Part shown: positions 1 through 64,000 of the stretch, piece by piece
Position numbering within the stretch: position 1 is the first letter of the stretch
Layout of the letters: each line of letters begins with the position of its first letter
Assembly (NCBI GenBank): GCA_013265495.1
Contig: MU058065.1
Span: 2,829,003-2,893,002 of the forward strand
Direction: 5' to 3'
DNA: 64,000 nt
Source of the DNA: Vicugna vicugna
Lineage: Eukaryota
Notes under the pieces: model-generated
The model's database searches: none
Told to the model about the DNA's origin: nothing
Seen by the model: only the letters and a program-made list of their open reading frames with translations
Made by a program: the position numbers and the translations under genes

Positions 1-996
1 GAAAGCCCTAGATGACATCTACTCCTGACAGAAGGCTGTATCATCTACATTACAAATCTCTTGTTTTGTGTAGCCACCTTCATGATTATCTTCTGGATAA
101 CTTGCTGCAGCATCTGCATCAGCACTTACTGCTTCATCTTGCACTTTTATGTCATAGAGATGACTTCTTTCCTTCAACTGTATAAGCCATCTTCTGCCAG
201 CTTCAAATTTTTCTTCTGCTAGATTTTCACCTCTCTTAGCCTTTATAGAACTGAAGAGTTAGAGCCTTGCTCTGGGTTAGGCTTTGATTTAAGGGCATGT
301 TGTGGCTCATTTAATCTATCCACTAAGTTTTTTTCTGTATCTGCAATAAGGCTGTTTTGCTTCCTTATCATTTGTGTGTTCACTGGATTAGCACTTTTAA
401 TTTCCTTCAAAAACTTTTTCCTTGCATTCAAAACTTGTCTAACTGTTTAGCATAAAAAATTTCAACCTATCTCAGCTTTCAACAGGCCTTCCTTACTAAG
501 CTTCATTATTTCTAGCTTTTGATTTACAATGAGAGACATGTGCTTTTCCTTCCACTTGCACACTTAGAGGCTAATATAGGGTTATTAATTGGCCTAATTT
601 CAATACTATGTCTCAGCGAATAGGGATCCCCAAGGAGATGGAGAGAAACAAGGGAGTGACCAGTTGGTGGAGCAGTCAGAACACACACAACATTTATTGA
701 CCAAATTCACCGTCTTATGTGGGCATGGTTCATGGCACCCCAAAACAATTACAATAGTAGCATCCAAAATCACTGATCACAGATAGACATAACACATATA
801 ATACTAATGAAAAAATTGCGAGAATTACCAAAATGTGATGTAGAGACCAGAAGTGAGCAAATGTTGTTGAAAAATGACACCAATGACTTGCTCAATGAAG
901 GATTGTCACAAAACTTAAATTTGTAAAAAAAAAAAAAAGAAAAACTCTCTATAACTGCAAAGCACAATGAAGTGCAATAAAATGAGATATGCTTGT
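1..996 (-). mobile_element. Tigger1 (TcMar-Tigger) DNA transposon, truncated by the window edge
   Basis: Minus-strand peptide [33 protein letters not shown] resembles the Tigger1 transposase. Degenerate TIR gagatatgcttg followed by TA at ~985-998. Confidence 0.85.
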
Positions 997-999
997 ATT

Positions 1000-3110
1000 G
1001 TAAAGATATCAATAACCACCAAACTGATGTATTAATTCAATGTAATGTCAATCAAATCTAAAAATTTATTTTTGAAATTTGACGTGATGTTAAAATATAT
1101 GTGACAATACAAAAAGCCAAAAATAGCCAAGACAATGGTTATAGATTAATGTGTAAATGCCAATTCTTTACTCTCTGTAGTGATATTATTTACCTACACT
1201 CTTCTGCTGACTTCACATGGACAGAATGTGCTTTCTGCACTCTTGGTTTTGATGCCTGGCTATGTAACTTGCATAAGACAATGAGATTTTATGAAGTATC
1301 ATACAAACAGAAGAATGAAATGAACTTCTGCATGTGAGTTTGATCTCTACTGCTTTGCCATTACCTTGAGAACACACTCTAGGTAGTTGCTACCCCTTAG
1401 GTCTGAGTTACAGAATGAGAACTATGGACCAGAGGCATCCTGGTCCACATACTTACCTGCAACCTGAAGGAAAGTCATCGTATTCAATCCACAGCCCCAA
1501 GAGCATGAGAATAAATGCTTATTGCTGAGTGGTTTGTTGTTCAGGGCTTTTGTGGAGATAGTTGATAAAAATAAACCAAAATAGATAAGTAAAGAAGAAC
1601 AAAACTAGAGGTCTTATGCTGCCAAACACCAAAACCTAATAAGATCCATAGTAATTAACACAGGGTTTGGTACAAAGATAAACAAACTGATCAATGAAAC
1701 AAAGTATTTTAGAGAAAGACCCATATATAAATAATCAACTAATTTGTTACAAAGATGGCACTGAAGTGCTTGGGAAAAGATAGCCTTTTCTGTAAATTGG
1801 ACATCCGTAAGGAAAATAACAGATCTTGATTTCTAGTTCAAACCATACACAGAATAGGTTTCAAGTGGATTTAATATCTAAATGTGAAAGAAAAAGCAAA
1901 TATTTTGAATAAAAACATAAGAAAATATAAATTTTGGTAACAAATATTTCTTAAATAAGACACATACATCTCTATGGAAAAAAAATTGATAAGTTGGACT
2001 GCATTAAAAGCAAGAACTTGTGTTTATCAAAAATCTAAAGGCAAGCAACATGGGAGAATATATTTGCAATGCATATATCTGACAAAGGCTGTTATCCAGA
2101 TTATATAAAGAACTAAAAATCAGTAAGAAAAAAGACATCCAATATAAAATGAATTTAGGGTTCAAACAGTCACTTCAAAAAGAAATACACAAATCACCAG
2201 TAAATACTATATGAGAATATACTTAATTTCTTTAATCACCTTGAGAAAGAAAATTTTAAACCAGGATGCAACCCATTCAGAAGAATGGTTAAAATGTAAA
2301 AGGCAAAGAGCCAAGGGTGTGCTGGAGCTGGACATCTGCATTTCTTTCCAACTCCGCATTTAACGATAACATGTTGGAAGCTTGAAATCAGCTACAGTGG
2401 AAGTATTTACACCACAAACATTGGCAAATACTACAAATCAGGGTTTTCTTCTCTCCCTAGATAGCTGATTTATCAGCACACCATAGCAAAAATATAGAAT
2501 GATTCAAACTTCCATATAATGCTACTATAAATGTAAATTAATAACTGTTTTTGGAAAACTGGCAACATTTCTCATAGACATGTGTAATTCCACTCCTATG
2601 TGAATGTGTGTATGCGTGTGTGTGTATACAATTAGCTTTGATATTGAAGATCTGACTAGAAGGGGCATGTTGGGGGATTCTGGAGTGCTAGCAATGCGTT
2701 TTTCTTGATCTGCATTCTGATTACTTAGATGAATTCACTTAGTAAATATTCAGCAATCTACACACTTATTTGTGTACTTCACTGCATGTTATAATTCAGT
2801 TAGAAAGTTGACTATAAAAAAGAAGCCAGACACTAAATAATAACTATTCTGCGATTCCCTCTATTTAAAGTCCACAGCCCAAAAAAACCCCAAAAAGCAA
2901 AAAATCAATCTATGGTGGGTGAAGTCAGAATGGTGTTGATTTCATAGGGAGTACTGACTGGAAGTTGGAAGAAGGGGGCTTCTGAGTGCTGGAAATGACA
3001 TACATCTTGACAGTAGTAGTTACATGGGTGGGTACATTTGTGAAAAATTACTATGTTGTAAATTTAGGATTGTGCACACCACTGTTCCAAGTTGTAATTC
3101 AATAAAAGAA
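1000..3110 (+). mobile_element. Old L1M ORF2/3' fragments interrupted by an MLT1-like LTR (~1140-1565) and a short MER-type element (~2315-2485)
   Basis: Degenerate L1 ORF2 motifs (tggtacaaagataaacaaactgatcaatg; catatatctgacaaagg). MLT-like end gagaataaatgcttattg. Confidence 0.7.
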
Positions 3111-4499
3111 GTTGAGTTACTGTGGTGAATAAGGCTAATCAATCTCATTTATCTTATTGCAAAGACATTGCTTACTACTTGGCATATTCTTCCCACTCAA
3201 GACTTAAACTTCTGGTTCATTTCATTGCTTACTGACTGGGACTCAAAGATGATGAAAATTCAATGAAAAAAAAAATGGAATCTGTTTACAGATAAAAAAA
3301 CAATGAGTGAGAGTTTACTGACTGCTTATTCAATAAATATAGGCACTAAATAAATATAGCAATTAAACAAAACTCTTGGAGTCATCCTAACATCATTTAA
3401 AGGGCCTCAAAGAGTTTACAATGTAGTTGTAAAAATGATATACTAAAATATATAAAACATTTACAAAACAATGTAAGAGTAAATTAACACAGTTCCATGA
3501 AACTACCTTTTTCTGAGGTACAGCCAACTCTAAAATATGATTTTCAGCCGTAGAAGAACTTATATCTCTCTCACTTCTCCTACTTTCATTTTTACTAATT
3601 CTACCCTCTTTGATGAACGTTTAAAGGTACCTGTATTAAACATGTTAAAATTCTATTTTTAGAGTGACTTTTCAATCACGTGATTTAAATGTCTTTTTAT
3701 GTTAAAAAAATCTTTAAAAGACTGAGTTAAAGCTATCATAAAACCTGTAAAGCAAAGCTCTTAATCATTAAGCTGAGAAGGAGCTGGGTTTTATTGCTCA
3801 TAAAAAGCTAAGGAAAAGAAAGAAGGAGCCAAGTCATTCCTCTTAAAATGAGAAAGCATTTAGAAGTGGAAAAGTAGGATAATAGGAACCAGAGGGGATT
3901 AAGAGAGTTGCATGGATAAAATCACTTATGTCTAGTATGGCTACAAATCCTGGTTGCCTGACACAGCCTTGGTTAACTCTTGTTGTCCCAAAGTCCTGTG
4001 ATGTTTAGCATTTGTCCCTGGTGTTTTTTGTTCTATTGCAGTAAGTAAAATGAGTTTCAAGTTTTGAGGTTGAACTAGAGTTCAAAATAGAACTCTACTT
4101 TGAAATTGTAACTTCTTTCAGGGTCTTACCCAGAAGTGCATTAGCAACAAATGTGCAGTGAGAAAGATGCTCACTTGAACATGTGGTTAAATCTGAAAGA
4201 CAACCAGTGGTAACCCATATCTCTCCTCACCCTACCCAGACACAATATGACTAACACCTCCCACTCAAGGACACTCATTGGTGCAATGAGGCTGGGTCAG
4301 ACAACATAGACTGGAGACAGATGATGGTGGGAGAAGTATTGGATGCTGCTTCCTCTGTCAGTTGGTTATACTGAGGTCTATTCTGTAGCCTGTGAAATGC
4401 AGAAAATTACCAGGTTACCAGTTGGTGGAGTCAGAGGGCAATGTAGGAAATTATAGCTTAAATGAATGCAAAATAATTATCGGAAATAGAGACTGAGCA

Positions 4500-7128
4500 G
4501 TTCTGGGGCAACTGGGACTCCCCCTGGGGATGGAGACACTGGCAATAGCCATTTTTGGAAGGTCATTCTACTGCAATACCATCAGCAATAGCAAGCACCA
4601 TTTTGAAATTCTCCCTCTAGCCTATTAGCACAAAAGGCTTACTTGCTCACCAGTGGGCAAGGACTAGCCCAATTGCCACCCACTTCCACTAAACAGAGAT
4701 CCATATGGAGATCTGACCCCACCCACCAGCAGGATAGAACCAGCCCTATGCCCCTCTGAGCCATGCAGACAAATACGTGGGAAGCCTAATCCACATTCCA
4801 GTGGGCCCACAGTCACTACATGAGTCACAACCTCACAAAGAGCTGGGCCATAAACCAGCCCCACTACAGCAGAAGGGCATACACAGCCCACCTAGGGGAC
4901 ACCCCTAGAGCATACAGCTCTGGTAATCAGAGGAGAACATGCTGCTGAGCCCCATAAAGTATCTGTGTAAGTCCACTTCTGCAAGATTGGGAAACATAAC
5001 CAAACTACCTAACCTATAAAAATAAATCCAGAGAATTGGAAAAAATAAGGAGACAGAGGAATGTGCTCCAAATGAAAGAACAATATAAAACCCCAGAAAA
5101 ACTAAGCAAAATGGAGATAAGCCTACCCAATAACCCACCCAATAAAAAGTTCAAGGTAATGATTGTAACGATGCTCACCTAACTCAGGAGAAGAATGAAT
5201 GAACACAGTAAGATGCTTAACAAAGAGTTAGAAAATACAGGGAAGAACCAAACAGAGATGAAGAATACAGTAACTGAAATTTTTAAAATACACTAGAAAG
5301 AATCAACAGTAGATTAGATGATATAGAGGAATGGATCAGTAAACTGGAAGACAGAGTAATGGAAATCACTGAGGCTGAGCAGAAAAAAGAAAAAAAATGA
5401 GGACAGTTTAAGAGACCTCTGAAACATCAAGTGTACCAACATTCAAAATTTAGGGTCCCAGAAGGAGAAAAGAAAGGAGCAGATAATTTATTTGAAGAAA
5501 TAATAGCTGAAAACTTGCCTAATCTAGAGAAGGAAAGAGACATCCAAGTCCAGGAATCTCAGAGATTCCCAAACAAGATGAACTCAAAAAGGTCCCCTCA
5601 AGACACATTATAATTTTTAAAAATAATGGAAATTTAAAATAGAGAATCTTAAAAGCAGCAAAAGAAAAGCAACTAGGTATGCATGAGGGAAATGCCATAA
5701 GATTCTGAGCTGACTCTTCAACAGAAACTGCAGGCCAGAAGGGAGTAAAACAATATATTCAAAATGATGAAAGGAAAAACCCACAACCAAGAATACGCTA
5801 CCTGGCAAGGATATTATTCAGATTTAAAGGGGTGATAGAGTTTTAAAAACAAACAAAAGCAAAAATGGTTCAGCACCACTAAACTGGTTTTACAAGCAAG
5901 GTTAAAGGGACTTCTCTAAGTGGCAAAGAAAAGCTATGACTAGAAATATGAAAATTATGAAAGAAAAACTCACTGATAAAGACAAGCATATAGTAAATAT
6001 AGTAAATCAACCACTTATAAAATTAATAAGTAGGTTAAAATGCAAAAATGATAAAATTGTCTTTATCCAACTATCCATAAGTAGTTGAGGATACATAAAA
6101 CAAAAAAGATGTAAAATATGATGTCAAAAACATTAAACTTAGGAGTAGGAAGTGAAAATGCAAGGTTGTTAGAATGAGTTTCAACTTAAGAGATCAGCAA
6201 CTTAAAATTATATATATATATATATATTATATAAATATTATACACATATGTATTATATGTAATTTTTTATATATCCTCATGGTAATCACAAACCAAAAAT
6301 CTGTAATACAGACACCCCTCAAAAAGAAAAAAGAATTCAAATATAACACTAAAGATGGTCACCAAATCACAAGACCAGAGACAAAAGAAGAAGAAAGGAA
6401 CAGAAAAGAACACAAAAACAACTTAAAAATAAGAAGATGACACATTTTATGAAGCCAGCATCACCCTGATATCAAAACCAGATAAAGGCACCACAAAAAA
6501 AGAAAACTACAGGCCAATAGCACTGATGAAAATAGATGCAAAATCCTCTACAAAATGTTAGCAATCTGAATTCAATAATACATTAAAAAGATCACGCACC
6601 ATGATCAAGTGGGGTTTATCCCAGGAATGCAAGGATGGTTCAATATCCAGAAATCAATCAATATGATACATCATATTAACAAATTGAACAATGATGATCA
6701 TATTATCATCTCAATAGTTGTAAAAGGAAAAAAAGCTTTTACAAAATTCTACACCCATTTATGATAAAAACTCTCAACAAAGTGTGTATAAAGGGAAAAT
6801 AGCTCAACATAATAGGGTCATATATGACAAATCCACAGCCAGCATCATACTCAATAGTGAAAAGCTGAAAACATTTCCTCTAAGATTAGGAATAAGACAA
6901 GGATTCTCACTCTTGCAACTTTTATTCAAAATGGTATTGAAAGTCTAAGCCACAGCAATCAGACAAGAAAAAGAATTAAAAGTAATCCAAATTTGAAAGA
7001 AAGAGGTAAAACTATCAACATTTGCAGATATCATGATACTATATAAAGAAAATCCTAAAAATGCTATCAAAAAATTATCAAGACTAATAAATGAATTCAG
7101 TAAATTTGCAGAATACAAAATTAATACT
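4500..7128 (+). mobile_element. L1 LINE fragment: 5'UTR, ORF1 and part of ORF2 (RT) with an internal deletion near 6435
   Basis: ORF1 peptide VPEGEKKG..LFEEIIAENLPNLEKE. RT-region motifs ttttatgaagccagcatcaccctgat, caccatgatcaagtgggg, tttgcagatatcatgatactata. Confidence 0.9.
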
Positions 7129-9324
7129 ACATTGTCTCCTAATAGTCTCTATAATGCGGTACTTGAAATTATTCAGTACCTGCCTTTCACTAGGCTACTA
7201 TGGAGAATCACTAGCCAACTTTAATGAATAAATTACTGTTGCAGTTTACTACGTAGAGTTGCTCATATGAGAAGCATTTGATAGCAAATGTAGTTATGAG
7301 TTTCATTTTTTTTGACCATGGCTCATATTTCATTACATAACAGACCAAAGATTTAAAAAACAATAATTTTTTGTATAGAGTTGAAGGCCATTACTTGCTG
7401 CAAAGCCATAAAGAGCCTAATTTGGTTAAGCTATAAATGATAGAGTTTTCTAAGCAAAATTTAGGAGTTTGAGAGGGAAAGAGAAGGTAGTTGACCACAG
7501 AATCCATTAGAATAAAAATAACTAACAGACATGGAGTATTTACTCTGTGATCTACTCTTTATAAGCAGTATGTTATTTTATTCTTGCCATAACACTGTGA
7601 GATAGGAAACATTATTAATCCCATTTGAGTCATGAGGAAAACTGAGGCTCAAACAATTAAGTACCAGGAGACATTATAGCTGTAAGTGGCAAAGCTTAAA
7701 TTTCAATTCCTACAGCCATCCTGTGGACCTTGGACTGTAATTACTACTGGCATGTGTCCATAAAACAAAGCTGGTCAAACTAGACATGACCTCTGAGTAG
7801 GAGAATATTTTTTTTTTGCGCTAGATAGTCAATTTTCATTATATTTATGTGCCATTATTTAAAAAGAAATTTACAAAACAAGACATCTTGAGGTTATAAA
7901 CTCTTTAGTCAACTGGATTTCTACCATCTTGCTTCTAAACAGTGCTATTCCTCACTTTCACTACATCACTCTGCCCCATCTGGTGGTGGCATACGTACAC
8001 AGCAGGGGAGAAAAAGTTTCCTAAAACTTGTGAAATACCTTTGTTATTAATTAGAACACTAAGGACTTCCCACAGTCTAAAATATCATAAAAGATTTTAA
8101 GAAACTGAAAAGTTTATTAAAAATAAATAAATACAGCCTATTTCACTTTAGTAAAAGTAAGTATATCAAATTAAATTGTATTACATCTAAAGAGAACATT
8201 GTTAAGAAAATGTGCAAAAATATACATTTAAATCACTGCAAAGATTATTCATAACATTATTTCCAATTCTAATCATTAAACATAAATTCTTCACAGAGAA
8301 TCAAGATTCAAGTATAAAACTGAGTTAGCCATTTTGATGCTAATATTGTACACAAAAGAAAATAAAAGAGAAAACAAAGAAACAAACTGTGGTAAAATTA
8401 AAATGCCCAATTTGAAAAATATTTTATTTTATATGAATGCAGATAGGGAAAGAAATATCTCAGCTCTCATATAATTAATTATCTCTAAATGGCCAAAGGA
8501 ACGACCTCTAGGTAAATTAGTCCAAGGCAATTACTGTTCATTTAGGGTTATCTCAGTTAATTGCCAAAAAACAGGCAGAAGTATGGTAGGATTCTGTGGC
8601 CTATGAAACCCTTTCAAAACTATAGATGCCTTGTTGCTAGGGCCAGAATAAGAATAAGATGCATTAGGACTACACACAAAGATTAGAATCAGCAGCCTGC
8701 AAATCAGGACAAAAGTAGGCTGGGAGTTGGAAGTTCCTTCTGATGATGGAAGGAACCATGAAAGATTTGTAAATACGCTAGAAGATCAAATATGAGGGTT
8801 TCTGAAAATGAAGTATAGCAACTGAATCAGACTGCAAGGTGTGTATAATAGAAAACAGAAAAGAATAGAGTTAAGAAGAATGTATGTCCCTCTCACCCCA
8901 CCCACTATAAGCAGGTATTTAGCATCTCTTCTAACAAATGCCCCATATTCTCTCTTACTTTTGGTTTTCTCTAATATGTCTTCTTCTCTTTTCATCTCCA
9001 GAGTTTTGTGTATATTGTCCATGTTCCTGAAACTGCTGCTCCTAACTTCTACCTACTAAATGTAACTCATTCTTCAGTTTAAGCTTAGCTATTTCCCCAC
9101 ATAAGCTTCCTTAACTAGACAAGATGGAGCAAGACAGTTTGGCCATGGGCTTTCCTAGCATCTGTACACACCTTATCAGAATATAACTAGACCACATGGT
9201 AATGTTTTGTTTACCTGAAAGTATCTTTGGCTAGGCCAAGGGTTTCCTGAAAGTAGAGCATGCAATATGTTCATGAGTAATCAGAGCACCAAGCATGGCA
9301 TTTCATATAAAATAGTACATAATC

Positions 9325-9540
9325 ACACTTAATATTTACTGAACACCTACTATGTGTCAAGCACTGTTCTGTGCACTTTACAAACATTCAAAGAATTAAG
9401 TTTCACAAAATTATTGTGATGTTATTACCTCCAAAGACACAGAGGGCTTTAGCAAGTGACCCCAGGACCCACATAGGTGAAAGTGGCAGATTTGGGATTG
9501 AGTCTATAGTCTTTGCCATTGCAGTTACTACCTGTCCCAC
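9325..9540 (-). mobile_element. MIR SINE
   Basis: atttactgaacacctactatgtgtcaagcactgttct ... aagtggcagatttgggattgagtc. Confidence 0.65.
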
Positions 9541-12449
9541 TGTGACTGTGCATTTATTCAGATCAACGTCATCATCTAGGAACGATGATTGCCGCAATTT
9601 CTCTTCATGAAAGAGAAAAATTCCCAGGATAATAACTGTCTTTAAGGACACTGGAGAATTTTTTAGAATAAAGTATAATGCAACCTCAGGAATATGCCTG
9701 GGATAATTTAAAGCCATATATTTTACTCTTGTAGTTGCCAAATGAAACTATTTGAGTGGGAGTGGAAGAAGAAAGTGACGGTAGAATCATAGCTACACAT
9801 CTAAGAAGGATTTGGGGATCAAATGTGGCGTCTGTTTACCTATGAGATCCTGGAATTCCCTCTGCAATGAATACGCCTTTAGAGTTATCCGGGGCCAGGG
9901 CACTTGCCATCTAGGCTTCTTTCTTAGTTTAATTGTTCGAGGTCTTGGTAGAAATGTCTTGCCTTTATTGAATTGAAATGTCTTTGTGTTCGTCTTATGT
10001 ATTTCTTCTGGAAGTGAACAGAGCAAACCACAACTATCTTCTACACAACTGCTCTTCCAATGTTTGAATGTACTTGTGATGGCCATTTCTGTATCATCTC
10101 TCCAAGCTGAACATTCTCAATTTCTTCAACTGCTTCTCATTTAATTTGGTTGCCGGGCCTCTCATCATTCTTATTGCTCTACCCTTCACATAGCTATTGA
10201 GAGTTGAATTAACATGAAAGGTAATTGACCAAGGAGAAGCCAGGTCCCAGTAATTCATCTAAAACCTCTTGATCTCTAGTTTCCCTTTCACTGAAGTAAG
10301 AGGGACTAAGGACTGCTAAGATGAAGTCATAATGAAAGGAAAATCCACATCATTTCTGTGTGTGTTCACAGTGAAATTACCCAGAACTTTCTGTATTTGA
10401 GGATTGCCTTGAGCTCAGTGATAGCAAACCCATCATACATAGTCATCAACAAGGATTTAGGAAAATTTTTAAATGTATTCTATGACATGAAAAAGTATTC
10501 ATAACAATATTTTTAAAAGATGCAAAATTATAGATAATGGATGAAAGTTATATATGTGTATGTTTCAGTATAGAAAAATATTTTTTAAAAATCTTATAGA
10601 AGGATATTATGGCCTATTTTTTCATAATTTTCTGTATTTTTTTCTAAGAAGTCCTCTAGGGTGACCACATATTGCTCCTACTATCAACTTGAGAAAACAA
10701 TTTTCAAAATACTTAAATGTTATTACCTGAATTATAAGATAATTTTAATAAAGTTGACTATAAAGCAGAGATAATTAAAAGTGAGATGCATGTACGTGTA
10801 TGCATATGTATGTGTGTGAGAGAGAGAGAGACAGAATCAGAGATGGCAATTTAGACAGGCAAGGTTTTTCACTGGAGAAGTGAAGAATTTTAAAACAATG
10901 AAAGACAGTCAATACATAGAAGACTTAAAACTTAGTTGAAAAATATAAAAAAATGTCTACAACTGAAATTAATTTCATAGACAGTAAGTGCTAGAAAAGA
11001 ACTCTGAGGAAGGAGAAATAATTGAAGGCTGGTGGGACTCTCAAAGATGGGTTGATCTAGTTTTTAAAAGACAGGTAGGATGAGGTCAGAGAAAATGAAA
11101 GGATAAAATAAAGGCATGAAGGTGGAAATGCACGTGGCAGGTTCAGGGGACAATGAGAAATCAGATTGATGCAACAGTGAGTCTAGGGAAAGAAATGGTA
11201 TTAGGACACTATTGGACAAGGAGACTAGGGCTAGGCCTGCTATTCAAGGCCAAGAAGTTTAAGTTTTATCAATAGGGTAGAGGGAAAACTATAGGGCTTG
11301 AGAGATCTTAAAGATTTAGAACCTTGTCTAGTGGGAGAAAGAATAAAATAATCAGATGTTTTATAAAAAATAATTTGATGTATCTGTCAAATGGGGAAAA
11401 TCTGGAGTCATGGAACCCAGTCAAGGGAGCACAACATTCAAGCTCATGGTGATAAGCACGTTTTAACGTAGGATATAGTCATGAAAATGAATTGGTGAAT
11501 GAGTAACAGCTTGAGGAAGAAAATGGTATAGAATATTCTGGGTGATAAAAACAGATTCAAGAAGAAAATATTTTTTTAATGAGCCCACAGTTTAGAATCT
11601 GCAGGGCTGAGAGATTAAGAATGCTACTGAGGAAAAAAAAAAAGACAGACAGAAAAGAAAACTGATGGAGGAGAATAAAAGAAAGTTTATTTCCAGATAC
11701 ATTTAATGACAAAGCCCTCAAATGAAAATGCCCACCTGACACAGGGCTGTGAGAACAGACGTCAGGAGAGGCTGAGATTAGAGATGTCGTTCTTGAGAGC
11801 AGAAGGAACAGATGCTGTGGAGAGCTGGGGGAGAAGGTCAGCCTCTGAGTAAGGGGGAAACCCTAAAACAACCAAGAGGAGAAATTACAACAGTGGAACG
11901 TGCTGAGAAATCAAGGCAGATGATCCTGAGTTGAGCCATCAATAGGTCATGGCTAGGCTTTGCAAAGACAGCTTTAGTAGGAGGTGTAAATATCAGACCA
12001 TAGCAGGGAGGAGTGGGGGAATGAAGGGAGGGAAGAAGGGAGCTGACATCTCCTCTGGCTCCCAACCTTGTAAAAAATTTTAATGTCATTGAAGTAAAAG
12101 AAACAGAGCAAAGATCAGACCTGCTACATTTTAACTGGGTCAACTTAATTACTAACAAAAATTTTAAAAGCAAATTAAAAGCTGCATAGTAGTGAAGTTG
12201 AGTCACAGTGGAGAATCCTAGAGAGATGGACAGGATTTTAGGTTAACTGATTATTTTTAGATAAAACATATAAGAGTTGATTCAAATAGTCATCTGTGAA
12301 TCAAAATAAATTTTAATTCATTTGAAAGTAAAATTTAATTACTGATAAAATCCCAAACAGATTATAAAGAAACATACAGACAACACATCCTATTTTTTGT
12401 AGTGTATTAAAACTATTAACAAGTAAGTCTCATGGTACAGTCTGAGCTG

Positions 12450-13930
12450 CCCTTTCACTCAATGAATAATTACTGAGAGCTTGCTATGTGTCAGGCCCTG
12501 GGGATATAATACTGAACTACTGAATAAAACAGCTCTTATTCTAGTAAGATTTAGACTCAAGACAGGGGTGGGGGCAGTGATGGACAGACAAAAAACAACT
12601 GACATACCAGGTCATTGTCACTGCTATGAAAAAGACTGACTTAAGGAGACAGAGTGATGGGGCTATTTTTACGTGGGAGTCAGAGAAAGCCTCAGGTGGC
12701 ATTTGAGCAGAGACATGAAGAGAGTGAAGAGATGGGTAAACCATGCAAAATATTCCAGGCAGAAGGCACAGCTGGCGCAAAAGCCCTAAGATGACAAACA
12801 AAGAAGCCAGTGTAGCTGGAGCTGACCATGTGTGCTGGAGTCAGGCCAGATGTAGGGAAAGAGGAGCGGTAGAGAATGAGCTGAGTGCCACTGGCAGGCA
12901 GCAGATCATGGAGAAGTTGGCAGAATCTTTGGCTTTAACTCTCAGTGAGATAGACATCCCTCCCATAAAGGATTTTGAGCAGAGCAGTGGCTTGACTTAG
13001 GTTTAGAAGAATCATCCTGGCTGCTATATGAAGAATCCACTAATTGTAAGGGAGGAGCAAATATGGGGTGGGGAAGACCATTTCGGAGGCTAATGCTAAA
13101 ATCTGGGCAAAGGATGAAGGTGTCCTGGTCCAGAGCTATAGTAATGGTGGTGGTGAGAAGTAGTTGGATTCCAGCCAAATTTGGAAGGTAAAACCAAGAG
13201 GATTAGCTAATAAATTGGATTTTAAATCTGAGATAAGTGGAGCAGTCACGGATGCCTTCAACATTTTGGGAATGGAGTTGCCATTGACTTGAATTTGGAA
13301 GACTGAGGGAAAACAGATTTTTGAAGGGATGGTATATTAATTTTCTGTACCTACCATAACAAATTATCACAAACCAGCTGGCTTTAAAACATCAGAAACT
13401 TACTTTTTCACAGTTTTAGAGCACAAAGGTCTGAAATCAAAGTGTTGGTAGGGCCACATTCCTTCCAAAGCCTCCAGAGGAGAACTTTCTTTGCTTCTTC
13501 CAGCTCTTGATGGTGCCTAATGGGCCCTGACTTGTGGCAGCATAACTTTGATACGTTCTCTCATCTTCACATGGCCTTTTTCCTCGGGTCTCTGCATTCT
13601 TCTCTTCTGTCTCTATAAGGACATTTACCATTGGATGCAGGGCCCATCTTAATCCAGGATGATCTCATTTGAAGTCTGTGCCTTAAATACATTTTTCAAA
13701 GTCCTTTTTTCCAAATGAGGTCACTTTCTGAGGTTCTGGATAGATGTAACTTTAGGGGGACACCATTAAACTTGTACAGGTGGGAAATAAAGAGTCCTAC
13801 TTGGACATACAACATTTAAGATACCTTTTAGATATCCCGGTAGAAATGACAAGTGGGCTGTTGAATTTAATGTCCAGTTCAAGAGAAAGTTCTAGAATGG
13901 GGAAAAAAATTAGAAGTCACCAGTGTTTAA
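12450..13930 (-). mobile_element. L2 LINE interrupted by an MLT1A-like LTR (13331-13779)
   Basis: L2 motifs (ctttaactctcagtgagat, ggattttgagcagag, gagttgccattgact). LTR motifs ccataacaaattatcacaaacc..gctttaaaac and aatccaggatgatctcattt. Confidence 0.8.
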
Positions 13931-15789
13931 GGGTTATGTTTCTATCATGATAGTTACCAAAATGTCTAAAACATATTTATTAGCCTGAAACACAAGCCAG
14001 AAATCCATTTTTCTAACTTCTCAATGTAAAAATTGTTCTTTAAAAAGGCCTGAAAAAATAGAAGCAAAGCAAATTTATAATAAATAAGATACATCATATT
14101 TAAAGGCCTCTGTACTTAAGGATAACACTTCATGAAACTAAAATCTTTGTGTCTTTGCCTGGAGCCATTAAATAAGGAAAAGGACATTGTGAAATTAGCA
14201 ATGTACACATTCATGCCAAGAATTGCGTATTGCATAGCGTAATAAATTCTCTGATATTCCATTGCCGTAAAATTGTGTTCTAGATTCATATTGCTCATAT
14301 TTCATCTCCTGTCACTGATTTCCTAAGAGAAACAAATTAAAATTGAGAGAGACTCTCAAATCTCAGCCCATCAGACACAAAAATTGTCTGACTAGGAATA
14401 TCTAGGAAGTTGAAAAACAAAACGTCTCTTCAATAGAAAAACGGTCATAGAATAAAAGAGGAAAAACAAATTTTATGAGAAGTAAATAAATATAATTATT
14501 ATCAGCCTGAAGTATTACATGATGAATTTTGAAAACATGAAAGTTTTATGTTATTCATAAAAACACTTTAAAATATATTCAATGCTATTATATAATATTT
14601 AGAATAACTCAACTTGACCTAAAATATAAAAAAACAGTAAACTCTTTCAACTAGTCTTGTCAACTATTCTGATTGATCAAATAATCTGTTTTTTATATTG
14701 TTACCATGGAAATCATCCATGAGTTTATATTTCAAAGTATCTAAATAGTATAAAATCAGACAACCTAAAGCTTATTCTGAGTGTAACTTGACTTATTTAG
14801 TAATGTTGTAAGTCCTTTAGTATCTTATAGTGGCTCAAGTGTTATCATGTGAATATGCTATCATTGTGTTAAAAAATATGGAAACAGAAAATGATTATAG
14901 TTCAGAGGATGCCAATCCAACAGAGCTTTCTGCATATTGTGTGAGATACACACCTTGGTTTTAAAATGAATCCTTTTATGAAAGCAGTTTGTTTTGGGGT
15001 TGTTGCTGTTTGCTGGAGAGAATTCTAGGAAGAGCAGATGACTACTTATGCCTTTTAGCCTAACTCCAACTCCAACCCATTCACCTCTCCCATTGGGGCC
15101 AACAAACAGATGAGGTTCAAGGGTACTGGTAATAGAGCTACTGCGGGTGAGCTAGGTGGCAACCTGTTGGCAGAAACTGAAAACACTCCAAGGATCTGAA
15201 TGCCATGGTATTTGAAGAACGTGGCCCCAGAGGATCCCTTGACTCTGCAGAAAAGGCAAACATTCACAGAATGAGGGTGCCAGGTCTTTCTATCTATTGA
15301 ACAACTGATCTAAATTTTCTCTATTCCCAGTAGTGAGGTAGGGAGAGGAGTGTAGGAAACAGAGAAAACATGCTTCTTTTTGTTGCCTCTACAAGGACAG
15401 CTGGCTGCCACTCCAGAGGTACCTCTCTCCTAATACAGGATCCATTCAGTCTTTTTAGTTAGAACTGAGCCTGGATTACCAAGCAAGAGTAATTCACCTA
15501 ACCAGGCTTGGCACCCGTGAAGAACAAACAGAATTCCTGAATTTTCCCCTAATGAAATAGAGCTGATGAAGGAGACAGAAAATGTCTTGAATCACAACAC
15601 AGTAATACTCAAGACAAATCCAGATAAGAAAAAGAGACTTTCTCGAATAGGAAAACAAACAAAACTTGATTTTGAAATTTGGAATTTTTAAAAGACATTA
15701 ATAAATAAGTTGAGAGAGATTGTTGCTATTAAGACTTGAATTTTTATCTCAAAAATCAGAACTCTGGAAACAATAAAAAGATCAATGTT

Positions 15790-16135
15790 TACTAGAATGA
15801 TGGGGAGATAAATAGCTATAGCACAGAGGAATTTTAGGGCAATGCAAATACTCTGTATGACATTATAATGATGGATATATGCCATCATGCATTTGTCCAA
15901 ACCCAGACAATGTGCCACACCAAGAGTGAGCCATAAGATAAACTATAGGTATTATGATGTATCAATGCAGGCTTATCCTTGTTAAATAGATATGTATGTG
16001 TATATATATATACACATACACACACACACACAATATTCTGATAAGTGAGGTTAATAATGGGGGAGGCTATTCATATGGGGGGCAGGGCAGAGGGTATATG
16101 GGAAATCTATGTATCTTCCTCTCAATCTGCTTTTA
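15790..16135 (+). mobile_element. L1MC-type 3' end fragment
   Basis: atactctgtatgacattataatgatggatatatgccatcatgcatttgtccaaaccc ... gagggtatatgggaaatct. Confidence 0.7.
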
Positions 16136-17199
16136 AAAAATTATCTCTAAAAATCAAATGAAAGATAGACACAGATAAAAATAATTAAGGAAGATTTGCT
16201 AGATATGAAGAGGAGATCCAAGAGACTTAAGCAACACTAATCTCGGAAGGAAAAAAGGAACAGAGGAAGCACGATAATTAATAACAGAAGTACATTGTCT
16301 CATCTGAAGGAAGACACAATTTCTGTCATTTTCTCAAACATATAAAATGATCGTGGTTTTCAGCACAGCTTGCAGGTTTTAAAACAGGAGCTCTCAACTG
16401 GAAACTTGCAGTACAGGTGCTAATTCTGGACACACATTAATTATTTATGTGGGACACGATGGAGCCTTCTCCCGCAGGTGTAATTCATACACAACCCACA
16501 CAAACCACAGGTACAATTCCTAAAACCTTCAGGAAATTAAGAATTCTACGTAGATAACTGGCTTCTGAGCAACGCTACTTGGAATTCTTTATCTGGATAC
16601 TATCTCAGATGGTTGGAAAGTTGCCCTCTCTCTGGTTCACCAGAAAGTTAAAAATGTCTAAACCTCAAAAATCAAGGCAGTAGTTTTAGTTTGGGGTCAG
16701 ACTCCAACAAGGCGATGGCCAATGTTCTTTCCCCCAAGAAACGTCTAAGTCAGGGTGTTGATACCAAGGATCCATCGTTAGGTTTGGTGGGAATCCAAGG
16801 GCACCCAGTCTGGAGATCAGAAAGAAGCCCAGGCCCCATCCTGACAATGAGCTCAAAGTTTCTCAGTGCTCCAGAAACGGCAAAGCCGGGCGGAGCCAAT
16901 GTCTAAGGATTCTGCAGTAATACATTAGCCAAATTTGAAAGAAAATATGTGATATTCATGTTCAAAGTTTATGTAGTTCTTTGTGTTCACTCTCCCAATA
17001 TTTGAGTGCTACACAGCTGCAGCTGATTATACTGTTAAATTTATAAAAGCAGTGTGTTTTAGCCATTTTGTGCTGTTTACAGTACATGTCTTACCTGATA
17101 GAATTTTTTAAAACAAAATTGTGTCCTACTGTTGATATACACAGAAAAACTAAATTTTATCTTTTTCTATAAAGCAGTTTAAAGTATAGTAAGCTTGAC

Positions 17200-17386
17200 C
17201 TACTTACATTTCAAAAAATTTTATTGAATCTTATGGTGTTGATGCTACATAAAGATTAACAAGTGGATCGTTTTTCTTGCGTGAACACTGCTCTGGCTTT
17301 TGAGGGAGTGTTTCCTTTCTCTCTGTTCTGGCTTGTAGTGGAAAGAGACTTTTTCAAGATAAAGAGGGTTTCATAAAACTTTCCAT
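17200..17386 (-). pseudogene. Terminal exon-like segment with poly(A) signal
   Basis: tttcttttttttccatag| acceptor. Open frame to TAA at 17256-17258. AATAAA at 17220-17225 (minus strand). Confidence 0.55.
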
Positions 17387-17601
17387 CTATGGAAAAAAAA
17401 GAAACTTCCAAAGTGCCTTTGGAATCTACTGCTATGGAAATTAAACCGCATGTTTCAACAAAATAAATCTTTACTAACCCTTTGAACAAGAAGAAAATAT
17501 AGATACTTAAAAAAATTAAAAACAGCCCTATGAATCAGAACTTAGAATTAGAACTAGTTAAAGGTTCCCAGACCAAGTGAACACAATTAGTGTTTCCTTA
17601 C

Positions 17602-17661
17602 CTGGTTTTAAGAGGCAACTATTCCATTCTTTTTCTTATCACTCAAGGGAAACATACCCTT
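17602..17661 (-). pseudogene. Penultimate exon-like segment
   Basis: ttttctctctccttag| ... cag|gtaagg, near-consensus sites. 60 nt with stops in all three frames. Confidence 0.6.
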
Positions 17662-18345
17662 CTAAGGAGAGAGAAAAGCCCAGAGCTCCATTCTCAGTCA
17701 GATTAGGTACACTGGTGACATAAGTGGTTTCTTCTGCATCCCCAGGGAGGCACCCCATGACACAGCTGAGCACTAAAGCTGCCGAATTCATGATGGAGAT
17801 CTTGGGGTCTGGGGTCCTATCACCAGGACTGGACGACAAGGAAGGAAGCCCACACCAATGCCCCAATGTATTTGTGTAGGAAATACTTATCACCAAAATG
17901 TCACTTTTGTTTTTTTTTTCTCTCTTTTTGAACTGCAACATTTAGCCGCTCATTTCAGAGGATTTAAAAATACTTAAAAGCACAAAGAAGAAAATGCATA
18001 TGCTATATAATCCTATTCTCCAAAGACAATCACTTTTAACATGTTAGTAGTATATACTTTCAGTATTTTAATACAAAATTGAGCTCACACTGTATATATT
18101 ATTCTATAACTTTGTTCTCTTTCTCCAATGAATCTTGAACATTTTTTCACGTCATTAATTTTTCAAGAACACAGCATTGTAATTTCCTACAAGAACTTAA
18201 AGGAGCACAATTTTAGAGTAAATTTTAAAGCAACTCTTTATGGAGCTTTTTTTTTTTAAGCAACTCTCTATTTTGCTATTATAAATAATGCAAAAATGAA
18301 CACCCTTGTAGGTACAACTCATGGTACCTACATACTCATGATAAC

Positions 18346-18451
18346 TTTTTGGTTTTTTTATTATAGTATGTATTTTTTTTAAAGTATAGTCAGTTTACAA
18401 TGTTGTGCTAATTTCTGGTGTACAGCATAGTGATTCAGTTATACATACATA

Positions 18452-18486
<35 letters not shown>

Positions 18487-19330
18487 TCCTTTTCATATTC
18501 TTTTTAATTATAGGCTATTACAAGGTAATGAATATAGTTCTTTGTGCTATACAATAGAACCTTGCTGTTTATCTGTTTTATATATAGTAGTGTGTATCTG
18601 CAAATCCCAAACTCCCAATTTATCCTTCCACCCCCCCAGCCCGTTCCCCCTTGATAGCCACAAATTTGTTTTCTATGTCTGTGAGTCTGTTTCTGTTTTG
18701 TAAATAAGTTCATTTGTCTCTCTTTTTTTTTTTTAGATTCCATCTATAAGTGATATCATATGGTATTTTTCTTTTTCTTTTTGGCTTACTTCACTTAGTA
18801 CGACAATCTCCAGGCCCATCCATGTTGCTATAAATGGCATTATTTTATTCTTTTTTATGGTTGAGATATATATACACATATATCTCACAACTTCTTTATC
18901 CAATGATCTGATGGACATTTAGGTTGCTTCCATGTCTTGATTATTGTAAATAGTGCTGCTATGAACATTGGGGTGCATGTGCCTTTTCAAATCAGAGTTT
19001 CTTCCTGATATATGCCCAAGGACACAAATAAACAAATTAAGAAATGAAAGAAGAGAAATTACAACCAACATCCCAGAATACCAAAAACCGTAAGAGATTG
19101 CTATGAAAAACTATATGGCAACAAATTGAACAACTTAGAAGAAATGGACAAGTCTCTAGAAACATACAGTCCACCAAAATTGAATCAACAAGAAACATGT
19201 AATTTGAACAGACCAATCACTAGAAGTAAAATAGAATCAGTAATTTAAAAAACAAAACAAAACAAAAACTTTCTGCAAACAAAAGTCCAGGACCAGATGG
19301 CTTCCCTGGGAAATCCTACCAAACGTACAG
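18346..19330 (-). mobile_element. Artiodactyl-type L1 3' end with an inverted 5' portion (ORF2 piece on + strand, 19021-19330)
   Basis: Minus-strand 3'UTR and ORF2 tail (MPFIATWMGLEIVVLSEVSQKEK) abut plus-strand ORF2 sequence (aacttagaagaaatggacaag). Confidence 0.85.
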
Positions 19331-19523
19331 TAATAACTGTTATTTGACAAAACCACTTCCCTTTTCAGCCCCTCTATGTGGTCCTCACATCAGACGTTCC
19401 TCAGTTTCTTTGACATTTATGCCATCAGATTTTACCACATCATTGTCAGTCAAGATTCTCAGCTGCAAGCAAAGAGAATAAATTCTGGCTAATTTATGCC
19501 CAAAAGTGAATTTATATGCAGCT

Positions 19524-19565
19524 TACAGAATCCCTAGGAAGACTACAGAATCCCTAGGAAGACTA
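19524..19565 (+). repeat. 20-bp perfect tandem duplication
   Basis: tacagaatccctaggaagac x2. Confidence 0.9.
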
Positions 19566-20224
19566 GAGAATTCACTGGAGGCACAATTCTGGCCCCATGA
19601 ACCTGCTTCTGCCCCAACTGCTACACACAGAATCCACAGATTGTACCCCTAGTATCCCTGAGACTGGATACTGGATACTGGTGCTACTGGAGACTAGAAG
19701 GAGCTGCTGAGATCACCATTTCTAGAATAGATGCAGCATTTGCACACTTAATTTTCCCAACTTATATTGCAAAGTCTCCAGCAAATGTGTCTGATTATTA
19801 GAGCATAGGCTGTGGTGATGTATTTGTATCTAGGAGGCATTCTAGAGGTAGACCCAAACTTATAAGATCAGAGAATCCCCAGGATAACAAGGGGTTCATA
19901 TTTCTCCTTTTCCATTTCTTTCCCTGTCAGGACATTTGATGTTATCAGCATGCATTTGGATCTAACATCTTGACCTCTAGGTTTCTTGGTCTTCTAACTT
20001 CCAAGATCTATTTCTTCACCCCACCTCAACCACCACCTCTGTAGTCATCTCCTTGACCTTGTCATTATTGTTATCTGCACCACCTCTGGTATCCTGCTAT
20101 CAAGCACCCACATCCCCCTCCATGAGCACCACTTCCTGTCTTTATCCACTCTACCACAACCATTCCACCAGTTCTTCATCACCCTTCAAGTTCCCTGACT
20201 CATTTATTCCATTATTATTGTCAC

Positions 20225-20792
20225 GTATCAGTTTTCTAACACTGCATAAAAGATCACCCCAAAATATAATGCCTTAAAACAACAAACATTTCATAGTTTC
20301 TGTGGGTAAGGAATCTGAGCATGGCTTAGCTGGGTCCTCCAGCTTAGGGTCTCTCACAAAGACTTAAATGAAAAGGTTGGTCACAGCTGTGTTCTCATCT
20401 TTAGGCTTGACGGAAGGAGAATCTGCTTCTAAATTGTTGTCAGGATTCACTTCCTTGCAAACTGTTGGACTGAGGACCTCAGTTTCTTACTGGCTATTGG
20501 TCAGAGGCCAGTCTAAGTTCCTAGCCATGTGAACCTACCACAGGGCACCTCACAACATGGCAGCTTACTTTATCAGGGCAGGAAAATGAGAAGATAAGAC
20601 AGTAGTACTAAGATAGAAATTGCAGTCTTTTATAACCTAATCTCAGAAATGACATTCAATCATCTTAGCCATTTCTATTTACTAGAAGACAGTCACTATG
20701 TTCAGTCTACATGCAAGGTAAGGGAATTGCACAAAGGTGTAAATACCAGGAAATGAGGATAATTAAGAACTATTACAGAGGCTGCCTACCAC
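20225..20792 (-). mobile_element. MLT1-family solo LTR
   Basis: gccttaaaacaacaaacatttcatagtttctgtgggtaaggaatctgagcatggcttagctggg ... gaggctgcctaccaca. Confidence 0.75.
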
Positions 20793-21209
20793 ATATAATC
20801 ACCAGCCATTCCTTCTGAGGCCTGACATGGATAAGAATGCACTGGTCTCTCATTCTAATCAGTGCCTGTCCCTTTCTTCCACTACTGGCATCCCAAAAAG
20901 AGCTCCAATTTTGTTTAAACCTTGCTCCATATCTGTGATGTACCCAAGTAGCTAGTCATTGGAAATTACACAACCATGCTATATGGTACCCTTTATAATT
21001 TATGATTATAAACCTCAAAAGGTCAGTCAGCACAGCCCAGCACTCATGTTATACTTCTTAAATTCATTTATTTTCCCACTCATTCAAATGATTTCACATC
21101 TTATGCTCCCTTCTCCAACATCTGCACTCTAGCCAACCAACTCACCATCAATTGCCATTTGAAATAGTTAACAGAATTTAAACCTAGTCAACAGAATTTA
21201 AAATAGTCA

Positions 21210-21855
21210 ATAGCCATATAAAATAATGCCTTTTGCAGCAACATGGCTGGACTTGGAGATTGCCATTCTAAGTGAAGTAAGCCAAAAAGAGAAAGAAAAA
21301 TACCATATGATATCACTTATAGGTGGAATCTGAAAAAAAAAAAGACTCAAATGAACTTATTTACAAAACAGAAGCAGACTCACAAACATAGGAAACAAAC
21401 ATGATTACTGAGGGAAAGGAGGTAGGAAGGGATAAATTGGGAGTTCAAGATTTGCAGATACTAGCTACTATACATAAATAAACAACAAGTTTCTACTGTA
21501 CAGCACAGGGAACTGTATTCAATATATTGTAGTAAAATGAAAAAGAATATGAAAAGAAATATATGTATGTACATGGATGACTGAAACATTATGCTGTACA
21601 CCAGAAATTGATACAACATTGTAAACTGACTATTCTTCAATAAAAAAAGAAAAAATAGATAAACAACAAGGTCCTATGTATAGCACAGGGATCTCTATTC
21701 AATATCTTGTAATAGTATAATGAAAAAGAGTATGAAAAGGAATATATATATATGTATAACTGAATCACTATGCTGTACACCAGAAATTAACATAACGTTG
21801 TAAACCAACTCTACTTCAATAAATAAATAAATAAATAAATAAGTAAATAAAATAA
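21210..21855 (+). mobile_element. L1 3' end with a duplicated terminal segment and two A-rich tails
   Basis: gcagcaacatgg..ctaagtgaagtaagcc. The segment aaacaacaag...caataaa occurs twice (~21480-21650 and ~21660-21850). Confidence 0.85.
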
Positions 21856-22129
21856 GCATTACAGGTATACGAATAAAAGAAAAATCAATCCCTTTATTTT
21901 CCATCAGCAAAAGTCCACACGTCACATCTTTTCTCATAGTTTCCTCCTGTTATGTTGAATAAAACTCCACTGCTCTCAGCAATGGCCTATACCTCCAAGT
22001 AATGCTCTGAATACCATCTTCCTCCACACTTTCAAAAACTCCCCTTCTGTAATTACTCCTTCTCTCTCTTGCGTCAGCAATGGCTGCCTCACTACTAAAT
22101 CATTCTTATCAACATAAAAGCTGGTCAAC

Positions 22130-22490
22130 TGTCTTAGTTGAGGCTGCTATAGCAAATTACAGTAGATTAGGGGGCTTAAACAGCAAACATATTTCTCACA
22201 GTTTGGGAGACTGGGAAGTTCAAGATCAAGGTGCAGGAGATTCAACGTCTAGTGGAAGCCCTCTTTCTTGTTCATGGACGGCCGGCCCTCTTCTCACTGA
22301 ATCTTCACATGGTGGGAGAGGTGAGGGAGCTCTCTGGAGTCTCTTTTACAAAAGCACGAATCCCATTTATAAGGGTTCTGCCCTCCTGACTTAATCACCT
22401 CTCAAAGGCCCCACCTCCAAATAATATCACATTAGGAATTAGGTTTTAACATATAAATGCGAATGTTCAACATATTTAGTCTACAGCATC
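22130..22490 (-). mobile_element. MLT1A-type solo LTR
   Basis: tgtcttagtt..gctgctatagcaaattac..ggcttaaacagc; taatcacctctcaaaggccccacctcc. Confidence 0.85.
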
Positions 22491-22605
22491 TAACTTAAAA
22501 AAATAAAATCTATCTCTGAGGATCTGACCTTGTCACTTTTCTTTATCATATCCACATATTATACATTTCTTTGTAGGTATCTAAAAAAAGATTTCTTGCA
22601 TACCT

Positions 22606-23024
22606 TTTTTTAAAAAATTGGAGTACCATCAGTTACAATGTGTCAATTTCTGGTATTTTTCATTGAAGTTTATTACAAGATATTGAACATAGTTCCCTCT
22701 GGTGTGTGAAAAAAAAAAACCCTTACTTTAAATCTATTTTTATAGAGAGTGGCTAACATTTGTAAATCTCAGTCTCCCAGATTTATCCCTTTCTACCCTC
22801 TTTCTCTGGTAACCATAAAATTGTTTACTATGTCTGCAAGTCTGCTTCTGTTTTGCAGATGAGTTCTTAGTGTCCTCTTTTTCCTTTTTTTAGATTCCAC
22901 ATATGAGTGATATCATATGGTATTTTTCTTTCTCTTTCTGGCTTACTTTCCTTAGAATGATGATCTCCAGGTCCATCCATGTTGCTGCAAATGGTATTAT
23001 TTTATTCTTTTTTATGACTGAGTA
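22606..23024 (-). mobile_element. Artiodactyl-type L1 3' end
   Basis: Reverse-complement 3'UTR, flanked by the imperfect TSD gcata(c/a)cttt. Confidence 0.8.
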
Positions 23025-24099
23025 GCATAACTTTAAATAACATTTCTGTAACAATGACTTCCAACTTTTTATCTTCAGGCTTGACTTCTTGCTATAATTC
23101 TAGAGGCATATATTCAACTGCCTCTTCACTGTCTATGCATGTATGTCTAAGAGACATTACAGATGTAACAGGGTCAAAATAAACTCTCCTCCCTGCTGCC
23201 CCTGCAATCCACTCTTCCTCTAGGATTGCCATCATACAGCTGCTCAAGTTAAATATTTAGATATTGTCCTCACTTCCTTTACTTTCCTCTTGTCAAATCC
23301 ATCAGCATGTCTTGTCCACTCAACTTTGAAACATATTCTGTATCTATCTTATTTCTGTCTTCATCATCACCACACGCATCTAGGTCATCATCACCTCTCT
23401 ACTGGACTCTGTGATGGCTTCTTAGTTGGTGTTTCCACTTCCTCTCTTGCTCCCCGTACAATGCATTCTTCATGCAACATCAACTATTCTTCATGCAACT
23501 ATTCTTGTTCCTACATTTGAGCCTCTTTACTAGCTGTTTACTCTTCCTGAAATGCTACTTCTGTACGTACAAAGGTCTCTGTCCATTCAGATTTCTGCCT
23601 TAAGCTGAGATATTTTGGATGCTATCTCATCCAAAAGGATTCCCTGATATATTCCATGTAAAGTAAAGCAGCCCCTTAGCAGCCCTTTCCAACCAAACTA
23701 TTTACATTGCCTAATAACGTGGATCACTATCTGATATTTTTGTTTGCTTGTTTGCTGGTTGTCTGTATCCCTCTCCATCTAAAATACAAGCACCTTGAAA
23801 GGAGGCTCTTACTTGTCTTGTTTACCACTATGTCCCCAGTGCCCAGGGCAGTATCTGGCACAGAAAAAGGATTCAATAAATATCTACTGAATAAATGATC
23901 TTCTCAGGAAATTTAATAATAGAATTACAAGGTCAAATAATACAGAAATGCCTCTTTAGAAATTTTTATTTCAGAGGATCTGGTCACTTTCAGCAAACTA
24001 GAATTTTTTCTGAACTTCCAACCATAGTGTTGGGCAGCACAAGGGAAGAAGATGCTATCTATCCCTGACACACAAAGTAATACCACAACACGCTCTTAC

Positions 24100-24270
24100 C
24101 TGAGCACAGGTTCTTTTATTTCTAACCCCTAAACCTGGTTTTTGTCTAGAGGATTTATGGGATATCAAGAACTTGCTTTAAAATGACTAGAGAAGAGTCC
24201 TTCCATCTTGCTCTTCAGCATCCTTTTCCACAGCCCTTTCGTTCCTGCATTAAACTCAATGTTTCACACC
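24100..24270 (-). pseudogene. Pseudo-exon, PH C-terminal helix-like and start of tail
   Basis: ttttctgtgcctattag| ... cag|gtaaga, 171 nt. Reads NIEFNAGTKGLWKRMLKSKM, resembling 'F.A....K..W...L'. Confidence 0.6.
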
Positions 24271-25459
24271 CTAATAGGCACAGAAAATGAAAGAAGCATA
24301 AGAAGTCTGAAGTACTTACATTTTTAAAAAAGTCAAAAGGGAAGGAAAGGAAGAGAATTCTACAGCAATCATTCTTTCATTCACTCAACCGACATTTGAG
24401 AACCTACTCTATGTCAGGCACTGGTCTAGATGTTGATGGTGAAGAAAACTGGATTTTGACAAATGATGCCTTTTCAACTTAAATTATATAGTTCCTTCTA
24501 ACAGAAAGGGACTTCTTCTTCCCATAGTCGATAATACTCTTGTCCTACTGAGTCAACAAGACCTGAAGCTATCATAGACTTTCTACATTAGACATGCACT
24601 GAGGATTAAGAAATGAGATCCAAACATTTAATGACATTAAAATGGCTTTTGTTTTATTTCCTAAGGACAAAGACAGTTCTCATGGTGTCTAGTGTCATGT
24701 AACCCATTAACCTATTTTTACTGAATTGTTAGATATAAAATTTTAAAACACATTAATATCTTTCATAGGAATATATCTCTGAATTGATGGTATCTTACAA
24801 ATGTACATTGTGTTTCTTTCTTTCTTATGTGTTGGTACATAAAAGAAATGGTACATCTTACAACTAGTGATGACTTAGATTAAATAAAATGCTGTAATAA
24901 TGTTGGGTGATTTGCATTGCAAAAGGTCTGGCAACCCACATGCTGGTAGAGTAGATATCTTGGGGTAAGGTGAAGGAAAGTGTGCATGAGATAGCTCTCT
25001 TGGTATGATTAGTTCTGCTCTCTGCACCTGAATGTGAACATAAAGTATTTCAGCAAACTTCCTTTTCTTTCCTACTTTCTTCAGTGAAATGACGCATCTG
25101 TATGTGTCCAAGCCCTAGATCTATACTAGCACCATGACCTTGGCAAGTTCCTAAACTATATTGTGCCTCTTTTTCCTCTTATATAAATTGTGGAAACTTC
25201 TTGACAGTGCTGTATTTAAAATGAATTAAACCATGTAAAGTACTTTGAACATTTCCTGGCAGAGGAAACCAACAATAATTATTTTTTTCCTCCCTTTTCC
25301 TTTCTGGATCATATCAAGTTCTTTTCCCCTTCCCCCATCTTTTCCCCTTCCTGGGACCCTCCAAAATAGAAAAGGAGGAACCATTTCTTCTGCACCATAT
25401 AATGAGAAGGCGGGGCTCCAAAGTCAGAGAAACTGTATCCAAATATAGATTCCTTGTAG

Positions 25460-25680
25460 AGTTTCTCATCCTTGGCAATAATGACACTTAGAACTAGTTA
25501 ATTCTTTATTGTGAGGAGACTGTCTTAACACTGCAGAATTTATAGCAGCATCCCTGGCCTCTACCCACCAGATGCCAGTAGCACCCCCAGCCCAAGACGT
25601 GACAATCAGTTATGTCTCCATAATTCCCAAATGTTTCTTGGAAACAGAGTTGCTCCCTTCCCACAATGGCAACCACTGTT
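25460..25680. mobile_element. MER20-like hAT element
   Basis: agcagcatccctggcctctacccaccagatgccagtagcacc..gtgacaatc..atgtctcca. Confidence 0.8.
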
Positions 25681-25860
25681 CTGGTGTTCGCCAGGTGGTC
25701 ACTTGGGCACTTGCTCTACCTTTAAAATAGGAATGATAATGTTCCATCCACAGTTCTGAGGATGAGCCACCGTGTGGGGAAATCTATTTCTGTACTCTAA
25801 GACCCATATAAACCAAATGGAAATTCTGTTTCTCATTTTCTAACTACAAATGTAGTTTAC

Positions 25861-26080
25861 TGTGTATGTTGAGGGATAGTCGGTGCTCCCCGAAGCTGAA
25901 ATGAAGCATAGCTAAAAAGAATGATCACACTGAAGACATCCGGGAACAAGTTATTGTTCATAAGGAATGTGGATTTTCTAGCAGGTCGTATAGAGTAACC
26001 CAGTCAGTGAAGCAAACACCTTCTGAAGGCCAGGCTCAGAGTCACACCAGCTTGGGATTGTCAAGGGCAGATCTTAAAAT
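25861..26080 (-). pseudogene. Candidate pseudo-exon
   Basis: gtttatag| ... aca|gtaaac, 220 nt, CpG-retaining unique sequence. The fewest-stop frame (two TGA) is phase-consistent with both neighbouring exons. Splice sites are weak. Confidence 0.45.
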
Positions 26081-26479
26081 CTATAAACTTAAATATGCTG
26101 CCTCCAAGCTTGCAAAATAGTAATATTGAAAGACAATTACGGAACCTTTGCACATTTATACCTCTTTACATATTTAATGTACATATGTAATGTACAAAGA
26201 GGTGTGAACAGGGCTGATTTGGACAAAGTGATGGCCATCAGCCTTCTTCCATGGCTTCTTCCAGTTCCCTTCTCCCCACTGGGATGCCTCACCCCTGTGT
26301 CTGGAACCCAGTGTCCCTGCCCACCCTGACTCGGAAGCCCTCTCTCTCCACACTTCATCACAGCACTTCCTTGCAGTAATTCTATTAGATCAACTTGCAG
26401 CCTCAAAAGGATCTGATGAGAACTCACTAAGTTACACTCTTCCTTCCTCAATTAGTACATTCCTTTTTAAATTACACTA

Positions 26480-26975
26480 TGTTTTATATACACACACACA
26501 AACACACACACACATATGTACATACATGTATATATACATTACTCAGCCATAAAAAAAGAATGAAATAATGCCATTTGCAGCAACATGGACGGACTTAGAC
26601 ATTATCATACTAAGTGAAGTAATTCAGACAGACAAATATCATATATCTTATATGTGGAATCTTAAAAATGACACAAATGAACTTATTTATAAAACAGAAA
26701 AAGACTCAAAGACATAAAAAACAAAAATATGGTTACCAAAGTAGAAAGGAGGGAGGGATAAATTAGGAGTTTGGGACTAGCAGATACAAAGTACTATATA
26801 CAGAATAGATAAACAACAAAATCCTACCGTATAGCACACAGAAACTATATTAAATAGCTTGTAATAACCTATAATGAAAAGAATCTGAAAAAGAATATAT
26901 ATATATATATGTATGTATAACTGAATCATTATGCTATGTAAATTGACTATACTTCAATTTAAAAAATAAAATAAA
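26480..26975 (+). mobile_element. Artiodactyl-type L1 3' end
   Basis: ctcagccataaaaaaagaatgaaataatgccatttgcagcaacatgg; A-tail; TSD-like aaattacac on both sides. Confidence 0.85.
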
Positions 26976-27566
26976 ATTACACCATTTTCTAACCAACCGA
27001 AGAAAGCTTTTCATATATAATTTGTTCCATAGTGGAAAGAAAATCACTCCGAAAATCAAAAGACCTGGATTTACCAATATTTTTTTTCTGGTCTTGTGTA
27101 TGGAATGCTGAAAAAGCAGAGACACTCTGTAAAGGCTCTTCTGGTTCATTAACTAAGAAAAAGTTCTGAACTTCCTCCTGAAAGGACTAGACCGTTACCA
27201 GATCAATAATTAGTTCTTATGTCTGAATTCACACACACATATAATGTGGCAACTCCTTTTTAAATGACAACATTTTTTTTTAATCCAGTAATGTTGTCTG
27301 ATTAAAGCAGTGGAACTTCAACAAACCTAAGTCTTCTAGACCAAATGGCTGAAAGGATGAATATTTCCAGTCTTTCTCTGAATGTTATTGACATCAGGAC
27401 AACTTCTGACTTCATATGTATTACTGCTCATTGGACACATTCACCAAGCACTCAACTCTGTCACAGACATGGAGCTAATTGTTTCAAATGTATTGTCTCA
27501 TCTAATTCCCTTTTAACTCTAAATGCCCCTGACTGGCATCCTTTACAAAGAAGCTATTGTACTTAC

Positions 27567-27781
27567 ATTTGTATCTAAATTTTAGAGTTTTCTTTTGCCC
27601 TGACATTACTTTTATCAAATCATTCATTTATTGCACTATATGAAGACAAAGAGTAGGTAATTTGATGAATGCTGATTAGTTTTTAAAACCTTTGATCATA
27701 TCGTCCTATAAATTTTTCTCTGCTGACGTTTTGTAAGTTACGGCCTTTCTAAATATCACAATTACCATATACTGCTTTTTA
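27567..27781 (-). pseudogene. Pseudo-exon, probable PH-like region (unit C)
   Basis: aaatttcag| ... aat|gtaagt, 215 nt. Stops in all frames. Contains NYLLFVFI*CNK, which weakly resembles PH 'YLFLF....CK'. Confidence 0.55.
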
Positions 27782-27878
27782 CTGAAATTTGTTTGGAAAA
27801 AAGAAGAGGAATTTAACAGGATATATTTTTACTGGAATTAGAAAATAAAAGAGTGAGGTTTAAATCTGACTTTGTCAC

Positions 27879-27971
27879 TTTTCTTTAAATGCTTTTGCTC
27901 CAAGAGGTTTAAAATTTGACAACCTATCAATGTCATAAGATAATAAAGGAGTAATGTATCCCCAGACCAGT
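27879..27971 (-). pseudogene. Pseudo-exon
   Basis: Very strong polypyrimidine tract, cctttaag|, donor |gtgaca. 93 nt with two open frames. Flanked by 92- and 97-nt introns. Confidence 0.55.
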
Positions 27972-28063
27972 CTTAAAGGAAATGAAAGTGGAAAAGAACA
28001 GATGAGGAAAAGCAAAAAGAAGGCTTCCGACCCCACACAAAAATATCCATCATTCCTTCTCAC

Positions 28064-28288
28064 ATAGCCGGTGGGGGATTAAATTCCCCCATTAAAATGC
28101 AATTTCCAAATGAGAGTAACAACATATTTATCCACTTTAAGACCCTTCTATAATTTCCCATTTCTAAAATCTGAATGTATTTTACAATCAGTGTCATTGT
28201 GTACATTTAACTTAGTAGTAGTTCTTTTGCCCCCTCAAAAAAGAGCAAGGTCAATCGACACCTTCAGGATAGTTTATAAAAGCAGGTC
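28064..28288 (-). pseudogene. Pseudo-exon, DH unit C C-terminal part (frameshifted)
   Basis: ttttccattcacag| ... tat|gtgaga. DH-like pieces fall in three different frames: PAFINYPEGVD; LLLS*MYTMTLIVKYIQILE; IHSDFRNGKL*KGLKVDKYVVTLI. Confidence 0.55.
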
Positions 28289-28402
28289 CTGTGAATGGAA
28301 AAGATGATGATTACAGGGAAAAAAATATCAGAACAATATCACATTTTACTTCAGTGAATAGAATTTTGAGCGGAAAATTTTTCAAAGTTTTCCAAGTCTC
28401 AC

Positions 28403-28477
28403 TGGTACATAGGTGAGTTTGGCCTTCGGGTACATTTTATTGACATTACGTAAAACATTTAAATGTTGTCCTCAGAT
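28403..28477 (-). pseudogene. Pseudo-exon, DH unit C middle
   Basis: Strong pyrimidine tract, atypical GAG acceptor, donor |gtgaga. Reads I*GQHLNVLRNVNKMYPKAK, resembling DH 'L.VY..Y..NYP.A'. Confidence 0.55.
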
Positions 28478-29164
28478 CTCATCAGATGTAAAGAAAATGA
28501 AAGGGAAGAAAACAAAACAAAATAGACTCCCTGACATTACCCAGGGAATCTTTAAAACTGGAAGTAAAACTGGCTGCTTCTCACTCAGTCTGTGGCTCCA
28601 GTTCTTGAACTTTGTGTCCTGACTCCCTAAAATCCCATTATTTCTGAGTGGACTGATAAGGAAGTTTATTTTGTGGTCTGAGACCCCATACAGAGAACCT
28701 CCCCATCACCTCTGATGCCATCACACAAGCATGGGCTGCATTTGTAACCTGGGATCCATGGAGGAACTTCCAGAATGTTTACAAATCTTTCCATTACTTT
28801 GGAAATTATCTTCACAGGCAAGAGAGCTTAATGTCACTTTTGCAATAATGCTATTATTTCCTAATAAGAAGTGAAATGTGCTATGTGATGCTACTATACA
28901 GAATGAAGAAATGTGTAGCTGCCATCCGTTTCATAAGAGTGTTGATCAGAGTAGGAATTGAAAAAAAAATTTTTTAACTTCACCGTTTTGATTATAGCAT
29001 GTGTCTGCCTCAAGATTCTTATGCTATAAAATATAAAAGAAAAAAGAGCAGTAGAAAGATTATGCATATTAAGTTTTTATTTTCATTCTGAAATGTCGTG
29101 TGTGTTTCCTCTTCCCACTGTACATAAACCAGCAAAGCCAAAGCAATACCACATGTCTTCCAAC

Positions 29165-29414
29165 CTGTGAATACATCCGACAGTGTGGCTCATTCTTGGG
29201 AGAAGACAATTGCAAAAGCCTAGAACTTCAGCAAAACTTGGAGATACCCCAACATAAGAGCTTTGTATATTCAATATGTAAGGAAGGGTGGGTGGAGAAA
29301 GCCCGACTTTCCTTCTGTCCAAGTGACTACTCTGGGAGAGGAGTCTGGAGATGACAAACTTTCAGATGATGGAGGAAAAGCTTGTGCAGGCTGAAGTCGA
29401 AGGGCTACAGAGAG
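29165..29414 (-). pseudogene. Pseudo-exon, N-terminus of DH unit C
   Basis: tgtctgcag| ... cag|gttgga, 250 nt. The best frame has a single stop: ...SSII*KFVISRLLSQSSHLDRRK...YILNIQSSYVGVSPSFAEVL...SHTVGCIH. Confidence 0.6.
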
Positions 29415-30475
29415 CTGCAGACACCCAGAAAACAAAGGTTCTTGAAGGTCCTGTATTTCAGAACTCAGTAAACGTGGGGTAAGGATTCCCAATCCTTTCC
29501 CAGCTGACATGGATTCAAGAATGAGGACTTTGAAGAGATAGCCTCACAGACTTCTGGACAAAGGAAATACATTCATTTGTTCAAATGTTTAGTGAGTATT
29601 TCCCATATGCCAGGTACCAGCCTAGGTACTGGGCACACAGCACTGAACAGAGCAGTTAGGATTCCTGTCTGTGGCACTTGCATTTTACTTAGGGGATGTG
29701 ATATGATGTGGAATCTTTAAATTTTTGTTGTTCTTCCCTCTCTATTCTTTCCTGACAAAGCGAGCTTCTTTCAGGAGCTTCAACTCCTGTTCATTATTTT
29801 CCTAGAAATGGAGCCATTAATACATACTGTAGCTTTTTTTTTTTCACCATCACATCTGGGAAGGTCATCCAGTGGATGTTATAATAATTTCTTCTTTTTC
29901 ATGTGGTGTGTAGTTTCCTATTGTGCGAGCATACCACGATTTTATTTATCTAGTGTACTAGTATGGACGTTTGGGTTGTTTTGGGGGTTTTTGCTTTAAT
30001 GAATAAGACTGTTTATGAATATTCTTTTGCTTTTCACTAGAATTTAATAATAATGCTGTGGTTGTATTGTATTCTTTATGGTTACTTTTTTTCTTAAGGC
30101 GATGCTGGTTTTCTATTTGAAATAGTAACGAAACTTTTCCTTTTAAATTTAACTAGTTTGAAAAGAGACTAAATCTATTTTTTTAAATTGCATAAATATT
30201 TATAGATTAAGGAATATATTTGTTCAACTTCACAAAGGAAAGATCCAACAGACCAAAGTCTGGAGAACTGTTCCAAGACAGTAATCATTGGTAGCTAGAA
30301 ATGGAAAGCTTTAGAGAATAAATGCTATGGAAATTTAGCAAACAAAAGGATTACAAGAGGCTGGAGCAAATACAAAGCCTTTGGATTTCATTGGATTATG
30401 AATACCCTGAAGGAAAGAATGGTATCTTCTTCACATTGATACATCCAACACCTGAAAAAAAGTATCTGGTTGAAA

Positions 30476-31032
30476 TGTTGCAGAAAAGCCTGTGACAGCT
30501 CAGTGTTACAGGTCAGTGTGCAGTTAGGTGCTATAGCTCAGTTGTGACAGCAACCTGGATACAGGCAAGAGACCAAGCAGCACTCAGAGAGTTGGAGAAC
30601 TCAGGTTTATTACGCCAGCGGGCCCAGAGAAGTTAACACTCCAAGCTCTGGACCCCTGGCTGTAGGTTTACCTTTTATAGGCTACCAGTCTAGATGTTGC
30701 AACATTTTGTAACATCACATGCAAATAAGGTATAACAAAGGTGACTAATTAGGAACAAGCTTTGTAGAAGTGGACCAATCAGGAGTGAGAGAAATGGACC
30801 CATCAGGAGTGAGCTCCATGCAAATGAAGTACTACAAAAGTACCGATCAGGAGTTAGCTCAGGGAACCAATAGAATTTTAGGGGTAAATTCCACTTTCCT
30901 AGAAGTAAACCATTTCAGAGGCAAAAAGTGAGATAAAGTGGCTGGGCCAGGGAACTGGATAGTGCTGGCAGGAGAGTAGTGGCCCTGCCTGGGAGTCCTG
31001 TTGGTTTTTTTATGGGGCTTTCCACCTCGCCA
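30476..31032 (-). mobile_element. Solo endogenous-retrovirus LTR
   Basis: Minus-strand AATAAA at 30606-30611, repeated ccaatcagg-type boxes, and TG..CA-like ends. Exact boundaries uncertain. Confidence 0.7.
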
Positions 31033-31040
31033 AAACTTAC

Positions 31041-31083
31041 TCTGTGAGCATAGACCATATCTGCATCTGAGGAACAGAGTTCT
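31041..31083 (-). pseudogene. Pseudo-exon, PH C-terminal helix-like
   Basis: gatttctccttag| ... aga|gtaagt, 43 nt. One frame reads NSVPQMQIWSMLT, with the PH-helix Trp. Confidence 0.55.
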
Positions 31084-31357
31084 CTAAGGAGAAATCATAC
31101 AGTAGACTCCAGGCAGTGGGGACAAAGTGATAAAGGGGACAAGACAGAAAAGAAGAAGAAATGCTCACAGAATATTCAAGAGAACAAACTGACTCAAGGA
31201 GAGCCCTATAGGGTAGCAGCAAGGGATAAACTGAGAAGAGAGGGGTGAGGCCAGACATGGGGCTGGAGAGGCAGAAAGTTGAGTTGCAGACCCCACCTTC
31301 GTGGGCTGTAGTCAGACAGTTCATCTTGTACACTACACACTTGAATGTTTTCCTCAC

Positions 31358-31416
31358 CATGGGAACTCATAAAACATGAAGTAGCTTATCAATGGACAGC
31401 CGCTCAAAGGAAGCCC
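31358..31416 (-). pseudogene. Pseudo-exon
   Basis: atttcag| ... atg|gtgagg, 59 nt. One frame open (GLPLSGCPLISYFMFYEFP). Confidence 0.5.
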
Positions 31417-31579
31417 CTGAAATTTCCATAGTGAGTGGGGGCCTAGTCAGTTTATCATCTTCCTCTTTATCAGAAGGGTTTTCTGCAAAGTCCCAGACGT
31501 TAATTGCAGTTTGCACTCTTGTTCTTCACGAGCGGGAATGTTTTCCAAACTAAGTACGAACCATCGCCGCCTGACTCAC

Positions 31580-31708
31580 ATGTTCCAGGAACTTTCCTTC
31601 CAGACAAGAAATTCAGTCTTTGTGTTCCCTTTTTTACAGCCCACGAGCATCTCATATTTCATCCGAATGGGGAAGTTCTCCAAGAAGAGTCCCCCTCTCA
31701 TAAGGCAG
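31580..31708 (-). pseudogene. Pseudo-exon, PH-like N-terminal strands
   Basis: aatgtcag| ... cat|gtgagt, 129 nt. Open frame CLMRGGLFLENFPIRMKYEMLVGCKKGNTKTEFLVWKESSWN, resembling PH 'L..EG.L....F..ML..CKK'. Confidence 0.6.
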
Positions 31709-31887
31709 CTGACATTGGTTTAGAAATGACTAATTAAGTTTAAAGCCAGTCAGAAGTATGTGAGGCTTTAGACCATGAAATATCTTTTCATCAAAAGTGC
31801 ATTTTGCAAAAGCAGAGATGCTGCAAATTCTGCATCTCTCATTAGGAGTGCGCTTCATGGTGTAAACAGATATCTTAATCTCCTCAC

Positions 31888-31935
31888 AGTAATTATTCTT
31901 AGGGGCCTTATAGGTCATAATTGGCTTTGTCATCT
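31888..31935 (-). pseudogene. Candidate pseudo-exon
   Basis: tttgcacttcacag| ... t|gtgagg, 48 nt. Open frame MTKPIMTYKAPKNNY. Confidence 0.45.
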
Positions 31936-32049
31936 CTGTGAAGTGCAAACTTGAAGATATAACAAATAGCAACAGTAGTAAACTCTGTGAGCTGTTAAGA
32001 ATACATCTTGTAGAAACATCCTTGCTCAGGAGCAGCACTGAAAAGTCTA

Positions 32050-32120
32050 ACCCCGATTCCGGGTACGTGCAGAGGGAGGCGTTGCCTAACACGCAGGCTG
32101 AGTGTTAGAACCGGCGCCCA
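32050..32120. promoter_or_regulatory. Small CpG cluster with an RFX X-box-like motif and TACGTG
   Basis: Seven CpGs in ~70 bp of an otherwise CpG-poor window. GTTGCCTAACAC at 32081-32092; TACGTG at ~32064-32069. Confidence 0.35.
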
Positions 32121-32661
32121 AAGCAGCCACAGGGAATGACTACAAGGCTGTGGAGTTTAGATTTAGGAATTCTGGGTTTTTCCCACTCTGAATTATATGA
32201 CCCACAGCAAGATGTTTCACTTACCTGTAACCTTCATTATACACATGAGGAACTGAGGTACAGGAGATGCTCCAAGGAAATTTCAGCTCTAGTATTTCAG
32301 TTTCTAGACCTTCTGGTACAGTGAGGAGATGGACATCTCAAGGGTAGTTCCTTGTACTCAGCAAATTTTGCCAGGCTATGTTTCTGAGTCATCATAATTA
32401 TCATCATCGTTTCCTATTTCATATAGCACAATGGTGTTTCTGACACACTAGTAGTCAGACATGCACTTGGAGCTGACTTTTCCAACAGTGCATAAAAGAT
32501 TTGCATGAATTCAGCCATGTTCTTAGCCACCATTCACTTGTGAATAAATGCAAAGAGTTGAGAAATGATCTTGTGATAAAAATAAACTTGAGAAAATGTG
32601 CATATTATCTTCTGTTTCTTAGTATTCATATAGTAAAAGTTCTAAAAAATACTAAAGAAAC

Positions 32662-32855
32662 ACATAAAATAGATAAACAAGGAACTACTGCAAAGCACAA
32701 GGAACTATACTGAATACCTTGTAATAGCCTATAATGAAAAAAGAATATGAAAAGGAATATATATATATATATATAAAACTGGATCCTTATACTGTACACC
32801 AGAAATCAACACAACCTTGTAAATCAACTATACTTCAATTAAAAAAAAAGAAAAG
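32662..32855 (+). mobile_element. Short 5'-truncated L1 3' end
   Basis: aaaatagataaacaagg...actatacttcaattaaaa; TSD-like aaagaaac. Confidence 0.8.
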
Positions 32856-34842
32856 AAACCCTCTAATTCCATGTCCCCTCAATTTCTTTGACCAGGAAGC
32901 TTTCCTCTCTTTTGCCATAACCTAGGCCTCACCCTCAAACCTCAAAACATTATTATTGTCCTGTCACATTTTTAAAAATGCTACTGCTTTGTCCTTTATT
33001 TAAGATTAAAAGAGAAGACGTCAAAGTAAGTTGGAAAATTTAGCAATGTACAAAAGAATTTGCTTTGAGTTTTAGTTTCCCAGTCTTTTTCTAAGGATTA
33101 AATAAGACAGAAAAGATTTAAATGAGGTGAAAAGATGAAATATTGAGAAATTCCAGATTGAATCACATAGCCAAAAGTAGCCTGGATTCTCCCCTAGAAT
33201 TGGGAAGTAATTAAATGAGAAAGTCTCAAGAGAACAAAACAACTGATAAATGTATGAAAATGTATTCTTCCTCACTAGTATTCTGAGTAATTCATATTAA
33301 AACAATATTGGGACACTATTATTTATTCCATCATAGTGACAAATGTTTAAAAGAATGCTAAGGCTCATGATTAAGGAAAGTATAAATTGGTAGCACTTCA
33401 ATGGTGAGCAATTTGGGCATACAAATAAATGCCTCCAAAATGTATGTTTTATTTAACTTAGAAATTCTACTTTTGGAATTAATCAGACAAATACACAAAG
33501 ATGTATATACAAGTTGTTTATCGTACTGCTATTTATAATAGCAAAAAAACAGATATGGTGAAAAATGAAAAGCCATTTAAATGTTTATTTAAAAGAGACT
33601 AATGACATGGACCATATGTTCTATTAAAAATTACTATAGAAAGGCATATTTATTCAATGGGGAGAGTTTAGGATGCATTATTAAATAACAGGAAGCATAT
33701 TTACAACGTGTGTGCTTTGATAAGATGTTTGTAAATGTGTGTGCTGATATACAGTCTACTATTAACAGTGATTATTTCTGGGGGCTAGAATTACAGCTGC
33801 CTCTTGTTTAAATTATCTGACTCCTTTTTCTAAAGTAAAATGTATTACTTACATAATAAAATTAATTAAATTTTTTTAAAAAGAGAGCAAAATCCTATTT
33901 GGAGGTAGGAATAGCACTGAAAGATTCAGTCCCAAAATGTTGAGAATTTTCTGAGGCACCCTCGAATATACCAGATAGGATATAAGTAGTGGGGGAAAAA
34001 TCCTCACTATTTTTTCACAAGTGACATGAGCCTTCATTTAAAAATTAATTGCATTACAAAATAAATTAAAGAAGGTTTTTAGAAATTAGCTAGGATTCCT
34101 TTTTTTTTAATTTTAGCCTGACTCTGATTTTACAGACACAAGGAAGACTCCAAGGCCTTGAGACAATCCCAAAGCTAGTTAAGGGCATGCTGGAGTCACA
34201 ACTGCCCAAGTTCTTTCAACTCTGGCCCTATAGACCCAAGCAGTTTATATGTATATAATAAAATATACCAGTGCTGAAAGAAATACTCATATTAGACTAT
34301 TCAGAATAACAATTAAATTGGCAAGCAATGAAAAGGCCTTGAGATGTCATTACTAGGATTGGTTTCTGCTCACCTCTATGTCACTTTAGCTGTATTTTTC
34401 GTTTGTTTGTTTTCCTTGTAAACATAACTTTTTTTCAGGAATAAAGGTAAGTTACAAAAGGAATATATGTTCACTGCATAGAGTTTAGAAAATACAGTTA
34501 AACATCAAAAAGAACATCAAAATCACCTGAGATTCCCTTTGAGTTTTCGTTCTATGATTAGAGTATACATATTTATTTTAGAAAAATAGGATTATGCTCT
34601 ACCTACATTTTGTACCTTTGACTATTTTACCTTGAGAAGTTCACCTTTTTGGTTTTCATTTATAAGAGTTCTTTACGTCTAATGAGAGTGACTCTTGGCC
34701 ATGTTCCAAATGTTTTTTTTCCCTAGTTTGTTGTTTAGTTTTCTATTTTGTTTATAATTTTTGCTTTATTTTACTTTTATGTAGTAAAATATCTCATTGT
34801 TTTTCTTTAAGGTTTCTGCCTGTTTTCTCAGGGCCATTTTAC

Positions 34843-34964
34843 TCTTAGAAAAAGTGTCAATCTGCTTCACATTCAACTCTGTGCTTCTTTTTATTTTCTG
34901 ATATTATCATTAATTCCAACCAGAATCCCTCGAACAACTTGAAGCTCAGATGTAGCAATAGGAT
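34843..34964 (-). pseudogene. Pseudo-exon, PH C-terminal-like (unit B)
   Basis: ttttatttccattttaag|. Reads YPIATSELQVVRGILVGINDNIRK in frame with the previous exon. Donor uncertain (gtgaag 34870 or gtaaaa 34842). Confidence 0.5.
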
Positions 34965-35644
34965 CTTAAAATGGAAATAAAATGACCAACAATATTGCAA
35001 ATATAAAGTTTTGCCAGTCTAGTGATTGTCAGGGGATTGAGGACTGAAGACCAGGGATGAAGTGAACTGGAGTTAATACAATCAAAGGCTAGAAAATGAG
35101 TGAAAAATATGTAAAATTACATGCCACATCATGTGTGATACCAAACATCAAGAGTGATCTGAAACATTTAGGTAAAAACCCTAATATTTTCAACTATTCA
35201 ATTTTTTTTCAATTTATTTAGATGTTTAATTTTTTTCCATTTTTATTTTGACTCTTAGCACTTTCTAAACATTGTAGGTTATGTTCATTAACTTAAAAAT
35301 ATTCGCCTGTGATCAGCATGTACATTGGGCTTGGGTTTATTTATCAATCTTCAGCTCATTGTGGAACTGAGTCACATATGTGCCACGGGAAGTTTAACTG
35401 AAATGTTTAAAATACGTGTTCAGCATTTAGGGAAGGAAGTTGAGTGATATCTCAGGTAAGGGCAGAGAAAGAGAATTATAGGAGGCAGCCCTGCCCTTTC
35501 CACCCTCCTCTCTTGTCCAAAACAGCCCCATGCTTACATAAATAAACCAGTGTAGTTAATTACATTCAGCCTCTTCGGGTGGTAACTTATTCCACTTGCC
35601 CTGTGGGAGGTCTCGTCTCCCATACCAAGTATGTAAACTACTCT

Positions 35645-35909
35645 ATGAGAAAACAGACTTACGGTTACCAGCGGGGAAGGGGGTGGGAAGGGATAAATTG
35701 GGAGTTTGAGATTTGCAGATACTGACTGGTATATATAAAATAGATAAATAAGTTTCTACTGTATAGCACAGGGAACTATATTCAATATCTTGTAGTAGCT
35801 TATGGTGAAAAAGAATATGAAATGAGTATACGTATATTCATGTATGACTGAAGCATTGTGCTGTATACCAGAAATTGACACAACATTGTAAACTGACTAT
35901 ATTTCAATA

Positions 35910-35944
<35 letters not shown>

Positions 35945-35945
35945 A
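35645..35945 (+). mobile_element. Camelid-type L1 3' end with (TAAA)n tail
   Basis: gggtgggaagggataaattgggagtttgagatttgcagatac ... (aaat)n. Confidence 0.85.
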
Positions 35946-35952
35946 GTATTAC

Positions 35953-36257
35953 ATTTGAGTTGTAAAAATTGCAGTCTTGAAAGAGTGTAAAACCGGTGTA
36001 AAACTAAAACTCAAATCAAATGTTTGTGGAGCCCTCGAAGAACATCGATGTCACGCTGCTGTTCTTCAGAATTCATTTTGGAAATCACTATAATACATAG
36101 AAACTGGTTTCTTTTTGTTGTTGGTTTTGTTCAAAACTGAAGGAAGCTGATAGGACACTTTCAAAGAGTGATTTCTTCCATGTTTCAGGTGTCAATGCAT
36201 CCTCAAAACCATTTGTTGGGCTATTTTTAAAATATTCTTGTTATTTTCCTTTTTCAT
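35953..36257 (-). pseudogene. Pseudo-exon, DH-PH linker and PH-like strands (unit B)
   Basis: ctggacag| entry in frame with the previous exon: NEKGK*QEYFKNSPTNGFEDALTPE...FESVLS...KETSFYVL*. After a shift: IVISKMNSEEQQRDIDVLRGLHKHLI*VLVL. Donor |gtaata. An internal alternative acceptor lies at 36088. Confidence 0.55.
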
Positions 36258-36354
36258 CTGTCCAGAATTTTTAAAAGATATTTAAAACTTGGGAAAGAAA
36301 CTGCCAAGCAAAAGAAATGTCACTGTTAAAATGAAATGGTATTTTTTGACTCAC

Positions 36355-36465
36355 TTGTGTAAACTGGCAATATACTTGAAGCTTCAGTCGAGCATCTGGA
36401 CTTTGCCAGTTCAGCCAGTGAGAATGTGCCCTCTTGAAAGAGTGGGTTTACTTCACCTGTTTTTG
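36355..36465 (-). pseudogene. Pseudo-exon, C-terminal helix region of DH unit B
   Basis: aaccaacag| ... caa|gtgagt. Fully open frame KTGEVNPLFQEGTFSLAELAKSRCSTEASSILPVYT, phase 1 in and out. Confidence 0.6.
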
Positions 36466-36551
36466 CTGTTGGTTTAGGGACAGGAAGCTGTGTGGCCTTC
36501 ATCCAATTTTATTAAATGCTTTACTTCCAGAAGGAAAGCCTGATGACATAC

Positions 36552-36657
36552 AAGTCTTCAAGAAAGCCAGGTGATTCGACCATTTGATTAGCTTTTAGAA
36601 GGAATGAAAGGGTTCTGCTAAGAGTGTGGAATAATCAATAGGGTTGTTACTAAGCTG
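36552..36657 (-). pseudogene. Pseudo-exon, DH unit B conserved region 3-like
   Basis: ttgcattgtag| ... t|gtatgt. Reads QLSNNPIDYSTLLAEPFHSF*KLIKWSNHLAFLKT, resembling 'L..LL.EP.QR...'. Phase-consistent with the next exon across an 86-nt intron. Confidence 0.6.
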
Positions 36658-37499
36658 CTACAATGCAAGGCCCAGGAACACAATAGAAAGAATCAAGTGA
36701 TTTCCATTACAAGACACCATTAATAGTGAGAAACACACACCAAAAAAATGTAGAAGAAATAGGTATCTAGAATCTAGGCAATTTGGAATTTTAAAATTAG
36801 TACTGCCTGAGTAGAATGGAGGGTAGGAAGAAAGAGGAAAAGTCAGGAGTTATTCATTTATTCAGTCATTCACTCACTCAAAAATATTTTCTGAGCTTCT
36901 ATCTATGAGTAGCCACTGGGCTCAGCACTGACGATACAGTGATAAGCACTGAAGATAAGGCAGACGGTCCTTATCCTCTTAAGGAATTACATACACAGAA
37001 GGACAAAGAGTGACAAAAGCAAAGGGAAAACACCTAGAGGAGAATTCTCAAAAGCCTGAGATGAGCTGTGGATGACATCCAGACCTGACTGTTTGGGACA
37101 CATTTCTAATTCTGCTTCAGTTCTTTACTCATATTTACAGTGTATTGAAGGTTGAATGGAAATACTGAAGTGAGGCCATGATGTCCTTGAGTAAAGCTCT
37201 CTGAGCCTCTAAACAGGACCCCCCCCCCACAGGACAGCATCACCTTGGTGAATTCACAATGAATCAGGATAGGCTGGCTGGCTAATAATCCTGAATCGTT
37301 AGCACCCTGAGAAGGAAATCTGTCTCTAAGGCACAGGGCTAGTGTATCAACCAGGATACCAATTTATTAAGTTACACTAAGAAATATGACTATTGGATAA
37401 ACCAGCACAAATAAAGTATTGTCTTGCAGCAGGTAGAGCTACATGAGAAACCAAATTATGAACGAAAAGTTGATTTTAGGCAGCATTCTCCACTAAAAT

Positions 37500-37920
37500 A
37501 GCATGAGTCCACCTTCCCTACTACAGGGCCACTCTTGCCTATGAGACTATGTGGTAGCTTTTGGTTTGAGTCATCTCTGATGCTTTTGTTATTAGCCCAC
37601 CTCCAATCTGGTGACAGAGAACACTGCCCTGCCAAAAGGATGAGCAAACTGGCATAGCCAATGAGGGTACTCCCATCCTCTGAGCCAAAGAAATCAGTTC
37701 AGAGGGGTGGGCACATGACCCAAATCTAGCCAATCAAGATTCATTTCCGGGATGTTCTCAACAAGGTGAGGAGAGACACCAGAGCTCTCTCCCTGCCACA
37801 TGAGGTTGCTACGAGAAGGCACCTTGATCTTCACCTTGTCAGCATCCAGAATGGTGAGAAATAAATGTCTGTTGTTTAAGCCACTCAGTCTACAGTGTTT
37901 TGTTATAGCAGCCTGAGCTG
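37500..37920 (+). mobile_element. MLT1-family LTR fragments
   Basis: gagaaataaatgtctgttgtttaagccactcagtctacagtgttttgttatagcagcc; gggcacatgacccaa. Confidence 0.75.
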
Positions 37921-40398
37921 GGCCAGTATATCTTTCAACAAGATACAATGGTCACCTCCATAAGGAGGTGGCAGTGGGTATGAAAGAAACAGATTCAAGA
38001 GCTAGTTGAGGGGTCAAAACCCTGGAACTTGAGGAGGGTTTGCTGCAGAAGCCATGGAAGCCAGTGGTCAGGGGCAGCTTCTAGATTACAGGTTTGTTGG
38101 TGGAATTGGGTGGAGAGTGATGCCATTGGCTAAGAGGAAACTAGAAGAGGGCTGGGTGGAAGAAGGAAAAGGGAGCCAGGGAAGTATCTGGTAAAAGGAA
38201 AACAGACTCATGGTGGTTTAGAGTTCAGACTCTGGAAGTCACAGAAATAATGGAGTCTCCCAAGGTCACTGAAACCCTGGTCCTGATAAAGCATCACAGA
38301 TGAACTCAAGGTCAGTCATGGCCCTTCCTAGAGACCAGCTTTCGGTCCTCAAAGTAACCTCCTGTGAAGAATGCTTCCTGTCTTTGCCTCCCTGTGGTTT
38401 CCCTTATATAACAAGGCATTCCTTCAAGAAAACTGGCGTCCCAGATTCCACAGAGCAGCAGGAGACTGTGTGAAATGTCCTACCCCCCAGGAAAATGAGA
38501 TCAGAACAAGAAACTGTTGCCCCCAAGGGAGCTTTCATTGGCCAATCCCACATTTGACCTATCCACATTCTCCTAGCAGCCTTTATCCCCCAGTGCCTCT
38601 GATAGTAAGTAGAGTCAGACACTCCTACTTCTGACTCGTGGGCAAAACTGAGGCTACTCTGGATTACTAAGATGTCTGAGCATAAAAGGTTACTTGAGGA
38701 AATTTAATGTTATGATGTTTGGTATAAGCATTTATTCTTTTACAAGAATAAATTACAGGATTGCATGGTGGAGTCCCAGAAAGAATGTTTGAGGAAAAGA
38801 CAAATAATCATTTGAAATTAGCACGTCAAGGTTTTAATGAACTGGAAATTATATGTGGCATCAATCTCAAACTGGCATCCTTAGATAGTTTTGTCCCAAA
38901 GTTTTTAAAAGTAATTTGTATTAGTTGCCAATATTTAAAAATCCATAAATTCCAGGTGTGTATCAGTACTTGCAACTTTTCTTTAAAATGGAAAGTTCTG
39001 GCAAAGCTGGGCCCACTCTCACCCATGACAACAATGAGATGACGCTCCTAAACTCAGGTGTGAGTTCCCTGGTCCATCTCAGTGCTCGCCACTCCTTGGT
39101 GTAGCCCACATATCGAAGCTGAATAGCTCTGCTGTTTTTAGTATGTTCACATTGCTGTTTTTCTTTTTAGGTCAACATGAAATTGTATATTTTCTTACCT
39201 ATGTCTCTACCAAAAGTGGAAAAATTGCATTCAGTCCCAGCTAAACCCAGGAGGATGGCTAGATAATTTCCTGAAGTCCTGTGAACTATATGTGAGGAAC
39301 ATTCTTCTAGTAGTTTATAATGCAAAGGAGGACCATTTACCACCTGTCTACAAATACTTCAGGCGCACTTACTGATACTGCAGTCTGGCCTCCAATACTT
39401 TCATGGTCTCTTTATCACCATTAGTTTGGTTTGAGCAATCAAAAGCTCTAAGGAAACAGGCAGAAAAGTTCTACTAAAAAAAAAATCAGCCAGTGCCATG
39501 AAAAGAAAAACCTGGATTCAAGCAATTTTTCCTTTCAAGTCTCCTGACTTGAATTTCCAATCAAAGATCTAAAAAAATCACGGATCACCTCCCCACTGCC
39601 TTCGACCATGAGACCCACCCACTGGTCTTCTGTATACTGGATTAAGATGATCCAAGAAAATAGCTGAAAATTCAGTTTGTTCTACACATGGCCTGGTAAG
39701 AAAAATGCCTTGTGAAAGTTTGGTTAAATACTTTTTTCTACTTTTTATTATAGAGTTGGCTCTGTAGCAGAGAAAGTATGTTTTCTAACTTCATGAGGAG
39801 GCAAATCATATCAGTTTTCAGGGAAGAAAAAAAAAAGCTTGACTGGTTGTCTTTAGTGATAAATACATATTTATTATAAGACATTAATTTAATGAGTTCT
39901 ACTGTAGTTGGCTGGTTCAGAAGTGATTGGTAATAAAGACTTAAGTGTAGATAGAGAAAATGAGCTTTTTTTGTCTATGATTTATGGAGTATTATTGCAA
40001 AAAACAAGCAAATGATTATCTAAAAGAAAAAAATTGGGGGATAATTATCAAATCTAAAAACTACAGGTGGTGCAAGAATTCAAATTTTCACCTTTCTCTC
40101 TCAACCCTAAAGTGAAGCATGAGATAAAAAATTGTGGGGAACTAAAGTAGCTATATTTTGACAAGTCTCATGGTGCTTCAAAATAAATCTTCCCATGGGA
40201 AATTGATAACCTCTTAAATAAAAAAAAAGTAAACTATAACATAAATTCAGAAAAAAATTCACAAATCATAAACCTACAGCTTAATGCCTACTACAGTCAA
40301 CCTACCCATGTAATCATCACCTAGACCAACAATAGAACGCTAACCCCTTTCTTCTTCCCAATGGTAACCACTTACCTGACATAACTTTTTAGATTCCT

Positions 40399-43300
40399 AT
40401 AGAGCTAAAGTAATCAAAACAGCATGGTATTGGTACAAAGACAGACATATGGACCAATGGAACAGAATAGAGAGCCCAGAAATGAACCCATAAACTTTTT
40501 GGTCAACTAATCTTCGACAAAGGAAGCAAGAAAGTATAATAGAATAAAGACAGTCTCTTCAGCAAATAGTGTTGGGAAAACTCGACAGCAGCATGTAAAT
40601 CAGTGAAGCTAGAACACTCTCTTACACCATACACAAAAATAAACTCAAAATGAATCAAAGACTTAAACATAAGATAAGATACAAAAAACCTGCTAGAAGA
40701 AAATATAGGCAAAACATTATCTGACATACATTTCAAAAATGTTCTCCTAGGGCAGTCTACCCAAGCAATAGAAATAAAAGCAAGAATAAACAAATGGGAC
40801 TTAATGAAACTTACAAGCTTCTGCACAGCAAAGGAAACCATAGATAAAACAAAATGACAATCTATGGAATGGGAGAAAATTTTTGCAAATGAAACCGACA
40901 AAGGCTTGATCTCCAGAATGTATAAGCAACTCATACGACTTAATAAGAAAAAAACAAACAACCCAATCCAAAAATGGACAAAAGACCTAAACAAGCAATT
41001 CTCCAAGGAAGAAATACAAATGATCAATAGGCACATGAAAAAATTCTCAATATCACTAATTATCAGAGAAATGCAAATCAAAGCTACTATGAGGTATGAC
41101 CTCACACCAGTCAGAATGGCCGTCATTCAAAAGTCCACAAATGACAAATGCTGGAGAGGCTGTGGAGAAAAGGGAACCCTCTTACACTGCTGGTGGGAAT
41201 GCAGTTTGGTGCAGCCACTGTGGAAAACAGTATGAAGATTCCTCAAAAGACAAGTAATAGACTTACCATATGACCCAGTATTCCCACTCCTGGGCATATA
41301 TCCAGAAGGAATCCTACTTCAAAAAGACACCTGCACCCCAATTTTCATAGCAGCACTATTTACAATGGCCAAGACATGGAAGCACCCTAAATGTCCATTA
41401 ACAGATAACTGTATAAAGAAGAGGTAGTATACTTATACAATGGAATACTATTCAGCCATAAAAAATGACAACATAATGCCATTTGCAACAACATGGATGT
41501 TCCTGGAGAATGTCATTCTAAGTGAAGTAAGCCAGAAAGAGAAAGAAAAATACCATATGAGATCACTCATATGTGGAATCTAAATAAATAAATACAAAAC
41601 AGAAACAGATTCATAGACATAGAATACAAACTTGTTGTTGCCAAGGGGGTAGGGGGTGGGAAGGGATAGAATGGGAGTTCAAAATTTGTAGATACTGACA
41701 GGCATATGTAGAATAGATAAACAAGATTATACTGTATAGCTCAGGGAAATATATACAAGATCTTGTGGTAGCTCAAAGAAAAAAAAAAAAAAAAACAAAA
41801 AGTGACAATGAATATATGTATGTTCATGTATAACTGAAAAATTGTGCTCTACACTGGAATTTGACACAACATTGAAGAACAACTATAGCTCAAAAAGAAG
41901 AACCAAGTAGAATTAGTAAACTAATGCTGAGATAAGAGCTGACCTAAAGTTTGTACAAAGCAGACTAGATAATGCAGAGGAACGAATAAGTGACCTAGAA
42001 GACAGGACAACAGAAAGCACCCAATCAGAACAGCTGAGAGAAAAACAAATAAAAAACAATGAAAACAATATAAGGGACCTATGGGATAATATAAAGCATG
42101 CCAATCTACACATAATAGGGGTTCCAGAAGAGGAAGAAAGAATACAGGGGATTGAAAGGTATTTGAAGAAATCATGACTGAAAACTTCCCAAACCTAAAG
42201 GAATCAGATATCCAAGTACAGGTGGCTCAGAGGGTCCCAAACAGGGAGAACCCAAACAGACCTACACTGAAACATATCATAATCAAGATGGCCAGAGTCA
42301 AGGATAAAGAAATGATCCTAAAGGCAGCAAGAGAAAAACAAAGAGTGAGTTACAATGGAACCCCCGTAAAGCTCTCAGCTAATTTCTCTACACAAACACT
42401 ACAGGCCAGAAGGGAGTAGCAAGATATATTCAAAGTCCTGAATGAAAAAAAGATGTAGCCTAGGATACTCTATCCAGCAAGGCTATCCTTTAGAGTAGAA
42501 GGAGAGATAGAGAACTTCACAGACAAGCAAAAACTAAAAGAATTTAGCAACACTAAATCCATGCTAAAAGAAATATTGACAGGTCTACTCTAAATAGAAA
42601 AGAAGCAGGATGCTACAAAAATGAGAAACTCATAACTGGAAAGGAGATAACTGCCATGAATTACAAAAAGAATAAACACAAAATTGTAAAAGAAGACATC
42701 TAAATCATTAAGAGTGGGAGAGGGAAGCAAGGAAAGCCACTGTGGAAAACAGTATGGAGATTCCTCAAAAGACTAGGAATAGACTTAACATATGACCCAG
42801 GAATCTTGCTCCTGGGCATATATCCAGAAGGAACCCTACTTCAAAATGACACCTGCACTACAATGTTCATAGCAGCACTATTTACAATAGCCAAGACATG
42901 GAAACAGCCTACATGTCCATCAAAAGATGACTGAATAAAGAAGAGGTGGTATATTTATATGATGGAATACTATTCAGCCACAAAAACCGACAACATAATG
43001 CCATTTGCAGCAACATGCATGTTCCTGGAGAATGTCATTCTAAGTGAAGTAAGCCAGAAAGAGAGAAAAATACCATATGAGATCACTCATATGAGGAATT
43101 TAAAAACAGAACAAAACATAAATACAAAATAGAAACAGACTCATAGACATAGAATACAAACTTGTGGTTCCCAGGGGATGGGGGGTGGGAAGGGACAGAC
43201 GGGGATTTTAAAATGCAGAATAGATAAACAAGATTATACTGTATAGCACAGGGAAATATAAACAAGATCTTGTGGTAGCTCATAGCGAAAAGACAATGTG

Positions 43301-43719
43301 ACAATGAATATATATATGTTCATATAGAACTGAAAAATTGTGCTCTACACTAGAATTTGACACAACCTTGTAAAATGACTATTACTCAATAAAAAAAAAG
43401 TTAAAAATACCAAAATAAATAAATAAATAAATAAAAAGAGAAAAAAATAAATAAAATGCAGAATAGATAAACAAGATTATACTGTATAGCACAGGGAAAT
43501 ATATAGAAGGTCTTGTGGTAGATCATAGCAAAAAAAATGTAACAATGAATATATATATGCTCATGTATAACTGAAAAATTATGCTCTACACTAGAATTTG
43601 ACACAACATTGTAAAGTGACTGTTACTCAATAAAAAATGTAAAAAAATAGAAAAATGATTATAACTCAATAAAAAAAGTTTTAAAAATAAAAATAAAAAA
43701 GAAAGAAAGACAAAAAAAG
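40399..43719 (+). mobile_element. Young rearranged composite L1 insertion (ORF2 3' part + 3'UTR, ORF1, second ORF2 end + 3'UTR, repeated 3' ends)
   Basis: ORF2 C-terminal peptide (40864-41235) precedes ORF1 peptide (42174-42419). Bounded by the direct repeat CTTTTTAGATTCCT at 40385-40398 and 43720-43733. Confidence 0.9.
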
Positions 43720-43733
43720 CTTTTTAGATTCCT

Positions 43734-46700
43734 TTTACCTGGTTTTTGAAGTTCAAGTGAAGTCACATAGAATGTGTTCTTTTGTAAATTGCTTCTTTTG
43801 CTTAATATTATGTTTGATAGATTTATCTGTATTGTTATACGTACCTGTGCATTAATTTTCACTGCTGTATAGTATTCCATATTCCATTGTGTGACTATAT
43901 CACAGTTTGGTTATTCATTTTAATATTGATGGACCTTTAGGATTTTCCCAATTTGGAGCTATTATGAAACAATACTATAATGAACATCCTTAGATAAGTC
44001 TCTTGCTGCACATGTAAACACATGTGTGTTGAGAGTAGATTTGCCATGTCATAACATCTGTATTTATTCAGTTACAATAGACAATACTCAGTTTTCCAAT
44101 GTGGTTCTACCTGAAGTGTGAGAGTGAGTATTTCTAGTGCTCCACATTTAGTATGGTCATTCTGATTAATTTTACCTACTCTGGTAGTTCCACAGAGGTA
44201 TCTCATCATGGTTGTCATTTGTATATTACTGATTGTTAATGACATGGTGCACATTTTCAGATGTGTATTAGCCATTTTGATATCCCGCTTTTGAAGTGGC
44301 TTTTTACATCTCTTGTCCTCCACACTCCTTTTTAAATTTATGTTGTTTCTTTTCTACGAATGTGTAGGAACTCCACACATTCTTTATAAAAACCCATTGT
44401 CAGTTTTATTTGTAGCAATTATCTTCTCCCACACTGTAATTTACCTTCTCACTCAATGTTTTTAAAAGAACAAAGCAAGTCTTAATTTTAAAGCAATTTA
44501 TTAAATTTTTCTTTATATTAGTGGTTTTATATCCTGTTTAAGAAGTCTTTTCCTGTCTCAAAATTATGATAATATTTTCCTATATTATCCTTTACAAGTT
44601 TTATTGCTTTTCCTCCCACAATTGGATTTAAATCCATCTGGAATTGATTTTGTATGTAACGTAGGGTTCAAATCTTTTTTTTATGTAAGGATATCCAATT
44701 AACCCAGTGCAATTTATGGAAGACCATCTTTTTTCCACCATTCTGTGGTGCCACATTTGTCCAAAATTACACGTGGATTAGTTTTAGTTAATCTAGTTTA
44801 TATTAAATCTTAAAATTGTTAGGATATGTCCTCTCAACTTTTTCTTCTTCTTCAAGTTTATCTTATATTTTTGGCTCTCTACATTTCCATGTAGGCTTAA
44901 GAATCAGCTTGTAGATTTACAAACATCCATACACACATTATAAACATTCATACATACCATCTGCTGGGATTTTGATTCTGATTGCACTGATTATATAGAT
45001 TTGGAGAGAATTGGCATTTTCATAACTGATGTTTATATTCCATTGCATACAGTATTTTAAAAAATTTACTTTCTAACTTTTTATGATTAGTATATATAAA
45101 TATAACTTATTGTTTGTATTACTCTTATATCCAACAAAATTGTTAAAATCACTTACGAACTCTAATAATTTATCTGTAGAGGCTCTTACATTTTCTACTT
45201 ACACAATCATTCAGTTTGCAAACCATGATGTTCTTATTTCTTTTTTCCCACTCCTTATGACTTTTGTTTCATTTCCTTGCCTTATGACCTTGGCTTGGAC
45301 CTTCAGAACAATGTTAAATGAAAGTGTTGAGAGTGACCATCTGTTCCTCATTACATCTCAGAAGGAAAGTTATCAATATTTCACCATAGAGCTTGATGTC
45401 TGCTTTATTTTTTTTTTTTGGTAAATATTCTTTATTGGAATAGAGAATGTCCTTCCATTGCTGGTTCTCTGAAGGTGTTTTTCTTTTATAATAAATGGGT
45501 GCCAAATTTTTTCAAATGCTTTTTCTGTACATACTGAATGAATGTAGTTATTTTATTCTGCTAATGTAGTGAATTACACTGATTAATATTCAAATGGTAA
45601 ACTAATTTGTCTTCCTGAAACAAACAACACTTGGTTGTGATGTATTTTTTTTAGTGTCATGGGATTTGGATGGGTAAATTATGGGATATTTATAATATAT
45701 ATTCATGAGTGATATTGGTTTATAATTTTCCTTGCTTATCATGTCTTTACCAAAGACATGATAAAGACTTTGTCAAAGTTACATTGGCCTCACAAAAAAG
45801 CCAGAGAAATATCTTTTTTTCTGTTCTCTATAAGTGTTTGTGTAAGATCGATGGTATTTGTTAATGTGCCTGGAGTTTTCTTTGTGGGAAAGTTTTTAAG
45901 TACAGATGCTATAATAAATTAAGGGTTTCTATGTTTTCAGTGTTAGCTTTGGTAAGTGGTGTTTTCTGGGAATTTATCAATTTCATCTAAAATTTCAAAT
46001 ATACTAGCATAGATTTGGTTGTAATAGCCTCCTAAATCTTTTAGTCTATAGAATCTGAAGTGATGCTTCTCAATTAATTCCTAAAGTTGGTAAAGTTGGT
46101 TTTCTGCTCCTTCTCTCATTTTATTTATCAGTCTCATCAGATGTTGACCAATTTTACTCTTTTGAAAGAAATTACTCTGTGCTTTGTTGATCCTTCTCTT
46201 TTATGATTGTTTTCAAATTGATTAGTTCCTGATCTCAACATTCATATTCCCTCCCTTTTCCTCACTACTGGTTGAATTTGCTGGTATTTTTTTTTCTTAC
46301 TATTTCTTGTGCTGGAAGTCTTTTTTGCTCTTTAGCAGAAATATATCTTTATTTCTCTCTTTTGAGATTTTCTCTTTAAATCTTGTTTAAAGCAGTTTTA
46401 AAAGCTATTACAGTAGATTCTTTTTATTTACTTTTTGGGGAGTGACTTTTGAATATGCCTTGATGATTTTTATGATTTAATGCTCTCAACTCTTATCTCT
46501 TCAAAAATTTATTTTGCTCTATTCTCCCTCTCATCTCCTTTTCACAATTTTAGTTATGTATACATTAGATGTTTTCACTATAGCCCATATGTCTGTCTGT
46601 TCCTTGCAGTCTATATTTCCTATCCTTCTGTCTCTCTATCTGGTCTACATATTATATTTTGATTTACCTTCCAGTTTACTAATTCACTTTTCAATTGTGA

Positions 46701-47500
46701 TTAATCTGCTATTAAATCCATCCATTGAATTATTAATTGATGTTTTGTATTTTTTGATTCTAAGACTTTTGGGTCTGTTTTGTGTGTGTGTGTTTCAGTT
46801 TCCTGTTCTCTGCCAAGATTATTGTTTATATCCTTGACATATTAAAAAGTCTGTGTATGTCCACTATCTGGATACCCTGTGGGTCATTTTCTACTGTCTA
46901 TTGTTTCCTGTGGTTTGGGACGACATTTTAATTTCTGTTTATATGAATGGTTATTTTTACTTGCATAGTTGATGTTATGTATGAAAAATTGAAGAGATAA
47001 TTTGAGGCTGTAGATGTTATCATCCACCAGAGATCACCCGCCAGAGTTTATTATTAGCAATTCCCAATCACCTTCATCTAACCATAGATGAGGATGATGT
47101 GAAACACTCTACTGCAGCCACTATGAGAACTGGTTTATGTCCAGCTCATTCTTATTCTCAACATACATCCTTTAAAGTCCCAACAAAACTTTGGTAATTT
47201 ATTAAGGCTTTTTCCCCTTGGCAGGCCCTGGCCTCCAATTTTTGCCTCTTATTCTTTTGAATATTTCAAAAGTTATTCTCAGCTTCCCAATTTTTCTGTC
47301 ATCATCTTAAATATTGAAATTGTCAGGTACCTTTAGGTTAAAAAAAAAAAAGTTCCTTGTCTCACCTCTCTGAGGTTTCTTACTTTCTCAAATTTTGGCT
47401 CTTCACTTTCTTGAAGGGTCTCCTATTTAAAAATATATATATATTGTTCTACTTGTCTGCTTATTCTTATCAAGAAGTTTTTTCCTGAACTACTAATCTG
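43734..47500 (-). mobile_element. Old L1M element (continues left of the young insertion at ~40230-40398)
   Basis: T-rich degenerate reverse-complement ORF2/3' motifs (gtagtattccat, tttggagagaattggcatttt, aaatgctttttctg). Confidence 0.8.
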
Positions 47501-49533
47501 GACCTTATGGAAGCCAAGAGCTTGTTTGCAAATACAAACTTAACATTTTATTTAAATATACGTGTCCAATCCACCATTGTTTAAAAATATGTCCTCAGTT
47601 ACCTCAATGATTCATTAGACCTTAAACTCTTTTCTTAATATTAGTAAGGCATGGAGCCTTGGGGTAAGTGTTGGGCATTCTACAGATGCATTTGATAACA
47701 TTATGGCTATGAAGCCTCCTGTTTGGACTATTGCATAGGTAGCATGGCAAGACATAATTACAAAATAAAACAATACATGTATATATTATTTATTTGTTTA
47801 TATATTCTTCATCTATGTTTTCCTACAAGGATAGAACATGTACTTTGTCTACCCTGTTTACCACTCTATCTCCAACACCCTTTAGGTATACAATAAATAT
47901 TTGTTTAATTAATAAATTTAAAAATAGAAAACCTATGTGTCTTCAATAATGTTACATAGCCAACCATTAAGGATAGTCTTTTTAAGACATGTATTAATAA
48001 TGCTTTCTATGAGGCATCAAAGACCCGAGATAGCCCTCAATGGGATATATAGCTGTTGCTACCTGGTAGCAAATTACCTATGGTAAAGGAGACAAACCAA
48101 CCCCAAATTTCTGTTCTCACCCACTGCGTTATTTCCAACTCTCTTCATATCTGAACTGGATTATTGCAATATTCTCCAATTAATTCATCTCTATACCTAC
48201 AGTCTTCTTTCTCTCCAAATCTATCTACCAGACTTCTGCCAAGTCCATTTCCTATTACACAGATAGGATCAAGTCACTGTTTTTGGAACCTGAAAGCAAC
48301 AGGAATATCCTTTAAATCCTTAGCATGGCACTCAGGGCCCTCAGAAATTGGTAGGAATGTGGCTGATGGAAAGAATTTGATGTATATTTGTTGAATGACT
48401 AGCTTCAACTTCCCTTCCTAATCTCTCCGACTCCACCCAAGTTCCATCATAGCAAGAAAACTCATTCTTCCTAAACATTCATGCATTTTCACATCTGTTT
48501 TTGTTGTTCATATCCAGAAAGTCCTAATCCAGCATTTCCACCAACTCAGTCTTCAAGGCTACATTATATGGTCTGCCAATTCATCCACAGTTCCCCAGTA
48601 GAAATTAACCATTGCTTTACTATTTAAATTCTCTTCGGACTTTTAAACTAACCCATGTTATTATATCACATCTTATGTTAACTTTATTTCTCCATTTTAT
48701 TTCCAAGCTATTTCAGAATTTTTACGTTAGAATTGCTAGAGTATTTATAATTTATTTATCCATTCCTTATGTTGTTAACTCCCTGTATATACTCATGATA
48801 GGCACTTAATGAGTGGTTATTGAATAAATAAATCAAAGGAAGGTCCACACAGCTGTTCTCAAACTGATTCAGGCAGTGGAGCCCTTGAAAATTATACTAT
48901 TCTTTGCTAAACATTATAAAATATTGTTTAAAAAGTTTTAAATGAAAAATATACACCATTATGATAAATTGAAATTAGCAGCTTGAAAGCCTTGAGTAAA
49001 AGAAACAAAAACAATTAAAGAGGAAAAATTAGAAAAGCAAATGTTAATGGAGAAATTTTTCCCCAGTGATTTCATCTTTCTCTGGTCAGGAAGTGGCTCT
49101 CATTATAGTGTTAGGATTAGGACACCCAGGTTTCGTGTTCCTGGACTGAGAGTCACGGGTCCCACCTATATGATTTTTGTGATTGCTGCCATTCTGAAGT
49201 GAGGGAAAATGTTGGTAAGTTGAGAAAATTAGCATCCACACCAACCTACAAGATAAATAAATCTCATGGAATGATTACCCTTTCAAAAGAGTTGGTACTT
49301 TTTTTTTACTGGCCTTTAGGCTTCAAGCGCTTTAATGCTACTACATATCACCATAAACAACCTACCAAATCATAGCAGATCAACATAGGCAACTAAAGGT
49401 CTTTGAAAACTGATGAATTTAACATTTTTCTTAAATCAGTCTTAACTCTGAAGACACAAGTCAGGCAGAAAGTGGTCCTGGCATAGACCAGAGAAGCACA
49501 AATACTGCAGAGCTGTTTCAAACACCAGCTCAC

Positions 49534-49710
49534 CGTCACTTTGACAACTGTAAAGATGGCTTCCAGAAATAGCCAGTTCAGTTGGGCCTCACAGGAACGA
49601 GGGCTTCATAGTGTCATGTCAAACAACTGCCTCAGAATCCACTCCTCTTTTCTAGGGTCTTTCCTTCAGAATGTACTGTGAGGATTGGTCCAAACTCACA
49701 GCCAAGAGGG
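49534..49710 (-). pseudogene. Pseudo-exon, middle of DH unit B
   Basis: ccctgtag| ... acg|gtgagc, 177 nt. Reads PSWL*VWTNPHSTF*RKDPRKEEWILRQLFDMTL*...LEAIFTVVKVT, resembling 'H..FL..L.....EEW......D.F'. All three stops are TGA. Confidence 0.5.
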
Positions 49711-51040
49711 CTACAGGGCCACACATATGTTGGGCATTTAGTTGGAGGCAGGACCTCAGGAATGAACAAACTTAAAGCTGGAATTAATTTTAGAGACTAT
49801 CCTGTCAGCTCTATCAGATGCATCTAATTCAACCTCTATTTGAATAGTCCCAGTAAGAAGGACATCATTGGTTTAACAATTCTTAAGAACTTTAAATAGT
49901 AAGATATTATCTAATATTAACTATTAGATTAATATTAGATATATTAATATAACAGTCCACATTAACTTCCTGGTCTCTGCTTTTATGCTGGTTGTCCCAT
50001 CAGTCTCTCTTTCTGATGACTGTCTGGTGGTGTGACTCATCCGTCTCAGTCTGGTTCAGTGCCTGATTTATTAGCAATCACTTACTAAATGTTACTGAAT
50101 GAATGAATAGACAAATACATGAATTTCAAAGACCTTTTTTCTCTTGGATAATTAGTGTATTTCCCCATCAAAGCCCTTAGCTGTCATCCATCTGGGCATG
50201 AAGCAAGGTAGGAACTTTAATTTTCCAAACATAGACCCATGAGGGCAGGAATCTTTGTCTATTTTGTTCACTGATGCATCTCAAATGTCTTGAATGGTGC
50301 CAGACATTTTAGGTATTCAACAAATACTTTACATAGATAAATAACAAAATACCATTTTTCCCCATGCCCTTTCTTTTTTTGTTAATAACACAATATACCA
50401 AATCTCTCCACACTTTGCAGAGAGTTTAATCTAAAATTGATGTTATTTAGTTCCTTCCAAAATCTCACTGAGATAATTTATTTTTAAAGGCTGAAGGACA
50501 CACTAACCATTTATTTCTCCTCTGGAGTTGCTTAGTTCTCTCCCAGTATAAATTGAACAGCAGAAAGCTAGTACTAGACTACATTATTTTTACACCCCGT
50601 ATAAATGTCTTCTCAGAAAAAGAATCAGCATAATACCATCTGCTTCTAAGTAAATTTAGAATATGAAATGGTCATAGGAAAAATGTGTTTAAAATTTGTG
50701 CAAAGTTGCCATTGAAGTGATTTTCCAATTAAGTTGTTAATTGGAAACCCACAAAATAAATTTCTCTTAATATGCTAAAATTTTTTTGACTTGCCTAGAA
50801 AATGGCATGCTTCATTTATCAGACAATAAAAGTCATATATGCCATTGTGTTTTGTTTTGTGGCTTATTTCTTATTTCACTGAGGAAAGAGATGGTTTCAG
50901 ATAAGAATGACAGCCTTCGACCACCAAATCTAGCCATCCATTGCATCAGCACCCTCATTCTTGGCCCTTCTTCCTGTTAAAGGTATGAACCAATTCCTTT
51001 CTTTAAGACACTCACTTCCTTTACCTTGAAAACCACCCTC

Positions 51041-51665
51041 TTTTTTAAAAAAAATTAATTGAAGTGTAGGTAATTTACAGTGTTAGTTTCAGGTGTACAG
51101 CAAAGTGATGCAATTATGTATATACATATTTTTTTTTCTTTTCAGATTATTTTCCATCATATGCTATTATAAGAAATTGAATATAGTTATCTGTACTGGA
51201 CAGTAGGTCCTTGTTGTTTATCTATTCTATATATAGTAATGTGTGCCTGTTAATCCCCAACCCCTAATTTATCCATCCCCACCCCTTCCCCTCTGATAAT
51301 CATAGTTTGTTTTCTGTGTCTGTGAGTCTCTTTGTGGTTTGTAGGTGGAATTTATATCATTTTTTTAGATGCCACATATAATTGACATCACATGATACGT
51401 GTCTTTCTGTCTGACTTACTTCACTTAATATGATAGTCTCTAGGTCCATCCATGTAGCTGCAAATGGCATTATTTCATTCCTTTTATGGCTGAGTAGTAT
51501 TCCATTGCATACATATGGTATGGAGACATATATATATATATACACACACATACCACATCTTCTTTATTCAGTTATCTATTGATGAACATTTAGGTTGTTT
51601 CCATGTCTTGGCTATTGTAAATAGTGCTGCTATGAACATTGGGGTACATGTGTCTTTTTTTTTTT
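51041..51665 (-). mobile_element. Artiodactyl-type L1 3' end
   Basis: Peptide MPFAATWMDLETIILSEVSQTE; TSD-like gaaaaccac(c/a)ct on both sides. Confidence 0.85.
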
Positions 51666-52219
51666 GAAAACCACACTGTTGTCTACTCAAAGACTTTATG
51701 TCTGTCATTATTACCTTTCTCTTATGCATCACCAATGATTCCCTCTTTACTGGTTATTTCCATACCCAGGAAAACAAGCTGAAATATCTCCTATGTTAAA
51801 GAGAAAAAAATATATATATATATATGTTAAACCTTCACTGTTCTCCTTCAGTCCTGCTCCATATCTCTGATCTCCATTCTCCAAGTCCTTAAACAGTTGT
51901 CTACACTTGACATTTTTTTAACCTTATTTTCTCTCCTTAACCTTCTTCAATCAGACTTTTATCCCAATTGCTCCTCATCATCATATCCAATGGATCTCTC
52001 TAGACCTCTCAGCAGCATATACGTATCTGATATCCTTTTTTTTTGAAACAAGCTAGTCCTTTGACCTTAGGGAGGCTACTGTCTCTTGATGTGTTCCTGT
52101 ATCTTTGACCATTCCTTCTCCATTTCCTCTTTTGGATTTTCTTTCTTTCTCAGCTGCAAATGTTGAAGAGCCCCTAAACTTGTCCCCTGTCTTCTTTATC
52201 CCCCATTTACATGATCTTC

Positions 52220-52361
52220 TTTTTTTAAAGTGAATTTTTTTGGAGGGAGATAATTAGGTTTTTATTTATTTTTTATTATTTTTTTAGTGGTGGTACTGGG
52301 GGTTGAACCCAGGAACTTGTGCATGCTAAGCATGCGCTCTACCACTGAGCTTTACCTTCCC
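52220..52361 (-). mobile_element. tRNA-derived SINE of the camelid Vic-1 type
   Basis: Reverse complement gggaaggtaaagctcagtggtagagcgcatgcttagcatgcacaagttcctgggttcaacccccagtacc, followed by aaataaaaacctaattatctccc and an A-tail. Pol III A and B boxes present. Confidence 0.85.
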
Positions 52362-53630
52362 TCCTCCCATTCTCTCCTTAAGTGTTCTCATCCTGTCCCA
52401 CAGTTTTAAACACTGCATGCTGATGACTCCAGAGTATTATATGTGAGCCATCCCTCCTCTAAACTTCAGACTAGTATATTCTACTGCCCACCAACCATCT
52501 CTTCTTGGATGTCTAATAGAAAAGCTTAGCATGTCAACCAAACTTTTGTTGGCTAAATGATTCATAACTAGAGATGACTGGCCTATATCCAAACACTAAG
52601 CTTGCACACAATGTCAGTGGAGTCAGGGAAATACTGGTGTTTCAGAAACAGCAAAGTTGTGCTAAGCTGAAGCCATATTAAACCAACAGACTAGATTCCA
52701 GTATTTATTCTTCATACGCCAACACTAAAACATGATTTGCTTAGCAGAGCAACTGAGACTTAAAATGGACTTTTACGAATAACAGAACTGCTGTGAACTG
52801 TTGACTTAATACACAAATGCCCTCAAACAAAGCTTAGAAAACATGCGTAATATTAGAGCTGGCTAGAGGCCCAGAGGCTTTATAATCCAGTAATCCTATT
52901 TGAAAGTTTGTTTCAGTCATAACGGTATAGTAGATGAAGTGAATTCTTTGCTCTACCTACATTTTTTCTCTGGGGCATTCTACCATCACACCTGCTATCT
53001 CTAAACATCTGAACTAGGAGTCTATGTTCTGATCATTTCCCTGCTGAAAATACCACCATGAAAAATCCTCCTCAGGGTCAGTCTTCACAGGTGGCCAGGA
53101 GGTCACCAAAGGCTGCTCACCTCTTCCCTTCCTGCCCTGTCACTGACCACTGACTCCTATCAGTGCACTGCCCTGTGTGTCTCCTAAGGTCATAAGTAAA
53201 ATGATCATCTCAGCAGGGTTCATAGGGGAAAAAAAAAACAGATTCCTCAAATATTCCCCTTCCAGGTGGCATTTTTACTTTTGACCTTGGTCTTCTGGAG
53301 GCAATGTCCCTTGCCTCTCCTGCGTAACTCAAGACCATGAGGATAAGCAACCACGGGGGACAGGTACGTAACACCAGTCAGGATAATCACTCAAGCTGGC
53401 AGGGTCTCATTAACTCTCAGGCAAAGAGAGTCTACATAGGCCTCCACCTGATGTCGAAAGAAAGCAGAAACACCAAGAATCGATTTTAATCAGTGGTTAC
53501 AACCAAAAGTAAAGACTAAGATAGGAATAATGGCATCAAGTCCTGTGGAAACAATGCACTCTAAAAGTCATTGCAAGGGCTAGGCACTTCTCCAACTGAA
53601 ATACCTGTGCAACCAGTCTGAAGGACTTAC

Positions 53631-53735
53631 CAGCACTGATTTTGCACATTCCAAAGAATCACTGCCTTACACCCACATAAGCAGAGTCAGAAAACAAGAG
53701 CTCCTGAATGATAAATGCCCTATCTGAATTGCTAT
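53631..53735 (-). pseudogene. Pseudo-exon, N-terminus of DH unit B
   Basis: attctgcag| ... ctg|gtaagt. Reads DSNSDRAFIIQELLFSDSAYVGVRQ*, the closest match in the window to the DH helix-1 consensus R..IIQELL.(T/S)E..YV. Confidence 0.7.
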
Positions 53736-54833
53736 CTGCAGAATATATCAACCACCCAAGCACAAAATAATAAATCTTAAGATTTTTCCAGAGGTCAGAA
53801 TGAGGGGAACATGAATTTAAGAGTGTTTTTTTTTTTTTGCTACTTTGAATTTCTCAAAACTGCTATAAATTATCTAAGTCTCATATAATTAATAGGCTTT
53901 CTCAGAGTTTATAAGCTTTCAACATGGTCTTTTCAGCTCCTATTAAAGAAGGGTTAACAAATAAATTAAACATCTTTAAAACTGTGGTAGCTTAAGGGTG
54001 TTTCTTGTGTTTCCATAGATTCTTAAAGGGCAATAATAGCTGACTAAAAATACTCAACAGGAATTTTTGTTTTAGAGACTTGACCAATATTATAGGGAGC
54101 AAATTCTGACAATAGTTTTACTGCAAAGAATGAGAGATTTAAGTGAGTATGTTGAGTTAGGGCTACACTTGTGATGCTTGCCCCCAACCCCATGCCAAGT
54201 TCTATACTATAGGTTGGTGGTGGTGTCTGTGGTGGTGGTGGTGGTGGTGTTTTATTGTTGTCGTTGCTGTTCCTGTTGTGTTGTCATTGTTGCTGTTTTG
54301 TCACAGCTCTGTAATTTTTGAAATTGGCTCTGGGAATAGTTGCCACTAAGTCTAGAGACACAACAATTGATGGGAAAAATACTTTAAGGAGTAAGTATAA
54401 TCACTTCATTCAAATGGCCTAAAAAGCGACCAGTAACTTTTGGCCCATCGAAAATATTCACACAAGAGATCCTAGGAGACAAGGGAAAATCTATCTTTTA
54501 ATAATATCAGAGAAGTATGTAAAATGTTTATGTAGAAAGTCCTAAGATTTTGACAGGGGAAAATAAGAAGACCCTTGCGTAAATGGTTTTGTTTGGAAAT
54601 CCAGAGGTGCCAGGGATGGAAAGATATAGATGGAATGCTAGGAGTTCTCTTATTAGTACTACTGTACTTTCCAGCTAATGTTGTATGTTCACCTGAAGGA
54701 TTTATATTTATGTTGAATATCAGTATAAACCAAATCAGTTTTTCTCTTGGCAACCCAGATGCGAAGCGTTTTCTCTACCAAGAGCCCCCAGGAAGTCTAA
54801 ATTCATTGAATTACAGATATGTTCTTCCTTCAC

Positions 54834-54922
54834 CTGCTTTGTCCTTCAGACTGAGCAAGACCCAATCAGTCCTCTAGTCCACTTGGTGTTCAGGTGTAGT
54901 GAAGGAGAAACTGGCCAGTGAT
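54834..54922 (-). pseudogene. Pseudo-exon, PH C-terminal helix-like (unit A)
   Basis: Reads SFSFTTPEHQVD*RTDWVLLSLKDKA, with Trp at the PH helix position. Donor cag|gtgaag; phase 1 fits the next exon. Acceptor weak. Confidence 0.45.
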
Positions 54923-55184
54923 CTGTGCTTACAGTTCAAATAATTACTGAATTGAAAGCTAAGTTACATCCTCACTCATTGTCCACCAAAGCAGATGACT
55001 TAGAGCTGTGCAGATGATCCTCGAGTGGCTAGCCACGCTGGGCTTGGTGGGTTCATTTAAGGCACTGACTGTTCAGGGAACGTTTATAAAATCCAGAGAT
55101 CTACTTATCTGTCGTTTGCCCAGAATCTCATTGCACCTGACATTTCAGTAGATTTAAAAGCCTTGAGGGAGACCGAATGCTTAC

Positions 55185-55257
55185 ACTAGCTGATATTTAC
55201 TTTTAAAAAGTCATAGCTGTGTTCATGCTCTCTTATTGCTGCACGCTGGATAACAGC
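55185..55257 (-). pseudogene. Pseudo-exon, PH-like N-terminal part (unit A)
   Basis: Long polypyrimidine tract, then cataag|; donor |gtaagc. Reads AVIQRAAIREHEHSYDFLKVNIS*, in frame with the preceding exon. Confidence 0.5.
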
Positions 55258-55809
55258 CTTATGAAAAGCAGTGAAATCAGATAAAAAAAAAATACAACAC
55301 TTAGTCAGTGTTGTGTCAGGGACCCAGCAGCCCAGCAGCCCAGAGCTGCCAAAACACATCTGCTTTGTTTTGTGACACATGGTGGGGCCGAAGGGAGACA
55401 CCAATTTTCGGGTTCATCTTCTGGGGTTAGAGCCAAGTCCATACAGCTCTGAGCATGGCCATAACCACCTAGGATGAGTCGAGGGCCACATACAGGAAGC
55501 TTACTTCTTCAGGCTCTGGAATCAAATGACCTGAGCTTTGGATCCTGGCTCCAATACTCATCGATCTGTGACCCTGGAAAAGTGGCTTAACCTCTCTAAA
55601 CCTCCATTCTTTTCATTCAAAGGAATTCAATGCTTACCTTAGAATTATTATGAAAGCTACATAAGAAAATATGTGTGCAAAGAAACACTCAAAAATGTTT
55701 ATCATTATTAAAAATGATAAAATTAAATAAAAATGAATATAAACTTTTAATGCAAATTTTGTCTACCAGGCTTTTAGCAATAATTAAGGAAAGCTAGAGG
55801 TCATCTTAC

Positions 55810-56095
55810 AAGACCTAAACTCTATGTCCATTAACCAGCAATTCCCCATCTTCTACCCCCTCAGCTCCTGGCAACCACCATTCTACTTCCTGCCTCTATA
55901 AGTTTAACTACTTTAGATACTTCATGTAAGTAGAATCATATGGTACTTGCCTTTTTGCAACTGGCTCATTTCAACTAGCATAAAGTCTTCCGGATTTACC
56001 CATACTGTAGCATATGACAGTATTTCCCTCTTTTTTAAGGCAAAATAATATTCCATTATATGTATATGCCACTTTTTCTTTATCCATTTATCTGT
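55810..56095 (-). mobile_element. L1MB-type 3' fragment
   Basis: cctggcaaccaccattctacttcctgcctctata..gtaagtagaatcatatgg. Confidence 0.75.
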
Positions 56096-56954
56096 TGAAA
56101 GAATAAAAGTCCCGTGTTAGAGGGAGTGAATTTCTTTAAATGGAAGTCACTGAGGTTTTTGCTCAATACATGGATTTTCTTATTGTTGATGATGATCATT
56201 TCATAAGCTAAAGTTCTGTAATGTTGAGGAGGACCAAAGTGATAAGAAAATGCCTCTCTGAGGATGTGGCATTCAAGTTGAGACTTGCATGAAGAAACGG
56301 GAGCCACACTATCTAGGGGAAGAGTACTCCAAGTGCAAAAAGTCTGAGATGACGGTGAGGTATTTGGTGTCAGAAAGTAGGTGCGTGCCTGCAGCAGCAG
56401 CCGAAAGAGACCTCGCTGTGCCCACATGGTCCTGGATTGTCTGACCCCCTTCACCCTCTGACCTCATCACTTGCTACTCTGCCCTGCATCCTCCACGCAG
56501 CCGCTCTCACGTCCTTACAGCCCTTCTATTACTTTTGGTGTGCTTCAGCCTTAGGACCATTCTGTGGGCTCTTCTTTCTTTCTGGAATGCTCTTCTGTTC
56601 ATATTTGCCTGTCCAACTCCCTCTTTCCTTCAAGTTTTTGTTCAAATTTCACCTGACTTCCCTGCTTGAAACTGTATCACACACTGTCTCCCACCAGCTC
56701 ACCTCCACACCCCTTACTTTTTCCTTTCCACTTATCTCCTAATGCACGATTTGACTTGCATATAGTTACTGCTTATCCTCTTCCTCCAACAGAGGATAAG
56801 TTCCTTGAGAGAAGACTTTCGTTTTGTTCACTGATGTATCCCAAGTATCCAGGACTTTCCCAGGCAAATAGTAGCTGCTCAAATACATATTTTTTGAAAG
56901 ATATAGCAGAAGAGAAGGAAAGAAAGATTCCTCTTCCCAATGCTATTTTCTTAC

Positions 56955-57079
56955 CATGGAACTAGTGTATACGTTTTCGCCCTGCAGCACCACATCTGCC
57001 TCCAATCCCTGGAGTCTGCTTTGTATTTTAGAACCTATGTCCTGAATATTAGACTTGACTATAATTACAATAGATTGCC
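56955..57079 (-). pseudogene. Pseudo-exon, DH-PH linker of unit A
   Basis: cctcttctcag| ... atg|gtaaga. Open frame NIQDIGSKIQSRLQGLEADVVLQGENVYTSSM, resembling 'IQ.RL.G.E.DLV..GR'. Phase-0 exit matches the next exon. The 5' boundary is uncertain. Confidence 0.6.
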
Positions 57080-58387
57080 CTGAGAAGAGGCCAAATCCCA
57101 TTGTAACCACTTTCAGGGACTGTCCCACTTATTTCATTGCCCTAGAATTGTAATATGCAGAATGCTACTGGGGGGAAAAAAGTAGGTCATTGGTTTAGAA
57201 TTGGAAATACTTTAGTTGTTGGTGTTATTAAGCTGGGATGTTTTGTTGTGATAATACTGATTGTGAGAGAACTTAAACTATTTTTCTTGCCTTTAAATTT
57301 TTCTTTTGGGGTAGCTATTCTTAGCACAGATGCTAGTGTCTGTCAAAATGTATACAAAACCTGAACACTGAAGTTCTGAGTTTAAATACAGGCTGTAGCT
57401 GTATTCATTGCTTCTCATAGCTCCATGTGGCTTATCTCTTTGACTTTTCTAACATACAGGATATGTATTTCCTAGAGGAACAGGCCATTTTCTATCTGCC
57501 TATCACATCAATGGGGTAGGGCAAATCAGAAGGGTAGATACTTCATTACTGTAAGATTTAACACTAAGATCAGTCTTGATAACATTTTACCCAAAATTCC
57601 CTGAGGAAGCCAGGAAGAAAATTCTACAGATTTTTTTTTTATGTGTGTTGAGGTTGGGGCAAGGGTTAGCATAAAATACATTTATAAAAGCTTACTGCTG
57701 TGTATATGTTGATCGTCAGGGCTAATCCAGAAAATAGATTCTCATGATCCTTAAGAACTAGAATAAAATGTCAGCACACAGCACACATTCTCCAGATTGG
57801 AAATATCTGTGTTGTCCAAGTTCTCACTTTGTCCCATAATCAAAGGGGCAGCTCCTGAAACACTGGGGTCTTTCAAAAGCATACCAGGCTTTTTTGAAAT
57901 AATAATGCAAGGTGTCCTGAATTTAGGATGTCCTAAGTATTTTTGACTCTTTGAGGGTGTAGGGCTAATTTTCCATCATTGTTGGCCCCAATTATTTTGA
58001 TCTATAGATCAACTCAATTTAAAAATAACAAGTTTTGTTTAAAATAGACCATAAATTATTATTTTGCATACTTTTAAGAAAGAAAAACTATTTGCTAACT
58101 GAGCTATGACCAATATTTTCTCATTATTGAGGATATTTATACTTGTATAATTATTTATCATATATCATTCTTATGCACATATTTGTATATAGGTGAAATA
58201 AATATAAGCAAGGTAAATTAAGATATTTCTAAACTGTCTTTTCATTCAGATTTCAATCTTTTGAATAAATTTTCAACTTAGAGCATTGGTGACAAACACT
58301 CTCAAGGAGTTCACTACTATTTCTGGATTTCCTGCTATTCTGACGTCTATTCCAAGAGCTTTGTTATTGGTACTTTCTTCATCTTAC

Positions 58388-58526
58388 CAAGTTGTCAACT
58401 AAAAGTTTTTAGACAACTAAAACTCAGGTCCTCTGTCAAACAGTCTAGACATAATTTGTCGACGGCAGCCCCGAGGGACTACCATTGTTTTTACACCCTA
58501 CTAGGCATTATAACCCCTTTGCTCAT
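58388..58526 (-). pseudogene. Pseudo-exon, DH unit A conserved region 3-like
   Basis: ttttcactacctgcag| ... ttg|gtaaga. Reads GLPSTNYV*TV*QR, then after a shift PEF*L, resembling DH 'GL.L.SYL..PVQRIP.Y.L'. Retains several CpGs. Confidence 0.55.
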
Positions 58527-59604
58527 CTGCAGGTAGTGAAAACTGTATCTTTTGATTGACAGCAATCGTAAAAGACTATCATTGAATGCATCCTGTATTC
58601 AAAGATGTTGAAATGTTAAAAAAAAAAAGAAGTGTGTATTTGAATGAATGAAATACAGTAATTCTTCTATCATTCTGTAGTTCCTAACCACTTAAATGGC
58701 AAGATGGGAATAAAAGATCCTGAAAAGAATCAACATTCTAGGAAATATTTCTTGACTTTTAAAAATTTAAGTAAATTTGGCATGGCCATAAACACCCAAG
58801 CTTATACTTTGTTGTATACAAATTCAATACTAATGCTTTGGAATTTGATTTCTCAAAATTGCAGGTCTCAAAGCACTTGCATTCATTTTCTGAACTTCAG
58901 TGTTGATGAAAACTACAAAAATGAAGAAGCAATAAAAGAGCTTATAAATCCTTACCAAATAATGACAAGTCATAGCCTATTAAGTTTCCGTTAACCAAAT
59001 CACCTCCAGCACACCAGTAACAATGAATTTCAATTTCAGCTCAAATTTCTTAGTATTTAGTCACCTCAAATCCACTTTAGAAGTAGGTGGGAATAAATTT
59101 TAAATAATTTAAAAGGCTTCTATCACATTTCTTCGTAACATTCTTTGGAAATTTAAGATTACATTTTGTATTACTAAAATCCAGCCTGCTTTTCTATTAA
59201 ATGTGATCAGTTTTAGGAAATAAGTACTAACATTTTTATCACAATTCTTGATCTTGACTGAATTGGCAAATGGAATTTGGAGGCAAGGGACATATTATTC
59301 ATGTGGAAAATTTTCCTTGAGACCTAAAATGTTGTACCATTTATTGGAGTTCTTGGAAACAAATGGCAAATATTTACCAGTCCATGATTTTTAGTAGCCT
59401 GCCTTCCCCAAAGGAATAGGCAGGTGGTAAATAAAGCAAAAGCCATATTCCTTTCCACTCAGCCTGGCACAAAATGTACTGCTATTTAGACGAGCAATAA
59501 TATTTGAGTATTTCCTCACTCCAACTTGTAAATTATGAACAGTACCAAGTAGCAAACAAAATCACAGTGCTGCGTGGGATTAAAGCTGCTTGTCCTCAAC
59601 TCAC

Positions 59605-59731
59605 TACAGGTACCTTATATTCTCTTGTTAATCCTTCCACACCCTCTCTGTGTGTGAAGAATGGTTTTGTTTGTTGTTGTTTTTCATCGGGTGTGTCAAT
59701 GAGCCATCTTACTATGTCATTAACCAAACAG
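59605..59731 (-). pseudogene. Candidate pseudo-exon, middle of DH unit A
   Basis: attccttag| acceptor with an upstream pyrimidine-rich tract and a |gtgagt donor. Open frame CLVNDIVRWL...REYKVPV. Domain resemblance is weak. Confidence 0.45.
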
Positions 59732-61039
59732 CTAAGGAATATTGGAATTGTACAGAAAATGAAACTCAGGTGGTAGTAATTACCACGTCTAATAAACCCA
59801 CACAATACTTTTATACACTGAATATTTAACAGTTACAGGACACAATATTAAATTCTGAAAACATTGCATGGTAATTTCCCTTTTCCTATGGATGAGAATG
59901 CTAAAATCTTCTGAACTACAGAAGCCCAAAGGAAAGCTAAGCTATACTTGGTCATGGACTTTAAAGCTACAAGCGACTAAAAGATCTTGTCCATTTCTCT
60001 TATCTTACAAGTAAGGAAACTGAAGCTCTAGGAAGCTGAATGTTGCCCAAGATGATATGGTTGGAAAACTGAAACCCAAGGCATGTCTCTGGGCTCCCAA
60101 ACCAGTATCCTGCCCCTTCTCCATATAGAATATGTGATGGGAGAGCCTCAGAGATGTGTTCATTGCTAGACTTCAATTTCTTTAGAGACCTAACTTGACT
60201 CATCTAGAAACAAAGTCTAAAACTGAAAATCTGAGTACATTGGATGCCTAAATGCTGAGAGTCAGACTGCATCTGAATCAAATTATTCCTAAAAAAAACA
60301 AGTAACATTAATTCAGCACTCACTAGTAGAACTAAAGCTCATTACTGACATTAATTAGCAATCCCACACACTATCCCTTTGAGGTAAGTTAAGCATTATT
60401 AGCTCTACAGAACTGATGAGGGATCCAGCTCTACATACATTTTATATGTTTGTTGTCAAGTGCCAGAGCTCCTAAAACTCAGAAATGCGCCCCCAATCTA
60501 ATCACTCCTAGGACCACAGTGGGACTCTAAGAGCACTAATTTTCAAATCTGGTTTTCAGTTTACACTGATGCCATGGAGCTTAGCTACCATTAACTTTCT
60601 GTTAGCCATCATGTCCAGCTCATTGCCTGCAAAGCCAGTCAATCAACAGACATCTATTCATCCCCTGCTGATGCCATCCTGTGTGGGGGCTGGTCAAGAA
60701 GGACCCAGATAAACTGAGCCCTGCCTGCCTGGAGCTTCCCATGCAGCCCTGCCTCCACCATTTGTCAAACTTTTCTTGATGCTAGCTTATGACTAAGAGA
60801 GATAATAAGGTGGGAAAAAACTTTTTATGACCTATGATTACCTCCAATCTTGGCCACATGGCATCCAACCAAGATTTCCGACACACCTACTAAGTGCATT
60901 TCCCTATACAATGTACTAGGAATTAAGCAGTCTCTTCCAGGTGGCTGACGGCTTGGTGGTCAGCCTTCTGCCAGGAGTTTACTTAAAACAAGGTTCAAAA
61001 TCAGACTAAACAAGGCAGTTGGCTTGCACTGAAGATGGG

Positions 61040-61245
61040 AGCTCATAGTTAGTAAATGTTTACTACATTCTAGGAAATTTAAGTAGATGATTTTATTTTC
61101 ACAACCCTATGAGATAGGTATTATTGACACCATTTTATAAATGGAGAACCTGAAGTACAGAAGTGAAATAACTTACTCTAGTGCAGAGCCAGGATTCAAA
61201 CCCAAGCCTGTCTACTACCAAAGTCCATGTTCTTATCCACTGCTG
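61040..61245 (-). mobile_element. MIR SINE
   Basis: cacaaccctatgagataggtattattgacaccattttataaatggagaacctga..gagccaggattcaaaccca. Confidence 0.75.
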
Positions 61246-61669
61246 CTGTGGTCCCAGTGACAAAAATAATGGAAGTAAGAAGAGGGATGTACCCCACCTT
61301 CACTTCCAGTTCCTTTACCAAAATCAGACTAGGTCTCTCTTAGCTAAAACCAAGAGATGAATAATAGTAGCAGTCAGGTCTAGTCCTGTCACCCTAAACA
61401 ACATAGAGATTAATTCTAGGAACTGTTAAAACTGAAGAGAAACCAGATGAAGATTGTGATGATATGTTACTACAAAGGCTAAAAAAGATGAGAAGACCTG
61501 TTGTTCATAACAGTTTTCATAAACCTGCCAAATATTCTAAGTGAGGCACTGAACCTCTGTATATGATCTCCATATTTGTCAGTAAAAGCCACAGGATTTT
61601 AAAATTAATGTCATCTTTTTTCTAAGCTTTGAATTATTAAACAACAATTTATTGACTGCATATTGTGGT

Positions 61670-61890
61670 TCACACAGTGGTTAAGAGCCTTGGCTTTACA
61701 ATTCAGCTTTGCCACTTTCCATCCGAGTGGCCTGTTGTGCCTTAGTTAGCCACTCTGAACCTCAGTTTTCTCATCTAGAATGAGTATTCAATCCAACGTT
61801 ATCAGGATTGTTGTGTGGATTAAAGAAATGATTTATATAAAGCAGTGGGCACATAATCTGCATTCAGTAAATGTTACTATTACTATTAGT
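61670..61890 (+). mobile_element. MIR SINE
   Basis: cagtggttaagagc..ctctgaacctcagttttctcatct..ggattgttgtgtggattaa. Confidence 0.75.
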
Positions 61891-62054
61891 CATTGCATAC
61901 TCATGTATAAAATGTCACAGAGTGATGCAAGAAAGTATTAAAGGAAGTCCTTTCCATCAAGGGATCTATAATTTATTTGAGACCTACAGACACATCAGTG
62001 TGCAAACTATATGAGACAACTTATAAGGAAGTGCTAAGCAGTGTAAGTACTGTG

Positions 62055-62220
62055 GACCAGCACTTGTCAGACTTTAATGTGCACACTGATCCCCAGGGGG
62101 TCTTGTTAAAAGGCAGTTGCTGATTCAGCAGGTCTGAAGTGGAGCCTGAGGGTCTGCATTTCTAACAAGCTCTCTTGTGATGCTCCTTGTTAATAGTTCA
62201 TGGACCACACTTTGAATAGT
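62055..62220. mobile_element. MER5A hAT element
   Basis: tcttgttaaaa..gctgattcagcaggtctgaagtggagcctgagggtctgcatttctaacaagctc..ggaccacactttga. Confidence 0.85.
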
Positions 62221-62993
62221 GATGCTGTCATGTTTAGAGGTGGGAGAGGGCTGCTCAGTAAGGGCTGGAGCAGTAGCTTTGGAAGAGGGATGGAAATGAG
62301 CTAGGGCTTGAAAGACAAATGGGACATGGACACCTTAAAAAGAGATAGGTGAGCTCCTAGGCACAGGAATGCCATGGTGGGAAGGCAGGAAGATAAGTGG
62401 AACAATAAGGAAACAGTCAGTTGGTTGACAAAGTCTCTACTCCTGTCCCCTCTATGGGGTGTAGCATGGCAGTGTCTTCCATCTTAGGCAGTAGCTCTCA
62501 GTGCTCACTAGGTACCAGAACCAGAATTCTGGGCCGCCTACAGAATACAGATAGCTGAGCCCCACCCACAGAGATTCTGAAATATCTGGCCTGACTTAAT
62601 CAAACTTCAGGAGTTCATATTCCAAATATGGAGGAAAAAATAGTGCACATAACCAAGAAGTAACCACACATCACAAAAATCAGCAGTGCTGCTACTTTGC
62701 AAGTACCATCAATAGCTCAGAATCTCTTAAGTAGTTAATGAGTTCTGAGCTATGGGGAAATTGAGGCAAATTGTATCTTGTGATTTACCCTTGTCTGCAT
62801 GGCCCATTAGTGCTACATAAATAACTTTGGGAAGATTTATTAATGCCAAATTTATGATTTTTGATTTCTAATCATCTATGCTTCTGTAGATGCTAGGTTA
62901 ATTATTATTTAATACATTCTTTCAGTAACTTTCAGGAGTTTTTACTACACCATTCAATATTAATTTTTTTTTAATTCTTAAATATAGGATCAC

Positions 62994-63224
62994 CATTTTT
63001 CCTTTGCTAGTCTGGAAGGATGTCAACTCTTTCCACAATTTCTCAGAAATACTGGCTTGTTGCTCCATAGTTCTTGGAAAAATCCAGGAAACGGGTCACA
63101 AGACCCTGCTGATTTGAATGCCCCAGGTTTTCCAGATACTCTGAAAGGAGTTCATTCCTTCTTATAATTTATTATTCCTTCAAAACCAAATCAGTCCCCA
63201 AACAATAATTCATCTTTGATCTTT
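62994..63224 (-). pseudogene. Pseudo-exon, N-terminus of DH unit A
   Basis: tttatcctctacag| ... atg|gtgatc, 231 nt. Frame 0 reads KDQR*IIVWGLIWF*RN...WIFPRTMEQQASISEKLWKELT, resembling DH 'R..II.EL..SE..Y' and 'IF.NIE.I...H..FL.EL'. Confidence 0.6.
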
Positions 63225-63332
63225 CTGTAGAGGATAAATTAAAGAAGATGTTAAGTGTGCCTACCTTTAAATCACCTTCTATAATTAGATTTCCCTTCCT
63301 CAATGTGAGAGATGTAAATTTTATATAATTAC

Positions 63333-63510
63333 TCTCTTCTATTTAATAATTTAAATAACTTTGTGTGTCTTTAATGTCCCCTACAAAATGATCTCCTGTT
63401 TAGCTGAAGCTCTCCTAAAATAGCACAATTTCCATGACCCATGAAAGACACTGAATACATATTTCCCAATACATTTTCTTGCATAATGTTTCTTGCTAGT
63501 CTTTTTAGTT
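63333..63510 (-). pseudogene. Pseudo-exon, PH-domain C-terminal-like segment
   Basis: Acceptor ctcattcatcttgcag| at 63511. One frame reads KYVFSVFHGSWKLCYFRRASAKQEIIL*, resembling the PH last strands and helix; the TAG may be a former TGG. Donor ambiguous (gtaggg 63384 or gtaatt 63332). Confidence 0.45.
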
Positions 63511-63569
63511 CTGCAAGATGAATGAGACAATAGGGACAATGTAGGGAGAGAAAGAGACTGAATATTGAG

Positions 63570-63698
63570 AGAGAAGGAGGCAAGGGAGCAGGGAGGGTGG
63601 GGGAAGGAGAAAGAAAGAAGGAGAGAGAGAAGAAAAAGAAAGAGAAAGAAAGAAAGAAAGAAAAGAAAGAAAGAAAGAAAGAAAGAAAGAAACAAACA

Positions 63699-63730
<32 letters not shown>

Positions 63731-63829
63731 AAAGGGAGGGAGGGAGGGAGGGAGGAAGAGAAGAAGGAAGGGAAGAAGAAAGGGAGGAAGGGAGGAAGGG
63801 AGGAAGGAAGGAAGGAAGGAAGGAAGGAA

Positions 63830-63863
<34 letters not shown>

Positions 63864-63985
63864 AAAGGGAGGGAGGGAGGAAGAGAAGAAGGAGGGGAAG
63901 AAGGAAGGGAGGAAGGGAGGAAGGAAGGAAGGAAGGAAGGAAGGAAGGAAGGAAGGAAGGAAGGAAGGAAGGATGGAGAAAGAAA
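63570..63985 (+). repeat. Compound polypurine microsatellite (GAAA)n/(GGAA)n/(GGGA)n
   Basis: About 400 bp of nearly pure A/G. It generates the spurious 206-aa F/L/S/P-rich minus-strand ORF. Confidence 0.95.
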
Positions 63986-64000
63986 GATCAAACCCCCTAT

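What the first reader, a model, noticed from the sequence alone, without database searches (positions are those of the whole stretch)
17200..63510. Hidden fossil gene: a decayed RhoGEF with at least three tandem DH-PH cassettes
Seen in sequence: about 25 AG/GT-bounded segments lie in unique sequence, all on the minus strand, ending in an AATAAA-bearing terminal exon. Three separate exons carry DH helix-1-like motifs (62994-63224, 53631-53735, 29165-29414). Each is followed in the right order by central DH-like, CR3-like, linker-like and PH-like motifs. Established: Dbl-family GEFs use a DH domain followed by a PH domain; most have one cassette, and TRIO and KALRN have two. Inference: this is the remnant of a gene with three or more cassettes that matches no mammalian RhoGEF I recognise. 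It may be an ancestral vertebrate gene lost in this lineage or more widely. The ORF track misses it because exons are short and full of stops.
Basis: partly seen in the sequence, partly recalled or inferred. Interest (0 to 1): 0.88.

Follow-up and report, generated by a model that had tools for sequence, protein, structure and literature searches.

The report
Unproven fossil RhoGEF beside KCNE4
This single-copy stretch between the KCNE4-like and SCG2-like genes of a mammal encodes no intact protein, and its proposed remains of a three-domain Rho activator gene are more likely chance resemblances in neutral DNA than a real dead gene, though a very old dead gene is not excluded.

Summary
The region lies in the ~410-kb gap between KCNE4-like and granin (SCG2-like) genes of a 2.0-Gb mammal genome. 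AG/GT-bounded minus-strand segments exist at the quoted places but are no denser than on the plus strand or in the flanks (34 vs 36). Only one of the three named helix-1 motifs (53715) scores as one, and about one such match is expected per 46 kb. No Pfam RhoGEF/PH hit and no intact homologue were found. With a decay-aware DH-PH profile, my hand-picked first cassette (63224-54405) aligns collinearly at nominal p 0.007-0.09; cassettes 2 and 3 mostly do not. An unbiased spliced search leaves all three at background, while planted, decayed RhoGEF genes were detected in 27/32, 16/32 and 9/32 runs at 0.15, 0.25 and 0.35 substitutions per site. Verdict: chance pattern in neutral DNA ~0.5; very old multi-cassette unitary pseudogene ~0.33. 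One look at this interval in marsupial, bird or frog genomes decides it.

The parts
62994..63224 (-).
   Evidence: single copy; an orthologous-looking ORF of another animal, P0002, is as similar over the upstream intron part (19/27) as over the segment (25 identical columns of 36-38)
58515..59731 (-). Three hand-picked candidate segments (59731-59613, 58912-58808, 58592-58515); proposed central DH and CR3 of cassette 1; profile placement shifts between runs
   Evidence: region single copy
54405..57757 (-). Four hand-picked segments (57757/57749-57696, 57079-56955, 55257-55201, 54471-54405) that repeatedly align, across three junctions with one frameshift, to DH end, linker and first PH strands (profile 161-240); the best evidence for a dead gene
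   Evidence: not recovered by the unbiased spliced search
53631..53735 (-).
32225..51790 (-). Eight hand-picked segments proposed as the rest of cassette 2; no stable alignment
40400..47400 (.). LINE-1-derived block (pieces in both orientations) inside proposed cassette 2; limits approximate
   Evidence: sequence, ORF2-like frames; repeat class recalled, not tested against a library
29165..29414 (-).
24173..28288 (-). Six hand-picked segments proposed as the rest of cassette 3; global alignment p 0.06-0.32
17208..17661 (-). Two 3' segments (17661-17602; 17386-17208 with AATAAA at 17225, followed by a GT donor)

Best explanation
This is most likely neutral intergenic DNA in the gap between KCNE4-like and SCG2-like genes, in which AG/GT-bounded pseudo-exons and short DH-like words would arise by chance; it encodes no intact protein. 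Mechanism: AT-rich mammalian DNA offers about 9 strong-looking splice pairs per 10 kb on either strand (shown) and about one helix-1-grade word per 46 kb (shown). A reader free to choose segments, frames and frameshifts can thread them in DH-PH order (inferred). Whatever its origin, the first segment evolves no more slowly than its intron in another animal (shown for one segment), so it is probably not under coding constraint (inferred).
For: No splice-pair excess. 2 of 3 named CR1 motifs at chance level; the third is matched or beaten in summed motif + splice score by several other places among the CR1 hits listed in 464 kb. 0 of 37 segment-frame peptides (18 of the 26 segments) hit RhoGEF/PH in Pfam at E<=10. 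None of 149 PF00621 or 61 PF22697 genome hits lies on this contig. No convincing similarity between cassettes among 1950 comparisons (best p 0.001, uncorrected). No reading-frame excess over the reverse complement. Unbiased global spliced alignment: 18, 13 and 39 of 64 background windows score as high as cassettes 1-3, while planted decayed genes passed the 95% line in 27/32, 16/32 and 9/32 runs at d = 0.15, 0.25, 0.35. None of 37 living paralogue sequences fits all three cassettes.
Against: Hand-picked cassette 1 beats profile permutations (p 0.007-0.09), GC-matched chains (p 0.004-0.008) and segment-order shuffles (p 0.015-0.28), and the same DH-end/linker/PH stretch recurs. In the global test the true order scored above the shuffle mean in 8 of 8 rows. 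Cassette 2 reached p 0.02-0.04 in one relaxed setting, though with an alignment unlike the others. Each hand-picked cassette totals 815-844 nt, near a DH-PH unit. The tests lose most of their power at d>=0.3. The minus strand outscored the plus strand in 5 of 6 cassette rows.
Confidence: 0.5

Rival explanations
1. A very old unitary pseudogene of a Dbl-family gene with several tandem DH-PH cassettes, lost at or before the placental radiation. In the ancestor each DH would have loaded GTP on a Rho GTPase, with PH aiding membrane targeting (inferred from family knowledge); today it is disabled by stops, frameshifts and a LINE-1 block.
For: Nominal collinear signal for cassette 1 and weak positive trends for cassettes 2 and 3. 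One clear helix-1-like word beside a strong donor. By eye, two phase-compatible junctions (51715|49753 and 29165|28288) fall where many living Dbl genes have an intron (profile 85-87); this is post hoc. Single copy. Precedent for loss of a Dbl GEF in placentals: GEF64C (PMC5499878, passages).
Against: Selection by eye inflates the p-values. The unbiased search is at background for all three cassettes; if cassettes were independent, planted controls would all score that low about 2% of the time at d=0.25 and 12% at d=0.35. No internal repeat similarity. No homologue in 1.84 billion representatives for segment 1. The vertebrate survey counts 72 members and names only TRIO and Kalirin as two-DH proteins among the 71 human ones (PMC5499878).
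Confidence: 0.33
2. A dead gene with only one DH-PH unit (cassette 1, 63224-54405, perhaps with the 53735 segment), for example the lost GEF64C-type gene; the other 'cassettes' are chance.
For: Only cassette 1 gives repeatable nominal significance. Vertebrate GEF64C is reported lost in placentals; tetrapod and fish entries are mostly 1019-1253 aa (supplement rows).
Against: Cassette 1 is also at background in the unbiased search. The location and domain layout of vertebrate GEF64C were not seen, so nothing ties it to this locus.
Confidence: 0.11
3. Remnants of a different dead gene, or exons of a spliced non-coding RNA downstream of KCNE4 on the same strand; the DH likeness is incidental.
For: Several strong splice sites (e.g. 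17661-17602, 53735-53631, 57079-56955); same strand as KCNE4.
Against: No excess of splice pairs; no Pfam family of any kind at E<0.1 for 37 peptides.
Confidence: 0.06

Closest known systems
TRIO and KALRN (two tandem DH domains)
   Same: The only multi-DH proteins among the 71 human Dbl members in PMC5499878 (passage); the proposal is a repeated DH-PH architecture.
   Different: They are intact genes with two units and many other domains (recalled). Here three units are proposed, none is shown, and no frame is open.
Vertebrate GEF64C (Dbl GEF lost in placentals)
   Same: Known precedent for a RhoGEF present in marsupials, sauropsids, amphibians and fish but absent from placentals (PMC5499878 passages and Table S1/S2 rows).
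   Different: No sequence or map position of it was available; fly GEF64C has one DH-PH unit (recalled); no link to the KCNE4-SCG2 interval is shown.
FGD / FARP / ARHGEF39 / ARHGEF9 DH-PH units
   Same: The hand-picked 57757-54405 stretch aligns to the DH end, linker and first PH strands of a profile built from about 40 such genes.
   Different: No single family fits all three cassettes (best summed z 5.7 among 37 sequences tried). The ECT2L likeness I saw by eye was rejected.
Unitary pseudogenes of placental mammals
   Same: Single copy, multi-segment, disabled, in a conserved gene gap.
   Different: The defining intact orthologue at the syntenic place has not been found.

Membership tests
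Dbl-family RhoGEF (DH-PH) | DH domain detectable by PF00621 | tested here: not met
   0 of 37 peptides; no hit on this contig among 149 genome hits at E<=10; low power for decayed short segments
Dbl-family RhoGEF (DH-PH) | Conserved region 1 (helix 1) in each cassette | tested here: inconclusive
   1 of 3 scores (11.3 bits; ~0.9 expected per 46 kb); other two P 0.45-0.93
Dbl-family RhoGEF (DH-PH) | Conserved region 3 in each cassette | tested here: not met
   ungapped CR3 scores at chance in 2 of 3; the third (P 0.02-0.05) is post hoc and not at the by-eye place; a motif split by an intron would be missed
Dbl-family RhoGEF (DH-PH) | PH domain directly after DH, collinear | tested here: inconclusive
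   nominal p 0.007-0.09 for hand-picked cassette 1; background in unbiased search; no PF22697 hit on the contig
Dbl-family RhoGEF (DH-PH) | Open reading frame able to make the protein | tested here: not met
   21 stops or shifts on the cheapest path through 26 segments
Dbl-family RhoGEF (DH-PH) | Nucleotide exchange on a Rho GTPase | not testable with these tools
   needs an intact orthologue and a biochemical assay
Multi-cassette DH-PH gene (three or more) | Three units similar to each other or each to the family profile | tested here: not met
   no convincing pair among 1950 comparisons; cassettes 2 and 3 p 0.06-0.39 in the global test
Unitary pseudogene | No functional copy elsewhere in the genome | tested here: met
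   57600-59800 and segment 1 match only themselves; only these two stretches were searched
Unitary pseudogene | Intact orthologue at the syntenic place in an outgroup | not testable with these tools
   no vertebrate genome besides the own one is held; protein searches with segment 1 found none
Unitary pseudogene | Exon-intron structure above chance | tested here: not met
   34 minus vs 36 plus splice pairs; decay would also erode this

The most novel reading that the evidence does not exclude
The KCNE4-SCG2 gap of placental mammals holds the fossil of a vertebrate RhoGEF with three or more tandem DH-PH units, an architecture missing from the published 72-member vertebrate set, still alive in non-placental vertebrates and lost near the placental stem.
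Probability: 0.33. Interest if true: 0.7.

Novelty: not a real feature. Interest (0 to 1): 0.3.

Why it matters
If the fossil reading holds, it adds a 73rd vertebrate Dbl-family gene with an architecture not described in the papers searched and a second RhoGEF loss in placentals beside GEF64C, and points to an unstudied protein in birds, reptiles or marsupials that might switch on several Rho GTPases at once. If it does not, the case shows how readily splice-like segments and domain-like words can be threaded through neutral mammalian DNA.

Tried and rejected
Homologue searches, all with segment 1: word search of longer proteins (136-2000 aa only), none of 43 candidates; full HMMER scan of 1.84 billion representatives, 1 hit, P0002, an unnamed 63-aa assembly ORF; near-length search with P0001+P0002, only P0002 among 3 candidates. 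A generic DH search returned ARHGEF9/4, SPATA13, FGD and FARP proteins; the top multi-hit entries I inspected (P0003-P0008) were near-identical internal duplications, not real multi-DH proteins. ESM Atlas: nothing usable for P0002 or segment 57079-56955; no evidence either way. PDB: chance coiled-coil hits or nothing. Metagenome locus L072: a 23-nt chance match in unrelated DNA. A plus-strand helix-1-like hit 40 kb beyond the window is LINE-1 ORF2-like sequence. ECT2L likeness seen by eye: rejected. Early spliced alignments with loose penalties drifted and were discarded; protein-level tests with a small profile were null and underpowered. Literature: searches found no description of a RhoGEF or pseudogene in this interval or of a three-DH RhoGEF. 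Supplements of PMC6886504 (9 files searched, 2 not), PMC10195156 and PMC10416458 name none, but unnamed LOC entries could not be screened. 'arhgef49' appears once without context.
Full report
Setting. The window is G000:C1347:2829003-2893002 of a 2.03-Gb mammal genome, 36% GC and CpG-poor. Reading 200 kb on each side found a minus-strand ORF with the ISK channel domain ~84 kb beyond the window end (KCNE4 by my recall of the sequence), an AMP-binding exon further on (ACSL3 by position) and a plus-strand granin gene ~261 kb before the window start (SCG2 by position). A cattle table lists the same neighbours and no gene in the QTL region between them (PMC4831767, passages). The two stretches searched are single copy.

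Observation. Such segments are not enriched: 34 minus vs 36 plus at one threshold, 65 vs 56 and 19 vs 17 at two others, within the range of 8 flanking windows, whereas the two windows beyond KCNE4 show clear minus-strand excess (generic splice weights from memory, rough repeat mask). Against a 305-column DH-PH profile built from 51 sequences of about 40 genes, only the word at 53715 scores as helix 1; about 0.9 such matches are expected per 46-kb strand, and the other two named segments are at chance level. Adding splice scores does not make 53715 unique in 464 kb. AATAAA occurs 67 times on this strand of the locus. The joined segments need 21 stops or shifts, their reverse complement 20.

Family and homologue searches. 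Pfam gave no RhoGEF or PH hit for 37 peptides from 18 of 26 segments; genome-wide PF00621 and PF22697 searches list nothing on this contig. Segment 1 found one relative among 1.84 billion representatives, an unnamed 63-aa assembly ORF. It is 19/27 identical over the intron part and about as identical over the segment, which fits neutral orthologous DNA of another mammal, dead or never coding. All protein searches used segment 1 only, and the word searches did not cover proteins over 2000 aa.

Collinearity, hand-picked. I scored codons under a neutral decay model with CpG hypermutability. Cassette 1 (8 segments, 844 nt) aligned over profile 5-240 and beat profile-block permutations (p 0.007-0.09 over settings), segment-order shuffles (p 0.015-0.28) and random or GC-matched chains (p 0.003-0.08). 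The stable part is 57757-54405, mapping to the DH end, linker and first PH strands across three junctions with one frameshift; the upstream segments move between runs. With full composition correction the signal falls to p 0.08-0.19. Cassette 2 was null and p 0.02-0.04; cassette 3 was never below p 0.06. These p-values are nominal: segments were chosen with the hypothesis in mind and several settings were tried.

Collinearity, unbiased. A spliced, frameshift-aware aligner recovered the intact ECT2L gene without its own sequences in the profile. On the locus it found nothing above background in local mode (one window tied the background maximum through a 6-residue word outside the picked segments) or global mode, where 18, 13 and 39 of 64 background windows scored as high. 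Four living RhoGEF genes absent from the profile, planted with similar intron lengths and decayed, passed the 95% line in 27/32, 16/32 and 9/32 runs at 0.15, 0.25 and 0.35 substitutions per site, and scored as low as the locus in 2/32, 9/32 and 16/32. Three ordinary cassettes decayed by 0.25 or less are therefore unlikely; an older loss or a more divergent DH is not excluded. The cassettes show no convincing similarity to each other, and none of 37 paralogue sequences fits all three; ECT2L, my by-eye favourite, ranked near the bottom.

How it works. Shown: no intact protein is encoded. Inferred, best reading (0.5): neutral DNA with chance pseudo-exons. Rival (0.33): a multi-cassette Dbl-family gene dead since about the placental stem, whose units would each have catalysed GDP/GTP exchange on Rho GTPases (family knowledge). 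Lesser rivals: a single-unit fossil (0.11), another dead gene or spliced non-coding RNA (0.06). Expression is untested.

Known comparison. PMC5499878 (passages and supplement rows) counts 71 human members with 73 DH domains, two each in TRIO and Kalirin, and a 72nd vertebrate member, GEF64C, lost in placentals. That survey started from human members, so it could have missed a gene absent from humans (inference). Eight literature searches (listings and abstract starts only, except the papers named) and supplement searches of PMC6886504, PMC10195156 and PMC10416458 (two files of the first not searched) gave no RhoGEF in this interval. Unnamed LOC genes in those tables or in annotation databases could still be the orthologue.

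Verdict. Observation partly confirmed, interpretation undecided and leaning negative. I file it as not a real feature on present evidence, with a one-in-three chance of a new RhoGEF architecture that one synteny look-up would settle. Interest 0.30.

Noticed in passing
L009:4291-4971 (minus), ~84 kb beyond the window end: Intact single-exon KCNE-family ORF (PF02060) next to the only CpG island called in 464 kb; same strand as the proposed fossil.
   Followed up: yes
window 51434, 18804 (minus), 21262, 26604 (plus): A LINE-1 ORF2-derived word mimics DH helix 1 (10-12 bits) and recurs in the flanks; a trap for motif reading.
   Followed up: yes
window ~30400-30900 and ~16600-16950: LTR-like fragments by sequence appearance (recalled); not dated or classified.
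   Followed up: no
L001 ~5270-5660 and ~7570-7960: Inverted duplication of unique-looking DNA 5-8 kb beyond the window, visible; already noted by the scan (e1-8089780).
   Followed up: partly
window 63510-63990: Long pyrimidine/purine simple repeat that creates false ORFs and a false strong acceptor at 63510, the finding's upper limit.
   Followed up: yes
P0003-P0008: Several database RhoGEF entries carry near-identical internal DH duplications, probably annotation or assembly artefacts, which mimic multi-DH proteins.
   Followed up: partly
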